A DNA stretch of 64,000 bases, from contig CAUVXB020000001.1 in the NCBI GenBank assembly GCA_963555825.3, positions 2,016,001-2,080,000 of the forward strand, in the 5' to 3' direction. The stretch is from Alphaproteobacteria bacterium (GTDB lineage: Bacteria; Pseudomonadota; Alphaproteobacteria; JAAXGF01). The position numbers and the translations under genes were made by a program. Of the stretch, positions 1 to 64,000 are shown one piece after another. Position 1 is the first letter of the stretch, and every line of letters begins with the position of its first letter. The notes under the pieces are model-generated. The model was not told the DNA's origin and did no database searches. It worked only from the letters and a program-made list of their open reading frames with translations.

Positions 1-293
1 CTCCGTTGCGCACTTTCTTCAAGGTGCAGATGCCGCTCATCCTGCCCGGCGTCATTTCGGGCGGGCTGTTCGCCTTCATCACGTCGTTCGACGAGGTCGT
101 CGTCGTGCTGTTCATGGGCGGCGTCGAACAGTTGACGTTGCCCAGGCAGATGTGGTCGGGCATCCGCCAGGAGATCAGTCCGACGATTCTGTCCGCGGCC
201 ACCATACTCGTCTGTTTTTCGATCCTGTTGCTCGCGTCGGTCGAGTTGTTGCGTCGTCGCAACGAACGCTTGAGGGGCGTCACGCCCGGCTAA
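1..293 (+). CDS. ABC transporter permease, PotC-like (5'-truncated by window edge)
   Basis: C-terminal motif 'GGLFAFITSFDEVVVVLF...TLPRQMWSGIR' typical of polyamine/opine ABC permeases; stop at 291-293. Confidence 0.85.
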   Translation, partial: PLRTFFKVQMPLILPGVISGGLFAFITSFDEVVVVLFMGGVEQLTLPRQMWSGIRQEISPTILSAATILVCFSILLLASVELLRRRNERLRGVTPG

Positions 294-465
294 ATTCGAC
301 CCGACGGCGACGGCGTGCCACTTCGGACGTCGGCCAACCAACGGTTTCGCATGGACCGGCGTTTCGCCGGGTGGCTCGCCAAGGCGTACATCCGAAACGC
401 ATTGACTTAGGGGTCGCGAGACCCGATTCTCTTTATCGATCGAGCGCCCGCAGCGAGTAACGGGA

Positions 466-1023
466 TTGGCACAGATGTTCCGCGACAAGTCGTTGATGCC
501 GAAGGAGGCGATCCGCCTCGCCGCACTCGGCCTGCTCGGCCATGGGCCGATGCGCTACGGCGATCTCGCCAACGAGGTGCGTCATTTCACCACCCGCTAT
601 TGGGGGCCGACGCTCGACGTCATGGCCTCGTCGATCGAGCTGATGCGTCTCGAGGGTCTCGTCGAGGTCACGGACCAGGGCGAGACGCCGGGCGACGCCA
701 TGTTGCGCCTCACCCAGGCCGGCCGCGACGAGCTACTGGCGCTGCTTGGCGCCGCGGTGCGCGTGCCGTCGAACGACTTCAACAAGCTGATCGTCGCGCT
801 GAAGCTCAAGTTTCTCGACGCCCTCGATCCCGCCGAACGCGCCGAACAGGTCGACGCCCTGGTCGAGCTGCGCGAGGCCGAGCTGGCGCGGCTCACCGAC
901 CTACGCACCACGCACGTCGGCGATGACGGTCCTTTCGCGCGCTGGCTCGACCACGACATCACGCTGATCGAGGCCGACCTCACCTGGTTCAGACAGCTCC
1001 GCGAAGAATTGAGTGTCGTCTGA
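466..1023 (+). CDS. PadR-like winged-helix putative transcriptional regulator
   Basis: 'LAALGLLGHGPMRYGDLANEV...LTQAGRDEL' wHTH pattern plus helical C-terminus ending 'EADLTWF'. Confidence 0.65.
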   Translation: MAQMFRDKSLMPKEAIRLAALGLLGHGPMRYGDLANEVRHFTTRYWGPTLDVMASSIELMRLEGLVEVTDQGETPGDAMLRLTQAGRDELLALLGAAVRVPSNDFNKLIVALKLKFLDALDPAERAEQVDALVELREAELARLTDLRTTHVGDDGPFARWLDHDITLIEADLTWFRQLREELSVV

Positions 1024-1038
1024 TTCTTGGTATGAGCG

Positions 1039-2319
1039 CTAACCGCGCTCGCGCAGCCAGTCCTTGAAACGCCACCAGGCGTACACCGCCTCGGCGATGG
1101 TCGGCCCAAGCGGCCCGCCGGCGTATTCCAGGCCAAACGGTTCGAACAACCGATAGCGCTCGTCGTTGCCGGCGATTGCGGCCGCAACGGCCTCGCCGCC
1201 GACCGTCGTCGTGCACATGCCGGATCCACCGAAACCCTGGCAATACCAGACGCCCGGCTCGAGCTCGCCGATCTGCGGCATCATGTGGACCGCATAGCCC
1301 ATGGTGCCGGGCCAGGCGACCTCGCCCCGGATGCCTTCGAGCTGCGGGTAGACCTTGAGGAGATCGCCCAGCATCGTTTGCATCAGACGCTCGGGCGCCG
1401 TCGACGAGCTGACCCGGCCACCCCATAGAATGCGTCCATCAGGCAGTGGCCGGTAGTAGTCGCCGGAAAACCGGTTGTCGGAGACCCCATAGGGCGCGCG
1501 GATCGCGGACTCCAACCGGTCCTTCGGGATCGGCTCGGTCAGCATGACGTATGTCCCGACCGGCAGAGTCGCCCGCGAGAGCGCCGGGTGCAGGCCCTCG
1601 ATATAGCCGCTGCAGCAGAACACGACCTGATCGGCACGAACCCGGCCCCGGGCCGTGTTCACGGCTTTCGGCGCGGCGGTGAAGTCGAACGACACGACGG
1701 CCGAATTTTCGTGCAGCACCGCGCCGTTCTGCTCGGCCGCCCGCGCGATGCCGCGCGCGAAGTTGAGCGAATGGAACTGAAAGCTCCGTGCGTTGAAGAG
1801 CGCATCGTAGTAGCGCTCGCTGCGATACAGCTCGCGCAGCTTTTCGCGCGGCCAGAATTCGCGCTCCTCGCCGTAGATCCGGGCGATCCACTCGGCATCA
1901 GCGCGCAGGCCGTCGGCGTCGTCGAACCACGAGCAGAGTAGCTTGCCCTCGACGAACGGCTCGCAATCGATGGCGTAGTGGTCGATCCGCCGCCGGATCA
2001 GTTCAAACGCATCGACCGTCAGATCGTGGAGCTCGCGCGCCTGGGCCTCGCCGACCATGGCGGCGAGCTTGCGCGGGCCGGCAGCGTAGCCGGTGCCGAC
2101 CATGCCGCCGTTCCGCCCCGAGGCGCCGAAGGCGAGGCGTCGCGCCTCGAGGAGCACGACCCCGCGGCCGCGCTCGGCGAGACCGAGTGCGGTGGCAAGC
2201 CCCGCCATGCCACCGCCGATGACGCAGACGTCGGTCTCGACGTCGCCGTCGAGCGCCGGTCGCGGCCGGTCGTCGACGATGCTGCGGCTGTAGTAGCTGT
2301 CGACGTGGCCTTCGGCCAT
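1039..2319 (-). CDS. FAD-dependent oxidoreductase, PuuB/OrdL (gamma-glutamylputrescine oxidase-like) family
   Basis: 'SYYSRS...DVCVIGGGMAGL...GASGRNGG'; start placed at ATG 2319 so that it does not overlap the upstream gene. Confidence 0.85.
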   Translation of the reverse strand: MAEGHVDSYYSRSIVDDRPRPALDGDVETDVCVIGGGMAGLATALGLAERGRGVVLLEARRLAFGASGRNGGMVGTGYAAGPRKLAAMVGEAQARELHDLTVDAFELIRRRIDHYAIDCEPFVEGKLLCSWFDDADGLRADAEWIARIYGEEREFWPREKLRELYRSERYYDALFNARSFQFHSLNFARGIARAAEQNGAVLHENSAVVSFDFTAAPKAVNTARGRVRADQVVFCCSGYIEGLHPALSRATLPVGTYVMLTEPIPKDRLESAIRAPYGVSDNRFSGDYYRPLPDGRILWGGRVSSSTAPERLMQTMLGDLLKVYPQLEGIRGEVAWPGTMGYAVHMMPQIGELEPGVWYCQGFGGSGMCTTTVGGEAVAAAIAGNDERYRLFEPFGLEYAGGPLGPTIAEAVYAWWRFKDWLRERG

Positions 2320-2330
2320 AGGCGGCAGGC

Positions 2331-3041
2331 TCAGGCGTCGAGCCGCAGGGTCGGCGCGTCCTTGCCCTCGCCATGTCGATAGATCGCCGAGTACATGTTC
2401 CACCACATGTTCCGGCCCTCGAGCGCGGCACGGCGCACGCTCGCCTTGCGCTCGTCGGTCGTCGCGTACGCCTTCGCGGCCTCCCAGCCGGTCTCGGCAT
2501 GGTGCTCGTCGGCGCCGACATGGACCGAGAAGTAGAACACCGTGTGCTCGTCATAGCCGTAGTTCATGGTCAGGCCGCGAGTCGCGAGCGAACAAAACTC
2601 GGTGAACATGTCCTCGATGCCGAGCGAGACGAAGCTCAGCGCCTCGATCCACTTGCCGGTCATCGCGTATCCGGTGACGGTGTCGGGATAGATCTTGGTC
2701 TCGGGCATCATCGGCCGCGCGTCGATATCGTCCTCGGTATAGCCGGCCGCCGCGCCGGCGCGCAGCGCGAGCTCCCAGTGCGACGGTTCGTCCGGCGTGC
2801 CGCACAGCTCGCCGAACAGGTTCTCGGCCAGTTCCTTCTTCAGGTGCCGCGGCGCCTGCGGCACGATCAGTGAGAGCGCCGAGATGCCGTCGAGCACGGT
2901 GAACTTGAGCTGGGCGCAAAGCTCGGCGATGGTCTCACGCTCGAGCCCGCCTTCGACCATGCCAACGCAGATCGGGTGATTGGCGACCGACTGGCTTTGG
3001 ATCTCATCCCTAAGGTCGCTCCAGAACGGGTCTTGGGTCAT
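2331..3041 (-). CDS. Heme-oxygenase-like diiron protein (CADD/PqqC/TenA superfamily)
   Basis: 'NHPI', 'ENLFGE...SHWEL', 'GIE', 'YFSVHVGADEHH' give a CADD-like E-H-E-H-D-H metal ligand set. Confidence 0.75.
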   Translation of the reverse strand: MTQDPFWSDLRDEIQSQSVANHPICVGMVEGGLERETIAELCAQLKFTVLDGISALSLIVPQAPRHLKKELAENLFGELCGTPDEPSHWELALRAGAAAGYTEDDIDARPMMPETKIYPDTVTGYAMTGKWIEALSFVSLGIEDMFTEFCSLATRGLTMNYGYDEHTVFYFSVHVGADEHHAETGWEAAKAYATTDERKASVRRAALEGRNMWWNMYSAIYRHGEGKDAPTLRLDA

Positions 3042-3175
3042 GTTCTTCCCACCTTTCTTGGACACCTGGGCGGCGCCCGCGCATGGCAGCCGCGTGGATT
3101 AAGAATTTGCAGCCTTGGCGATTTGACGTCAACATGATGCGAACAGCGACGCAAAATCGATTTGGAGAGGACGCC

Positions 3176-4582
3176 ATGGTTGAGACGAACTTCGCCGCCT
3201 ACGACACCGAGGACATCCGGCGGAAGGATCGCGACCACGTCATCCACCCGTGGACCGACTTTTCGACCTTCAAGGAGGAAGGCTCGGAAATCTTCGCCGA
3301 ATCCGAGGGCATCTACGTCTACAACTCCGACGGCGACCGGTTCATCGACGGCATCGGCGGGCTGTGGTGCGTCAACGTCGGCTACGGCCGCGACGAGATC
3401 GCCCAGGCGATGGCCGATCAGGCGCGCCGCATCTGCTACTACTCGACCTTCACACACATCACCACGCCGCCCGCCGCCGAGCTCGCCCACCGACTGTGCG
3501 GCCACGCGCCGGACAACATCAACCACCTGTTCTACGGCACCGGCGGGTCGATGTCGAACGACACCGCGATCCGGATTATTCACTTCTATTTCAACCGCTT
3601 GGGCAAACCGAAGAAGAAACACATCATCTCGCGCGTCGACGGCTATCACGGCTCGACCTACATGGCCATGTCGCTCACCGGCGTCGCGTTCGACCACGTC
3701 GGCTTCGACATCGTCACCGACATCGTGCACCACATCCCGGCGCCCAACCCGTACCGTCGGCCCGAAGGCATGACGGTCGAGGAATTCTGCGACGAGAAGG
3801 TCAAGGACCTCGAAGACAAGATCCTCGAGCTCGGGCCCGAGAACGTCGCCGCCTTCATCGCCGAGCCGATCATGGGCGCCGGCGGGGTGATCGTGCCGCC
3901 GCATGGCTATCACGCGCGCACGCGCGAGGTATGCCGCGAATACGAGGTGCTCTACATTTCCGATGAAGTCGTTACCGGTTTCGGCCGCGTCGGCCATATA
4001 TTCGCCTCCGAGCCGGTCTTCGATCTCAGGCCCGACTTCATAATTTCGGCCAAGGGCATCACATCGGGTTACGTACCGCTCTCGGCGACGATGATCGCCG
4101 ACGAGGTCTACGACGTGATCAGCGAGCCGCAGGCCGAGGGCGCGCTGTTCACCCACGGTTTTACCTATTCGGGACATCCGGTGTCCTGCGCCGCGGGGCT
4201 CGCCAACCTGGACATCATGGAGCGCGAAGACATCTGCGGTCACGTCCGCGAGGTCGGACCCTATTTCGAGGAGTGCCTGACTGACCTGCTCGAGCTGCCG
4301 GTCGTCGGCGACGTGCGCGGCAAATGCTTCATGATGTGTGTCGAGAACGTCGCCGACCGCGAGACCAAGGAACTGTTCGCCCCGGAGGTCAAGATCGGCG
4401 AGCGCATTTCGAAGCATTGCCAGCAGCGCGGGCTGATCGTGCGGCCGCTCGGACATCTCAACGTCATGTCGCCGCCGCTCATCCTGACCCGCGAGCAGAT
4501 CGACACCTTCGTCGACATTCTGCGCGAGAGCATCGTAACGACCCAGGACGACTTGGTCCGCGAGGGTCTCTGGAAGGGCTGA
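3176..4582 (+). CDS. Class III PLP-dependent aminotransferase (copy 1)
   Basis: 'DGIGGLWCVNVGYG', 'FIAEPIMGAGG', 'DEVVTGFGR', 'SAKGITSGY'; GGAGAGG RBS before ATG 3176. Confidence 0.93.
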   Translation: MVETNFAAYDTEDIRRKDRDHVIHPWTDFSTFKEEGSEIFAESEGIYVYNSDGDRFIDGIGGLWCVNVGYGRDEIAQAMADQARRICYYSTFTHITTPPAAELAHRLCGHAPDNINHLFYGTGGSMSNDTAIRIIHFYFNRLGKPKKKHIISRVDGYHGSTYMAMSLTGVAFDHVGFDIVTDIVHHIPAPNPYRRPEGMTVEEFCDEKVKDLEDKILELGPENVAAFIAEPIMGAGGVIVPPHGYHARTREVCREYEVLYISDEVVTGFGRVGHIFASEPVFDLRPDFIISAKGITSGYVPLSATMIADEVYDVISEPQAEGALFTHGFTYSGHPVSCAAGLANLDIMEREDICGHVREVGPYFEECLTDLLELPVVGDVRGKCFMMCVENVADRETKELFAPEVKIGERISKHCQQRGLIVRPLGHLNVMSPPLILTREQIDTFVDILRESIVTTQDDLVREGLWKG

Positions 4583-4687
4583 TCTGCGCCGACCATCGGA
4601 CCGCGTAACCGCTTTTCGGCCGCCCGCGCCTCGCTTGCGCGGCGTTACTGCGACGTCTTGAAACGGAATTTCATGGAGGGAGGCACC

Positions 4688-6076
4688 ATGCCGTCGAATT
4701 TCGAATACCCGACCAAGGAACTGTGGGCCAAGGACCGCGACCATGTGATTCACCCGTTCAGTGACCTCGCGTCGCTCAAGGAGGACGGCTGCATGATCAT
4801 GGCCGAGGGTGAAGGCGTCCATGTCTTCGATTCCGACGGCAACCGCTACATCGACGGCATCGGCGGCCTGTGGTGCGTCAACATCGGCTATGGCCGCGAG
4901 GAGATGATCCAGGCGATCGCCGACCAGATCCGCCGCATCCCCTTCTTCTCGGCCTTCGTCAACCTGACCAACCCGCCGGCCGCCGAGTTCGCCTATGAAC
5001 TCGCCCAGCGCACGCCGGGCGACCTCAACCACATATTCTTCGGCACCGGCGGCTCGATGGCCAACGACACCGCGGTGCGCATCATTCACCACTACTTCAA
5101 CCGCCTCGGCAAACCGAAGAAGAAGCACGTTATTTCGCGCGAACAGGCCTATCACGGCTCGACCTATCTCGCGATTTCGATGACCGGACCGACCTACCAT
5201 CAGGGCTGGGACGTGATCTCGGAGTTCGTCCATCACATCCCGGCGCCCAACCCGTACCGGCGCCCCGACGACATGAGCGTCGAACAGTTCTGCGACGCCA
5301 AGGTCAAGGACCTCGAGGACAAGATCCTCGAGCTCGGCCCCGAGAACGTCGCCTGCTTCATCGCCGAGCCGATCATGGGCGCGGGCGGCAACATCGTGCC
5401 GCCGCCGGGCTATCACAAAGGTACCCGCGACGTCTGCACGAAATACGACGTGCTCTACATCTCGGACGAGGTGGTGACCGGCTTCGGCCGCCTCGGCCAT
5501 CTTTTCGCGTCGGAGGCCGTGTTCGACATCGTCCCCGACGTGCTGATCTTGGCAAAGGGTATCTCGTCGGGCTACCAGCCGCTGTCGGCGACGATCATCT
5601 CCGAGGGGATCTACGATGTCATCAGCCAGCCGGGTGAGCACTTCTTCCACGGCTTCACCTACTCGGCGCATCCGGTGGCCTGTGCCGCCGGCCTCAAGAA
5701 CCTCGAGATCATGGAGCGCGAGGATATCCCGGGCCACGTGCGCGAGGTCGGACCTTATTTCGAGAAAACTATCCATTCGCTGACCGATCTTGAACTGATC
5801 GGCAACGTGCGCGGCATGTGCTTCATGATGTGCATCGAGAGCGTCGCCAACCGCGACACCAAGGAGCTGCTGCCCGCAGAGGTCGACGTCGGCCGCCGGA
5901 TCTCCGACGCCTGCCAGCGCCGCGGCCTGATCGTCCGGCCGCTGGGGCACCTCAATATCCTGTCGCCACCGTTGATCCTGACCACCGATCAGATCGATCA
6001 GATCGGCGACATCCTGCGCCAGAGCATCAAGGAGGTCATGGACGACCTCGTGCGCGAGGGCGTCTGGAAGGGCTAG
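4688..6076 (+). CDS. Class III PLP-dependent aminotransferase (copy 2, tandem paralog)
   Basis: Same motifs as copy 1 and the same C-terminus 'DDLVREG(L/V)WKG'; GGAGG RBS before ATG 4688. Confidence 0.93.
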   Translation: MPSNFEYPTKELWAKDRDHVIHPFSDLASLKEDGCMIMAEGEGVHVFDSDGNRYIDGIGGLWCVNIGYGREEMIQAIADQIRRIPFFSAFVNLTNPPAAEFAYELAQRTPGDLNHIFFGTGGSMANDTAVRIIHHYFNRLGKPKKKHVISREQAYHGSTYLAISMTGPTYHQGWDVISEFVHHIPAPNPYRRPDDMSVEQFCDAKVKDLEDKILELGPENVACFIAEPIMGAGGNIVPPPGYHKGTRDVCTKYDVLYISDEVVTGFGRLGHLFASEAVFDIVPDVLILAKGISSGYQPLSATIISEGIYDVISQPGEHFFHGFTYSAHPVACAAGLKNLEIMEREDIPGHVREVGPYFEKTIHSLTDLELIGNVRGMCFMMCIESVANRDTKELLPAEVDVGRRISDACQRRGLIVRPLGHLNILSPPLILTTDQIDQIGDILRQSIKEVMDDLVREGVWKG

Positions 6077-6148
6077 CCCGGGGCGCCACATCGTCGTCAC
6101 CATGACGGCAATATGGCGCCACCGCGGCCGTTTGGGAGGACCTGCGCC

Positions 6149-7603
6149 ATGCTGATGACCGGCGACGAATATCGCGCCTCGATCCGCGACGATCGAGAGG
6201 TGTGGATGGATGGCGAGCGTGTCGCGGACGTCACCACCCATGCCGCCTTCAAGCCGATCGTCGACGTTCGCGCGCGCGTTTACGACATGGCCCACGAGGA
6301 CAAGTACCGCGACGTCATGACGTACCGCGACGAGAAGAACGAGCCCTTCTGCATCGGCTACAAGCTGCCCAAGACGCAGCAGGACTGGCACGACAAGCGC
6401 GCCGCGGTCGACGCCGTGATGCGCGACATCGGCGGCATGGTGATCCGCATGGGCGACGAGACGGTCGGCGAGATGTGGTCGCTGTGGGACGGCAAGGACG
6501 TGCTCAACGAGGTCGACCCACGCTTCGGCGACAACATCGAAAACCACATCTACCGCGTGCTCGAGAACGACATCTTCCATGTCTCGGCCAACACCGACCC
6601 GAAGGGCGACCGCTCGAAACGGCCGCAGGAGCAGGACCCCGACATGATGCTCCACGTCGTCAAGGAGACCGACGCGGGCATCGTCGTGCGCGGCGCCAAG
6701 TACGAAACGGCGGCGAGCTACGCGCACCAGGGCTTCGTCAAGCCGACCATCGCCAACTGGGGCGACCAGAAGCTGTCCGATTACGCGCTCGGCTTCATTT
6801 GCGACATGGGCGTCAAGGGCCTCAAGCACATATGCCGCTCGGGCTTCGCCGGCCGCGCCGATGCGCGCGACTACCCGCTCGCCAACCGCTTCGACGAGAT
6901 CGACACGCTGTTAGTCTTCGACGACGTCGTGGTGCCGTGGGAGAACGTGCTGTTCTACCGCCACACGCGGGCGGCCTCGTTCATCCGCGGTACGCTGCAT
7001 CGCTACAGCGCGTTCGCCTTCGTCCAGCGCATCCAGATCGTCGCCGACATGATGCTCGGCGCGGCGATGTTCAACGTGCGCCAGACCGGTCTCGACAAGA
7101 TGCAGGCGGTGCGCGAGAAGCTCGCCGTGCTCGCCTGCTACCGCGAGACCATCAACGCGCACCTCACCGCGTCGATCGCCGAGGCGCAGGACAGCCCGGC
7201 GGGATTGCTGATGCCGCATCAATCCTTGCTCTATGCGGGCCGCGTCCACGCCTGCACCAAGCTGCCCGAAATGATGCATCTGGCGCGCGAGCTGTGCGGC
7301 GGCCAGATCTGCGTCACGCCCGACGCGGCGGCTTTCGCCGACCCCGATACCGACGCCTGGCTGACGAAATTCTATTCGGTCAACGAGGCCTGGGATTCCG
7401 ATGACCGGCGCAAGCTGCTCGCCTTCGCCCGAGATCTGCTGAATTCGGACTACGCCGGCCACCGGCTGACCTTCATGCTGTTCGCCCAGGCGCCGCCGTT
7501 CAAGCATTTGAACGACGTTTACGAGAGCTTCGACTTCGCCGGCCCGCTCGATTTCGTCAGGCACGCGGCCGGCCTGTCGAACCGGGTGATGGACACCAAT
7601 TAA
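6149..7603 (+). CDS. 4-hydroxyphenylacetate 3-hydroxylase (HpaB) family flavin monooxygenase, oxygenase component
   Basis: 'TGDEYRASIRDDREVW', 'TDPKGDRSK', 'GIVVRGAK', 'RFDEID..FDDVVVPWE'. Confidence 0.88.
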   Translation: MLMTGDEYRASIRDDREVWMDGERVADVTTHAAFKPIVDVRARVYDMAHEDKYRDVMTYRDEKNEPFCIGYKLPKTQQDWHDKRAAVDAVMRDIGGMVIRMGDETVGEMWSLWDGKDVLNEVDPRFGDNIENHIYRVLENDIFHVSANTDPKGDRSKRPQEQDPDMMLHVVKETDAGIVVRGAKYETAASYAHQGFVKPTIANWGDQKLSDYALGFICDMGVKGLKHICRSGFAGRADARDYPLANRFDEIDTLLVFDDVVVPWENVLFYRHTRAASFIRGTLHRYSAFAFVQRIQIVADMMLGAAMFNVRQTGLDKMQAVREKLAVLACYRETINAHLTASIAEAQDSPAGLLMPHQSLLYAGRVHACTKLPEMMHLARELCGGQICVTPDAAAFADPDTDAWLTKFYSVNEAWDSDDRRKLLAFARDLLNSDYAGHRLTFMLFAQAPPFKHLNDVYESFDFAGPLDFVRHAAGLSNRVMDTN

Positions 7604-7632
7604 CACGACAACCAACGCGAGGAATGAGAACG

Positions 7633-8052
7633 ATGGCGCATCAACGCCTGCGCAAATTCAACACCAAGGACACCTATCCGGAGCAGAGCCTCGACAACGA
7701 CCTTTGTCAGGTCGTCAGGGCTGGCAACATGGTCTTCGTGCGCGGCCAGGTCGGCCAGGATCTCGAGACCCGGGAATCGGTCGGCACCGGCGACGCCGCG
7801 GCGCAGACCGAGCAGGCCATGGCCAACGTCAAGCTGCTGCTCGAGGAAGCCGGCTCGAAGCTCGACCATATCTGCAAGGTCACCATCTACATCATCGACC
7901 CGCGCTACCGCGAGGACGTTTACCGGGTCGTCGGCCGCTGGCTCAAGGGAGTCTTCCCGGTGTCGACCGGACTGGTGATCGACGCGTTCGCGCGCCCCGA
8001 ATGGGTGATGGAGATCGACGTCATCGCCGTCATCCCCGACGATGAGGCGTAA
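7633..8052 (+). CDS. RidA/Rid family enamine-imine deaminase
   Basis: 'VFVRGQVG...QTEQAMANV...PVSTG...EIDVIA'; N-terminus 'HQRLRKFNTKDTYPEQSLDNDLCQ' is the Rid subfamily that accompanies DUF1028. Confidence 0.88.
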   Translation: MAHQRLRKFNTKDTYPEQSLDNDLCQVVRAGNMVFVRGQVGQDLETRESVGTGDAAAQTEQAMANVKLLLEEAGSKLDHICKVTIYIIDPRYREDVYRVVGRWLKGVFPVSTGLVIDAFARPEWVMEIDVIAVIPDDEA

Positions 8053-8064
8053 GGGAGGCCCGCC

Positions 8065-8742
8065 ATGACGTTTTCGATCACCGCCCGCTGCGAGCGCACC
8101 GGCATGTTCGGCATCTCGGTCTCCTCGTCGAGCATCTGCGTCGCGGCGCGTTGTGGCACCTGGGTGCGCGCTGGCGTTGGCGCGGTCGCGACGCAGAACA
8201 TCACCGACCCGCGGCTCGGCGATCTGGGCCTCCGTCTGCTCGCCGAGGGCTACGGCGCCAAGGCCACCATCGACGGCATGGTGCGGGCGAGCGATTTCCC
8301 CGAGTTCCGACAGCTCGCGGTGATCGACGTCGACGGCCGCACCGCGAATTACTCGGGCAGTGGCACGCTGGGTACTAACAACGTTAAACACGGCAAGAAC
8401 TGCGTCGCCGCCGGCAACATCCTGTCGTCCGAGGAGGTGCCGGTGATGATGGTCGAGGCCTTCGAGGCCAACCCCGGCGCCCATCTCGCCGAGCGCCTGA
8501 TGCAGGGCCTCGAGGCCGGTCTCGCGGCCGGCGGCGAGCTTGGCGACGTGAAGTCGGCGGGGCTTTACGTCGTCGACCGGCACGTCTTCCCGATCGCCGA
8601 TCTGCGCGTCGACTGGCACGACGCGCCGATCGACGAGCTGCGCCGTGTCTGGGACCTATACGAGCCGCAGATGGTCGATTACTTCACGCGGGCCGTGAAC
8701 CCGGGCGGCGCGCCCAGCTACGGCGTGCCGGGCGACGAGTGA
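8065..8742 (+). CDS. DUF1028 / Ntn-hydrolase-like protein
   Basis: 'MTFSITARC..TG.FG...GVGAVATQ...AAGNIL...DLRVD'. Confidence 0.88.
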   Translation: MTFSITARCERTGMFGISVSSSSICVAARCGTWVRAGVGAVATQNITDPRLGDLGLRLLAEGYGAKATIDGMVRASDFPEFRQLAVIDVDGRTANYSGSGTLGTNNVKHGKNCVAAGNILSSEEVPVMMVEAFEANPGAHLAERLMQGLEAGLAAGGELGDVKSAGLYVVDRHVFPIADLRVDWHDAPIDELRRVWDLYEPQMVDYFTRAVNPGGAPSYGVPGDE

Positions 8743-10142
8743 GCGCCGCGACGAACGACGCATTGCTGGCCGACCTGAGGCGGATCGTCGGCGCCGTCGG
8801 CGTCAAGGATCCGGCGACCGTGGCCGGGCTCGACCCCGGCCTTCGGGCCGAGAACCTGGCGGCCGGCGTCATCGTCCTGCCAGCGAGCACGGCCGAGGTC
8901 GCCGAGGTCGTCGCCTATTGCGGCCGCCACTCTATCGCCATCGTGCCGCACGGCGGGCGCACCGGAATTTCCGGCGGCGCGGTGTCCCAGCCGGGGCAGA
9001 TCGTCGTGCAGACGACCCGCATGAACCGCATCCTGTCGGTCGATCCCCTCGCCGGCACGGCGGTCGTCGAAGCGGGCGCCATCCTCGAGACGGTCGAGAC
9101 CGAGGTCGCTGGCCACGGGCTCTCCGTCGGGCTCGATCTCGGCGCCCGGGGATCGGCGACGATCGGCGGCATGGTCTCGACCAACGCCGGCGGGCTCGAG
9201 GCGTTTCGCTACGGGGTCATGCGCCACCGGGTCCTGGGCCTCGAAGCGGTGCTGCCCGACGGCCGGGTGCTCGACGATCTCAAGCTGGTAACCAAGGCGA
9301 ACGAGGGTTACGACGTCAAACAACTGTTCATCGGCGCCGAAGGCACGCTGGGCATCGTCACCAAGGTCGCGCTCGACTTGGTGCCGCACGGCGCCGGGCG
9401 CGCGACGGCGCTGGTCAGTTGCCCGAGTGTTTCCGACGCCGTCAAGGCGTTCCGGCGCCTGCGGAACCGCGCCGATGGCGAGCTGCTCGCCGCCGAGATC
9501 ATGTGGTCGGACTATGCCCGCGTCACTGCCGGGCAGTTGGGCGCGGCCGAGGTTTTGGCGTTCGATCCGGAACCGGACGCGGTTTTCGTCCTCTTCGAAG
9601 TGGCCGACAACGAAGGCGGTGGTGGGGCCTTCCTCGAGCGCGCGCTCGGCGCCTGTTTCGAGGCCGGCGAGACGCGAAACGGCGTTATCTCCAAGAACCG
9701 CCGGGAGCGGGACACGATCTGGTCGATCCGCGAAGAGTCGTTCCTGTGTGAACGCGATTACCCCCACGGCTACTGGTTCGACGTTTCGGTGCCGCTCGGC
9801 GAATTGGCCGGCTACGCCGATCGGCTGTTCGCCCAAATCGGCGAAATTCGCCCTGACCTCAAGCTCTTCATGTTCGGCCACCTGGGCGACGGCAATCTCC
9901 ATCTGACGATCACGTCGGGGCGCGAGATGCCCGAACTGGCCGATCCGATATCCGAAGCGGTCTACGCCGATCTGGCCGCGATGGGCGGCTCGTTCTCGGC
10001 CGAGCACGGCATCGGCATCGACAAACGCGAGGAACTCGACCGCTACGCCTCGCCCGGCAAGCTCGCCATGATGCGCGCCATCAAGGCCGCCATCGATCCG
10101 CGGGGCATCATGAACCCCGGCAAGGTCCTGCCGTTGGCATAG
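8739..10142 (+). CDS. FAD-linked oxidase (D-2-hydroxyacid dehydrogenase/GlcD family)
   Basis: 'PHGGRTG', 'ATIGGMVSTNAGG', 'GAEGTLGIVT', 'GHLGDGNLH', 'SAEHGIG', 'MNPGKV'. Confidence 0.9.
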   Translation: MSAATNDALLADLRRIVGAVGVKDPATVAGLDPGLRAENLAAGVIVLPASTAEVAEVVAYCGRHSIAIVPHGGRTGISGGAVSQPGQIVVQTTRMNRILSVDPLAGTAVVEAGAILETVETEVAGHGLSVGLDLGARGSATIGGMVSTNAGGLEAFRYGVMRHRVLGLEAVLPDGRVLDDLKLVTKANEGYDVKQLFIGAEGTLGIVTKVALDLVPHGAGRATALVSCPSVSDAVKAFRRLRNRADGELLAAEIMWSDYARVTAGQLGAAEVLAFDPEPDAVFVLFEVADNEGGGGAFLERALGACFEAGETRNGVISKNRRERDTIWSIREESFLCERDYPHGYWFDVSVPLGELAGYADRLFAQIGEIRPDLKLFMFGHLGDGNLHLTITSGREMPELADPISEAVYADLAAMGGSFSAEHGIGIDKREELDRYASPGKLAMMRAIKAAIDPRGIMNPGKVLPLA

Positions 10143-10224
10143 GAGACTCTCCGCGCCGGCCGCTGTTGGCGTCGCCTCTCGGCGGACTGGGAACGCCCGG
10201 TCGAAGCCGTTTCGCCCCGGCGCA

Positions 10225-10746
10225 TTACCAATACAGCGTCCACGGCTTGTCGCGATCCTCTCTTGGGTCGCCTAGCTCGCTGCTGGAAAGCACGCATTCG
10301 GCTGTTCGATGATTGCGGCGCAACGTCTCGGCAAGCGCCACGCATTCGGAAAACGACGCGATACAGGCGTGCTGATCATCCGGCGTTGGGAACAGGAGGT
10401 CCGCCCAAAATACCAGCTCTACATCGAAAGTTTCGCGCGAAGGATCGGTCCAAAGCCAAAAATTCAAAAACTCACATGGAGGCCAATCGCCCTTAAGCAC
10501 GTGATGCGTCGCGTTCACGGACGAGGCGATCAAAACTTCTCGCATTTCCGATGTGACGGCGACACCTTCATCCCATTCACGATCCAACGCAATCACCACG
10601 GGATTTGAGACCGCCGCGCAGAAATCGTCGATGGCGTTTCCCAATTCGCTCAGTGGCAGGCCGAAAACATAGATCTGGGAGGCCATCCCATCGTAGGGAA
10701 GCAGCAAATCCTTGGCCTTGGTCCACAACGCGGAACTCGCCTTCAT
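10225..10746 (-). CDS. Hypothetical protein (more AT-rich codon usage than neighbours)
   Basis: 173-aa ORF between two convergent genes; no motif recognised. Confidence 0.55.
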   Translation of the reverse strand: MKASSALWTKAKDLLLPYDGMASQIYVFGLPLSELGNAIDDFCAAVSNPVVIALDREWDEGVAVTSEMREVLIASSVNATHHVLKGDWPPCEFLNFWLWTDPSRETFDVELVFWADLLFPTPDDQHACIASFSECVALAETLRRNHRTAECVLSSSELGDPREDRDKPWTLYW

Positions 10747-10891
10747 GGCCTCGTACCCGCCGCCCGTTTCGGGGTTCTTGTCTTCGGCTTGGTCGTTGCA
10801 ATCGGGCTATCAGTGCGGCGCCAAACTCAAACCATCACGACGACGTCGGCGCTACAATACTCGTACGCAGTTACACAACCGCTTCGCGCCC

Positions 10892-11629
10892 TCAGAACAC
10901 GTGCTGGCCGCCGGTGACCATGATTTCGGTGCCGGTGACATAGGCCGCGTCCTCGGAGCACAGGTAATAGATCGCACCGGCGACGTCGGCCGGCTCGCCC
11001 AGACGGTGCAGCGGGATGCGCGGGATCATCACTTCGGTCTCGGGCGACAGCATGGCGGTCTCGATCTCGCCCGGCGCGACCGCGTTGACGCGCACGCCGA
11101 GATGGGCGAACTCGGCGGCCATTTCGCGGGTCAGCGCCGAGAGCGCCGCCTTCGATGTCGAGTAGGCGCTGCCGGCGAAGGGATGAACACGGTGGCCGGC
11201 GATCGAGGTGATGTTGACGATCGCGCCCTTGCCGCGATGCAGCGCCGCGGCGAAGCCACGCGCCAGCACCAGCGGCGCGAAGAAGTTGAGCTCGAACACC
11301 TCGCGCCAGTCGTCGAGGCGGCCGTTGAGGCAGCCGAGCCGCTCCTTGAAATCGGTCTTGGGCGAGAGGCCGGCGTTGTTGACCAGCCCGTGCAACGGCG
11401 CCTCGCCGAGCATCGCGCCCGCCTCGTCGACGAAGGATTCGACGCTCGCGGCATCGGCCAGATCGGCGACGATATGGCGGTGCCGCGCGTCGCCGACCAT
11501 GCATTGCGCCGGCACGTCCTCGCGCGAACACGTAATCACGCGCCAGCCAGCGTCGATGAAGCGCTTGGCGGTGGCGTGGCCAATGCCCCGGCTGGCGCCC
11601 GTCAGGATGACGATCTTGGAGTCGTCCAT
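10892..11629 (-). CDS. Short-chain dehydrogenase/reductase
   Basis: 'TGASRGIG', 'NNAG', 'YSTSK', 'NAVAPG'. Confidence 0.92.
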   Translation of the reverse strand: MDDSKIVILTGASRGIGHATAKRFIDAGWRVITCSREDVPAQCMVGDARHRHIVADLADAASVESFVDEAGAMLGEAPLHGLVNNAGLSPKTDFKERLGCLNGRLDDWREVFELNFFAPLVLARGFAAALHRGKGAIVNITSIAGHRVHPFAGSAYSTSKAALSALTREMAAEFAHLGVRVNAVAPGEIETAMLSPETEVMIPRIPLHRLGEPADVAGAIYYLCSEDAAYVTGTEIMVTGGQHVF

Positions 11630-11648
11630 GGGAATTCTCGGCGGTCGC

Positions 11649-13460
11649 TCAGCTCGCCGCGACCTTGCGGCCGAGCAGCGCGTCGTGGTCGATTTCGTCG
11701 ATCTGCTCGGGCAGCAGGAAGCGGTCGGCGTATTGGCGGTAGACCTCGGCATCGACGAACAGCTCGAACAGCTCGTGGTCGATGTGGTTCTCCGCGCACA
11801 TGCGCGCCATGATGCCCATCAACGCGCTCAGCGCCTTGGCCTTCTTGTAAGGGCGGTCGGCGGCGGTCAATGCCTCGAAGATGTCGGCGATCGCCATCAT
11901 GCGCGCCGGGATTGACATCTGCTCACGGGTCAGGCCGCGCGGATAACCGGTGCCGTCCATTTTCTCGTGATGGCCACCGGCGTATTCGGGCACGCGCGTC
12001 AGGCCCTTGGGGAACGGTAGCTTCTCGAGCATCGAGATGGTGACCACAATGTGGTCGTTGATGATCTTGCGTTCCTCCGCGGTAAGGGTGCCGCGGCCGA
12101 TGCACAAGTTGTCGACCTCGTTGTCGTCGAGGAAATCGCGCTCGACGCCGTCGACGCCAAGCCAGCGCAGCTTGGCGATGCGCTTGACCCGGTCTTTCTT
12201 GTCGTCGTCCATGAACTCGCCGCCCACGTTGGCGGTTTCCAGAAACTCACGATCGTCCTCGATCCGGGCGATCTCGGCGCGGTACTCGGCCTCCCGCGCC
12301 TCACGGTCGGCGCCGTTCTCGGCGATGTCCCTGAGGCAGGCGATCTCGGCGTCGCGTTTGAGAATCTCGAAGCGTGTCCTGACCGTCTCAATGCGGTCGT
12401 AGATGGTCTCCAGCTTGGTCGCCTTGTCGACGACGTACTCGGGCGTCGTCACCTTGCCGCAGTCGTGCATCCACCCGGCGATGTGCAGCTCATACTTCTC
12501 GTCTTCGTCGAGGTGGAAGCCCTTGAACGGCCCGTCCGTCTGGACACAGGCCGCTTCGGCGAGCATCTCGGTGAGCACCGGCACGCGCTCGCAGTGGCCG
12601 CCGGTGTAGGGCGACTTTTCATCGATCGCCGAGGCGATCAACTGGATGAACGAGTCGAGCAATACCCGCTGGCCGTCGATCAGCATCTGATTGTCGAGCG
12701 ATACCGCCGCCTGCGACGCGAGCGCTTCGATGAGCTGCTGGTACTCGGGTTCGAACGGGCAGATCTCGCCGGTCTCTTCGTCGTGAGCGTTGATCAGTTG
12801 CAGTACACCGATCACCTCGTCGGCCCGGTTCTTCATCGGGATGGTCAGGAACGAGGTCGAGCGGTAGTCGTTCGCCGCGTCGAACGCCTTGGCGCCCGAG
12901 AAATCGAACTCCTCGTTCGCGTAGGCGTCGGGAATGTTGACCGTCTCGCCGCTCAACGCGGCCAGGCCGGCAACGTTCCTGATGTTGTTTTCGCCGGTCT
13001 CGCGGTCGTGCAGAACAAGCGGCGGGAATGGGATTTCCTGGCCAGTCGTGCCGCCCATGGCGATGCCGAGGGAATCATTGCGCACGATGGCGAACGTGAG
13101 ACGTCCAGTCGGTGCGCGCCGGTCGGTCCGATCGCGCCGGTCGGTCCGATCGCGCCGGTCGCCCGAGGCGGGCGCCGCGTCTGGCCCATCGCGCGCGGCG
13201 TCACGCCGCAAGTGAGTGTCCCGACGGTTGCCGCCGCTGCGCCGGTCGATGCGCTGCCCGTCGACATGCTGGGGTTTGTCTGCGCTGTCTTCGTAGAGGT
13301 AGATCGTGCCCCCGTCGGCGTTGGCGATCCGTTTCGCCTCGACCAGAATCGTTTCGAGAAGCCGATCGACGTTCTTCTCCGCCGAGAGCGCGATGCCGAT
13401 CTCGGTGAGACGCTTGAACTGTTGCTCGCGGTCGAGCGGTCTTCGATTCCGATTGGTCAT
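11649..13460 (-). CDS. GAF + HD-GYP domain phosphodiesterase (cyclic dinucleotide signalling)
   Basis: GAF 'NIPDAY...F...FD..DYRSTSFLTIPM'; 'HDCGK'; 'HHEKMDGTGYPRGL'; 'ADIFEALTAADRPYK'. Confidence 0.92.
   Translation of the reverse strand: MTNRNRRPLDREQQFKRLTEIGIALSAEKNVDRLLETILVEAKRIANADGGTIYLYEDSADKPQHVDGQRIDRRSGGNRRDTHLRRDAARDGPDAAPASGDRRDRTDRRDRTDRRAPTGRLTFAIVRNDSLGIAMGGTTGQEIPFPPLVLHDRETGENNIRNVAGLAALSGETVNIPDAYANEEFDFSGAKAFDAANDYRSTSFLTIPMKNRADEVIGVLQLINAHDEETGEICPFEPEYQQLIEALASQAAVSLDNQMLIDGQRVLLDSFIQLIASAIDEKSPYTGGHCERVPVLTEMLAEAACVQTDGPFKGFHLDEDEKYELHIAGWMHDCGKVTTPEYVVDKATKLETIYDRIETVRTRFEILKRDAEIACLRDIAENGADREAREAEYRAEIARIEDDREFLETANVGGEFMDDDKKDRVKRIAKLRWLGVDGVERDFLDDNEVDNLCIGRGTLTAEERKIINDHIVVTISMLEKLPFPKGLTRVPEYAGGHHEKMDGTGYPRGLTREQMSIPARMMAIADIFEALTAADRPYKKAKALSALMGIMARMCAENHIDHELFELFVDAEVYRQYADRFLLPEQIDEIDHDALLGRKVAAS
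13115..13161. repeat. 18-bp coding tandem repeat (CGCGCCGGTCGGTCCGAT x ~2.6) encoding DRRDRT units
   Basis: Read directly at 13115-13132, 13133-13150 and partially 13151-13161. Confidence 0.9.
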
Positions 13461-13521
13461 GTCATGTCCACCGTCGGTCGCCCCGGGACCACCCGCGGAC
13501 CGGCCGCCGGTCCCTGGCGTG

Positions 13522-14388
13522 TCAATTCATCATCACGACCGGAATGTCGGCCTCACCGAACATGTACTCGGTCGCGCTGCCGAAGATCATCCGCCGCAGG
13601 CGCGTGTGGGTGTACGCGCCCATGATCAGAAGACCGGCCTCGATCGCCATCGCCTCGGTCAGAATCGCCTCGCCGGTCAAACGATAGTCGGCCATCAGCG
13701 CATCGGTCGACGCCGCGACGCCGTGCCACGCCAGATACTCGACCAGGTCGTCGGCCGACGGGCCTGGCCTGACGCCCTCCTCGACCGAGATCACCGCAAC
13801 CTGTTCGGCGTTGACCAGAAACGGCATCGCGTGGCCGACGGCGCGCGCCGCCTCGGCACTGCCGTTCCAACCGATCGCCACGCCGGTCATCGGCTTGGCG
13901 ATTCCATTGGGCGGCGCCACGAACACCGGTCGGCCGCTCTCGAGGACAGCCGCCTCAAGCGTCGTACGCACCGGTGCCTCGGCACTCTTGTCGGCGCGCG
14001 TCACGACGATCAGGTCGGCGACACGGCCGCGCGTCGCCAACAGGTCTTCCTCGCGTCCGACCTCGATACGCAAATAAGCGGTGCTCCCATTGTCCTCGCC
14101 GCGTGCGTCAGTCCGTTCGAAATTGGCGCCCTCGCAGGCCGCCGCGAAGTCTTTTTCGGCGCGCTGCGCCAGCGTCTCGCTTTCCTGTTCGGCGGTGGTG
14201 ATGAGTTCCTCGATCATGGCGCCGGTCATGCCCTCGCCAATATAGGCGAGCGTCTCACGCGCGTTGCGACGCGCGTGCAACGCCTCGACATGGGCCCCAA
14301 GATACCGCCCGACCTCGAACGCGGCGTCGAGGCCCGGCAGTCCGGCGTCGGTCCCCGTGACAGGAACCAGTATTTGTCTGATATCCAT
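13522..14388 (-). CDS. Universal stress protein (tandem USP domains)
   Basis: 'ILVPVTG', 'SGRPV', 'IGWNGSAEAARAV', 'MGAYTHTRLR..FGSAT'. Confidence 0.9.
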   Translation of the reverse strand: MDIRQILVPVTGTDAGLPGLDAAFEVGRYLGAHVEALHARRNARETLAYIGEGMTGAMIEELITTAEQESETLAQRAEKDFAAACEGANFERTDARGEDNGSTAYLRIEVGREEDLLATRGRVADLIVVTRADKSAEAPVRTTLEAAVLESGRPVFVAPPNGIAKPMTGVAIGWNGSAEAARAVGHAMPFLVNAEQVAVISVEEGVRPGPSADDLVEYLAWHGVAASTDALMADYRLTGEAILTEAMAIEAGLLIMGAYTHTRLRRMIFGSATEYMFGEADIPVVMMN

Positions 14389-14459
14389 GTCGATCCGCCG
14401 TCTGTCTCGATCAGTACCCGCCAATTTTGGCAGGCTTGTACGAACCTGGCCAGGAATGA

Positions 14460-15425
14460 TTAGCGAAACCGCCGAAGCGGTTCCTCGACGCCCTCCGGAT
14501 CCTGATGAATAAAGACCTCCGCGGCCGGATACGCCTGCTTGATCCGTGCTTCGACCTCATCGGCGATTTCATGCGCCTCGAGCAACCTCATGTCGCCATC
14601 GAGCTCGAGATGCAACTGAATGAACGGCTGCAGGCCCGCGCGGCGTGTCCTCAGGTCGTGCATGCCCTTGACCTTGGGATGGTGCATCACGATGTCGCGA
14701 ATGCGCGCCCGCTCGTCGTCGGGAAACTCGCGGTCCATCAGGAGGTCGAGCGAACGCAGCGCGATTTTCCAGGCGCCGTACAGCAGGTAAAGGCCGATCG
14801 CGATGCCGAACAACGGATCGGCGATATGCCAGCCGAGCCACGCCGATAGCCCGAGCGAGACGATGACGCTCAAATTTACGAACACGTCGGTCTTGTAGTG
14901 CAGCGCGTCGGCGCCGATCGCGGTCGAATCGGTCTTGCGAACGACGTAAAACTGGAAGACGACCAGCGCACCGGTGATGATGGTGGCGAAGACCATCACG
15001 CCGATGCCGACGTCGACATGCGTGACCGCCCGCGGCGACACAAGTCGGCTGAACGCCTCGATCAGCAGCAGCACACCCGACACCGAAATGAACGCCACCT
15101 GTCCAAGACCGGCCAGCGGCTCGGCCTTGCCGTGGCCGAAACGGTGTTCGCGATCGGCCGGCTGCAGCGCGTGATAGACGGCGAACATGTTGACCAGCGA
15201 AGCCAGCACGTCGAGCAACGAGTCGACGAGCGACGAGAGCACGCTGATCGAATCGGTCATCAGCCACGCCACGAGCTTGACGCCGATCAATACCGCCGCC
15301 ACCGACACCGACGCGACGGTGGCGAGCTTCATCAGCCGGCCAGCCTCGTCGGGCGCGAGCGTCGCCTGGCCCGGACCGGCCTCGCTTGCCTCGGACGAGA
15401 ACAGCTGGCGCAGTGCGCGTATCAT
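14460..15425 (-). CDS. fieF: Cation diffusion facilitator, FieF/YiiP-like
   Basis: 'SLVDSLLD', 'PADREHRFGHGKAE', 'ADALHYKTD', 'HDLRTR', 'FIHQDP'. Confidence 0.85.
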   Translation of the reverse strand: MIRALRQLFSSEASEAGPGQATLAPDEAGRLMKLATVASVSVAAVLIGVKLVAWLMTDSISVLSSLVDSLLDVLASLVNMFAVYHALQPADREHRFGHGKAEPLAGLGQVAFISVSGVLLLIEAFSRLVSPRAVTHVDVGIGVMVFATIITGALVVFQFYVVRKTDSTAIGADALHYKTDVFVNLSVIVSLGLSAWLGWHIADPLFGIAIGLYLLYGAWKIALRSLDLLMDREFPDDERARIRDIVMHHPKVKGMHDLRTRRAGLQPFIQLHLELDGDMRLLEAHEIADEVEARIKQAYPAAEVFIHQDPEGVEEPLRRFR

Positions 15426-15432
15426 GCCTCGC

Positions 15433-16023
15433 CTACGGAAATTGACGTTCGGTCCGCCATCCATCGCCCTCGCGAATGAAGATCAATCGGTCGTGCAAGC
15501 GGAACACGCCCTCGTGCCAGAACTCGATGCGTTCGGGTGCGACGCGGAAGCCCGACCAATGGGGCGGCCGGGGCACCTCGCCGATGGCGAACTTGAGTGC
15601 GAACCGGGCGACCCTCTTCTCGAGATCGAAGCGGCCTGCCAACGGCCGCGACTGGTCGGATGCCCAGGCGCCGATCTGCGCCTGACGCGGCCGCGTCGCG
15701 AAATAGGCGTCCGATTCCGCATCGCTGACCCCCGTGACCGCGCCCTCGACGCGCACCTGGCGGTCGAGCGGTGGCCAATAGAAGCACAGCGCGGCGTGAC
15801 CGTTCGTCTCGAGCTGGCCGCCCTTGCGGCTTTCATTGTTAGTGTAGAAGACGAAACCCGCCGCGTCGAAGCCCTTCAGCAGCACCATACGCGCCGACGG
15901 CCGACCCCGCTCGTCGGCGGTCGCCAGTGTCACGGCGGTTGGGTTCTTGAGACCGCAATTCAACGCCTCGTCATACCATTTGCCGAACAGGGCGATCGGA
16001 TCGTCTGTATCGGGGATGCTCAT
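15433..16023 (-). CDS. pdxH: Pyridoxamine 5'-phosphate oxidase
   Basis: '[10 protein letters not shown]', 'YTN.ESRKG', 'RQVRVEG', 'RPPHWSGFR', 'EFW....RLHDR'. Confidence 0.96.
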
Positions 16024-16212
16024 ATCTTCACAGAAAATAGGGCCAAATTTGTTCGTCGTCCACGCCGCTACCGAGGAGCGCCGGATCACGGCGCGCGAAT
16101 GATCGGCGACCCGGCCCGCCGCGTCAACCTGGGAGCCTAGCCGTTCGATGCCCCTGTAAATCGGCCTCGGGAACGATTATATTGTCAGGAGATCACTGGA
16201 GGCGAATGAATC

Positions 16213-16686
16213 ATGACCATTACACGTTTCACCGTCGTCTTCGCGGCGACGCTTTCGCTCGCGGCTTGCGTGTCCGACCAAGGTGACAAGCAGACGCTTG
16301 GCACGTTGATCGGCGCCGGTCTCGGCGGTCTGGCCGGCAGCCAGATCGGCTCGGGCACGGGCCAACTCGCCGCCATCGGCGCCGGCGTTCTTTTGGGTGG
16401 GCTGCTCGGCAACGAGGTCGGCAAGTCGCTCGACAAGGCCGATATCGCCTATGCCGAACGCAACGCGCAGGAGACGCTCGAGTATCAACCGACCGGCGCG
16501 ACCTCGTCCTGGGTCAACCCGGACAGCGGCAATTCGGGCAGCATCACCCCCACCGCTACCTACCAGAGCACCGGCGGCGAGTATTGCCGCGAGTACCAGC
16601 AGACGGTCACGGTCGGCGGCGAGCAGCAGGCGGCCTACGGCACCGCCTGCCGTCAGCCCGACGGCAGCTGGAAGCTGGTCAACTAA
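16213..16686 (+). CDS. Glycine-zipper lipoprotein, Rickettsia 17-kDa antigen (RT0821/Lpp0805) type
   Basis: Lipobox 'LAAC', glycine zipper, 'W.NPDSG.SG', 'CREYQQ', 'GTACRQPDGSW'. Confidence 0.88.
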   Translation: MTITRFTVVFAATLSLAACVSDQGDKQTLGTLIGAGLGGLAGSQIGSGTGQLAAIGAGVLLGGLLGNEVGKSLDKADIAYAERNAQETLEYQPTGATSSWVNPDSGNSGSITPTATYQSTGGEYCREYQQTVTVGGEQQAAYGTACRQPDGSWKLVN

Positions 16687-16776
16687 GCACTTGTCCGCGG
16701 CGGGGAGTGTTTCGCCCGTCAAATCAATCGTGTACGATGGCGGCTGTCGAAATCGGGGTACCAACACGAGGATAGT

Positions 16777-17589
16777 ATGAGTGCTTCCAGCCCCCTGATG
16801 GCCGGGAAGAAAGGCCTCATCATGGGCGTTGCCAACGATCGATCGATCGCATGGGGCATCGCCCGTACCGTGGCGAAGCACGGCGCCGAACTCGCCTTCA
16901 CCTATCAGGGCGATGCGCTGGGCAAGCGCGTGCGCCCCTTGGCCGAAAGCGTGCGCTCGGAGATCGTCGTGCCCTGCGACGTCACCGACGACGCGAGCAT
17001 CGACGCCACCTTCAAAACGCTCGAGGCGCGGTGGGGCCGGCTCGATTTCATGGTTCACGCCATCGCCTATTCGGACAAGGACGAACTCAAAGGCCACTAC
17101 ATCGACACCAGCGCCGAGAACTTCGCGACGACGATGAATATCTCGTGTTACTCGTTCACCGCCGTCTGCCAGCGCGCCGTGCCATTGATGGACCAGGGCG
17201 GCAGCCTGCTGACGCTGACCTACGCCGGCGCCGAGCGGGTCATGCCGCACTACAACGTCATGGGCGTCGCCAAGGCCGCGCTCGAGGCGAGCGTGCGTTA
17301 CCTCGCGGTCGATCTGGGCGGCCAGGGCATCCGAGTCAACGCCATCTCGGCGGGACCGATCAAGACGCTGGCGGCATCCGGTATCGGTGATTTTCGATAC
17401 ATCTTAAAGTGGAACGAGTACAATTCTCCTCTCAAGCGCAATGTCCGCATCGACGAGGTCGGCGGCGCGGCGCTCTACTTGTTGAGCGACCTCGGCACCG
17501 GCACCACCGGAGACATCCATCACGTCGATTGCGGCTACCATGTGGTCGGCATGAAGTCGATCGACGCACCCGACATTTCGGTCGTATAG
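16777..17589 (+). CDS. fabI: Enoyl-ACP reductase
   Basis: '[16 protein letters not shown]', '[12 protein letters not shown]', '[13 protein letters not shown]'. Confidence 0.97.
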
Positions 17590-17617
17590 GGAACCGCCCC
17601 GGGGGCGGCGAAAATTC

Positions 17618-18703
17618 ATGCCCGGCAACAGCTTCGGACATACATTCCGTTTCACCACCTGGGGCGAGAGCCATGGGCCAGAGATAGGCTGCGTGGTCGA
17701 CGGCGTGCCACCGCGAATCACGCTGAGCGAGGCCGACATCCAGCCATGGCTCGACAAGCGCCGTCCGGGCCAATCGCGCTTCACCACCCAGCGCCGCGAG
17801 CCCGATGAGGTGAAGATCGTTTCCGGCGTCTTCGAGGGCGTCACGACCGGCACGCCGATCGCCATGATCATCGCCAACCAGGATGCCCGCTCGAAGGATT
17901 ACGACGAGATCAAAGACAGCTTCCGCCCGGGTCATGCCGACTACACGTATAAAGAGAAATACGGTGTGCGCGATCATCGCGGCAGCGGCCGGGCGAGCGC
18001 GCGCGAAACAGCCCTCCGCGTCGCCGCCGGCGCGATCGCACGCAAGATTCTGGGAGATGGTGTATCGGTGCGCGGCGCGGTCGTGCAGATCGGCCCGCAC
18101 GCCATCGACCGGGCGCGCTGGGACTGGGACGAGGTCGACCGCAACCCCTGCTTCGCGCCCGACCCCGGCATCGTCGCCACCTGGGAGGCGTTCCTCGACG
18201 GCGAACGCAAGCGCGGCTCGTCGGCCGGCGCGGTCATCGAAGTCATCGCCTCGGGCGTCCCCGTCGGGCTCGGCGAACCCGTCTACGACAAGGTCGACGC
18301 CGATATCGCCAAGGGGCTGATGAGCATCAACGCGGTCAAGGGCGTCGAGATCGGCGCCGGCTTCGCCGCCGCCGCGACGCCGGGCGAGCACGCCTCGGAC
18401 GAGATGCGCATGGACGGCGACGTGGCCACCTTTCTCTCAAACAAAAACGGCGGGGTGCTGGGCGGCATCACCTCGGGCCAGGACGTCGTCGCCCGCTTCG
18501 TCGTCAAGCCGACCAGTTCGATCCTAATGCCCAAGCAGACCGTCGACACGGCGGGCGCCGACGTCGACGTCTCGGTCAAGGGCCGTCACGACCCCTGCGT
18601 CGGTATCCGCGCTGTGCCGATCGGTGAGGCGATGGTCGCCTGCGTGCTGGCCGACCACCTGCTGCGCCACCGCGCCCAGGTCGGCCCGCTCGACGACGGC
18701 TAA
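17618..18703 (+). CDS. aroC: Chorismate synthase
   Basis: 'TTWGESHG', 'RPGHAD', 'RASARET', 'GRHDPCV'. Confidence 0.97.
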
Positions 18704-20184
18704 CGCATCACGAACGGATTCGCGATCGGGTCGGCCGAAGTGTTGATCCAGATTGTCTTTGGTCGCGTGTAGTCGTAGATCGCCTGAAAGCCGCTCTCGC
18801 GGCCGTAGCCTGAATCCTTGAAGCCGCCGAACTCGGCGATCGGCGAGACCACCCGGTAGGTGTTGATCCAGACGATGCCGGCGCGCGTCGCCCGCGCGAC
18901 GCGCAAAGCGCGGCCGACGTCGCGCGTGAAGATGCCCGTCGCCAGGCCGTATTTGGTGTCGTTGGCGTACCCGACGACCTCATCTTCTGTTTTGAAGCGC
19001 AGCACGCTCAGCACCGGGCCGAACAGCTCGGTATCGACGATCTGGGTGCGCTGGTCGGGGCAATCGACGATGGTCGGCTCGAAGAACCAGCCGGCGTTGT
19101 GGCCGGGCGGCCGCGCGCCGCCATAGAGCAGCTTGGCGCCCTCTTCCTGGGCCTTGGCGACCTCGGCCTCGATGCGGGTGAATTGCGCCTCGGTCGCCAG
19201 CGGGCCCATCTGCGTCTCGTCGGCCAGCGGATCGCCGATGCGGATCTGGCCAGCCTGGCCGACCAGGCGATCGAGCACCTCGTCGGCGACGCTGTCGTGC
19301 AGATAGAGCCGCGAGCCGGCGACGCAGCTCTGCCCGCTGGCGCCGAAGATGCCCGCGACGATGCCGTTGGCGGCGCTCTCGAGGTCGGCGTCCTCGAACA
19401 CCATGACCGGCGACTTGCCGCCCAGCTCGAGCGAGACCTGGGCGAAGTTCTCGGCCGAATTGCGCACGATATGACGCGCCGTCTCGGGGCCGCCGGTGAA
19501 GCTGATGCGGGCGACCAGCGGGTGCGTCGTCAGCACCCGGCCACACGGCTCGCCGAAGCCGGTGACGATGTTGACGACGCCGTCGGGGATACCCGCCTCG
19601 GCGATCAGCTTGCCGAACTCGAGCATCGGCGCCGAGGCGTGCTCGGAGGCCTTGAGGACGACGGTGTTGCCGGCTGCGAGCGCCGGGCCCAACTTGACCG
19701 CGACCAGGAACAGCTGCGAGTTCCACGGCACCACCGCGGCAACGACGCCGAGCGGCTCGCGCGTCGTGAAGACGTACATATCGGGCTTGTCGATCGGCAT
19801 GGTGTCGCCATGGATTTTGTCGGCAAGGCCCGCGTTGTAGTGGAAGAAGTCGGCGATGTACTTGGCCTGCCAGCGCGTCTCCTTGAACAGCTTGCCGGTG
19901 TCGACGGTCTCGGCACGGCCGAGGTCCTCGGACTTCTCGCCCAGCAGATCGCCCAGTTTGCGCAACAGCTTGCCGCGTTCGGTCGGCGTCATCTTCGACC
20001 ATGGCCCTTCGCTGAAGGCGCGATGCGCGGCTCTGACGGCGCGGTCGACGTCCGCCGCGCTGGCCTCGGGAATCCGCGCCCAGGGCTGGCCGGTGGTCGG
20101 ATTGACGCTGTCGAAGGCCTTGCCATCCTCGGCGTCGACCCACTGTCCATCGATCAGCATCTGATAGTTGGTCAATTCGGTCAT
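18700..20184 (-). CDS. NAD(P)-dependent aldehyde dehydrogenase
   Basis: 'PWNS', 'FTGG', 'LELGGKSP', 'GQSCVAGSR', 'ELFGP', '[12 protein letters not shown]'. Confidence 0.95.
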
Positions 20185-20289
20185 GTCTCTCCCCCCAAGC
20201 GCGTGTGTCGGCTGGCATGGGCAGGGTATGGTGCGGGAACGGCCTTGCCAAGAGGGGGCTTCGGCGTTCAACAGCGGAGAAACGGACCC

Positions 20290-20682
20290 ATGACGAACGG
20301 AAAGCAGATCATCGGCGGCGATGTGATCATCGGCGGCCGAAAATTATCGTTGTCGAAGGCGGTGCGGGCCGGCGACTACGTCTTCCTGACCGGGCAGATA
20401 CCCTTCCAGGACGGCGCGCCGATGACGGCCGGCACGATCGAGGACCAGACGCGCGTCACGCTCGATCTGATCGGCGCGACCCTGGCGGAAGCCGGCTGCG
20501 CCCGATCCGACGTGGTGAAATCGATGATCTGGCTGCGTGACAAAGCCGATTTTCCAGGTTTCAATGCGGTCTACGGCGAGTATTTTCCCGACGATCCGCC
20601 AGCCCGCTCGGCGGTTTTGACTCAACTTCTTGTCGACGTTCGGGTGGAAATCGAGGTAGTGGCATACAAGCCGATTGAATAG
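20290..20682 (+). CDS. RidA family protein
   Basis: 'AVRAGDYVFLTGQIP', 'FN.VY..YF...PPARS', 'VEIEVVA'; GGAG RBS. Confidence 0.88.
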   Translation: MTNGKQIIGGDVIIGGRKLSLSKAVRAGDYVFLTGQIPFQDGAPMTAGTIEDQTRVTLDLIGATLAEAGCARSDVVKSMIWLRDKADFPGFNAVYGEYFPDDPPARSAVLTQLLVDVRVEIEVVAYKPIE

Positions 20683-20735
20683 CGGCCGAATCGCCCCGAC
20701 GGCGTGGCCGACGGGCAATTGAGGAGACGGTACTC

Positions 20736-21803
20736 ATGAGATTCAACCTCGTGATCAACATGGAGCGCGTTGGCCCCGACGAGGACATGGCCGAGGTCGC
20801 GCGCCATGTCACCGAGATGGTGCAAATGGCCGACGAGGGCGGTGTCGACATCGTCTGGGCGGCCGAGCATCACGCCCTCGAGATGACCATCGCGCCGGGG
20901 CCGTTCCAGCTCTTGGCGCATTTCGCCGCGCACACCTCGCGCATCCGGCTCGGCACCGCCGTCGTCGTCGCGCCCTACTGGCACCCGGTCAAGCTCGCCG
21001 GCGAAGCCGCGTTGCTCGATCTGTTGTCGGGCGGCCGCCTCGAGTTCGGCATCGGCAAGGGCGCCTATCAGCGCGAGTTCGACCGCTTGGCCGGCGGCAT
21101 GGATCAGAAGATCGGTGTGCCGATGATGCAGGAGATGATGCCCGTGCTGAAGGGGCTCTGGCAGGGCGATTACGAACACGACGGCGAATACTGGTCGTTC
21201 CCGGCCGCGACGTCGGTTCCGAAGCCGGTGCAAAAACCGCACCCGCCGGTCTGGGTCGCCGCGCGCGACCCCGGCACCTACGACTGGGCGGTCAAGAACG
21301 GCTACCACATCATGTCATGGGCGCTGACCCGGTCGTTCTCCGAGGTCGAGGCCTACATGGGCCGCTTCGAGACGGCGCTTGCCGACAACCCCGGCGTCGC
21401 GCGGCCGCGTTTCATGACGATGCGCCACGCGGCGATCTGGGAAATAGTGGAGGACGCCGACGTCTACCTCGAGGCCTTGATCATGCAGGGCCGCCGGTTC
21501 GAGAACCTGTTCCGCAACCTGGCGCCGGTGGTCGACGGCTTCCCGCAGGAAGTCGATCCGTCGCTGCTCGTCAACCAAGCCGAATACGAGCCCTCGAACC
21601 TGCTGCAGAACCTCATCTTCGGCACGCCCGAGGAGGCGATCGCCAAGCTGAAGCCCTACGAGGCGCTGGGCGTCGACTACTTCTGCTACTGCGCCAGCTT
21701 CGGCCTCGACCTGGCGGCGCAGAAGAAGTCGTTCCGGCTGTTCATCGACGAGGTCATGCCGGCTTTCCAGGGCAGCGAAGCGGCCGCATCCGCAGCCGAC
21801 TAA
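20736..21803 (+). CDS. Luciferase-like (LLM class) flavin-dependent monooxygenase
   Basis: 'WAAEHH', 'RLGTAVVVAPYWHP', 'GRLEFGIGKG', 'PKPVQKPHPP'. Confidence 0.92.
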   Translation: MRFNLVINMERVGPDEDMAEVARHVTEMVQMADEGGVDIVWAAEHHALEMTIAPGPFQLLAHFAAHTSRIRLGTAVVVAPYWHPVKLAGEAALLDLLSGGRLEFGIGKGAYQREFDRLAGGMDQKIGVPMMQEMMPVLKGLWQGDYEHDGEYWSFPAATSVPKPVQKPHPPVWVAARDPGTYDWAVKNGYHIMSWALTRSFSEVEAYMGRFETALADNPGVARPRFMTMRHAAIWEIVEDADVYLEALIMQGRRFENLFRNLAPVVDGFPQEVDPSLLVNQAEYEPSNLLQNLIFGTPEEAIAKLKPYEALGVDYFCYCASFGLDLAAQKKSFRLFIDEVMPAFQGSEAAASAAD

Positions 21804-21840
21804 AGGCCAATCCGACCGCATAATGCTGAGAGAGGCAACC

Positions 21841-22056
21841 ATGGCGTACACCCAGTACAAGGTCATTTCCATCCAGGAAGGCGGCTGCGGCACCGTGCTA
21901 CTCGGCGCTGCGGGCATCCCGGTGAACAAGATGGAGGACGATCTGAACCGCCACGCCGCGGATGGCTGGCAGGTCGTCTTCATGGTCATCGAACAGAAGC
22001 GCTTCATGCTGTTCTGGACCAGGGAGACGATCATCGTGACGCTCGGCCGCTCGTGA
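21841..22056 (+). CDS. DUF4177-like small protein
   Basis: 'QYKV...LNRHAADGWQVV' pattern; GAGG RBS. Confidence 0.7.
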   Translation: MAYTQYKVISIQEGGCGTVLLGAAGIPVNKMEDDLNRHAADGWQVVFMVIEQKRFMLFWTRETIIVTLGRS

Positions 22057-22310
22057 GCCCTCTCGCCCGGCTCGCACTCGGCGCGATCGAGGCATACCGG
22101 CTCCGGGGCGGCGGCGGTCGGCATTTCGCCGTCGCGTGCAATTTCACGCCGAGCTGCTCGGTCTATGCGCACCAAGCGATCGCCCGCTACGGATTCCTGC
22201 GCGGCGCACATCTCGCGCTCGGGCGTGTCCGGCGCTGCACCGTGCGCGATCAGGTCGGCAAAATCGACGATCCCGTCCCGGCCGACGACGCGCGCCGCGT
22301 GCGATGCTGA
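22053..22310 (+). CDS. YidD/DUF37-like (membrane insertion efficiency factor domain) protein
   Basis: 'CNFTPSCSVYA.QAI.RYG...G..L...R..RC...DP'. Confidence 0.75.
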   Translation: MSPLARLALGAIEAYRLRGGGGRHFAVACNFTPSCSVYAHQAIARYGFLRGAHLALGRVRRCTVRDQVGKIDDPVPADDARRVRC

Positions 22311-22696
22311 AGCCGGACGCCGTTCGCGACGAGGAGGACGCCATCCGCGACACCCTCGCGGCGCTCGCGCCCGAGCAACGCAAGGCGTACTACCGACTGT
22401 CGGAGAACCGCATCAAGGACCCCGACACCTATGCCACGGTTAACTATTTCCTGGTCTGCGGCCTGCACCACTTCTATCTCGGCAAACGGGTGCGCGGCGC
22501 GGCCAACCTGATGGCCTTCCTCGCCGGCGCCATCTTTCTCTTCTCGCCGTCGCCGATCATCGGCGTCGTCATTATCGCCGCCATCGTCGCCATCGAACTG
22601 CCGGCGCTGTTCATGTCGCAATCGATCGTCCGCGATCACAACAACAAGCAAGCGCGGCAGATACTCGACGAACTCGGCGTCGCCTCGTCGCCCTAG
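22304..22696 (+). CDS. TM2/NINE-like membrane protein
   Basis: 'KDPDTYA...GLHHFYLGK' followed by two hydrophobic segments. Confidence 0.7.
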   Translation: MLKPDAVRDEEDAIRDTLAALAPEQRKAYYRLSENRIKDPDTYATVNYFLVCGLHHFYLGKRVRGAANLMAFLAGAIFLFSPSPIIGVVIIAAIVAIELPALFMSQSIVRDHNNKQARQILDELGVASSP

Positions 22697-23469
22697 CCGC
22701 CTTCGTCACGGCGGTGACGTCCGTGGGACAGTTCGCTGACGATGCCGTGCAGCGTGCGCAGTTCCTGTTCGAACAGTCCGGTGCGCAGGAACAGATTGCG
22801 GATGTTGCGCACCATAGTCGGGCGCTTTTCCTTGTTGCGCAGGAAGCCGCAGGCGTCGAGTTCGCCCTCGAGATGGTCGAAGAAGGTCTGTAGCTCGGCG
22901 CGGGTCGCGGGTCGCGTCCGGCCCGGCCGGATCACCGGTTCGGCCGGCTCGACCGCAGACAGCAACCATTCATAGCCGATCAGCAACACCGCCTGCGCCA
23001 GATTGAGCGAGGCGAACGCCGGACTGGTCGGCACTTCGACGATGGCGTCGGCGAGTGTCAGCGTATCGTTGTCGAGGCCCATGGTCTCGCGCCCGAACAG
23101 CAGGCCCGATCGCTCACCGGCGGCTTCCCAGGCGCGCATCTCGGCGACCGCGGCGCGCGGCGTCGTCACCGGCTTGAGCATGTCGCGCGGCCGGGCCGTG
23201 GTGGCGAAAACATGGCTCAGGTCGGCGATCGCTTGCGCCGCGCTGTCGAAGACGCGCACCCCGTCGATCACCTCGACGGCGCCCGACGCGGCGTTGACCG
23301 CCTTGACGTTGGGCCAGCCGTCGCGTGGCGCGACGATGCGCAGGTCGGTAAGCCCGAAATTGAGCATGGCGCGCGCCGCGGTGCCGATATTCTCGCCCAT
23401 CTGTGGGCGCACCAGGATCACCGCCGGGCCCCCTGCGACACTGCCTTGGCCGCGATTGGTGCCCGCCAT
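22693..23469 (-). CDS. trmJ: tRNA C32/U32 2'-O-methyltransferase (TrmJ/LasT, SPOUT)
   Basis: 'PQMGENIGTAARAMLNFG', 'LFGRE..GL.N', 'SLNLAQAV'. Confidence 0.88.
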   Translation of the reverse strand: MAGTNRGQGSVAGGPAVILVRPQMGENIGTAARAMLNFGLTDLRIVAPRDGWPNVKAVNAASGAVEVIDGVRVFDSAAQAIADLSHVFATTARPRDMLKPVTTPRAAVAEMRAWEAAGERSGLLFGRETMGLDNDTLTLADAIVEVPTSPAFASLNLAQAVLLIGYEWLLSAVEPAEPVIRPGRTRPATRAELQTFFDHLEGELDACGFLRNKEKRPTMVRNIRNLFLRTGLFEQELRTLHGIVSELSHGRHRRDEGG

Positions 23470-23475
23470 TCCGGG

Positions 23476-25068
23476 TTAGACGGGCGCTTTGTCGCGCAGC
23501 AGCTTGTAGACGATGCTGTCGATCAGCGCCGAGAACGAGGCGTCGATGATGTTCGCCGACACGCCGACCGTCGACCAGGTATCGCCCGCCCCGTCGGCGC
23601 TCTCGATCATCACGCGGGTCACCGCGCCGGTCGACTGGTTGGGCGACAGGATGCGCACCTTGTAGTCGACCAGCCGCCAATCCTCGAAGTAGGGCGAGTA
23701 TTTGCCGAGGTCCTTGCGCAGCGCCGCGTTGAGCGCATCGACCGGACCGCTGCCCTCGGCCACCGACATCAGGTGCTCGTCGCCGACAGTGACCTTGACG
23801 GTCGCCTCCGACAGCGTGACCAGCTTGCCGACCGCGTTGAAGCGCCGCTCGACGGTCACCCGGTAGCTGTCGACGCGGAAGTATTCGGGCACCTCGCCGA
23901 GCGCACGCCGCGCCATCAGCTCGAAGCTCGCCTCGGCGCCGTCGTAGGTGTAGCCGTTGAATTCGCGCTCCTTGACCTCCTCGACGAGGCGCGGCAGCAG
24001 CGCATGGTCGGGGTCGATGTTCATGCCGACGTCGTTCATCAGCGCCAGCACGTTGGCGCGCCCCGACTGGTCCGAGACGACGATGTGGCGCCGGTTGCCG
24101 ACCAGCTCGGGCGAGATGTGCTCGTAGGAGCGCGTGTCCTTCTGCACCGCCGAGACGTGCAGGCCGCCCTTATGCGCGAAGGCGGCATCGCCGACATAGG
24201 CCGCGTGATGATCGGGCGCCCGGTTCAGCAATTCGTCGACCAGCCGCGAGACATGGGTCAGTTGCGCCAGGCCCTCGGGCGTGACGCCGGTCTCGTAGCC
24301 CATCTTGAGCACCAGGGTCGGGATCAGCGACACCAGGTTGGCGTTGCCGCAGCGCTCGCCGAGCCCATTGATCGTGCCGTGCACCATGCGCGCGCCGGCG
24401 CGCACCGCCGCCAAGCTGCCGGCGACCGCGTTTTCGGTGTCGTTGTGGCAGTGAATGGCGATCCGGTCGCCCGGGATGTGCTCGCAGACCTCGCCGACGA
24501 TGCGCTCGATCTCGTGCGGCAGCGTGCCGCCGTTGGTGTCGCACAGCACGACCCAACGGGCGCCGCCGTCGGCCGCCGCCATGATGCAATCGAGCGCGAA
24601 TTCGGGGTTGGCCTTGTAGCCGTCGAAGAAGTGCTCGGCGTCGAACAGCGCCTCCTTCTCCTTGGCCACCAGATGCGCGATGCTGTCGCGGATCATCGCG
24701 ACGTTCTCGTCCGTCTCGATGCCAAGCGCGACCTTGGTGTGGAAGTCCCAGGCCTTGCCGACCAGGCACACCGCCGAGGTGCCGCTGCCGACCAGTGCCG
24801 CGAGGCCGGGGTCGTTGTCGGCGCTGCGCCCGGGCCTGCGCGTCATGCCGAAGGCCGTGAAGCGCGAACGTTCCAGTTCGGGCGCCGTGGCGAAGAAGGC
24901 GTCGTCGGTCGGGTTGGCGCCCGGCCAGCCGCCCTCGACGTAGTCGATGCCGATGCGGTCGAGCTCACGCGCGATCGCCGTCTTGTCCTGGACGCTGAAG
25001 TCGACGCCCTGGGTCTGCGCGCCGTCGCGCAGCGTGGTGTCGAACAGATAGATGCGCTCGCTGCTCAT
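23476..25068 (-). CDS. cimA: Citramalate synthase
   Basis: 'DTTLRDGAQ', 'EGGWPGANP', 'DAEHFFDG', 'HCHND', 'AFAHKGGLH', 'DYKVRIL'. Confidence 0.92.
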   Translation of the reverse strand: MSSERIYLFDTTLRDGAQTQGVDFSVQDKTAIARELDRIGIDYVEGGWPGANPTDDAFFATAPELERSRFTAFGMTRRPGRSADNDPGLAALVGSGTSAVCLVGKAWDFHTKVALGIETDENVAMIRDSIAHLVAKEKEALFDAEHFFDGYKANPEFALDCIMAAADGGARWVVLCDTNGGTLPHEIERIVGEVCEHIPGDRIAIHCHNDTENAVAGSLAAVRAGARMVHGTINGLGERCGNANLVSLIPTLVLKMGYETGVTPEGLAQLTHVSRLVDELLNRAPDHHAAYVGDAAFAHKGGLHVSAVQKDTRSYEHISPELVGNRRHIVVSDQSGRANVLALMNDVGMNIDPDHALLPRLVEEVKEREFNGYTYDGAEASFELMARRALGEVPEYFRVDSYRVTVERRFNAVGKLVTLSEATVKVTVGDEHLMSVAEGSGPVDALNAALRKDLGKYSPYFEDWRLVDYKVRILSPNQSTGAVTRVMIESADGAGDTWSTVGVSANIIDASFSALIDSIVYKLLRDKAPV

Positions 25069-26468
25069 CCGGCCCGCCTCCAGTCCGTCTTCCCGCCCGG
25101 TCCGTCTTCGAGCAGGATACCCTGGTCTTCGAGCTCTTCGCGAATTTGATCGGCCTTGGCGAAGTCCTTGGCCCGCCGCGCCGCCTCGCGCGCGGCGATC
25201 TTCTCCTCGATGTCGACGACATTGACGTCGCCGGCGGCGCCCTTGAACCAGGCCGCCGGCTGGTTGCGCAGCAAGCCGAGAAACCCGGCCATCAGCCCGA
25301 GCCGGCCCTTCAAGGCGCCACGGTCGTCGTCGGGTTGCGCGGCGAATACGTCATCGACCGCCTTGTGCAGCTCGGCGATCGCGAGCGGCGTGTTGAGGTC
25401 GTCCTCGAGCGCTGCGAAGAAGGCGGCGATTGCGGGGTCGGCGGGCTCGGGCGTAACCGGCTCGGCATCGCGCAAGGCCTCGAGCGCGCGGTACCAGCGG
25501 TCGATGCGCTCGCGCGCCTCCCGCACCCCGGCATCCGTCCAGTCGAGCGGCTTACGGTAATGCGTCGAGAGCATCATCAGGCGCACCACCTCGCCGCGGT
25601 CCCAGCCAATCTTGTCGAGCACGTCGGCGACGGTGAAGAAGTTGCCCAGCGACTTCGACATCTTCTTGCCGTCGACGATGACGTAGCCGTTGTGCACCCA
25701 GTAACACGCGAAGCCGTCGTCGGGGTTGACGCAGAGGCTCTGGGCGCGCTCGTTCTCGTGGTGCGGGAAGATCAGGTCCTGGCCGCCGCCGTGGATGTCG
25801 AAGGTCTTGCCCAGGTGGTGCTCGCTCATCGCCGAGCACTCGATGTGCCAGCCCGGCCGGCCGCGGCCCCAGGGGCTGTCCCAGCCCGGCAGGTCGGGCG
25901 TCGACGGCTTCCACAGCACGAAGTCGGCCGGGTCCTTCTTGTAGGGCGCCACCTCGACGCGCGCGCCGGCGACCATCTCCTTCAGGCTGCGCTTGGACAG
26001 ATCGCCGTAGTCCGTCATCGACGGCACGTGGAACAGCACGTGGCCCTCGGCTTCGTAGGCGTGACCGATCTCGATCAGCCGCTCGGTCATGGCGATCATC
26101 TCGGCGACCCATTCGGTCGCGCGCGGCTCGTGATCGGGCGGCTCGGCGCCGAGCGCCGCCATGTCGTCGTGGAACGCCTGGGTCGTGCGCTGGGTTATCT
26201 CGGCGATCGGCTCGCCGGACTCGATCGAGGCCGCGTTGATCTTGTCGTCGATGTCGGTGATGTTGCGCACGTAGGTGACGTGATCCGCGCCGTAGAGGCG
26301 CTTGAGCAGCCGGTAGAGCACGTCGAACACGATGACCGGCCGCGCGTTGCCGATATGCGCGCGGTCGTAGACCGTCGGCCCACAGATGTACATGCCGACG
26401 TTGTCCGCATCGAGCGGCGTGAAGCGCTGCTTCTCGCGCGCCTGCGTGTTGTAGAGAACGAGGGCCAC
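25065..26468 (-). CDS. cysS: Cysteinyl-tRNA synthetase
   Basis: 'CGPTVY..AHIGN', '[10 protein letters not shown]', '[10 protein letters not shown]', 'KMSKS'. Confidence 0.98.
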
Positions 26469-26590
26469 GATCCTAACGATCTTTCCTATTGCTCACGGCG
26501 TTGCGCCACGCGACACGCCGCGCGCGCGGCCGATAGGGGTAACAGATTCCGCCAACCGGGTCCATGTCCAGGGGGCGCCGCGGGTCGCGT

Positions 26591-26792
26591 TCACGCGCCG
26601 TAGCGGAACCGGTTGGTGATCGGGTAACGGCGGTCGTCGCCCACCGACCAGCGCGTCATCAGCACGTGCTCGCGCCACGACGTGGCTTGCGCGCGCGGGC
26701 TGCGGTCGGCGTCGAGCACGAAGGAGGCGCCGTCGAACACCAGCTCGTCCCGGCCGCCGACTTGGTTGACGTAGATCAGCGGCAGGCCCGAT
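26591..26792 (-). pseudogene. Diverged, internally deleted duplicate of nadE (internal segment fused to the 3' end)
   Basis: 26591-26636 matches nadE 27446-27491 with 1 mismatch; 26633-26792 matches nadE 28364-28523 with about 19 mismatches by hand count. Confidence 0.92.
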
Positions 26793-26910
26793 CGCTCATA
26801 CTTCGATCGAGTGATTTCGGTCCACATGTTGCGCCTCCATCGCTGATAAACCACAACGAAAGCATGACAAGAGACTGATTCCACTCAACTCTTTTTCGGC
26901 CAGACAATTA
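26790..26910 (-). mobile_element. IS5-family left-end remnant with the first codons of the transposase
   Basis: GGAGG RBS plus 'MWTEITRSKYERSGL', resembling alphaproteobacterial IS5-family transposase N-termini (MWTEITR..YER.GLRY); family call from recall only. Confidence 0.6.
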
Positions 26911-27062
26911 GAGCTTGGAAGCCAACAAGCCACTTCTTCCCGACAAAGCGGAGAGCGTCGCGCAAGACGATTGTGGCAATGGTGAGCCTGTCCAATGCGG
27001 GGGCTCTAGACGTAAGGTAATTACTGGGCGCTTACGGCACCGCCAACGTTCCCCTGCTTAAC

Positions 27063-27296
27063 TTAGTTTTGAATCTGTTTGGACACATCCTTGAAAACGT
27101 CGGGTTTCGGTACGGTGTTGTCCGGCAATGTATTTTTTAATTGTTTAGTTTGAGCTGTATTGCCTGACGAGACGCTTCCGCCCTGATTAAAATATCCGGT
27201 TTGTGCTTTCTGTTCATCCGCAGCGTATGTTGGGCCACCCAGAAGACTGGTGAACAATGCAGCAGCAACAAGAGTTACACCCATTTGGGGAAACAT
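27063..27296 (-). CDS. Small AT-rich putative secreted protein
   Basis: AAGGAG RBS; hydrophobic signal-like N-terminus ending 'TYA-A'; 77 aa. Confidence 0.5.
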   Translation of the reverse strand: MFPQMGVTLVAAALFTSLLGGPTYAADEQKAQTGYFNQGGSVSSGNTAQTKQLKNTLPDNTVPKPDVFKDVSKQIQN

Positions 27297-27445
27297 GATC
27301 TTGCTCCTTATCCGAATGTGGCGAAATACAATTGTAACGGTAATAAGCGGCCACGTAAACGACCGTTATCAGGAGTGGACGCAATACGAATTCGCAGTTC
27401 TTGGTGAATTCGGAGACTCCCCGTAACTAGAACAACCCGCGCCAC

Positions 27446-29110
27446 TCACGCGCCGTAGCGGAACCGGTTGGTGATCGGGTAGCGGCGGTCGCGGCCGAAG
27501 GATCGGCTGGTGATCTTTACGCCGGGCGGCGCCTGGCGGCGCTTGTATTCGGCGAGGTCGAGCATGCGCGAGACACGGCGCACGACATCGGCGTCGTGGC
27601 CGCGCGCGGCGATCTCGTCGATGCCCTGCTCGCCCTCGACCAGGCATTCGAGAATGTCGTCGAGCACCGCGTAGGGCGGCAGGCTGTCCTGATCGGTCTG
27701 ATCGGGCCTGAGCTCGGCCGACGGCGGCTTGGTGATGATGGCGTCGGGTATGACCTCGCCGGTCGGACCCTTGGTGCCGCCCGGCAGGGTTTCGTTGCGC
27801 CAGCGCGCCAGCGCGAAGGCCGTCGTCTTGTAGACGTCCTTGAGCACCGAATAGCCGCCGCACATGTCGCCATAGAGCGTCGCGTAGCCGACCGACATCT
27901 CGGATTTGTTGCCCGTGGTCAGCACCATGTGGCCGAGCTTGTTGCTGATCGCCATCAGGATCATGCCGCGGATGCGCGCCTGCAGGTTCTCCTCGGTGAC
28001 GTCCGGCTCGCGGCCGGCGAACAACTCGCCGAGCATGCCGCCGTACGCCTCGACCGCGCTCTCGATCGGCACCGTATCGAGGCGCACGCCGAGCCGCTCG
28101 GCGCAGGTCCGGGCATCGTCGAGCGAGCCTTGCGAGGTATAGCGCGACGGCATCATCACGCAATGCACCGCGTCCGGCCCCAGCGCGTCGACCGCGATCG
28201 CCGCGCTGAGCGCCGAATCGATGCCGCCCGAGAGCCCGATTACGACGCCCGGAAAGCGGTTCTTGCCGACGTAGTCGCGCAGCCCCGTCATGGTCGCCTG
28301 ATAGATCGCCGCCTCGCCCTCCTCGGCCTTGGCGATGTCGGCGGCGGCGCAACGCCAGCGGCCGTCATCGCCGACCGACCAATGGGTCATCAGCACGGTC
28401 TCGCGCCACGACGGCGCCTGGGCGCGCAGGTTCCGATCGGCGTCGAGCACGAACGAGGCGCCATCGAACACCAGCTCGTCCTGGCCGCCGACCTGGTTGA
28501 CGTAGATCAGCGGCAGGCCCGATTCGGTGACCCGCGCGACCGCCAGGCTCAGCCGGTCGTCGGGCTTGTCGAGCTCGAAGGGCGAGCCGTTCGGCACGAC
28601 GAGGATCTCGGCGCCCGACTCCTCGAGGCATTCGGTGACGTCGGCGGTCCACATGTCCTCGCAGACCATGACGCCGAGGCGCACGCCCTTGAACGGCACC
28701 GGCCCGTTCAAGGGGCCGGCGGTGAACAAGCGCTGCTCGTCGAAGACGCCATAGTTGGGCAGATCGTGCTTGGGGCGCACCGCGGCGACGCCGCCGTCGG
28801 CCAACAGATAGGCGGCGTTATAGAGCTTGCCGTCATCGCGCCACGGCGCGCCGACCAGCATCGCCGGGCCACCGTCGCCGGTCGACTGGGCGAGGCGCTC
28901 GATGGCGCGCTCGACGCGCTCGACGAGCGCCGGCTTGAGCACCAGGTCCTCGGGCGGATAGCCAATCAGCACGAGCTCGGTATAGACGACCAGGTCGGCG
29001 CCCCCGGCGGCCGCTTCGTCGCGCGCCGCGAGCAGGCGGTCGGCGTTGCCGTCGACATCGCCGACGGTCGGGTTGAGCTGCGCCAGCGCGATGGTGAGCG
29101 ATTCGGTCAT
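27446..29110 (-). CDS. nadE: Glutamine-dependent NAD+ synthetase
   Basis: Nitrilase domain ('LAQLNPTVGD', 'GYPPEDL', 'VCEDMW') plus 'GLSGGIDSA', 'TGNKSE', 'PPSAELRP'. Confidence 0.97.
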   Translation of the reverse strand: MTESLTIALAQLNPTVGDVDGNADRLLAARDEAAAGGADLVVYTELVLIGYPPEDLVLKPALVERVERAIERLAQSTGDGGPAMLVGAPWRDDGKLYNAAYLLADGGVAAVRPKHDLPNYGVFDEQRLFTAGPLNGPVPFKGVRLGVMVCEDMWTADVTECLEESGAEILVVPNGSPFELDKPDDRLSLAVARVTESGLPLIYVNQVGGQDELVFDGASFVLDADRNLRAQAPSWRETVLMTHWSVGDDGRWRCAAADIAKAEEGEAAIYQATMTGLRDYVGKNRFPGVVIGLSGGIDSALSAAIAVDALGPDAVHCVMMPSRYTSQGSLDDARTCAERLGVRLDTVPIESAVEAYGGMLGELFAGREPDVTEENLQARIRGMILMAISNKLGHMVLTTGNKSEMSVGYATLYGDMCGGYSVLKDVYKTTAFALARWRNETLPGGTKGPTGEVIPDAIITKPPSAELRPDQTDQDSLPPYAVLDDILECLVEGEQGIDEIAARGHDADVVRRVSRMLDLAEYKRRQAPPGVKITSRSFGRDRRYPITNRFRYGA

Positions 29111-29388
29111 AGACGCCAGCCCGAAGTTCTCACCATGGACAGGCGCGTCATCGCGTCGGGCGGCCGCCGAGCCGCCAGAAAAAGGCCGCGGAGCGTAGCC
29201 TGGGCCACGGTCAAGGCCTTCGACGCCGCGGGCGGGCCGCCCGGCGCGACCCTTAAGGGCGGCGGATCTCGGACGACAGGCCGCGTCAAAGCGCTTGCCC
29301 GATGCGCAAGCATCGTGGCCCGCGCGCTTTTCCTAGCCTGTCGTCCGATATACGCCGTGCCGCACCTGTCCATGGTGAGAATTCCGGG

Positions 29389-30573
29389 CTATGTCTTGCG
29401 CAGCAGGAACTCGCGGCCCAGCTTGACGCTGGGCTCGCCGTCGTAGGCGACGATGTCGGCGGTGGCATAGGTCTCGGGCCAGCTGTCGGGCAGGAACGAG
29501 CCGGTGCCGACCAGATCGATCGGCGCGTCGACGCTCGCCATGACCTCGCATTTCGCCTGGTTGAAGCCGGAGCTCGCGACGATTTTGACGCGCTCGAAGC
29601 CAGCCTCGTCGAGCGCATCGCGCAAGTGGTAGATCGCCGCCGCCGAAACGCCGGTGCCGACCAGCCAACGCAACTCGGCGTCGGTCCGGTAGCGGCGGAT
29701 ACCCTTGGGCACGTGGCGGTCCAAGACGGCGTAGGACGCCGCGGTATCGAGCCCCTCGACGAAACGTCCGCCGTGGGTATCGAGGCGCATGGCGAGACGG
29801 CCGTCGGCGGCGAGTTCCGGAAAACGCCGGCAGACGGCGAGCGCATCGGTTACCTCCCGGCCGTAGTAGTCGACCAGGGAGGTGATGTTCTCGTCCGGAT
29901 AGGTCTCGGCGAACATTTCGGCGGCGCGCAGTGTCGAGCCGGCGTAGCCGATCAGCGCGTGCGGCATGGTGCCGAGGCCCCGGTCGTTGCCGAAATAATG
30001 CGCCGTCGCGTCGGTCGCATTGCCGACGAAACCGACCGCGCCGTGGCGTTCGCGCGCCGCGCGCGAACCGACGCTCGCCGCATAGGCCATCATTTCGGCC
30101 ATCTCGTGGCCGGCGCAGTGGCGCGCGTCCATGGCGAGGAAACCGACCTTGGGCAGCGCCCGGCACATGGCGTAGGCGTTGTACGCGGCGACGCAGGGCG
30201 GCCCGAGGCGCTGCAGATAGAGCGTCTCCAGATCGACCAGATTGACCAGCGAGCCCGAGAGATAGAGCAGCGGTTCGCCGGCGCCGACCCACTCGCCCTC
30301 CCTGTAGTTGAGCTCGATGTCAAACGTCACGCCGCGCGAGGGAGCGACGCGCTCGAGCCAGTCGACCATCAGGCGCGGCGCGAAGTAGACCGGCAGCCGC
30401 ATGAACACGGCGTAGGTCGCGCGCTTGTCGCCGAAACGCGCGACGACCTGCTTGGTATTGTTGAAGTACTGGTCCGTGGTGCGGGCGATCGCCTCGTCCA
30501 TCGCGGCGGCCTCGACCGCGTCGTCAGGCGCCGGCACGGCGCCAGCAGGCTCGGTCGCGGGCGACCGGACCAT
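29389..30573 (-). CDS. Nicotinate phosphoribosyltransferase-like protein (start uncertain)
   Basis: 'TDQYF', 'MDARH', 'GTMPHALIG', 'RLDT', 'IVASSGF', 'GTGS'; adjacent to nadE. Confidence 0.8.
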   Translation of the reverse strand: MVRSPATEPAGAVPAPDDAVEAAAMDEAIARTTDQYFNNTKQVVARFGDKRATYAVFMRLPVYFAPRLMVDWLERVAPSRGVTFDIELNYREGEWVGAGEPLLYLSGSLVNLVDLETLYLQRLGPPCVAAYNAYAMCRALPKVGFLAMDARHCAGHEMAEMMAYAASVGSRAARERHGAVGFVGNATDATAHYFGNDRGLGTMPHALIGYAGSTLRAAEMFAETYPDENITSLVDYYGREVTDALAVCRRFPELAADGRLAMRLDTHGGRFVEGLDTAASYAVLDRHVPKGIRRYRTDAELRWLVGTGVSAAAIYHLRDALDEAGFERVKIVASSGFNQAKCEVMASVDAPIDLVGTGSFLPDSWPETYATADIVAYDGEPSVKLGREFLLRKT

Positions 30574-30580
30574 GCCGCCG

Positions 30581-31960
30581 TCAGGACGCCGCGGCCAAGC
30601 GCGCTCCATCCACGCGTTCCTTCTTCAATGCCTCGGCGATCAGGAAGGCAAGCTCGAGCGCCTGCGATGCGTTGAGCCGCGGATCGCAATGGGTGTGGTA
30701 ACGGTCGGCGAGTGAATGTTCGGTGATCGCCTGGGCGCCGCCGATGCACTCGGTGACGTCCTGGCCGGTCATCTCGAAATGGACACCGCCGGCGTAGGAC
30801 CCCTCCCTTTGGTGAACCGCGAAGAAGCCGCGCACCTCGGCCAGGATACGGTCGACCGCGCGGGTCTTGTAACCGGTCGACGACTTGATCGTGTTGCCGT
30901 GCATCGGATCGCAGGACCACACTACCCTGCGGCCCTCGCGCTCGACCGCGCGGACCAGCGGCGGCAGGCCGGTCTCGACCTTGTCGGCGCCCATTCGCGC
31001 GATGATCGTCAGGCGGCCCGGCTCGTTCGCAGGGTTGAGCACATCGATCAGGCGCAAAAGGTCGTCGGGATCGAGCGTCGGCCCGGCCTTGAGCCCGATC
31101 GGATTGCCAACGCCGCGCAGGAACTCGACATGCGCGCCGTCGAGCTGGCGCGTGCGGTCGCCGATCCACAGCAAATGCGCCGAACAGTCGTACCAGTCGC
31201 CGGTCGTCGAATCGATGCGTGTCAACGCCTGTTCGTAGCCGAGCAGCAGCGCCTCGTGCGAGGTGTAGAATTCGGTCGTGGCGAGCTGCGGCGCGGTCTC
31301 GGACGTGATGCCGCAAGCCTCCATGAAGGCCAACGCGTCGCTGATGCGGTCGGCCATCTCCTGGTAGCGCTCGCCCTGCGGGCTGCGCGCGACGAAGCCG
31401 TGGTTCCAGCGGTGCACTTGGTGCAGATCGGCATAGCCGCCCTGCGCGAAGGCGCGCAGCAGATTGAGCGTCGCCGCCGATTGCAGGTAGACCTGGACCA
31501 TGCGCTCGGGGTCGGGCCGGCGCGCCTCGGGGGTGAACTCGATGCCGTTGATGATGTCGCCGCGGTAGCTCGGCAGCTCGACGCCGTCCTGCACCTCGGT
31601 GTCGCCCGAGCGCGGCTTGGCGAACTGGCCCGCCATGCGACCGACCTTGACGACCGGGCAGTCGGCGCCGTAGGTCAGCACCACGGCCATCTGGAGCAGC
31701 ACGCGGAAGGTGTCGCGGATGTTGTCAGGGTGGAATTCGGCGAAGCTTTCCGCGCAGTCGCCGCCCTGGAGCAGGAAGGCGCGGCCCTCGGCGATCTCGC
31801 CGAGCTGCGCCTTCAGCCGGCGCGCCTCGCCGGCGAAGACCAGCGGCGGATAACCCCTGAGGCGCGCCTCGGCGGCCTCGAGCACGGCCTTATCGGGCCA
31901 CGCGGGTTGCTGCTTGATCGGTAGGTTGCGCCAGCTGTCGGGCGCCCACGTCTTCGCCAT
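30581..31960 (-). CDS. Class II DAHP synthase
   Basis: '[11 protein letters not shown]', '[12 protein letters not shown]', 'SHEALLL', 'CDPMHGNT', 'CDPRLN'. Confidence 0.96.
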
Positions 31961-32134
31961 AACGATCCTCAACGTCTCGTCAAATTTGCACCAGTTTGCG
32001 GGAGAGCCCAGCCTATACGCCGATTCGATGGGTATTTCCAGCCCGTTTCGCCCACGCCACCGCCCGCCCAGGACTTATATGGCTATCTTCGAACGCGATG
32101 TCAGCACCGTCGCCCAGCCGGGTTTGACAGCCGT

Positions 32135-33529
32135 TTAGACCGGAACGCTATCGTGTCCCACGGCGGCCTGTGCGGGCACGGGCTCGGCAACGGGATCGCG
32201 CATGGTGACGAACTCCTCGGCCGAGGTCGGGTGGATGCCCACGGTGGCGTCGAACTGGGCCTTGGTCGCGCCGCATTTGACCGCGATGCCGATGCCCTGA
32301 ATGATCTCGCCCGCGTCGGGGCCGACCATGTGGACGCCGACGACCCGGTCCGACGCGCGGTCGACGATCAGCTTCATCAGCGTCTTCTCGTCGCGCCCGC
32401 CGAGCGTGTGCTTCATCGCCCGGAAGTGCGAGCGGTAGACGTCGACCGCGCCATGGGTCTCGCGCGCCTGGCTCTCGGTCAGCCCGACCGTGCCGATGGC
32501 CGGCTGGCTGAACACGGTCGACGCCACGTCGGCGTGATCGGGCCGGGTCGGGGCGCCGCCAAACACCGTGTCGGCGACCGCATGGCCCTCCTTGATCGCC
32601 ACCGGCGTCAGGTTGACGCGGTCGGTGACGTCGCCGACGGCGTAGATGTTGTCGACCGACGTCTTGGAGTATGCGTCGACGACGATGGCGCCCTTGGCGT
32701 TCAGCGCGACGCCGGCGTTCTCGAGACCGATATTCGCGGTCAGCGGCGCCCGGCCGGTGGCGTACATGATGCAGTCGGCATCGATCGTCGCGCCGTCCTC
32801 GAGTGTCGCGCGCAGCGCGCCGTCGGCCTGCTCGATGCCGGCGATGTTGGCGTTGAAGCACAGCTCGATGCCCTTCTTGGCCATCTCCTCGGCGAGCGTG
32901 GCGCGCACGTCCTGGTCGAAACCGCGCAGGAACAACGGCCCGCGGTAGAGCTGGGTGACCCGCGCGCCGAGGCCGTGGAAGATGCCGGCGAACTCGACCG
33001 CGATGTAGCCGCCGCCGACCACGACAACCCGCTCGGGCAGGCCGTCCAGGAAGAACGCCTCGTTCGAGGTGATCGCGTACTCGGCGCCGGGTACGTCGGG
33101 CTTGGCCGGCCAGCCGCCGACCGCGACCAGGATTGTATCGGCGCTAAAGGTCTGCTCGCCGACCGCAACGGTATGCGCATCGACCAGATCGGCGTGGCCG
33201 TCGAAGACGTCGACGCCACTGGCCTCCAGCATGCGCGCATAGACGGTGTTGAGCCGCTCGATTTCGCTGTTCTTGTTGGCGATCAACCGCGCCCAGTCGA
33301 AGCGGCGCTCGCCGACGGTCCAGCCGAAGCCGGCGGCGTCCTCGAAATCCTCGCCGAAGTGCGAGGCATAGACCAACAGCTTCTTGGGCACGCAGCCGAC
33401 ATTGACGCAGGTGCCGCCGAGATAGCGCTCCTCGGCCACCGCCACCTTGGCGCCATGGCCGCCCGCGATGCGCGCCGCGCGCACACCACCCGACCCGCCG
33501 CCGATGACGAAGAAATCGTAGTCTGCCAT
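32135..33529 (-). CDS. gor: Glutathione-disulfide reductase
   Basis: '[11 protein letters not shown]', '[13 protein letters not shown]', '[13 protein letters not shown]'. Confidence 0.96.
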
Positions 33530-33600
33530 GGATATTGCCTCTTATTCTCGGGGAGCGCTTGAACGCGACGTAGGGATCGTCGCGTGTGAATCAACGCGTG

Positions 33601-34959
33601 TCATGCGGTCGCGCCGGCGTCGATGCGCATCTCGTAGGCGCGCCATCGTCGGATGAGGAACGCCACCATCACGGCCGCCTGCAGAAACACCGGCAGGATC
33701 GCAATCAGCGGGTCGGCCCATGGTACGGGCAGGAACACGGGAAGCGCCGCGTCGCCATCGAAAACCTTCAAGAGCATCGGCACCAGCCCATAGAGCACCA
33801 GCCAATAGACCACCGCAGCCAAGTCCGCCCGTCGCGCGACGCGGCCGAGATGGAGGCTGAGCAGCAGCGCGATGTCGCGCGTCAGGAACAAGACAGCGGC
33901 GACGACGAACGTCATCTGGATGTCGCGGCTGGCGTCCGCGGCCTGTGTGATCGCGACCGCCACGGCTAGCGCGCTGCCCAAGGCAAGGCCATAGGTGATC
34001 ATCCAGAGTGGCAGGTTCTCGAGCGCCGTGCGGAATTCGGCGGCGCGCAGCGCGCCGAGCATGCGCCGAACCGCGACGACGTCTTTAGATTCGAACAGCA
34101 TGCCGACATAGTTGAGCGCGAAAATGACGGCGGTGAAGACCGCCACGCGAACAACCGTCGATTCCAGGGCGGCCGTCTCGTCGGCGTCCATGAGGCCGAC
34201 GACGTAGAGACCGAGGAAGAGACAGAACAACGGCCAGACCCAGGGCTTGCCGGCGAGCTGCAGCTCGGCGCGCATCACCCGGTAGACGCCGAACACGGCC
34301 CACAAGGCGAAGGCGACCGTCGAATTGACGGCGAAGGTCGCCGGCACGACGAGGACACCGTGCCAACGGCCGTAGAGGCCGTCATCGAACGCCCCAACCG
34401 CACCGTAAACCAACGAGATCATGGCCAAGCCGGCGAGTTGGAAGAGCGTGACGTTCAAGCGCCTTCCGACCACGTGGCCGCGCACCGACAACAGACTGAT
34501 CAGCAAGCCACCCGCCTGGCAGAGAACGCCGACCGCGAGATAGGTCACGGCGGACGTCATGATCGATTCGAGGCTTTCGTGGCCGATACGCGCGAGCGCG
34601 AAGACCGCGAGCGCGATCAGGCCGCCGTACCATGTGAACACCGTGCTGCCGAACAGCTTGCCGACGGTCATCGCCCAGGGCCCGACCGCGGTCAGCTTCT
34701 GGTCGTCCCAGGTGCGGTCCCTGATCTCCTCGACAACCGCGCCGGCGGCGAGCCGCCCGCCCCACATCACGACGATCAATCCATAGGCGACGAGCGCGAC
34801 GTCGGCCACGGTCGACGCCGCCTCGGCGTTGCCCAGCGCGAGTGAGCCACCCTTAAGGGCATAGGCGAGGATGAACACGGCGGCGAGCACGACCGGCATT
34901 GCGATCAATCGGTGTGTCGACAGCTCGAGCCATAGATTGCGGCGCAGCTCGGGGTTCAT
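33601..34959 (-). CDS. Polytopic membrane protein, probable ABC-2-type permease partner of the upstream ATPase
   Basis: More than 10 hydrophobic segments; 'MNPE.RRN.WLE', 'EI..RTWD...LT......GKL'; overlaps the ATPase stop. Confidence 0.7.
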   Translation of the reverse strand: MNPELRRNLWLELSTHRLIAMPVVLAAVFILAYALKGGSLALGNAEAASTVADVALVAYGLIVVMWGGRLAAGAVVEEIRDRTWDDQKLTAVGPWAMTVGKLFGSTVFTWYGGLIALAVFALARIGHESLESIMTSAVTYLAVGVLCQAGGLLISLLSVRGHVVGRRLNVTLFQLAGLAMISLVYGAVGAFDDGLYGRWHGVLVVPATFAVNSTVAFALWAVFGVYRVMRAELQLAGKPWVWPLFCLFLGLYVVGLMDADETAALESTVVRVAVFTAVIFALNYVGMLFESKDVVAVRRMLGALRAAEFRTALENLPLWMITYGLALGSALAVAVAITQAADASRDIQMTFVVAAVLFLTRDIALLLSLHLGRVARRADLAAVVYWLVLYGLVPMLLKVFDGDAALPVFLPVPWADPLIAILPVFLQAAVMVAFLIRRWRAYEMRIDAGATA

Positions 34960-35900
34960 CGCCCACCCCCTTCGTCGCCGTTCCGGCGCATGCGGGCGAG
35001 GTAGAGGTCGTGCATGCGCGCGCGATCCTCGGCGAACTCCACAACCGCAATATCGGCATCGAGCAGGTGCCTCAACAGCCGCCCGCGCGTCTCGGCGTCG
35101 GGGGCGATCGAGACGGTCGCCGTGGTTCCCTCGACCACGGCGTCGCTCGCGCCGTCGAACGCCGCCAGCACGCCCGGCAGCCGCGTATCGGGCGCGGCAA
35201 GCTCGATCCTGACCACTGTTGTCGCGGCATCGCGTGCATCGAGCCTTCGGTGGTCGATAACCCGGCCGTCGTCGATCATCAGCACGTCGGTCGAGTAGTC
35301 CTCGAGCTCGGACAGGATGTGCGAGGACACGATGAGCGTGATGCCGTTGCGGCTCAGCTCGACCAGCAGCTTCGAGAGCGACAGGCGCGCGCCGGGATCG
35401 AGGCCGGACGCCGGTTCGTCGAGCAACAGAATTCGGGGCTCATGCACCAGCGCCTGAGCGATCGCCAGGCCCTGCCGTTGGCCGCGCGACAGCGCGCCGG
35501 CCTTCTGGTCGAGCAGCGCGCCGATGTGGAGCCGCTCGGCGGCGAGCGCGACGGCCCGGTCGATATTCTCCGGCGCAACGCCCTGCGCGGCGGCGCGGTA
35601 GGTCAGGCACTGGCGCGCGGTGAGGTCCTCGTAGAGGCCGAAGAAGTCGGAGAGATAGCCGATCCTCCGGTGACATTCGCGCGGGTCGTCCGAGACGTCG
35701 ATGCCGTCGACCGTGATCGTGCCGTCGTAGGACCGCGCCAGGGCCGCGACGCAACGCAGCAGCGTCGTCTTACCCGCCCCGTTGGGGCCGACGAGCGCTG
35801 TGATCGTATCGGGCGCGACGTCGACCGACACGCCGTTGAGCGCGCGCTTGCCGGGATACTCGAAGACCAGATTGTCGACCCGGATCACCGGCTCAGCCAC
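34956..35900 (-). CDS. ABC-2 type transporter ATP-binding protein
   Basis: Walker A 'GPNGAGKTT', signature 'LSRGQRQ', 'LLDEPASGLDP'. Confidence 0.93.
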   Translation of the reverse strand: MAEPVIRVDNLVFEYPGKRALNGVSVDVAPDTITALVGPNGAGKTTLLRCVAALARSYDGTITVDGIDVSDDPRECHRRIGYLSDFFGLYEDLTARQCLTYRAAAQGVAPENIDRAVALAAERLHIGALLDQKAGALSRGQRQGLAIAQALVHEPRILLLDEPASGLDPGARLSLSKLLVELSRNGITLIVSSHILSELEDYSTDVLMIDDGRVIDHRRLDARDAATTVVRIELAAPDTRLPGVLAAFDGASDAVVEGTTATVSIAPDAETRGRLLRHLLDADIAVVEFAEDRARMHDLYLARMRRNGDEGGGR

Positions 35901-35987
35901 GGCGCAGCCCTTCGTTCATGTGCATCGAATAGCATTGGGGACGGATAACGAACCCGCCCCCTGCTGGTCCCCTCGATTGGCTTCGGT

Positions 35988-37445
35988 CTATAGGTCGACA
36001 CCGCCCATGCACATGTATTTGACCTCGAGAAACTCGTCGAGGCCGTGGTGCGCGCCCTCGCGGCCGATGCCCGATTCCTTCATGCCGCCGAACGGCGCCA
36101 CCTCGGTCGAGATGATGCCCTCGTTGATGCCGACGATGCCGTATTCCAGCCCCTCGGCGACGCGCCAGATGCGGCCGATGTCGCGGCTGTAGAAGTAGGC
36201 CGCGAGGCCGAACTCGGTGTCGTTGGCGAGCCGGATCGCCTCGTCCTCGGTCGAAAAGCGGAACAGCGGCGCGACCGGGCCGAAGGTCTCCTCGCGGGCG
36301 ACCTTCATCTGGGTGTCGACGTCGGCCAGCACGGTCGGCTCGAAGAAGGTCCCGCCCAGTTCGTGGCGCTTGCCGCCGGCGATGACGCGGGCGCCCTTGG
36401 CGACGGCGTCCTCGATATGCTCCTCGACCTTGTCGACGGCGGCGGAGTCGATCAGCGGCCCCTGCTGGGTCTCGCCCTTGAGGCCGTCGCCGACGACTAG
36501 CTTGTTGGCCGCGTCGGCCAGCTTCTCGCTGAACTCGTCGTAGACGTTGTCCTGGATCAGGAAGCGGTTGGCGCAGACGCAGGTCTGCCCGGTGTTGCGG
36601 TACTTCGAGGCCATGGCGCCGGCGATCGCGGCGTCCATCTGGGCGTCGTCGAAGACGATGAACGGCGCATTGCCGCCCAACTCCATCGAAACCTTCTTCA
36701 CGGTGCGCGCCGACTGCTCCATGAGCATCTTGCCGACCTCGGTCGAGCCGGTGAAGGTGATCTTGCGGACGATCGGGTTCGAGGTCATCTCGCCGCCGAT
36801 CGCGCCGGCCGATCCGGTGACGACGCTGAACACGCCGGCCGGCACGCCGGCGCGCTCGGCCAGCTCGGCGAGCGCGGTCGCCGAATAGGGCGTCGCGGTC
36901 GCCGGCTTGGCGACGATGGTGCAGCCGGCGGCGAGCGCCGGACCGACTTTTCTGGTGATCATCGCCGAGGGGAAGTTCCACGGCGTGATCGAGGCGACGA
37001 CGCCGACCGGTTCCTTGGTGACGATGATGCGCCGGTCGCCGACGGTCTGCGGGATGACGTCGCCATAGGCGCGCTTGCCTTCTTCCGCGAACCACTCGAG
37101 GAACGACGCGGCATAGGCGATCTCGCCGCGCGATTCGGCCATCGGCTTGCCCTGCTCGGCGGTCATCAGCACGGCGAGGTCATCGAGGTTGGCGAGCATC
37201 AGCTCGAACCACTTGCGCAGCACGCCGGCGCGTTCCTTGGCGGTCTTGGCGCGCCACGCCGGATAGGCCGCGTCGGCCGCCTCGATGGCGCGCCGCGTCT
37301 CGTCGGCGCCCAAGCGGGGCACCGTGCCGATGGTCTCGCCGGTAGCCGGATTGGTGACGTCGACGGTCGCGCCCGTATCGGCGTCGACCCATGCGCCGTC
37401 GATATAGCATTGCTGACGGAACAGGCTGCTGTCCTGCAGTTTCAT
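35988..37445 (-). CDS. gabD: Succinate-semialdehyde dehydrogenase (NADP+)
   Basis: 'ITPWNFPSAMITRK', 'MELGGNAPF', 'RNTGQTCVCANR', 'APFGGMKESG.GREG'. Confidence 0.93.
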   Translation of the reverse strand: MKLQDSSLFRQQCYIDGAWVDADTGATVDVTNPATGETIGTVPRLGADETRRAIEAADAAYPAWRAKTAKERAGVLRKWFELMLANLDDLAVLMTAEQGKPMAESRGEIAYAASFLEWFAEEGKRAYGDVIPQTVGDRRIIVTKEPVGVVASITPWNFPSAMITRKVGPALAAGCTIVAKPATATPYSATALAELAERAGVPAGVFSVVTGSAGAIGGEMTSNPIVRKITFTGSTEVGKMLMEQSARTVKKVSMELGGNAPFIVFDDAQMDAAIAGAMASKYRNTGQTCVCANRFLIQDNVYDEFSEKLADAANKLVVGDGLKGETQQGPLIDSAAVDKVEEHIEDAVAKGARVIAGGKRHELGGTFFEPTVLADVDTQMKVAREETFGPVAPLFRFSTEDEAIRLANDTEFGLAAYFYSRDIGRIWRVAEGLEYGIVGINEGIISTEVAPFGGMKESGIGREGAHHGLDEFLEVKYMCMGGVDL

Positions 37446-37583
37446 GGCGATCTCCCTGGAACCTAAGTTCGGCCGCGCGCCGCTGCCGCGTGCCGGAATG
37501 GATGTGTGCCCCCAATATAGTCGCGCCCAAGCGTCCCGCCAAGACCGGGAAGATCACCGGCAACGGCGCCATCGGGTTGGGGC

Positions 37584-37609
37584 GTGGGGAAGGGCGAGCC
37601 CTTCCCCAC
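37584..37609. repeat. Perfect 11-bp-stem palindrome GTGGGGAAGGG-CGAG-CCCTTCCCCAC
   Basis: Read directly; intergenic, no U tract. Confidence 0.7.
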
Positions 37610-37624
37610 CGCGAACGCCGCCTT

Positions 37625-37836
37625 GGCGGCGTCGACAACGGCACGGGCCTGGCGCCGACCAGATGGTCGCCAGCGCGCTGCGCTACCGCAGCCAAGCGCC
37701 CCCGATCGACGGGCTGATGAAGGAGATTGGCCTTTCGGGCGTCGATCTTGCCGGCCTCGCCGGCGGCCTCACCGGCCAACTTGCGAACGGCCACGACACC
37801 GCGCCCACCGGCGACGACAGCGTCGCCGCCGAGTAA
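37625..37836 (+). pseudogene. 3'-terminal remnant of a flotillin/YqiK-like gene
   Basis: 'GL/ADQMVASALRYRSQAPPIDGLMKEIGL' resembles bacterial flotillin C-termini; frameshift near 37650; no 5' part present. Confidence 0.55.
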
Positions 37837-37855
37837 GGCCCGCCGACGGCGACCA

Positions 37856-37910
37856 CCCCTACTCCACCGTCACTGACTTGGCGAGGTTGCGGGGCTGGTC
37901 GACGTCGGTG
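37856..37910 (-). repeat. Diverged duplicate of the glmS 3' end (TDVDQPRNLAKSVTVE*)
   Basis: 55 bp matching 38761-38815 with 4 mismatches, all synonymous. Confidence 0.95.
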
Positions 37911-38070
37911 TCAATCCTCGCGGCCGCGCCATCATACCTTTTCGACGACGAGAAAGAGCAACCCGTGGTTAGATTTATTGCCATTGAAATGTTGCAATGG
38001 GACGCTAGTAAGAATATGCATTAAGTGCAACGGTGAGTTCGTATCGTAGTATTGTGCTAGAGGAAGATTC

Positions 38071-38631
38071 ATGCAAGCTCTCCGAGACGAACTTCTTGAA
38101 ACTCAAAAAGCTAGGACGAGTCTTACCAGATGGAAGATTGTCATTATCGCGGCGACCGGCGCGGCCGCCTTTAAGATTGGAGGTTTAGAGTTCGAGTTCG
38201 ACAACCGTGTTTTACTCGTCTTACTCCCTGTTATGTGTGTCTATGTCGATGGACTCATTTTCCATTATGCTTGGCGCGTCAAAGAAATCGGTTATTTCGT
38301 GCCGGTCTACTCAACGCCAGGACCGAACTGGGAATATTTGAGAGACTACGAAGTATGGCTCCGTCACAAGAAAGTCAGGGAACCTTTCAAATACCGGATT
38401 GAGGAATTTGCGGTAGCCTGGGCTACATACGTGGTTTGCTCGTTAGTATTTCTTGCTGGTCTGGTATTTCGTGATCTTGCGCTTGAAATACAAATATCCT
38501 TGTGGCTCTCGAGCCTGTTGGGGCTCATTACGAAGTATGTCAAACATCGATACGCCAAGAAATTGGTTGAGCTTGAATCCGAACCATATGAGCGACCGGA
38601 CAGCAAGTCGATCGACACTGATTCTGGATAA
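38071..38631 (+). CDS. AT-rich hypothetical membrane protein (about 4 TM)
   Basis: GAGG RBS, 186 aa, hydrophobic segments; lies between the two glmS ends. Confidence 0.75.
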   Translation: MQALRDELLETQKARTSLTRWKIVIIAATGAAAFKIGGLEFEFDNRVLLVLLPVMCVYVDGLIFHYAWRVKEIGYFVPVYSTPGPNWEYLRDYEVWLRHKKVREPFKYRIEEFAVAWATYVVCSLVFLAGLVFRDLALEIQISLWLSSLLGLITKYVKHRYAKKLVELESEPYERPDSKSIDTDSG

Positions 38632-38763
38632 TTGCGCTTAAATTGACGTTCTCGGGTGTTTCGACCGGTGTGACCCACCCGGGTCTCGTTGCGGTGGGGT
38701 AGTCGAATATCCGTTAGGATAGCAAAAGCGATCTGCGACACCGACCAGAGGCGAACTATACCC

Positions 38764-40587
38764 CTACTCCACCGTCACCGACTTCGCCAGATTGCGGGGC
38801 TGGTCGACGTCGGTGCCGCGGATGACCGCAGTGTGATAGGCCAGGAGCTGCACCGGGATGGCGTAGAGGATCGGCGCGACGAAGGGGTCGACGGTGGGCA
38901 ACTCGATGGTCGCGGCGGCGAGATCGCCGAGTTGCGCGACGCCGCGGGCGTCGCTCAGGAACACGACATGAGCGCCGCGCGCGACGACCTCCTGCATGTT
39001 CGACGCGGTCTTCTCGAACAATGGGTCCGACGGCGCGACGACGATCACCGGCACGCCCTCGTCGATAAGCGCGATCGGCCCGTGCTTGAGTTCGCCGGCG
39101 GCGAAGCCCTCGGCGTGAATGTACGACAGCTCCTTGAGCTTGAGCGCGCCCTCGAGTGCGATCGGATAGCCGGTGCCCCGGCCGATGTAGATGACGTCCT
39201 GGGCGCGCGCGATTTCCTGCGCCAGCGCCTGAAGCCGTTCGTCGTGGTTGAGCACCTCGGCGGCGCGCGCCGGCACCTCGGCGAGCGCGGCCGAGAGCCG
39301 CGCGACGTCGTCCGCCCCGATCGCGCCGCGGGCGCGCGCGGCGACCAGCGCGAAGCAGGCCAGCGCGACCAACTGCGTGGTGAACGCCTTGGTCGAGGCG
39401 ACGCCGATCTCGGGTCCGGCGTGGATCTTCAGCACGAGATCGGATTCGCGCGCCATTGTGCTCTCGTCGACATTGACCAGCGAGACGATGTGCTGGCCCT
39501 GCTGGCGCGCATAGCGTAGCGCGGCCAGGGTGTCGGCGGTCTCGCCCGACTGCGAGATGAACAGCGCCAGGCCCCCCGCCGGCATCGGCGCGGCGCGGTA
39601 GCGGAACTCCGAGGCGATGTCGATCTCGACCGGCAGACGCGCCGTCTTCTCGAGCCAGTATTTGGCGATCAGCCCGGCAAGATACGACGTGCCGCAGGCG
39701 ACGATCGTCACCTTGGGCAGGGCGGCAAGATCGAACGACAGCGCGGGAAGCTGAACCTCGCCCGTCGCCGGGTGATAGAAACTGCCCAGCGTATCGCCGA
39801 TCACCGCCGGCTGCTCATAGATCTCCTTGAGCATGAAGTGACGGTAGTTGCCCTTGCCGATGGCCGCGCCGGATTGCGCGGTCAGATGAATCTCGCGCTC
39901 GACGATCGTGTCGCTGGCATCGCGAAATACCGCCCCGCCGTGGGTCAGCGCGACCCAATCGCCCTCCTCGAGGAAGGCGATGCGCTTGGTCAGCGGCGCC
40001 AGCGCCATGGTGTCCGAGCCCAGGAACATCTCGCCGTCGCCATAGCCGATGGCGAGCGGGGCGCCGCGGCGCGCGCCGACGATCAAGCCGTCCGCGCCGG
40101 TGAACAGGATGCCGAGCGCGAAGGCGCCCTCGAGACGCTTGAGCGCGCGCGCCGTCGCGTCCTCGGGCGAGGCGCCTTCTTCGAGGTAGTGGGTGATCAG
40201 ATGCGCGACGACCTCGGTGTCGGTGTCGGACTCGAAGACGCAGCCCTCGGCGGCGAGCTCGTCGCGCAGCGCCTGGAAGTTTTCGATGATGCCGTTGTGG
40301 ACGACGGCGACGCGCGGCGTCGTGTGCGGGTGCGCGTTGACCGTGGTCGGCGCGCCGTGCGTCGCCCAGCGGGTATGGCCGATGCCGACCTTGCCGTCGA
40401 GCGGGTCGCCGTCGAGCAGTGCTTCGAGCGCGGCGATCTTGCCCTCGCTGCGGCGCCGTTCGATATGGCCGTCGACGATGGTCGCAACGCCGGCCGAATC
40501 GTAACCGCGGTATTCGAGCCGCTTGAGGCCGTCGATCAGGAGGGGCGTTGCGGGCTCCTTGCCGATCACGCCGAGAATGCCGCACAT
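38764..40587 (-). CDS. glmS: Glutamine--fructose-6-phosphate aminotransferase
   Basis: 'MCGI', 'LEYRGYDSAG', 'GHTRWATHG', 'PRNLAKSVTVE'. Confidence 0.98.
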   Translation of the reverse strand: MCGILGVIGKEPATPLLIDGLKRLEYRGYDSAGVATIVDGHIERRRSEGKIAALEALLDGDPLDGKVGIGHTRWATHGAPTTVNAHPHTTPRVAVVHNGIIENFQALRDELAAEGCVFESDTDTEVVAHLITHYLEEGASPEDATARALKRLEGAFALGILFTGADGLIVGARRGAPLAIGYGDGEMFLGSDTMALAPLTKRIAFLEEGDWVALTHGGAVFRDASDTIVEREIHLTAQSGAAIGKGNYRHFMLKEIYEQPAVIGDTLGSFYHPATGEVQLPALSFDLAALPKVTIVACGTSYLAGLIAKYWLEKTARLPVEIDIASEFRYRAAPMPAGGLALFISQSGETADTLAALRYARQQGQHIVSLVNVDESTMARESDLVLKIHAGPEIGVASTKAFTTQLVALACFALVAARARGAIGADDVARLSAALAEVPARAAEVLNHDERLQALAQEIARAQDVIYIGRGTGYPIALEGALKLKELSYIHAEGFAAGELKHGPIALIDEGVPVIVVAPSDPLFEKTASNMQEVVARGAHVVFLSDARGVAQLGDLAAATIELPTVDPFVAPILYAIPVQLLAYHTAVIRGTDVDQPRNLAKSVTVE

Positions 40588-40593
40588 GCCGTG

Positions 40594-41952
40594 TCAGTCC
40601 TTTCGCTTCTTGCCATCGGCCTGCGCCTTGGCCTCGTGGATACGTTTTGCCCATCCCTCGCGCGTCTCCAGGGGGGCGCGTGTCAGCGCCAGCGCGTCGC
40701 CCGGCACGTCGCGGGTGATCACGCTGCCGGCGCCGATGACGGCGCCGTCGCCGATCGTGACCGGCGCGACCAGCGCCGCGTTCGAGCCGATGAACGCGTC
40801 CGCGCCGATGTCGGTGTGCGACTTCTTCACGCCGTCGTAGTTGCAGGTGATGGTGCCGGCGCCGACGTTGGCGCCCGCGCCCAGCCGGGCGTCGCCGAGA
40901 TAGGACAGATGCATGACCTTGGCGCCCGCCTCGATGGTGGCGTTCTTGACCTCGACGAAGTTGCCGATGCGGGCCCCGGTGGCAATCTCGGCGCCCCGCC
41001 GGAGCCGCGCAAAGGGGCCGACGGTCACGCCGTCGCCGAGTTGCGCGCTCCCGAGATGCGAAAAGGCACCGATACGGACGTCCGAGCCGACGCGCACGCC
41101 GGGGCCGAACACGACGTTGGGCTCGACCACGACGTCCTGGCCGAACGTCGTGTCGAAGCTCAAATGCACGCTGGCGGGATCGATCAGCGTGACCCCGCCG
41201 GCCATCGCCCGGGCACGCAGGTTCTGTTGCACATGGGCCTCGGCGGCTGCCAGGTCTTCGCGCGAATCGATGCCGATGAGTTCCTCGGCCGGCGCCTCGA
41301 CGTAGCCGCAGGGCTCGCCGTCGGCGCGCGCCAAGGCGACCACTTCTGTCAGGTAATATTCATTCTTGGCGTTGTCGTTGCCGACCCGGCCGAGCAGATC
41401 GAACAGCCGGGCGCGATCGGCCACCATGGTGCCGGCGTTGCACAGCGGGATGGCGAGTTCGTCGTCGCTCGCGTCGCGCGCCTCGACGATGCGATCGAGG
41501 CCGCCGGCACCGTCGGTGACGAGCCGCGCATAGGCGCCCGGGTCATCGGGCCGCATACCGATGACGACGATGGCGGGCGCCGGCTCGGCGCGCCGCACTG
41601 CCAGAGCGGCATCGATCGTCGCGGCGCTGATCAACGGGTCGGCACCGAACAGGACGACGACGTCGCCGTCGAAATCGGCGAGCGCGTCGCGCGCCGCGAG
41701 CACCGCGTGTCCGGTGCCGAGCGGCGCGTCCTGAACGACCGTCTCGGCCGGCGCCGCCGCTTCGCTCACGGCCGCCATGTCGGGACCGACGACGACCGCG
41801 ACCCGCGCGGGTGCGAGCGTCGCGACGGTCGCCAGCAAATGGCCGATCATCGGCCGTCCGGCGATCTGATGCATGACCTTGGGAAGCCGGGATTTCATGC
41901 GCGTGCCGATACCGGCGGCGAGCACGATCGCGGCGAAATTACGTTCAGACAT
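40594..41952 (-). CDS. glmU: Bifunctional UDP-GlcNAc pyrophosphorylase/GlcN-1-P acetyltransferase
   Basis: 'LAAG.GTRMKS.LPKV', 'GNFVEVK', 'HLSYLGDA', 'NYDG'. Confidence 0.97.
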   Translation of the reverse strand: MSERNFAAIVLAAGIGTRMKSRLPKVMHQIAGRPMIGHLLATVATLAPARVAVVVGPDMAAVSEAAAPAETVVQDAPLGTGHAVLAARDALADFDGDVVVLFGADPLISAATIDAALAVRRAEPAPAIVVIGMRPDDPGAYARLVTDGAGGLDRIVEARDASDDELAIPLCNAGTMVADRARLFDLLGRVGNDNAKNEYYLTEVVALARADGEPCGYVEAPAEELIGIDSREDLAAAEAHVQQNLRARAMAGGVTLIDPASVHLSFDTTFGQDVVVEPNVVFGPGVRVGSDVRIGAFSHLGSAQLGDGVTVGPFARLRRGAEIATGARIGNFVEVKNATIEAGAKVMHLSYLGDARLGAGANVGAGTITCNYDGVKKSHTDIGADAFIGSNAALVAPVTIGDGAVIGAGSVITRDVPGDALALTRAPLETREGWAKRIHEAKAQADGKKRKD

Positions 41953-42156
41953 TGATGACCAGTGCGACGAAGACCTGTGATGCGCTCGATTTCGCGCGAC
42001 CATGCCACAACTCGGGCCGACGCGCCAAATCACGAATTGTTACCGGTTGTGCCGAAAATATACCATTGCTTAACAAAGTATTACGCCGCTATTCTAAAGT
42101 CACGAAATAGATACCCGCGCACGGCAAACGCGACCGCCGCGGGGTACCTGCTTGGC

Positions 42157-42957
42157 TCAGCGGTCTTCGGGCGTCCAGGCGCCGAGCAGTTTGGGCAGGT
42201 CGCCAAACCGGGCGATCAGGCCGAAGACGGCGACGGCGAGCAGCATGAACAGCACGGCCGTCGAGGCGATGACCGGCGAATAGCCCGAGCGCAATTGCGA
42301 GAAGATCTTGACCGGCAGCGTCGCGATCGCGAACTGGCCGAGGAAATACGAGATGATGAACTCGTTCATGCTGAGCACGAAGACGAACGAGAAGCCGGCA
42401 ATCATGTAGGGCCGGACCAACGGCAGCACGATGGTCGTAAAGATGCGCCGGTCGTCGGCGCCCATGGTGCGCGCCGCCTCGACCACCTCGACGTCGATCG
42501 ATTCGAGGCCGAGCGAGATCATCACCATCGGCAGCGTCACCAGGAACACGCTGTGTCCAAGGACGATATTCTCCCACCTGCCGATATGGCCGAGCTCGCT
42601 CCAGAAGATGAGCATGCCGAGTGCGGTGATCACCGGCGGCAGCGCGAAGGGCAGCAGGCCGATGGCGTAGAGCGCCTTGGCGTAGAACACTCGATAGCGC
42701 CACAGGAAATAGGCGATCGGCAGCGCGATCGATAGCGCGATGATGCCCGCCGACACCGCCACCGTCAGGCTGGTCCAGAGCGGCTCGGACCACTTCGCCT
42801 TCTCGAACAGCTCGGCGTACCATTTGAACGAGAAGCCGCGCGGCGGGAAGATCATGAACTTCTTCTCGTTGAACGAGACGCCGGCAACGATGAACAACGG
42901 CGCGCTCATCAGCGCGACGACCAGGCCGAAGAACAGGTTGCGGGCGTGTCGGATCAC
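42157..42957 (-). CDS. ABC permease (PotC-like)
   Basis: 'PPRGFSFKWY', EAA loop 'EAARTMGA'. Confidence 0.9.
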   Translation of the reverse strand: MIRHARNLFFGLVVALMSAPLFIVAGVSFNEKKFMIFPPRGFSFKWYAELFEKAKWSEPLWTSLTVAVSAGIIALSIALPIAYFLWRYRVFYAKALYAIGLLPFALPPVITALGMLIFWSELGHIGRWENIVLGHSVFLVTLPMVMISLGLESIDVEVVEAARTMGADDRRIFTTIVLPLVRPYMIAGFSFVFVLSMNEFIISYFLGQFAIATLPVKIFSQLRSGYSPVIASTAVLFMLLAVAVFGLIARFGDLPKLLGAWTPEDR

Positions 42958-42967
42958 GGCGCGGCCC

Positions 42968-43854
42968 CTATCGCTGCCGGCCGAGCCGGACGGTGATGCC
43001 GACCAGGATCAAGGTGACGACGAGATAGAACATGGCGAGCGCCGCGGCGAACGGCTGATTGGCGCGTCTCAGGGCCTCGTCACCGATCAGCACCGCGTAC
43101 ATCCAGTGTTCGGGCTGGCCGAGCCAGATCGGCGTCACGAAGGCGCCCATCGAGAATACGAACAGGATGATGAAAGCGGTCATAATGGTCGGCTGCAGGA
43201 TCGGGATGACGACGGTCAGGAACGTGCGCACGGGCGACGCGCCCAGCGTCTGCGCGGCTTCCGTTATCTCGCGGTCGAGGCGGCTGCAGTTGGGGTACTG
43301 GATGAGCACCGCGATCGGCAGGTTGAAGTAGGTCAGCGCCAGCAGCACCGACCAGTAGCCGCGCGACCAGGACGTCGCCTTGTCCATGAAACCCAGCCAG
43401 ACGAAGAGGTTCGAAATGCCGGCCGGCTTGGACAGCATCACCGACCAGGAATAGGCGACGATGACCTCGGACAGCGACAACACACAGACGACGAAGACCA
43501 GCACCGGCACCTGGATGCGCCGCTGGTAGCGGGTCAGGAAGAAGGTGAACGGAAACGAGATCAGCAACGCGCCGATCGCCGCGAGACCAGCGAACTTGAC
43601 CGAGACCCACAGAAGCGTGGTGAACAGCGGCGAGAAGAAACGCTTGTAGTGAGTCAGCTCGAAACCCGGCTCGTACAGCCCGGACGGGATGTTATGGAAG
43701 AAACTGATCATCACCATGATGCCGAACGGCACCGCGAAGAAGATGCCGAGCACGGCCGCGGCGTAAGCGATGGGCAGGTGACGCCGCACCTCGTGGCCGA
43801 AGGTCGGGCGATCGAGCGCCCGTTCCTGGGCGGTCTCGCGCGCCGCCTCGGCGG

Positions 43855-43858
<4 letters not shown>
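42968..43858 (-). CDS. ABC permease (PotB-like)
   Basis: EAA loop 'EAAQTLGASP'; multiple TM segments. Confidence 0.9.
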
Positions 43859-44910
<1,052 letters not shown>

Positions 44911-44951
44911 CGGAACGCCGCCGTTGTCTGCTCATGAACCCCGAATGAAAT

Positions 44952-44979
44952 GGGGCGAGGGACAACGGCCCCTCGCCCC
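44952..44979 (-). terminator. GC-rich hairpin after the binding-protein gene (partial terminator or mRNA stabiliser)
   Basis: GGGGCGAGGG ... CCCTCGCCCC inverted repeat between the SBP and ATPase genes. Confidence 0.6.
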
Positions 44980-44990
44980 TTTTGGCTCGC

Positions 44991-46085
44991 CTAAGTTGCC
45001 GCACCGGTGATCAGTTCCTTCCAGCGCTCGGAGATCCAGTCGCCCTCGGCGATGTACACGTCGTAGGCGGGCACGATCGGCGGAATGTCGCTCGACACCG
45101 CGGCGAACTCCTCGTCGGTCAGGTCCATCAGCTCGCGCGGGATGGTCGGCGCGGTGCCGAGGTTGCGCGTGATCTTGGCCTGAATCTCGGCTGAGCAGCA
45201 GTAATCGATGAAGACATGCGCCACGTCGCCCATCTTCGACCCGGTGACCAGGCCCCACGAGCCGAAGTCGATGACGCCGCCTTCCTTGGGGAAGGTCGAG
45301 CGCACCGGGAAGCCGTCGGCGACCATCAGGTTGGTGACGTCGTGATAGTACTGGCCGGCCGGGATCTCGCCGGTCTGCAGCGCCTGCTGGAACGAGCCCT
45401 CGTCGCGATACCAGAGCGTCACGTTCGGCTTCAGCTCGGCCGCCTTCTGCATCACCTTCTCCAGGCCATCGCGCGTGTTCAGGATGTCCTGGCCGCCGAA
45501 GAAGGTAACCGCCGTGATGTCGAGCAGGTAGTTCGAGTCGGCCTCGGCGCCCCAGCCAAGCGCGTCCTTGAACTCGGGACCCCAGGCGTCGGCCCAGGAC
45601 GTCGGTGCTTCGGGGTAAGTCTCGGTGTTGGTCACGAAGGTGGTGTACCAGGCGAGCACCGCGACCGCGTCGAGCGCGCCGTCGGGCTTGCGGTGCCGCA
45701 GATAGTCGGGAACGTTCTTGGTGTTCGGCAGCCGGCTCTCGTCGAGCGGCTGGAAGACCTGCGGCGCGCGGCGCGGCGGCTGGCCGCCGCACATCGTCAC
45801 GTCGGTCGCCGGGTTGCCCGCCTTGGCGCCGGTCTCGAGCACGGTGAACCAGCTGAAGCCGCCTTCCTGGCTGACCGATTCGAGCTCGATGCCGGTGTCC
45901 TTGGTGAAATCTGGATAGATGTACTCCGACAGCGAATCTTCGAAGTAGCCGCCGTACGAGGACACCCTCAGCGGATCGGCCGCCCAGGCGCGTGGCAGAT
46001 AGGTGCCGACCGCTAATGTGCTGGCGGTCGCCGCGGTGGCGCCGAGAAACCGACGCCGACTGGTCCGAAACTTGTTCTTCGCCAT
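44991..46085 (-). CDS. Periplasmic substrate-binding protein (PotD/PotF-like) with Tat signal
   Basis: 'SRRRFLG' Tat motif, 'SSYGG', 'PKEG', 'FIDY'; GGGAGG RBS. Confidence 0.9.
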   Translation of the reverse strand: MAKNKFRTSRRRFLGATAATASTLAVGTYLPRAWAADPLRVSSYGGYFEDSLSEYIYPDFTKDTGIELESVSQEGGFSWFTVLETGAKAGNPATDVTMCGGQPPRRAPQVFQPLDESRLPNTKNVPDYLRHRKPDGALDAVAVLAWYTTFVTNTETYPEAPTSWADAWGPEFKDALGWGAEADSNYLLDITAVTFFGGQDILNTRDGLEKVMQKAAELKPNVTLWYRDEGSFQQALQTGEIPAGQYYHDVTNLMVADGFPVRSTFPKEGGVIDFGSWGLVTGSKMGDVAHVFIDYCCSAEIQAKITRNLGTAPTIPRELMDLTDEEFAAVSSDIPPIVPAYDVYIAEGDWISERWKELITGAAT

Positions 46086-46191
46086 GGTAGAGCCTCCCAA
46101 CTCATGCATTCGGTCCCCTTTTTTACCCCGCCGGGCCACGAAACGCGAGTCCGCGTGCGGCGCGCCGATTGACGTTGTCGTGGCGGCCGAA

Positions 46192-46227
46192 GCATGATCC
46201 GAACGATCGTAATCGATCGGATCATGC
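46192..46227. repeat. Dispersed palindromic element GCATGATCCGA...TCGGATCATGC (copy 1)
   Basis: 11-bp perfect arms; related copy at 50891-50926. Confidence 0.75.
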
Positions 46228-46372
46228 CAGCCCGCGCCAACCTTATTGGGACAAGAGGGGGCCGCCGACCGTACGGCAAGCTTTGATTCCGTAAGACTGG
46301 CATGCGCGGCGATTGAGCGCGGGCCATCCTTGACGCGCGTAATGATGGCCGCACAATAACTCTACCCGCTCG

Positions 46373-46402
46373 CTTGACAGGCCGAAGAGGCGCGCGCTAT
46401 AG
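46373..46402 (+). promoter_or_regulatory. Sigma70-type promoter of the tRNA gene
   Basis: CTTGACA at 46373-46379 and CTATAG at 46397-46402, about 35 bp upstream of the tRNA. Confidence 0.65.
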
Positions 46403-46435
46403 GGGCGCACCCACCCGCCGGGCGCCGGCGGTTTC

Positions 46436-46510
46436 GGGCGCGTAGCTCAGCGGGAGAGCACCGTCTTCACACGGCGGGGGTCGCTGGTTCAATCCCAGCC
46501 GCGCCCACCA
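46436..46510 (+). tRNA. tRNA-Val (anticodon CAC)
   Basis: Acceptor stem GGGCGCG/CGCGCCC, D-arm GCTC/GAGC, anticodon arm CCGTC-TTCACAC-GGCGG, T-loop GGTTCAATCC, encoded CCA. Confidence 0.96.
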
Positions 46511-46704
46511 GTTTTTTCAAAGGCTTACGAGACTTTAAGGCGGCGCTCCTTGGTTCAAATGAACCAACGGGCGCCGGCCTCTCGCGCCCCGGCCACACTC
46601 TCGAGCCCGGAAAGAAAATCTGTGCCCGGATGGAAAAGAGGGCCGCTCGGTCAAGGGTGTGACAAAAATGTGCATGATTTAGCAAGGTTGCCAGCGTGTT
46701 CCGC

Positions 46705-46877
46705 GTGACACATCCCCACCGGGACCTATAATGACGACGCTTGATGGCGGCACGGCCCCGGTTAGAGCGGGGCCGCACCTTTGAAAGGTTGTCAAGCTGG
46801 AGCGGGGAGGGGCTTCCGCCTAATTCGTAGGAGCCACACCCGCAACTCGGGGCGCAGCCGCCGCGCCCTTCTTTTTA
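46705..46877 (+). ncRNA. Candidate structured small RNA with its own promoter and intrinsic terminator
   Basis: GTGACA-N16-TATAAT (46705-46732), three hairpins, final GGGCGC/GCGCCC stem followed by TTCTTTTT. Confidence 0.5.
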
Positions 46878-46958
46878 TTAACTCCTAGCGGAATGTTATT
46901 CCGGGTAACTCCCGGTGTCGACAGAATTCATTACAATTCGCAATGCTCGATTTTCACG

Positions 46959-47153
46959 CTATTCAGAGAACACGCCGTCGCGTAACCAACCGTGCCAACC
47001 GCAAGCCGGCGTGTCGTGATCGATCGACGGCGTTAGCGTCCGCGCCGCGAGCGGGCCAGTGAGCGCCCAACTCGGCGAGCCGTCGGGCTTGATGCCGTCG
47101 AGACCGATCGCCAAGGCCGCCGCCTCGCCGCACCCTGGACATTTTAGCGCGAA
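46959..47153 (-). pseudogene. Fragment of a small CxxC/His putative metal-binding protein (DUF6527-like)
   Basis: 'KCPGCGE...SPSWA....TLTPSI......CGWHGWLRDGVFSE*', preceded by an in-frame TAA at 47154-47156; family name from recall. Confidence 0.5.
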
Positions 47154-47592
47154 TTACCCCGCGTAACGACACATCTTGCTTTCTCTGAGCCTGACCATCC
47201 GAACCAGGATGTCGCCGAGCAGCAATCGATTCGACGCGTTATCGGGCGTTGTGTTGGAATCAGTTTCGGCGCTGAACCGAATAGCATTTGAATTATATTG
47301 TGCTTACCTTGGCGTATCACAATAATATACTGTATAGTGAATACAAGATAATATGCCCGTATGCCATTTCACCTGAAATCGATCTTGGCCAACGGGATTA
47401 TCTACAACATACGCACCTGATGGCTGAACGCCTGTTCCAGACACGGTTAACCTCGGGAATATCTCGAGGACGTGGCCCGACCGTAAGGCGAACTCATCAG
47501 TCTCATCGGCAGCTCCTACGCCAGCACAATGTTCCCGCCTTTCCTCGTAGCAATCCTTGTATCGCACCCGGTTCCTTGGACACAAGTTTGTC

Positions 47593-48504
47593 TCATGCGG
47601 CGGGCCTGAGTGACATCGCGGTGTGCCACGCCTGACGAGCTTGAGCGGGGCTCAGGTAGCCGTTCTTCTCCACGATCCACTGGGCATTGTACTGTTCGAC
47701 GAACCCGCGGACGGCGTTCCGCAGCTCCGCGATGTTGCGGTAGATGCGGCCATGGATGATCTGTTCCTTGAGCGTGCGATTGAACCTCTCGGCGACGCCG
47801 TTGGTCTGGGGCTGTTCGACGAAGGCGTAGGACGGCTGGATGCCCCAGAACTTGATCTGGTTGGTGAAGTGGTCCGACAGATACTGGGAGCCGTGATCCA
47901 TCCGCAAGGCCAGCCCCCGCGCCGCACCGGCGGAGGTCGAGGCATACAGCCTCGCAAGCCCCATGGAGATCGGCTGAAGGGCGGCGAAGCGGTCGCCTCG
48001 CTTGCACACATGCCAGCCGACGCACTCGGCGTTCCAATGCTCGATGGCGGTGAATATCCAGCCCCAGCCGTCGTCCACCGTGAACACCCGAACGCCGTCC
48101 GTGCCCCACATGAGGTTGGGGGCATGGGTGATGATCTCACCGACATGGGGATTTCCGCCACGGCGGCGGCAGCGATGGGGCGAGAGCAGGTTGTTCTCGC
48201 GCATCACCCGGAGCCCCCGCTTGCGGGAAACACGGATGCCACGACAGACCCGAAGCCGAGCCCAGACCTTGCGGTGTCCCTCGCCCTCCCAGGGGGATGC
48301 CTCCAGGTCGGCCTCGATGGCCACCAGCAGAGCCTCGTCCGAGATCGAGGGCTTCGGTCCCCGGCGCTTTGCTGGTGGGCGCTCAGCGGTGGCCTGCTGC
48401 CGGGATTTCATGGCGTAGAACGAGGAACGGGCAAAACCCCAGGCCGCACAGACCCGCTGGAGGCCGTAGGCCAAACCCGTGCCGGGAGAGGTGGCGGCAC
48501 TCAT
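47593..48504 (-). CDS. IS transposase OrfB, integrase core (DDE)
   Basis: 'PNLMWGTD', 'MDHGSQY', 'PQTNGVAERFNRTLKE'. Confidence 0.93.
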   Translation of the reverse strand: MSAATSPGTGLAYGLQRVCAAWGFARSSFYAMKSRQQATAERPPAKRRGPKPSISDEALLVAIEADLEASPWEGEGHRKVWARLRVCRGIRVSRKRGLRVMRENNLLSPHRCRRRGGNPHVGEIITHAPNLMWGTDGVRVFTVDDGWGWIFTAIEHWNAECVGWHVCKRGDRFAALQPISMGLARLYASTSAGAARGLALRMDHGSQYLSDHFTNQIKFWGIQPSYAFVEQPQTNGVAERFNRTLKEQIIHGRIYRNIAELRNAVRGFVEQYNAQWIVEKNGYLSPAQARQAWHTAMSLRPAA

Positions 48505-48932
48505 CGCCGCGACCTCCGCCGCCCCAAAGGGCCGGACGTCTCCGTCTTGGCCTCCAGCAGTTCCACCTGCATGATCAACTCCCCGATCCGCTTCATGGCG
48601 ATGTCCAGTTCCGCCTTCACCGGATCGCCCTTGCGTTCCTTGAGCGAGGCATCGATCCCGGCGATCGCCTTCTCACGCCACTGCTCGAGCCGGAAAATCT
48701 CCACGCCCAACTGCCGCGACAAAAGTTCCACCGGCTCGCCACGCAAAAGCCGCAGGGCAACCTCACGCTTGCGCGTCACCGTCCACCGCTGGCCAAGTCC
48801 CAGCGGGCCTGCCGGCGAAACCTGGCCCGGGGAAAACGTGGACGAGCCAAGCTCGCCCTCGTTTACCACAGGCCCATCAACAGCAACTTTGTTCTCAAAA
48901 TTGTCGGTCATGTTCCGGTCCTCCTTGGACAC
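48501..48932 (-). CDS. IS transposase OrfA, HTH
   Basis: 'RWT..RKREVALRLLRGE....LSRQLGV....L..WR'; ATGA overlap with orfB. Confidence 0.85.
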   Translation of the reverse strand: MSKEDRNMTDNFENKVAVDGPVVNEGELGSSTFSPGQVSPAGPLGLGQRWTVTRKREVALRLLRGEPVELLSRQLGVEIFRLEQWREKAIAGIDASLKERKGDPVKAELDIAMKRIGELIMQVELLEAKTETSGPLGRRRSRR

Positions 48933-48977
48933 TTCGATTAAGCCAATTCTGTGTCCAAGGAAATCGGGTCCGACTCA

Positions 48978-49429
48978 ATCAAGACAACGGTAACCAAAGT
49001 TTTCGCAAAAATGCTTAAGTGAAGTCCTGAATTTCCCACAAATTCAAACGTGCTGGACAGCACATTGATTGATACGGGTCTCGCAATGCAACAAACTATT
49101 AATAGTGGATAGGTTAATCCAGCAATAGACAAGAATATTAAAATCATATCTTTCTCGTAGTCCTTGCCGATGTTGAATATTAGATACCATAATACCATAT
49201 CCAATATAACAGAGATTTCTACTGGAATACAATAAACCGCAATTTTCTTCAACGAAATAGTCTGAGGAAAATCCAATATTAGCCCGCATAACACAGCCAG
49301 TATGATTACGACCAAGATCTTGTTTTCATCAAGTGCATAGGCGACGAGCCACGCAAAAGTAAACGCCATCATACAGCAGAAGGCGACTTGCGCGCGCAAG
49401 GATGGCGTTTGTGTTTCGGTAGTCGGCAC
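48978..49429 (-). pseudogene. AT-rich membrane-protein gene interrupted near its 3' end by the IS
   Basis: GGAGG RBS, GTG start, several TM segments; the frame runs into the IS end at 48977. Confidence 0.55.
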
Positions 49430-49761
49430 GAAGAACCCTCCCGGATGTCAAAAGGTAGTTCTTTCCGAGTGCTTACGCTCTCATCGCACTAGGTTTCTTC
49501 CGACGTCTCAGTCCATATTTGATCCGACATTCCCGGATAACCGCTTTTCCGACTTGTCACGATAGCACAAAGGGCGCTCAGCGAGGAGTATTCCATTATA
49601 CGGGGTCAGCAAAATTACAATCTATCAGGAGAATCCGGGTTTAAGAAAATATGGGTCGGCGGGTCGTCTGGATAACGGTTCGCGCCGGGTCCGGCGGCCG
49701 TGAATTCCTCGACGGTCGCGCAAAATACCGCCTTCACGCGACCGCCTCGCGCACGCCCTCC

Positions 49762-50724
49762 TCAGCCCGCGTCCTCGTCCGCCCGCGCTTGCGCCGCCGC
49801 CCGGTCGCGTTGGTGGGCGCGCCAGCTTTGCGCCTCGATGAAGACGCGGGTGACTTCGGGGTGGGCCTGCTTGACGCGTTGCTCGATCGACGAGATGGTG
49901 TCCTCGACGTCGCCGGCGGTGAGCGTGTCGGTGAAATCGAGGCTCAGCGTCAGCAGCACGTCGGTCGGCCCGATGTGCAGCGTCAACAGCTCGTTAATGC
50001 GCCGGATGCCGGCGGTTTCCGAGACGATCTCGTTGACGCCGCGGACGATGTGCGGGCTGGCCGCCTCGCCGATGAGAAGGCCCTTGCATTCGTAAGCCAG
50101 GATGGCCGCCGTCAGGGCCAGGATTACGCCGATGACGATCGACGCCGCGGCATCGGCCCAGACCAGGCCGAACTGATCGACGAGGGCGATGCCGATCAAC
50201 GCGACGAGCAGGCCGAGCATCGCCGCCGAATCCTCGAACAATACGGTGAACACCGTCGGATCCTTGCTCTCGCGGACCGCCTCGAGATAGCCGCGGTCGC
50301 CCTTGGTGGCCCGGAACTCCTTGAACGCCACCGACCACGAGACGCCCTCGAACACGATCGCGAAGCCGAGCACGATGTAGTTGATGTAGGCGTCCGTCAT
50401 CGGGTGCGGGTGCGCGAGCTTGTCGAAGCCCTCATAGAGCGACAGACCCGCGCCGACGGCGAAGACCAGCAGCGCCACGACGAAGGCCCAGAAATAGACC
50501 TCGGCGCCGTAACCGAACGGGTGCGTCGCGTCGGCTGGCCGGCTCGCGCGGCGCAGGCCCAACAGCAGCAGGAACTGGTTGCCGGTGTCGACCAGCGAGT
50601 GGATCGCCTCGCTCAGCATCGCCGAGGAGCCGGTGTAGGCCGACGCGCCGAACTTGGTCGCCGCGATCAGCCCGTTGCCGGCCAGTGCGGCGTAGATCAC
50701 CTTCTTCGACGACTGCGACGCCAT
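49762..50724 (-). CDS. Cation diffusion facilitator family transporter
   Basis: 'SAMLSEAIHSLVDTGNQ', 'HPFGYG', 'FEDSAA'. Confidence 0.92.
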   Translation of the reverse strand: MASQSSKKVIYAALAGNGLIAATKFGASAYTGSSAMLSEAIHSLVDTGNQFLLLLGLRRASRPADATHPFGYGAEVYFWAFVVALLVFAVGAGLSLYEGFDKLAHPHPMTDAYINYIVLGFAIVFEGVSWSVAFKEFRATKGDRGYLEAVRESKDPTVFTVLFEDSAAMLGLLVALIGIALVDQFGLVWADAAASIVIGVILALTAAILAYECKGLLIGEAASPHIVRGVNEIVSETAGIRRINELLTLHIGPTDVLLTLSLDFTDTLTAGDVEDTISSIEQRVKQAHPEVTRVFIEAQSWRAHQRDRAAAQARADEDAG

Positions 50725-50890
50725 GACGCCCCCACACCCAGATCAGAGCGCCCGAGTATACGATGGATCGGCGCCGTGCGGACAACCCGCGTCGGCGGCG
50801 ATTTGAGCATCGTGCGCTCAATCGCCGCGCTCGCTCTCGCCGAACGGTCGGCGGCCCTCCTCTTATTGGAATCGAGACTGACGCAAGCTG

Positions 50891-50930
50891 GCATCATCCG
50901 ACCGATCGGCATCGATCGGATCATGCTCTA
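50891..50930. repeat. Dispersed palindromic element (copy 2), overlapping the TAG stop of the DUF6134-like gene
   Basis: GCATCATCCGACCGATCGGCATCGATCGGATCATGCTCTA; 4 mismatches over 36 bp to copy 1. Confidence 0.7.
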
Positions 50931-51624
50931 CGGAATCTGGTAGAGGATCTCCGAGCCGTCACGCGCGATCAGCCGCAGGCGCACCAGCATGCCGTCGGCG
51001 CCGTACCACAGCTCGCGCTCGACATCGCCCGAAACGATGTAGCGGGTCGCGCGCACCGGACGTCCGGCGACAGACACGGTCTCCGGGCCGGCCCAGTGGA
51101 CCACGACCTCGAGGCGGTCGCCGTCCTCGACACCGAGCAACGTGGCGTTGTCGACGAGATCGCGATGCCACAGGCTCGAGGGCGCGATCGACGGCGGGCG
51201 GCGCCGTCCAACGCCCGCCGTCGGCGGTGACCTCGATCACGCCGGCCTCGGCGAACGCGCGTACGGCGTGACGCTCGCCGTCGTCGTCGGTCGTCGAGTC
51301 GAACGACACCAACCGGCCGGCGCGCCACACCTCGCGCGCGTCGAGCGCATAGCGATAGAGCGTAATGAATCCGAAGGCGACCTCGATACGAACGGCAGTC
51401 GAGACGGTCACGCGATCGCCCTCGGTGCGGACCGTTACGGTATAGCTGCCGATCGGCGCGCCGTCGCGCGTGACGCGGTATTCGACGGCATGGCCGTCGG
51501 GCAGCCGCACGCTTAACGGCGCCGCCCGCGACACCGACGCCACCGTCATGCCGGCGGCGAGCAGCACGGTCCCGAGGATAGCGGGCCATCGCCGAAAACG
51601 ATCGCTCCGTCTCAATCGATTCAT
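50928..51624 (-). pseudogene. DUF6134-like exported protein, frameshifted near 51195
   Basis: N-part '..YRVTRDG.PIG...FITLYRY....E.W..GRL' continues in another frame as 'SIAPSSLW...ERELWYG.DG.LV...DGSEI.Y'. Confidence 0.7.
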
Positions 51625-52037
51625 AGTCGTTTGCCGCGTTGTTCGTGATTGCGCACTCAGACTGAGCGAGATAATTCCTGCCCGCGGAATGTCAAGGACC
51701 GCGCGGCGCGGACGGCCCCGTGGCCGGGCCTCTCGATCGACGCTATTGTTGAAGGCCTAGCCCGGCAATCGGTGAGGATCTCCTCATGACCGACAGCTTG
51801 CCCGTCGTCGCATCCACCCGCCAAGCACCGTGTGCGCCGCCACGGTGAGGGCGGCCGCGACCGTCGGCGATCGCTCCATGTCTGACACCGATTGGGCCGC
51901 CATCAAGGCGATCTGCGACTGAGGCGCGATTGGTCCGAACCACGCGGCACGAACCTGCCCGAATTCCGATCCAATGATACTTTCCAGTATGCCAAAGTCC
52001 TTGTCTTCAAGGATTTCATCATATTTATTGAACGTTC

Positions 52038-53620
52038 GTAACTGCCCAGGTAGGTCTGGGCCTATCAAGCATCGCGGAGACGAGCGATCAGGGTTTCGGG
52101 ATTTTCCATGAGCGCGGGAATGATGTTCCAGCCCTGTTTTTTGGCGGTCGAGATGAAGCCGCGGATGGTCGCGAAGTCGTTCGCCCCTTGTTCGGATCGG
52201 AAGCCGCCGGAGATTTTCTGCTTGAGCTTCGCCATGCGCACGTCCTGCTCGGCCTGATTGTTGGTGAAGGGCACGGCGAGGTTGGCGAGGAAGCGTAGCG
52301 CGTCTTCCTTGCGCGCCTGAAGACGTAGGAGAAGGTTGTGGCCGGTACGGCGCGGCTTGCGTCCACGGCGCTTGGCCTGGCCCTCGGCCGGTGCGGGGCC
52401 GAGCGGGGGCTGGGCCTCGTGAAAGCGGATGCCCTCGGCCGTGATGGCGTCCCACCATCGTCGGAAGCCTTCGACGAGGCTCGGTTGCAGCGCCACGCCC
52501 CGCTCCCGGGCGAGGTTTGCCGCGTGGCAGGCACGGCGGAGCAGCCTTTGCATCTTGCGCGCCCAGCCTTCCTTCTCGATCTCGATCAGGGCTTGCAACT
52601 CTCGAAGGTGATGGGCGTTGCACAGCGCATGGTCCACGCCTTGCATCGTGAAGTACGGCTTCCAGTGGTCGTGCACGACGATGCCGGCGACGCCATCGAG
52701 CAGGCTGCCGCGCCCGGCCGAGACCCGGTAGAAGGTCAGCCCGGCACTCGAGGCGACGTGCAGCCATTGGGTCCGCCCGCCGACCCGCAAGCCGGTCTCG
52801 TCCATGTGCTTGACCGGCGCCGATTTCACCAAGTCGCGGATCACCTCGACGACGCCTTCGAAGCGCCGGGCGCGGCTTCGGCCCATCCGCGCGACGGTCG
52901 CCGGAACCAGGGCGACGGCGAACAGATCCGCCATCAACTCGGCCAGACGATCTTCGGGCAAGAGCTGGTAGTGCGACAGGTAGACCACCATGGCCCCGAT
53001 CCGCGCGCCATACCGCACCGGGCCGGTGACGCCAGCGGGAAAGGCGGCCCTGGTTTGCCTGCCACATAGCCCGCAACGGCAACGATGCGCCCGATGCTCC
53101 ATGACCACCAGGGGCCGGGGCTCGGGCAGATCGAAAACCTGGCGGGCGCCATGGCCGGTGGACATCTCCGGCGTCAATCCCGAACCACAGTTCGGGCAGG
53201 TCTCGGGATAATGATCGGTAATCGCGTCGGGTTCGGCGACTTGGCGCAGGGTCTCGCCCTCGTGGCCCTTCTGCCCGCCCGGCTTGCGGCCCGACTTCTC
53301 GCGCAGGCTCCCGGTGCGCCGCCGCTTCTGCTTCCCCGCCGGCGGCTTGCTCAGTCCATCGCTGGACGGCGGCTTGCCGCTGTTGGTGCTGTTCAGGCCG
53401 AGCCGGCGCTCGAGTTCGTCGAGCCGTGCCGCCAGAGACAGCACCAAATCGATCAGTTCGTCTTTCGACAAGAGGGCAAGGGCTTCACGATTCATTGGAT
53501 TCTTGAATCGCATCACCCCCTGCTTGTCAATCAAAACCTAGGCATTCAGTCCATCAAACCTACAAAATCTGCCCGTCCGTCCTATCCAGCCGCTCGGCCA
53601 TCGGCTACCTGGGCAGTTAC
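52038..53620 (-). mobile_element. IS66-family element (single-ORF type) with 8-bp target duplication
   Basis: Perfect 16-bp IRs GTAACTGCCCAGGTAG / CTACCTGGGCAGTTAC; GAACGTTC repeated at 52030-52037 and 53621-53628. Confidence 0.95.
52065..53534 (-). CDS. IS66-family transposase
   Basis: 'NS.NS.KPPSSD', 'GGQKGHEG', CxxC fingers, 'DETG', 'LC.AHHLREL', 'TNN.AE.D.R..K.K.KISG'. Confidence 0.95.
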   Translation of the reverse strand: MIDKQGVMRFKNPMNREALALLSKDELIDLVLSLAARLDELERRLGLNSTNSGKPPSSDGLSKPPAGKQKRRRTGSLREKSGRKPGGQKGHEGETLRQVAEPDAITDHYPETCPNCGSGLTPEMSTGHGARQVFDLPEPRPLVVMEHRAHRCRCGLCGRQTRAAFPAGVTGPVRYGARIGAMVVYLSHYQLLPEDRLAELMADLFAVALVPATVARMGRSRARRFEGVVEVIRDLVKSAPVKHMDETGLRVGGRTQWLHVASSAGLTFYRVSAGRGSLLDGVAGIVVHDHWKPYFTMQGVDHALCNAHHLRELQALIEIEKEGWARKMQRLLRRACHAANLARERGVALQPSLVEGFRRWWDAITAEGIRFHEAQPPLGPAPAEGQAKRRGRKPRRTGHNLLLRLQARKEDALRFLANLAVPFTNNQAEQDVRMAKLKQKISGGFRSEQGANDFATIRGFISTAKKQGWNIIPALMENPETLIARLRDA

Positions 53621-53646
53621 GAACGTTCAGCAAATCACCATATACT
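53621..53646 (+). promoter_or_regulatory. Right half of an IS-disrupted palindromic operator plus -10 box (TATACT)
   Basis: Removing the IS and one TSD copy gives TTTATTGAAC|GTTCAGCAAA followed by TCACCATATACT. Confidence 0.6.
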
Positions 53647-53733
53647 GCACCGATTGACGCCCCGATTGGGTATCGGCGGGGGTCCGCGGCCGACGCGGTT
53701 CGGCCGTCGCGGACGATCGACCGGGAGGACGAC

Positions 53734-54525
53734 ATGGCGGGACTCGAACGCAGCGACCGGGGCGCGGTACGCAGGCTCACGCTCAACCGGCCCGAGGCGC
53801 GCAACGCGCTCAATTTCGCATTGCTTCAGGCGCTGCGCGCGGAACTGGCCGCCGCCGCAGAGGCCGACGCCGGTGTCCGCTGCCTGATCCTGGCCGGTGC
53901 CGGCAAGGGCTTCTGCGCGAGCGCCGACGTGCGCGAGTGGTCCGCGCTCGCCGCAGCCGGCAACGACCGGCCCAAGGGCCGTGACTGGGTCGCCGAGGCG
54001 CACCGGCTGGTCGCCGAGCTGGCCGAATTTCCGCGCCCGACCATCGCGGTGATCAACGGCGCCGTCGCTGGCACCGGGGTCGACCTGGCGCTCGCCTGCG
54101 ATTTCCGCTTCGCCGCCGACGACGCGCGCTTCATCTGTTCGTACACGCGCATGGACTACCCGCCCGACGCCGGCGGCACCTGGCTGCTGCCGCGCGTGAT
54201 CGGCCCCGAGGCGGCCAAGCGCTTCGCCTTCACCGGCGCGCCGTGGGACGCACAGAAGGCGTTCGCCCGCGGCATGGTCGGCGAGGTCCACCCGGCCGCC
54301 GAAGTCCTCGCCGTGGCCGAGGCCTTCGCCGCCGAACTCGCGACCGGTCCGACGGTGGCGCAGATGCACGCCAAACGCCTGATCGACACCGCCCACATGC
54401 GCAGCCTCACCGAGCAGCTCGACGCCGAAACCCTCGCCGGCCGGGCCTGCAAGCAGACCGACGACGCCAAGGAAGCGATGCGCGCGGCGGTCGAGCGGCG
54501 CGCACCCGTCTTCATCGGCCGCTAG
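53734..54525 (+). CDS. Enoyl-CoA hydratase/isomerase family protein
   Basis: 'LNRPEARNAL', 'FCASAD', 'P.IA.ING...G.G..LALACD.R'; GGGAGG RBS. Confidence 0.92.
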   Translation: MAGLERSDRGAVRRLTLNRPEARNALNFALLQALRAELAAAAEADAGVRCLILAGAGKGFCASADVREWSALAAAGNDRPKGRDWVAEAHRLVAELAEFPRPTIAVINGAVAGTGVDLALACDFRFAADDARFICSYTRMDYPPDAGGTWLLPRVIGPEAAKRFAFTGAPWDAQKAFARGMVGEVHPAAEVLAVAEAFAAELATGPTVAQMHAKRLIDTAHMRSLTEQLDAETLAGRACKQTDDAKEAMRAAVERRAPVFIGR

Positions 54526-54542
54526 CCATAGGAGAACACGCC

Positions 54543-55703
54543 ATGGACTTCGCCCTGAGCACCGAGCAGAACCTCCTCGTCGACTCGCTGCGCGCCTTCA
54601 TCGAGCAGGAGCTCTACCCCTATGAGCAGGAGGTCGACCGCTCGGGCGAGGTGACGCCCGAGCTCGCCGCGCAGATCCGCGCGCGCGCCCTCGAGCAGGG
54701 TTTCTACGCCGCCAACATGCCCGAGGACGTCGGCGGCGCCGGCCTCGACACGGTGACGCTGGCGCTCGTCGAACGCGAGCTGGGCGCCGCGAGCTGGGCG
54801 CTTCAGACCCATGTCGGGCGGCCGTCGAAGATCCTGCTCGCCTGCCAGGACGATCAGGTCGAGCGCTACCTGATGCCCTGCGTGCGCGGCGAGAAGATCG
54901 AGTGCTTCGCGCTGACCGAACCGGGCGCGGGTTCCGACGTCATGTCGATGTCGACGCGCGCCGAGCCGGACGGCGACGGTTTCGTACTCAACGGCGCCAA
55001 GCATTTCATCAGCCATGCCGACATCGCCGACTTCGCCATCGTCTTCGCCGCTTCGGGCGAGACGGAGACGCCGCGCGGCCCGCGCAAGCTGATCACCGCC
55101 TTCCTGGTCGACAAGGGCACGCCCGGCTTCGACGTCGGCCGCGGGGCGGCCTGCGTCAGCAACCGCGGCTATCACCAGAACGAGCTGGTCTTCACCGACT
55201 GCCGGCTCGGGCCCGAGCAGGTCCTTGGCGAGGTGCACAAGGGCTTCGACATCGCCGGCGAATGGCTCTTCGACGGCCGGCTGATGGTCGCCGCCAACTG
55301 CGTCGGGCGGGCACGCCGGGTGCTCGACATGACGCTCGACTGGGCGGCGACGCGCAAGCAGTTCGGCCAGACGATCGGGCGCTTCCAGGGTGTCTCGTTC
55401 AAGCTCGCCGACATGGCGACCGAGCTGCACGCCGCCGAGATGATGACCTTCCACGGTGCCTGGCAGCACGACCAGGGCGCGCTGACCGACGAGGGCGCCG
55501 CGATGGCCAAGCTGTTCGCGACCGAGATGCTCGGCCGGGTCACCGACAACGCGGTGCAGATCTTCGGCGGCATGGGGCTGATGGAGGATCTGCCGATCGA
55601 GCGCTTCTGGCGCGACGCCCGGGTCGAGCGCATCTGGGAGGGCACCTCCGAAATCCAGCGCCACATCATCTCGCGCGCCATGCTGCGCCGGCTCGGCAGC
55701 TGA
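54543..55703 (+). CDS. Acyl-CoA dehydrogenase
   Basis: 'FALTEPGAGSD', 'NGAKHFIS', 'RKQFG', 'QIFGGMG', 'IWEGTSEIQR'. Confidence 0.95.
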   Translation: MDFALSTEQNLLVDSLRAFIEQELYPYEQEVDRSGEVTPELAAQIRARALEQGFYAANMPEDVGGAGLDTVTLALVERELGAASWALQTHVGRPSKILLACQDDQVERYLMPCVRGEKIECFALTEPGAGSDVMSMSTRAEPDGDGFVLNGAKHFISHADIADFAIVFAASGETETPRGPRKLITAFLVDKGTPGFDVGRGAACVSNRGYHQNELVFTDCRLGPEQVLGEVHKGFDIAGEWLFDGRLMVAANCVGRARRVLDMTLDWAATRKQFGQTIGRFQGVSFKLADMATELHAAEMMTFHGAWQHDQGALTDEGAAMAKLFATEMLGRVTDNAVQIFGGMGLMEDLPIERFWRDARVERIWEGTSEIQRHIISRAMLRRLGS

Positions 55704-55705
55704 CC

Positions 55706-56320
55706 GTGGCCGCACGCGCCGCCCGCACCGACGCCGCCGAGCGCCGCCAGGATCTGATCGCCGCGACCGTCCGCGCGATCGCCGAGCACGGCGTCGCCGA
55801 CTCGACGGTGGAGCGCATCTGCGCCGCCGCCGGCGTCTCGCGCGGCCTGATCAGCCACTATTTCGCCGGCAAGGCCGAGCTGTTGCTCGAGACATACCGC
55901 CAGCTTACCGACGAGCTGGGCCGCGAGACCGCTAGTGCGGCACGGGCGCGTGGCGACGACGCGCTCGGGCAGCTGCGTGCCGCGGTCGAGGTCTCGTTCC
56001 GGCCGCCCGTGTTCGAGGCCGACAAGCTGTCCGTCTGGCTCGCCTTCTGGAACGAGGCGCGCACCACGCCCGAACTCAATGCGCTCAACCGCGACCTCTA
56101 CCGTGGCTACCGCGCGGTGATCACTCGGCTGATGACCGAGGCGGCGCGCGAGCGCGGCGTCGCACTCGACGCGCACCGCGCGACCGTCGGGCTGACCGCC
56201 CTGATCGACGGCCTGTGGCTCGAATGGACGCTGGATGCGGAAGCCTTCTCGCCGGCCGAGGCCGAGGCGGTCTGCCAAGACTACCTCGACCGCCTGTTCG
56301 CCGCGCCGCCGGCATCGTGA
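55706..56320 (+). CDS. TetR-family regulator, BetI-like
   Basis: 'RRQDLI.AT...IAE.G....T...I...AGVS.GLI.HYF.GK'; BetI-type C-terminus 'WLAFW', 'ALIDGLW'. Confidence 0.88.
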   Translation: MAARAARTDAAERRQDLIAATVRAIAEHGVADSTVERICAAAGVSRGLISHYFAGKAELLLETYRQLTDELGRETASAARARGDDALGQLRAAVEVSFRPPVFEADKLSVWLAFWNEARTTPELNALNRDLYRGYRAVITRLMTEAARERGVALDAHRATVGLTALIDGLWLEWTLDAEAFSPAEAEAVCQDYLDRLFAAPPAS

Positions 56321-56368
56321 TAGCCTCGCCGCTCGATCACGAAAACGCCAGACCGGGAGCCGAGCGCA

Positions 56369-56863
56369 GTGACCGATGAATTCATGGTTCAGGCAATCGC
56401 CGAGGCGCGGGCGAGCTACCAGGAAGGCGGCCTGCCGATCGGTTCGCTGCTGGTCAAGGACGGCCGGGTGCTCGGTCGCGGCCGCAACATGCTCTATCAA
56501 AACAGCGATCCAACCGGCCACGCCGAAATGGAGGCCTATCGAGACGCCGCGCGGCGCGCCGCCGAGACGCACACACCCAACGAGATCGAAGCGCTGGTCA
56601 TCGGCGGCACCGTCTACACGACGATGATGCCCTGCGAGATGTGCGCCGGCGCGATCATACGCTTCCAGGCCACGCGGGTCGTCGTCGCCGAGACGCGCAG
56701 CTACCGGCCCTCGGCGACCCAGCGGCTGATGGAGATGCAGGGCATCGAGGTCGTCGTGCTCGACGAAGCGGACTCGGTCGCGCTGGTCGAGACTTACTAT
56801 GCCGAGCATCCGGACAAACGAGAGGCGTGGATGTCGCCATGCGAGCCCGACTTACAGCTTTAG
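56369..56863 (+). CDS. Zn-dependent nucleoside/cytosine deaminase family protein
   Basis: 'EGGLPIGS.L', 'HAE', 'PCEMC'. Confidence 0.88.
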   Translation: MTDEFMVQAIAEARASYQEGGLPIGSLLVKDGRVLGRGRNMLYQNSDPTGHAEMEAYRDAARRAAETHTPNEIEALVIGGTVYTTMMPCEMCAGAIIRFQATRVVVAETRSYRPSATQRLMEMQGIEVVVLDEADSVALVETYYAEHPDKREAWMSPCEPDLQL

Positions 56864-57579
56864 GCGCGCCGCTTGGCGTCGCGGCGGCCGTGTTCCTGCT
56901 GTGCGCCGGGCCGGCGCGCGCCGAGGCCGAGGTCGACCTTCAATTGATCCTGGCGATCGATTCGTCGGCGAGTATCGATACGCAAGAGTTCGACCTGCAA
57001 ATGGCCGGCATCGCCGCAGCGTTTCGCGACGGCGAGGTCGTCGAGGCGATCCGCTCGGGTCCCTTCGGGCGGATCGCCGTTGCCGCCATATTCTGGGCCG
57101 AGGCGGGCTACCCGATCGACGCGACGCCGTGGTACGTCGTCGGCGACGCCGCCAGCGCAGTCGTCTTCGCTCGGACCATCGCGCTTTGGCCGCGCCGGGT
57201 CGAGGGCGGCACCGGCATCGGCAGCGCGATCTTCACCGGCGTCAAGATGCTCGAGGCCAGCGGATATATCAGCCCACGCCAGGTCATCGACCTCTCGGGC
57301 GACGGCCGCGAGACGACCATGCGCGAGTTCCGCATCACGCCGAGCCTGGCGCGCAACATGGCGGCGGGCCGCGGCATCACGGTCAACGGCCTGGCGATCC
57401 TGGACGACGAACCCGACCTCGGCGCCTATTACCGCCACGAGGTGATCGGCGGTCCGGGCGCCTTCGTCGAGATCGCCGACACGATCGACGACTTCGCCCG
57501 GGCGATGCGCGTCAAGCTGTTGCGCGAGATCGAACACCGCCCGGTGGTCGGCCAGATCGCCGCCCCGCCCGCGTCCTGA
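56839..57579 (+). CDS. DUF1194 (vWA-like) exported protein
   Basis: Signal peptide, 'LAIDSSAS', 'IDLSGDG', 'VIGGPGAF', 'KLLREI'. Confidence 0.85.
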   Translation: MRARLTALGAPLGVAAAVFLLCAGPARAEAEVDLQLILAIDSSASIDTQEFDLQMAGIAAAFRDGEVVEAIRSGPFGRIAVAAIFWAEAGYPIDATPWYVVGDAASAVVFARTIALWPRRVEGGTGIGSAIFTGVKMLEASGYISPRQVIDLSGDGRETTMREFRITPSLARNMAAGRGITVNGLAILDDEPDLGAYYRHEVIGGPGAFVEIADTIDDFARAMRVKLLREIEHRPVVGQIAAPPAS

Positions 57580-57602
57580 CCCAGCTCGAAAGCGAGACGA
57601 CC

Positions 57603-58607
57603 ATGACCGAAGGCCTCACGACGCCGCTCACCGATCTCCTCGGCATCGCCGCGCCGATCGTCCAGGCGCCGATCAGCGACCTCGTCCGGCCACCGCTCGT
57701 CGCGGCGGTATCGAACGCCGGCGGCCTCGGCGTCCATCCCTTTTCCTGGAGCGAGCCTGCGACGCTTGACGGCATCATCGCGGAGACCCGCGCGCTGACG
57801 GCCAAGCCGTTCGCCGTCAACCTCGCGCTCTACCTCGATCAGGACGAGCGCCTCGGCGTCTGCCTCGACGCCGGTGTCGCTTTGGTCTCCTTCTTCTGGG
57901 GCGATTCCAGCCAGTTGGTCGGTCGCGTGCATGCCGCCGGCGCCAAGGCGATCCAGACGGTGGCGAGCGCCGACGAGACGAAGCGCGCGGTCGACACCGG
58001 CGTCGACGTCATCGTCGCCCAGGGCTGGGAGGCAGGCGGCCACGTCCGGGGTGAGGTCGGCTCGATGGCGCTGATCCCCGCCGTCGTCGACGCGGCCGGT
58101 GACGTGCCCGTCATTGCCGCCGGCGGCATCGCCGACGGCCGCGGTCTCGCCGCGGCGCTCATGCTCGGCGCCGCCGGCGTCTGGATGGGCACCCGCTTCG
58201 TCGCGAGCCGCGAGGCCGTCACCCATCCCGGCTACCTCGACCGCCTTGTCGAGGCGCGCGAAAACGAGACCGAGATCGGCACCCTGTTCGATCTCGGCTG
58301 GCCCGATGCGCCCCACCGGACGCTGCGCAACAGCACCATCGAAGCGTGGCGCGCCGCCGGCTCGCCGCCCTCCGGCGCGCGCCCCGGCGAGGGCGAGCCG
58401 GTCGCAGCCTACGCCGACGGCAGTCCGATCCTCCGCTACGAGCATGAGCCGCCGGCCAATGACATGACGGGCGACTGGGAGGCCATGACGCTCTTCGCCG
58501 GGCAGGGCGTCGCCTTGGTCGGCGACGTCAAGCCGGCGGCCGACATCGTCGCCGACACCGTCGCCGAGGCGCGCCGTGTGCTGGCGCGCTGGGCAGGGGC
58601 GGCATAG
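57603..58607 (+). CDS. Nitronate monooxygenase/FabK-like FMN enzyme
   Basis: 'PIVQAP', 'AVSNAGGLG', 'QGWEAGGH', 'AAGGIADGRG', 'MGTRF'. Confidence 0.9.
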   Translation: MTEGLTTPLTDLLGIAAPIVQAPISDLVRPPLVAAVSNAGGLGVHPFSWSEPATLDGIIAETRALTAKPFAVNLALYLDQDERLGVCLDAGVALVSFFWGDSSQLVGRVHAAGAKAIQTVASADETKRAVDTGVDVIVAQGWEAGGHVRGEVGSMALIPAVVDAAGDVPVIAAGGIADGRGLAAALMLGAAGVWMGTRFVASREAVTHPGYLDRLVEARENETEIGTLFDLGWPDAPHRTLRNSTIEAWRAAGSPPSGARPGEGEPVAAYADGSPILRYEHEPPANDMTGDWEAMTLFAGQGVALVGDVKPAADIVADTVAEARRVLARWAGAA

Positions 58608-58727
58608 CCACGCCATGACCGGCGCGCGCGATCGAAAAGCCCGCGACTTTCGAGCTCCCGACCGGCTATCGTGGCCGCCGACGCGCTGGTGCGAATTGCC
58701 GATCAATAATTCCAACAAGGAGAGACC

Positions 58728-59540
58728 ATGAGTGACATCGTCAGGACCACGCGCCGCGGCAAGGTGCTGGAAATCGTCTTCGACCGACCGCCGGTCAACG
58801 CCATCAACCGGGCCGCGAGCCGCGCGCTTTACGGCGCCTTCGCCGAGCTGCGCGACGACCCCGATCTGATCATCGGTATCGTCACCGGCACCGGCGACAA
58901 GGTCTTCTCGGCCGGCTGGGACCTCAGGGAAGCGTCGACGCCCGGCTACGACACGATCGACGAGAACGATCCCGAGCAAGGCTCGGGTGGCGGCGGCTTC
59001 GCCGGCAATACCGAGCTGTGGGACTGCCACAAGCCGCTGATCGCCGCCGTCAACGGCGTCGCGGTCGGCGGCGGATTTGAGCTGGCGCTCGGTTGTGACC
59101 TGATGGTCGCCGCCGAGCACGCCACCTTCGGCCTGCCTGAGATGCAGCGCGGTCTGCTCGCCGACGCCGGCGCGATCCAGCGCCTGCCCCGGCGCATTCC
59201 TTACAATGTCTGTATGGAGCTGTTGCTGACCGGACGCTGGATGAGCGCCGCCGAGGCCATGCAATGGGGCCTCGTCAACCGTGTCGTGCCTGCCGACAAG
59301 CTGATGGACGAAGCGCGCGCTTTGGCCAACGAGATCGCCGAAGGCGCCCCGCTCGCCATGCAGGCGCTCAAGGCGATCATGCAGGAGATCGAGATGCTGC
59401 CGCTCCGTCAAGCCATGGCGAAGTCCAAGAAGGGTAAGAGCGGCGTCGACGCCTACGAACGCATGGCCCAATCCGAGGACTACCTAGAGGGCCCCCTCGC
59501 CTTCACCGAAAAGCGCAAGCCCAATTGGAAGGGCCGCTAG
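58728..59540 (+). CDS. Enoyl-CoA hydratase, CaiD (carnitinyl-CoA dehydratase)-like
   Basis: 'FSAGWDL', 'GGFAG.TE', 'KP.IAAVNG.A.GGGFELAL', 'EGP.AF.EKR.P.WKGR'. Confidence 0.88.
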   Translation: MSDIVRTTRRGKVLEIVFDRPPVNAINRAASRALYGAFAELRDDPDLIIGIVTGTGDKVFSAGWDLREASTPGYDTIDENDPEQGSGGGGFAGNTELWDCHKPLIAAVNGVAVGGGFELALGCDLMVAAEHATFGLPEMQRGLLADAGAIQRLPRRIPYNVCMELLLTGRWMSAAEAMQWGLVNRVVPADKLMDEARALANEIAEGAPLAMQALKAIMQEIEMLPLRQAMAKSKKGKSGVDAYERMAQSEDYLEGPLAFTEKRKPNWKGR

Positions 59541-59568
59541 GCGCTGAAGCCACCGAGGAATTTGCGCC

Positions 59569-59597
59569 GTAGGGGCGGGTTTCAAACCCGCCCCTGC
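59569..59597. repeat. REP-type palindrome GTAG-GGGCGGGTTT-C-AAACCCGCCC-CTGC
   Basis: GTAG tetranucleotide followed by a near-perfect hairpin, the layout of RAYT-associated REPs. Confidence 0.75.
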
Positions 59598-59617
59598 AAA
59601 CATCGTAACCCTGTGAT

Positions 59618-59790
59618 TCAAAGCGACTGTAGCCGTCGCCGTACGCGGATCTGCATGAGCATGGCGACGACGGCGAGCGCGAGCGCGAGGCCCGACCAGA
59701 CGCCGACGCCTTCGTAGCCGAGGCCGAAGCCGAGGGCGGGCAGGCGGCGCCACCGACCAGCCGGTAGCCGGCGGGCGCAATGGCCAGCGC
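59618..59790 (-). pseudogene. 3'-terminal remnant of a MATE (NorM-like) efflux gene
   Basis: 'AGYRLVG/ALGFGLGYEGVGVWSGLALALAVVAMLM..R*' resembles the MATE last-helix motif; frameshifted, no 5' part. Confidence 0.55.
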
Positions 59791-59795
59791 GGCGC

Positions 59796-59960
59796 CTACG
59801 CGCCGACTTCCCCGTCCCGCGCCTCGTCTTCGTCCGGGTCGGGGTCGCCTAGCTCGCCGTCCTCTGGCCCCTGCCCGTCCTCGGCCTCGACCTGCTTTTG
59901 CTTGGCGCGCCACTTGCGCCGCCAGGCCTCCTTGTCGCCGCTGTATTCCTTGGGCAGCAT
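59796..59960 (-). CDS. Small hypothetical protein (54 aa, basic N-half, acidic C-half)
   Basis: ATG 4 nt after the duplicated stop codon; host-like GC-rich codons. Confidence 0.45.
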   Translation of the reverse strand: MLPKEYSGDKEAWRRKWRAKQKQVEAEDGQGPEDGELGDPDPDEDEARDGEVGA

Positions 59961-59964
59961 GGCG

Positions 59965-60013
59965 TTACGCCACCTCGCTGATTTGGTGTTCGGCCGCCTC
60001 GAGCCAGGCGGGG
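59965..60013 (-). repeat. Diverged duplicate of the 3' end of the mandelate-racemase-family gene
   Basis: 49 bp matching 62676-62724 with 5 mismatches (PAWLEAAEHQISEVA* vs PAWLEAAEHQVSEVA*). Confidence 0.95.
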
Positions 60014-60120
60014 AAACAAATTGCAACTTTGTATATTGATAAGACCATTCAAAATCGCCACGTCATCGACGGAATGTTGGCCAATGTGCGTCAGTTAAAC
60101 AAATACGGGAAGCAGTAGAC

Positions 60121-61098
60121 ATGACCAATCAAACCTGCCCGATTTGGGGAACCCCGGCAACGTATATCGGACACATTGGACCGACGGATTCCGAACTGTG
60201 GGATTCGCCGCGCGCAGGAGGTCGGTTCGTAGTAACAGCAGAGGCAGTGGCGGAGGTCGGCGATGTACCAGATGGCGACAAAATTCGACTGACGACGTGG
60301 ATTGTGAATCAAAATCGGTTGAGTTCTACCCCGCCAGCAGTTGCATTGGGGGATATTGATAGGATTAAGGCTGATCGTGATCTTACCGTCTTGGAGCGGC
60401 GTGACGCGCTATTGACCTATCTTCAACGGAAGGAGACACGAATTGGTTCTGGTGTACAAGTCGGCGGTACCGTCAGCAAAGAATATCTAGTTTCTCAAGC
60501 CGAGCTTCTAGCCTGGACCGGCTCTCTAGACCACAAAGAGGTGTACTACCTCATCGATTCTAGCGTCGATACTGGACATACAAAACTAATTAAATCTCCA
60601 CAACCAACGCTACGTTTAACGACTCACGGGTATGAATATCTCCAAAATCTTCAGTCCGTTCAGAGTAGCTCAGAACAAGCATTCGTTGCGATGTGGTTCG
60701 ATGAAACCATGAGACAGGCATACGACATGGGATTTCACACTGCGATTACCGATACCGGGTATAGACCGAAGCGCATCGATCGGAAGGAACACATAACCAA
60801 GATTGACGATGAAATTGTCGCCGAAATCCGCCGATCGCGTTTCGTTGTCGCTGATTTTACGTCGGAACCCGACAACCCACGAGGCGGCGTCTATTTCGAG
60901 GCCGGGTTCGCTTACGAATTACAAATACCTGTAATTTGGACGTGCCGAGATGATCTAATTCATCACGTTCATTTTGATACGCGCCAGTTCAATCATATAG
61001 TCTGGTCGGCCCCGGACGATCTCTATACCAAGCTCAAAAATCGCATTGGCGCCGTCATCGGTGAGGGTCCGTTGACCAAAGTCACGATCGAACACTGA
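60121..61098 (+). CDS. AT-rich protein with a C-terminal nucleoside-2-deoxyribosyltransferase-like domain; possible defence gene
   Basis: 'AFVAMWF...RIDRKEH..KIDDEI.AEIRRSRFVVADFT....GGVYFEAGFA...PVIWTC....HFD..Q.NHI.W'; wHTH-like 'LTTHGYEYL' upstream. Confidence 0.75.
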   Translation: MTNQTCPIWGTPATYIGHIGPTDSELWDSPRAGGRFVVTAEAVAEVGDVPDGDKIRLTTWIVNQNRLSSTPPAVALGDIDRIKADRDLTVLERRDALLTYLQRKETRIGSGVQVGGTVSKEYLVSQAELLAWTGSLDHKEVYYLIDSSVDTGHTKLIKSPQPTLRLTTHGYEYLQNLQSVQSSSEQAFVAMWFDETMRQAYDMGFHTAITDTGYRPKRIDRKEHITKIDDEIVAEIRRSRFVVADFTSEPDNPRGGVYFEAGFAYELQIPVIWTCRDDLIHHVHFDTRQFNHIVWSAPDDLYTKLKNRIGAVIGEGPLTKVTIEH

Positions 61099-61183
61099 CC
61101 GCTTCACCAAGCGTTCAGTCATCGCAGAACAATTTCGCGATACAAAGCGATATTCGACGGTAAACTAATCTGGGTTTGAGTAG

Positions 61184-61909
61184 TCAAATGCCGGGAAAAA
61201 GGGGTAACTCCTCGCCTGCAGGGGTACGGCGACGTTTTTGGTCTGCAGGTGCGATCTTTACCGCCATATCAAAGCCAGAAAAGAAGATAGTCAGTAGATC
61301 ACGCGCTTCCTTTGATTCAAACGTCGGCAGGCCGCTTTGATGGCAAACTTTGGCGGTTCTCGCTCCATCATCGTCGACACTGAAATCTATAAACTCAATC
61401 GGAAAACCAGCCACTTCTCCTCGGGCGAATGCCCGTCGTACGATCCAGGAATAAAACGACCATTGCCGTGGAGTAAGTACAAAACTCTTCCTCGGTTGCG
61501 GCACTAATATGGTCGGTCCAGATTCTCGCAAGATCAAGGGGCCAGGCCGAATGGTCGTCATCAACCTAGGCGCAGGTCTCAATTGCAAGCGCTTGGTTGA
61601 AAGTGGGACTGCTCGGAATTTGCCACCGCCGTATTTACGATAAAGGCACCGAGCGACATCTACATTGTGGTCCCGGCCCTTCTTGTGTCCTCAATTAGCA
61701 CAAGTTGCCGCCGCCTCATCCTCACTTCGACATTTCGAAACGATGTCATGGCTGGCATCAACAAACGGACCATACCCCCAAACCGGTGGCCGCTTCCAAA
61801 ACTCCAAAAGGTTTTCAGCAGTAGCTTTGGCGTTCGAATCTTCGGTTGAATATGTGCTCGCAACCAAACGAGCGATATCCTGCGCTGGGGGAGCTGATCT
61901 ACTGGCCAT
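61184..61909 (-). pseudogene. SocB-like toxin gene interrupted by one in-frame TGA (61691-61693)
   Basis: ORFs 61691..61975 and 61184..61588 share a frame and the 102 nt between them are open; directly downstream of a DUF4065 gene. Confidence 0.6.
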
Positions 61910-62033
61910 GTACTTTTCGACGGTCGATGGGGAAAAATCGCTGATAGTGTAGTCGGAGAACGAGATAATTACCACATATAGCGTGGCGAGTCGATTCGGA
62001 ATGCGCCCTATTTGTTCTCAAATTCCGCCTGTA

Positions 62034-62534
62034 TCAATGAATTTTATGTACGCTGTCCACAGATTGAAAATGTTGGAAAATCAAATCATCGTCAATGATA
62101 TCGCCGGGCGCAACAATCTTGTCATTGAATACAGCGTCCCAAGGACCACCAGATGCATGAGTTAGGTCAACTAAATGAAATGTAGTAATTTTCGAATAAT
62201 ATAAAAATATTTCTTCGACGAGGTATTTTTCTGACGAATTGAACTCTGGTCGCGATTCTACGCTGAGAGATGTTTCGAAATCGAATATCTCGGCTCGTCC
62301 CGTGATCGGACTCGCGCTTGGCGTTTCGCGAAACGCTTCGTACACCAGTCTAATCACTGGTCCATAATTCCATGCTTCGAACGATTGCCGAATAAGTGGT
62401 CCTGAATTCCGGGCAAGCCACCACCCGTGCGTGAAGTAGAGCAACTTTTGAAGGTGCAACATAGTAAGCGGACGTGAATATTGATCTGACAAGTCTAAAA
62501 GATGGTTCGCGACCGCACGTGCATCATGCGCCAT
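62034..62534 (-). CDS. Panacea/SocA (DUF4065) antitoxin
   Basis: 'VANHLL...LT..HLQKLLYF.HG', 'FEAWNYGPV...VY', 'LVDLTH..GGPW'. Confidence 0.9.
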   Translation of the reverse strand: MAHDARAVANHLLDLSDQYSRPLTMLHLQKLLYFTHGWWLARNSGPLIRQSFEAWNYGPVIRLVYEAFRETPSASPITGRAEIFDFETSLSVESRPEFNSSEKYLVEEIFLYYSKITTFHLVDLTHASGGPWDAVFNDKIVAPGDIIDDDLIFQHFQSVDSVHKIH

Positions 62535-62675
62535 GAGTCAAAGACCTTTGCCAGTCCACATTACAAGGTTAACGATAAAATATTGTTTTAGCCAGAAATT
62601 TGGAGCGATTTTTCAAGAGAGTCCTTCCTATCGATCCCGGTTTGGCAAAGTGAGATGGAGTTCCAAATCACTCAA

Positions 62676-63776
62676 TTACGCGACCTCGCTGACCTGGTGC
62701 TCGGCCGCCTCGAGCCAGGCCGGGTTGATCTCGACGCCCCAGCCGGGGCCGTCGGGGATGGCGACTTTGCCGTCGCGCGCTTCGAGCGCGGGCGTGAAAA
62801 GGCCGTCCTGCCAAGGATAGTAGTCGAGGCCCTCGATCGAGAACTCGACGTAGGGTCCGGCGTTGGCGATCGCGCCCATCATGTGCAGCGTGAAGACCGT
62901 GACCATCGAGAGATTGGCGCAATGCGGCGTGCAGGGCAGGCCCGCGTCTTGCGCCATTCTGGCGACGCGCAAGGCGCGGGTCAGGCCGCCGACATAGCAG
63001 ATGTCGGGCTGGACGACGTCGACAGCGCGCATCTCGATCATGCGGCGCCAGGTCGGCAGATCGCAGTCCTGCTCGCCGCCGGTGACGTCGAGCGCGAGCG
63101 CGCGGGTTACCTCGGCCGTCCAGTCGAGCTCCCAATAGGGACAGGGCTCCTCGAAATGGACGACGCCGTTGTCCTCGAGCATGCGGCCGAGCGTGATCGC
63201 CCGAGCCGGCGTGTAGCAGCTGTTGCCGTCGACCAGCAGCGTTGCGTCGTCGCCGAGTGCTGCGCGCACCGCCGGGACGATCGCCTCGGAGCGGCCGGGC
63301 CATTCGTCCTCGTCGCGGCCGACCTCCTTGCCGACGCGGAACTTGAAGGCGTCGTAGCCGTGCGCGTCGCGCAGCCGGGCGAAACGCGCGGCCTCGTCCT
63401 CGGGCGTGATGTCGCGGCGCATGCTCGAGGCATAGACCCGGAGCGGCCGCGGCGTGCCGCCCAAGAGTTCGCAGACGCTCTTGCCCTCGAGCCGGCCGCG
63501 CAGGTCCCACAGCGCGGTGTCGAGCCCGCCAATCGCGCGGCGCAGGTACGAGCCCGGAAACTTGTGCTCGCGCTCGGGGATCAGATCGACCAGCGCGTCG
63601 ATGTCGGCGGCGTCGGCGCCCAGCGCGTGGGGCGCGACCTGGCGGTGCATCACGGTCGCCGCGATGTCCGAGAAATAGGGCGAAATCTGGCCCCAGCCCT
63701 CGGCCCTGTCGTCCGTCGTGACGCGGACGAAGCTGACGTCCTCGGTGCTGAACGTCTCGATTCGGGCGATTTTCAT
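62676..63776 (-). CDS. Mandelate racemase/muconate lactonizing enzyme family protein
   Basis: 'ALWDLRG', 'FKFRVG', 'LVDGN', 'FEEP', 'GGEQ', 'QPD..YVGG', 'PDGPGWG'. Confidence 0.92.
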   Translation of the reverse strand: MKIARIETFSTEDVSFVRVTTDDRAEGWGQISPYFSDIAATVMHRQVAPHALGADAADIDALVDLIPEREHKFPGSYLRRAIGGLDTALWDLRGRLEGKSVCELLGGTPRPLRVYASSMRRDITPEDEAARFARLRDAHGYDAFKFRVGKEVGRDEDEWPGRSEAIVPAVRAALGDDATLLVDGNSCYTPARAITLGRMLEDNGVVHFEEPCPYWELDWTAEVTRALALDVTGGEQDCDLPTWRRMIEMRAVDVVQPDICYVGGLTRALRVARMAQDAGLPCTPHCANLSMVTVFTLHMMGAIANAGPYVEFSIEGLDYYPWQDGLFTPALEARDGKVAIPDGPGWGVEINPAWLEAAEHQVSEVA

Positions 63777-64000
63777 GATGCGCCGAGCGGCACGCCCTCG
63801 ACCGTGATGCGGTGCATCAGACGGCGCTCGCCGCCGTAGTCGTTGGCGGCGTAGTGCCAGGTCGCCCGATTGTCCCAGAAGGCGATCGAGCCGGGCGCCC
63901 ATTGGAAGCGGCAGACGAACTCGGGCCGCACCGCGTGCTCGTAGAGATAGTCGAGCAGCGGCTTCGATTCCTCGTCGGTCCAGCCCTCGAAGCGCAGGGT
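63773..64000 (-). CDS. TauD/TfdA Fe(II)/2-oxoglutarate dioxygenase, C-terminal part (5'-truncated by window edge)
   Basis: 'ES.PLL.YL..HA.RPEF.CRF.W..GS.AFWDNR.T.H.A.NDY...RR.MHR.T..G'. Confidence 0.9.
   Translation of the reverse strand, partial: TLRFEGWTDEESKPLLDYLYEHAVRPEFVCRFQWAPGSIAFWDNRATWHYAANDYGGERRLMHRITVEGVPLGAS

Follow-up and report, generated by a model that had tools for sequence, protein, structure and literature searches.

How does a bacterial genome come to hold intact genes that are each followed by AT-rich cargo and then by a second, displaced copy of their own 3' end? This question is raised by a window of 64,000 nt (contig CAUVXB020000001.1, positions 2,016,001 to 2,080,000; assembly GCA_963555825.3) from a sponge-associated bacterium whose genome has a GC content of 65%. 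A preliminary description of the window reported that nadE, glmS, and a gene of the mandelate racemase/muconate lactonizing (MR/MLE) family are each followed by AT-richer DNA and then by a copy of their own 3' end, and we located all three repeats. The three genes lie on the minus strand, and the stop codon falls inside each repeat. The reported mismatch counts (1, 4, and 5, respectively) held, whereas the lengths, given as 46 to 55 bp, measured 46, 56, and 49 bp; likewise, the cargo had been put at 0.65 to 2.7 kb, whereas the copies are spaced 0.8 to 2.7 kb apart and the AT-rich part at nadE is ~540 bp. The DNA between the copies has a GC content of 53% at nadE, 48% at glmS, and 48% at MR/MLE, compared with the genome's 65%, and the repeats at the three sites contain perfect runs of 20 to 36 nt. 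By chance, a mean of only 0.01 direct repeats of ≥35 bp within 12 kb arises in 100 second-order Markov simulations of the window.

The window lacks a tyrosine or serine integrase, as had been claimed: neither PF00589 (even at E ≤ 10) nor PF00239 gave a match in it. It does contain a DDE transposase of the IS3 type (47593-48504), which corrects the earlier account. The other low-GC patches of the window (10.5-11 kb, 46.5-47.5 kb, and 49.0-49.5 kb) carry no gene-end repeats, and a palindromic element accounts for the 36-nt repeat at 46192 and 50891.

At the first site, the intact nadE gene (27446..29110, minus strand) encodes a glutamine-dependent NAD synthetase of 554 aa (Pfam NAD_synthase, 6.4e-71; CN_hydrolase, 7.8e-30). 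Its final 46 nt form the proximal copy (27446-27491), which matches 26591-26636 with 1 mismatch, or over 70 bp at 84% identity when extended. The displaced remnant (26591..26792, minus strand) was delimited by two repeat matches to the intact gene together with codon analysis, and it consists of an interior piece (~residues 196-250) joined in frame to the last 14 to 15 codons and the stop. Positions 26628-26792 match the nadE interior at 28359-28523 with 88% identity, and the remnant carries an in-frame 876-bp deletion. It is fused to the ~125-bp 5' end of a diverged IS5-type insertion sequence (26782..26906, minus strand; terminal repeat plus the first ~15 codons), a fragment that we aligned with 5 full copies and that shares 82 to 85% identity with 6 other places in the genome. 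Since the remnant is larger than the short repeat and is fused to this fragment, the nadE "cargo" shrinks to the AT-rich DNA at 26907..27445 (minus strand; the 500-bp window 27001-27500 has a GC content of 50%). This insert holds a 77-aa open reading frame (ORF) (27064-27296) with a hydrophobic N terminus and no match in Pfam, NCBIfam, or PADLOC.

The remnant is 12% diverged over 165 nt, with 3, 5, and 12 substitutions at codon positions 1, 2, and 3 (12/20 at third positions). Judging from these sequences, it does look like a second allele of nadE, one that would formerly have spanned at least residue 196 to the stop (≥1.1 kb). It adjoins cysS, like the nadE end in relatives, two of which (G005 and G012) have cysS beside the nadE end without an insert. 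The remnant is equally near to the intact gene (88%) and to nadE of another genus (G004; 87.9%). A sliding comparison with 6 relatives, which are only ~80% identical, revealed no mosaic breakpoint in the intact gene, and the terminus showed no significantly extra-conserved crossover block (1 mismatch in 46 nt versus ~3.8 expected).

The intact glmS gene (38764..40587, minus strand; 607 aa; Pfam SIS and GATase_6) is followed by 849 bp of cargo with a GC content of 48% (37911..38759), which holds a single ORF of 186 aa (38071-38631, plus strand) that belongs to no known family and has no relative among 400 genomes of the class. The proximal copy (38760-38815) comprises the last 51 nt of the gene and 4 to 5 nt past the stop, and the displaced end (37855..37910, minus strand), which is followed by native GC-rich DNA, matches it over 56 bp with 4 mismatches, all synonymous. 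At the third site, the intact MR/MLE gene (62676..63902, minus strand; Pfam MR_MLE_C, 1.8e-58) has a proximal copy (62676-62724) ending precisely at the stop, and its displaced end (59965..60013, minus strand; again followed by native GC-rich DNA) matches over 49 bp with 5 mismatches, 4 of them synonymous and one changing V to I. The 2,662-bp cargo (60014..62675; 48% GC) holds a SocA/Panacea-type antitoxin gene (62034-62534, minus strand; Pfam SocA_Panacea, 3.1e-18; NCBIfam SocA antitoxin, 2.7e-42, below cutoff) and two small ORFs (61691-61975 and 61184-61588, minus strand). It also encodes a 325-aa protein (60121-61098, plus strand) whose C terminus weakly resembles TIR and nucleoside deoxyribosyltransferase domains (PADLOC TIR effector, 7.2e-7; Nuc_deoxyrib_tr, 2.8e-5, below cutoff). 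Relatives of this protein occur in 21/400 genomes, and none of the 8 loci examined lies beside an MR/MLE gene.

Could these arrangements have been produced by an assembler that joined strain variants in tandem? The community is host associated and contains several strains, and in the bin of a relative (G004), one contig terminates in a third glmS end, which is divergent. However, independent contigs cross both the glmS islet and the nadE junctions: a single 2,306-bp short-read contig from an independent sponge metagenome covers 36977-39280 with 11 differences, and hence both glmS copies and the cargo, which rejects an artefact for glmS, while contigs from three metagenome runs cover 26715/26763-27475 and agree with the nadE junctions. 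We therefore regard an assembly artefact as very improbable. The same arrangement is present in contigs of four runs, in which the shares of the window's sampled words are 0.47 to 0.98, and which suggest strains up to ~2% apart by our own estimate. Its presence in runs with diverging strains marks the scars as old and stable. Among the contigs of the four runs, none showed an empty site, although contigs cannot show absence.

The architecture is not confined to the window. When direct repeats of 35 to 400 bp were surveyed across the genome, 19 repeat pairs duplicated a gene end around low-GC DNA (interior GC content of <60%). Gene ends in this class were classified as pointing away from the insert 22 times and into it 3 times, compared with 79 away and 66 into for normal-GC interiors, so that the excess proposed for the genome as a whole was borne out as a surplus of outward over inward gene ends (Fisher P = 0.0016). 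The density of these gene-end islets was ~8-fold that of 2.1 Mb of control loci, 160 glmS loci having served as the control in place of the whole genome of another species. One further pair (O; C1:1238055) was excluded as a tandem pair of solute-binding paralogues. The repeats range from 36 to 255 bp genome-wide, and the distal fragments have abrupt 5' boundaries.

For 17 of the 19 pairs, neither the interior nor the adjoining 1 kb gave a recombinase match, even at E ≤ 10, and several cargos (809, 849, 851, and 885 bp) are too small to contain one. One similarly built island (T; C1:2273920-2281437) does contain an Xer-like tyrosine recombinase, its repeat consisting of a 45-nt near-identical block and then a ~70%-identity tail up to the stop, and a tRNA island at C2:994311 retains only a 132-aa integrase remnant. 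Homology ends 0 to 4 nt past the stop codon in 8/16 islets, and in the two 5'-end cases looked at, it ends at, or 3 nt before, the start codon. No motif common to the repeats or to the ends of the cargo emerged when 18 islets were inspected by eye; perfect inverted termini of 70 bp occur in islet K but in none of the others. A sequence present in three islets was considered as a shared agent and rejected, as it is a 757-bp MITE-like repeat with 43-bp inverted ends and many identical copies unrelated to the repeats. The cargo is rich in toxin-antitoxin and defense-type genes (SocA, AbiEi/AbiEii, and MNT/HepT).

At glmS, the same kind of duplication could be followed across the family. The glmS end is duplicated in two further genera, over 96 bp (G004) and 150 bp (G007) compared with 56 bp here, with different cargo, whereas none of 151 loci elsewhere (0/77 genome and 0/74 metagenome) has such a duplication, which rules out a widespread one. 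The attachment extent is thus not constant, although the fragments could still belong to different elements. No integrase-bearing element or related full integrative and conjugative or mobilizable element (ICE or IME) was found at glmS in 13 family genomes or at the 151 loci elsewhere, so the relatives did not supply the integrase-bearing elements that would have explained the repeats as attachment sites, and no integrase was seen near glmS of G004 or G007. The slot instead holds alternative cargo without mobility genes: the orphan ORF in this genome, MNT/HepT in G007 and on contig C24 of G004, a metallo-hydrolase on contig C128 of G004, and nothing in G011 and G006. A homologous MNT/HepT module therefore stands behind a glmS end in two genera, with identities of 74% and 69% between genera compared with 88% for glmS. 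In each of the three genera, the distal glmS copy is nearest to its own genome's proximal copy (92 to 93%, versus 78 to 88% between genera). Given that the distal copies group with their own genome's glmS and not together, a single ancient event common to the genera was rejected, although gene conversion could mimic this pattern. No close relatives were found in JGI metagenomes, where the best glmS identity was 79%.

Tn7 also inserts downstream of glmS, at attTn7, carries tns genes, and makes a 5-bp duplication. The islets share its target neighborhood, directly after the glmS stop, but they duplicate 56 to 150 bp of glmS and their cargo lacks a transposase; with no tns genes in the cargo and a duplication of 56 bp of glmS rather than 5 bp, Tn7 was rejected.

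The preliminary description had reasoned that, since all mismatches but one (V/I) are synonymous, both ends evolved as functional alleles and are not decayed duplications. The count itself is correct, as 9/10 differing codons are synonymous (nadE, 1/1; glmS, 4/4; MR/MLE, 4/5), but it does not support the reasoning. Selection continues to act on the intact copy, so that even copies identical at birth would be expected to show ~55% synonymous differences. Over 16 islets, 52/87 differing codons are synonymous, compared with an expected fraction of 0.26 to 0.40 for unselected change, and 64/101 changes fall at third positions; this value does not reject identical-at-birth copies (P = 0.22), whereas the three window sites by themselves do deviate (9/10; P = 0.023). 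Integrase elements whose own end restores the gene would also be expected to show this bias. Moreover, the distal copies decay, as seen from a nonsense codon in islet D and from the in-frame deletion and insertion sequence fragment in nadE, and they are AT-richer (AT drift, 42:26; P = 0.07). Any further use of the synonymous-change argument should therefore first allow for selection on the intact copy. Taken together, these analyses show an architecture that is real, recurrent, in excess genome-wide, decayed, and old, that recurs at glmS, and that comes without recombinase genes.

With less than even confidence, we favor a homology-anchored, recombinase-free insertion over relic integrase attachment sites. 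Each site would then be an old insertion scar, at which incoming DNA, a homologous copy of the gene end trailed by foreign AT-rich genes, recombined within the last coding stretch of the resident gene. The gene would stay whole, its stop codon would be followed directly by the cargo, and beyond the cargo a truncated gene end would remain as a second copy, bordering the native downstream DNA and decaying there. Host recombination is the most likely agent of the joining, through a homologous crossover in the gene paired with an illegitimate joint within the resident gene end; vertical inheritance, invasion by insertion sequences, trimming by deletions, and occasional exchange of cargo may have followed, with toxin-antitoxin and defense-type genes persisting best. 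The enzymes, the donor, and which copy is the resident one are the parts of this model that we infer. Homology-facilitated illegitimate recombination, which the preliminary description had proposed, combines one homologous anchor with one illegitimate joint in Acinetobacter, Pseudomonas stutzeri, and Streptococcus pneumoniae, and small variable segments have been suggested to arise from it (PMC2884548, citing de Vries and Wackernagel 2002, Meier and Wackernagel 2003, and Prudhomme et al. 2002). It resembles the islets in needing no element-encoded enzyme and in placing the illegitimate joint at variable recipient positions (here, 36 to 255 bp), but it has been described in the laboratory in naturally competent species, and the parts of that source consulted do not mention displaced gene ends as a recurrent genomic signature (PMC2884548).

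The proposal gains from the architecture and its recurrence, the nonrandom outward gene ends, the 17/19 islets without a recombinase, the absence of a fixed crossover, and the appearance of the nadE remnant as a second allele, and the variable length of the distal fragment at one target (56, 96, and 150 bp at glmS) is as an illegitimate joint predicts. The 52/87 synonymous codons over 16 islets, the old and stable scars, and the presence of ComEC and DprA also speak for it. Against it, its synonymous-bias step is not supported, since the excess also fits copies identical at birth, and the distal copies are AT-richer. Homology that ends at a stop or start codon is a hallmark of a gene-restoring attachment site, so the insertion model needs donors with cargo already at the stop or with unalignable intergenic DNA; no significant GC-rich donor stub follows the proximal stop (first 40 nt, 60% GC; rest, 56%; P = 0.16). 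The intact nadE shows no mosaic breakpoint against its ~80%-identical relatives, and island T and the tRNA island carry a recombinase and an integrase remnant. ComEC and DprA are generic (10 and 11 of 14 control genomes, respectively), and the marker of gene transfer agents (GTA_TIM) was not found in the genome, so capture by such an agent was rejected.

It is possible, if somewhat unlikely, that the islets are instead relics of site-specific elements, whose integrase inserted at a gene end, whose attP carried its own gene-restoring end, and whose integrase and most other genes were later lost. The outcome, a remnant resembling a cis-mobilizable element (CIME) in which addictive toxin-antitoxin genes survived, is doubtful to the same degree. 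Such elements would leave direct repeats that include the target gene end, would let the coding sequence delimit the homology (8/16 3'-end cases and both 5'-end cases looked at), and would account for the defense-rich cargo; island T has the classic layout with its Xer-like recombinase inside, and the integrase remnant in the tRNA island means that island decay does happen in this genome. In E. coli, phage 21 and e14 integrate within icd and bring a replacement for the end of the gene. As here, they leave an intact hybrid gene, the element, and a displaced native 3' end, with mostly synonymous differences and homology that stops at the gene end, but they encode an integrase and are tens of kilobases long. 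CIMEs are decayed elements that keep attL and attR after loss of integration and transfer genes (PMC5704250), and the islets likewise keep flanking repeats without such genes. CIMEs, however, have identifiable ICE or IME ancestors, each target having a single att specificity, whereas the islets have many protein-gene targets, no related full elements, and a variable repeat length at one target; no remnant mobility genes were found in the cargo of the window islets. At least 16 different protein-gene targets would require as many specificities. In 17/19 islets, no trace of a recombinase was seen even at E ≤ 10. Three fragment lengths occur at glmS within one family, with no integrase near glmS of G004 or G007 and no duplication at 151 loci elsewhere, and the nadE duplication of ≥1.1 kb is far above usual att identity blocks.

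Two readings strike us as improbable to a similar degree. Template switching or fill-in at a break or stalled fork at the gene end might have captured foreign DNA, duplicating 36 to 255 nt of the genome's own gene end; the copies, identical at birth, would then have diverged, with selection acting on the intact one while the other changed freely. The closeness of each distal glmS copy to its own proximal copy, the synonymous and third-position counts over 16 islets, and the nonsense codon, nonsynonymous changes, and AT drift in distal copies all match this, but the nadE remnant is as near to G004 nadE as to the intact gene, the junction at the stop codon in half the cases is left unexplained, and the window sites deviate (P = 0.023). 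No Ku gene was found in the genome, so capture by nonhomologous end joining was rejected. Alternatively, a small addictive cassette of toxin-antitoxin or defense genes might carry, as its homology arm, the final 36 to 255 nt of a conserved gene of its host, an idea that we hold to be a long shot; equally speculative is its proposed cycle, in which recombination between the direct repeats would excise a circle and a single RecA crossover at the same conserved gene end would reinsert it in a new host, with the gene left intact. The architecture is exactly that of a Campbell-type single crossover, the repeats and their perfect runs are near the minimum for homologous recombination, the cargo is selfish, and MNT/HepT follows a glmS end in two genera. 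Yet no cargo was found with its arm at the same target in another genome, relatives of the 325-aa protein were not beside MR/MLE genes in the 8 loci examined, and the divergence of MNT/HepT exceeds that of glmS, as expected from vertical descent. The contigs, which cannot show a circular form, revealed none. If true, such cassettes would be a mobile-element lifestyle without an enzyme of its own, favored in this sponge-associated lineage.

Other small insertions offer partial parallels. The microcin H47 island of E. coli is small, is flanked by imperfect direct repeats, lacks its own site-specific recombinase, and undergoes RecA-independent recombination between the repeats; it is, however, a single island, and its repeats are not described as gene ends in the parts of these sources consulted (PMC3191183, PMC5426353). 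Minimal mobile elements of Neisseria and core defense hotspots place alternative small cassettes without mobility genes between conserved genes and exchange them via flanking homology (PMC3787668, PMC3082526). The glmS slot, with different cargo in three genera, resembles them. To our knowledge, a duplicated gene end is not part of their definition.

No insertion mechanism is known for most small strain-specific inserts in bacterial genomes. About twenty inserts in this one genome share a readable scar, namely, an intact gene, cargo, and a displaced gene end with no accompanying recombinase, and one target, glmS, was struck in three genera of a family yet at 0/151 loci elsewhere. If the scars are relic attachment sites, they would represent ordinary island decay, but with an unusual bias toward protein-gene ends. 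If they record homology-anchored illegitimate capture, they would provide a sequence signature with which such events can be counted in genomes, and capture of this kind would be a sizeable source of accessory and defense genes in this host-associated lineage.

A direct-repeat search reproduced exactly the three gene-end repeats reported in the preliminary description. They belong to nadE (26591-26660 and 27446-27515, with one mismatch in the first 46 bp), glmS (37855-37910 and 38760-38815; 56 bp, 93% identity), and a mandelate racemase/muconate lactonizing (MR/MLE) enzyme gene (59965-60013 and 62676-62724; 49 bp, 90% identity), whose identities were confirmed with Pfam and all of which lie on the minus strand. 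The stop codon falls inside every one of the three repeats, GC content between the copies is 53% at nadE and 48% at both glmS and MR/MLE, and the chance expectation of such repeats was a mean of 0.01 per simulated window. The genome itself comprises 6.04 Mb in two contigs (C1 and C2) with 65% GC, and the nearest glmS proteins (70 to 74%) come from bins labeled Alphaproteobacteria, Thalassospiraceae, or Rhodospirillales. The 1.5-kb-spaced repeats of the window are due to three tandem paralogous genes on the plus strand at 3083-7603 (3083-4582, 4658-6076, and 6113-7603).

The window sequence is also present in sponge metagenome runs and in runs of three coded organisms, and contigs of four independent runs were compared with positions 26000-39500, which include the nadE and glmS sites. 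A single 2,306-bp sponge metagenome contig covers 36977-39280 with 11 differences and carries both glmS copies and the cargo. At nadE, contigs of 761 and 713 bp pass from the displaced remnant through the AT-rich insert to the proximal copy, ending within the 36-bp perfect nadE repeat because de Bruijn contigs must. No empty-site variant was found among the contigs of the four runs over this interval, although contigs cannot exclude one. The junctions at glmS and nadE are thus supported by independent contigs rather than pointing to the chimeric assembly raised as a concern in the preliminary description, and it is highly improbable that the islets are an assembly artifact.

The arrangement of an intact gene end (proximal copy), low-GC cargo, and a displaced second gene end (distal copy) recurs well beyond the window. 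A k-mer scan of the genome yielded 1,398 direct repeats of at least 35 bp within 40 kb. Native genes were called crudely from codon-position GC (calls covered 68% of the genome), and direct repeats no longer than 400 bp were classed by the gene end in the copy, with the gene running either away from the interior (outward) or into it (inward). Repeats with interior GC below 60% comprised 15 outward 3′ ends, 7 outward 5′ ends, 2 inward 3′ ends, and 1 inward 5′ end, versus 41, 38, 35, and 31, respectively, for interiors of normal GC (Fisher P = 0.0016; one repeat may fall into more than one class). There were 19 gene-end repeat pairs at 18 loci over both contigs, and the three islets within 36 kb form a local cluster (Poisson P of about 2-5e-4). 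A simpler count of direct repeats of 35 to 300 bp with interiors at least 7 GC points below their flanks gave 25 events in the whole genome (6.04 Mb), 22 when it was divided into 13-kb pieces (6.03 Mb), and 1 in a 2.10-Mb control of 160 glmS-centered loci taken from other genomes and from metagenomes; this contrast (P = 0.009) is possibly overstated, since the control loci are all core-gene neighborhoods. At C2:1026488-1031867, one junction between a gene end and the next gene's start is present in three copies (270 bp at 100%, 252 bp at 96%) around genes for an AsnC-type regulator and an ornithine/DAP decarboxylase (54 to 56% GC); this site seems to have undergone nested or successive events.

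The earlier claim that the window contains no integrase held in profile searches with PF00589 and PF00239, which had no match there. Genome-wide, 45 PF00589 matches were obtained at E ≤ 0.001, mostly in multicopy pairs and trios. Seventeen of the 19 gene-end repeat pairs lack any PF00589 match in their interior and in the adjacent 1 kb, even at the permissive cutoff of E ≤ 10; of the other two, one spans 29 kb with several matches inside it, and one has a pair of matches ~0.4 kb outside. Two islands outside the 19 look like classical islands: a tRNA island that has a repeat of 46 bp and retains 132 aa of an integrase, and island T, which holds a Xer-like recombinase scoring below the XerC/XerD cutoffs and in which a 45-nt near-identical block gives way to a tail (~70% identity) that reaches the stop codon of an ABC ATPase gene. 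Tyrosine recombinase genes stand side by side in threes in several near-identical copies (C2:601578-603959, 2328499-2329931, 3600917-3603298, and 65576-67957) that look like recombinase-in-trio type elements, and such genes also occur in repeated pairs elsewhere in the genome. Neither a Ku gene nor a gene transfer agent (GTA) marker was found in the genome; ComEC and DprA were, but both are generic.

The preliminary description took the synonymous bias between copies to mean that both were functional alleles. A codon check confirmed the bias at the three sites, where 1/1 (nadE), 4/4 (glmS), and 4/5 (MR/MLE) differing codons are synonymous. Across 16 hand-picked 3′-end pairs (interior GC up to 0.614; 5′ cases, one paralog pair, and ambiguous ones left out), 52 differing codons were synonymous and 35 were not, with 24, 13, and 64 changes at codon positions 1, 2, and 3. 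The synonymous share is 26 to 40% under unselected change and, by our own estimate, ~55% if selection acted on just the intact one of two copies that started out identical. Since the observed 52/87 does not reject the latter expectation (P = 0.22), and the three window sites (9/10) reject it only weakly (P = 0.023), the bias alone is no proof of two functional alleles. Nor does it tell recombination by the host apart from an integrase element carrying an end that restores the gene. The distal copy was the AT-richer one at 42 sites versus 26 (P = 0.07); the distal copy of islet D has a premature stop, and several others carry nonconservative changes.

At nadE, the repeat and insert were borne out, but the architecture is less simple than described. 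The displaced end runs on into a 165-nt piece from inside nadE, which matches approximately residues 196 to 250 of the intact gene at 88% identity and is fused in frame to the last 14 to 15 codons by an 876-bp internal deletion; the second nadE copy was therefore once at least 1.1 kb long. On its 5′ side, this remnant is fused to ~125 bp from the left terminus of a diverged IS5-type element, which matches six or more other places in the genome. The 20 substitutions of the nadE remnant fall 3/5/12 at codon positions 1/2/3, and the remnant is about equally identical to the intact gene (88%) and to nadE of another genus (87.9%; genome G004). In two relatives, cysS directly adjoins the nadE end, and no duplication of nadE or MR/MLE was seen in relatives.

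The glmS duplication, in contrast, was present in other members of the family, here the whole order in the collection searched (13 genomes). A 161-nt glmS end matched at two places each in the genome under study and in G007 and at three in G004; 7 genomes had a single match, and 3 had none. In G007, glmS is followed by a 710-bp MntA/HepT-like pair, a 150-bp glmS fragment, and the same aldehyde dehydrogenase neighbor as in the genome under study. In G004, a metallo-hydrolase gene and a 96-bp glmS fragment follow; at a contig end, a further divergent glmS end precedes an MNT/HepT-like pair 74% and 69% identical to that of G007. The G004 slot also holds a large defense gene, since a 1,109-aa protein (contig C128; locus positions 1808-5137) matching the PADLOC TmtA model (1e-95) lies between the displaced fragment and the conserved neighbor. 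Two further genomes (G011 and G006) have the neighbor 117 to 152 bp from glmS, without an insert. Outside the family, no second glmS end lay downstream in 77 genome loci or 74 metagenome loci (3/10 versus 0/151, P = 1.8e-4). Because each distal copy is nearest to its own genome's glmS (92 to 93%, versus 78 to 88% between genera), these sequence comparisons point to independent events or gene conversion.

Cargo is heterogeneous across islets. That at nadE encodes a 77-aa ORF; that at glmS, a 186-aa orphan without a relative in 400 genomes of the class; and that at MR/MLE, a SocA/Panacea antitoxin, small ORFs, and a 325-aa, weakly TIR-like protein. Of 400 other genomes in the class, 21 encode relatives of this last protein (identity of 41 to 48% or lower), and in two high-GC genomes these lie inside AT-rich one- or two-gene islets; no MR/MLE gene adjoined them in 8 loci examined. 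One such 1.5-kb islet, in an unrelated genome of the class with 68% GC (G221:C1:127000-145000), directly adjoins one copy of a 133-bp repeat (locus positions 4976-5108 and 8120-8252) that consists of a gene 3′ end plus the next gene's start; this copy lies upstream of the intact 1,016-aa gene, so that a comparable scar exists in a different lineage. Cargo outside the window includes AbiEi/AbiEii, a glutathione transferase, a glyoxalase, a cyclase-TPR protein, a pentapeptide protein, and many DDE transposases.

Several AT-rich islets contain a repeat of 757 bp that ends in 43-bp inverted repeats and has many copies at 99 to 100% identity (C2:1112833-1113590 and eight or more further sites, e.g., C1:1230790-1231545, C1:2277436-2278191, and C2:408290-409046); it looks like a currently active MITE or small nonautonomous IS. 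Islet K (C1:28156-30748), flanked by a 166-bp duplicated gene end, is a 2.6-kb insert that carries a cyclase-TPR gene between perfect inverted termini of 70 bp or more and is reminiscent of a foldback-type element. The cargo of islet M begins with a palindrome similar to a 36-nt element (two 11-nt arms and a central palindrome) at window positions 46192-46227 and 50891-50926, 4.7 kb apart, which may belong to a REP-like family. Within 47593-49650, an IS3-type element (rve-domain ORF, 47593-48504; second ORF, 48501-48932) is adjoined by a 42% GC patch with a 163-aa orphan ORF (48938-49429), downstream of a cation-efflux gene; no gene-end repeat was found at this AT-rich insert.

Phage 21 and e14 in icd, together with details of Tn7, served as comparison examples. 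Cargo-side homology stops 0 to 4 nt past the stop codon in 8/16 pairs (A, B, C, E, H, L, I, and Z) and 7 to 47 nt past it in 7/16, with one ambiguous; in two 5′-end cases, it starts at the start codon or 3 nt before. Away from the cargo, the boundary is abrupt and at variable depth in the gene. Such coding-delimited homology is a feature of gene-restoring attachment sites and, along with island T and the toxin-antitoxin-rich remnants, favors relic integrase sites, an explanation that we rank second and consider possible but rather unlikely. The same homology would also follow if an incoming allele came from a relative with unrelated downstream DNA. We tentatively rank first the idea that homology-anchored insertion with an illegitimate joint would make the islets, because there is no recombinase trace, the protein-gene targets are many and different, fragment length varies at one target, and the nadE remnant is long and diverged. 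Homology-facilitated illegitimate recombination (HFIR), the model of the preliminary description, accordingly keeps first place but loses its synonymous-change argument. Self-duplication at capture appears improbable, and we give recombinase-free homing cassettes equally little credence.

A passage of one study proposes HFIR as a source of small variable segments (PMC2884548), and a passage of another defines cis-mobilizable elements, i.e., decayed elements that keep attL and attR (PMC5704250); minimal mobile elements, Rhs C-terminal displacement, and the microcin H47 island were also considered. In keyword searches of the literature, which cannot prove absence, displaced gene ends were nowhere described as a genome-wide signature free of integrases. 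Our observations establish that the gene-end scar is real, recurrent, old, and recombinase-free.
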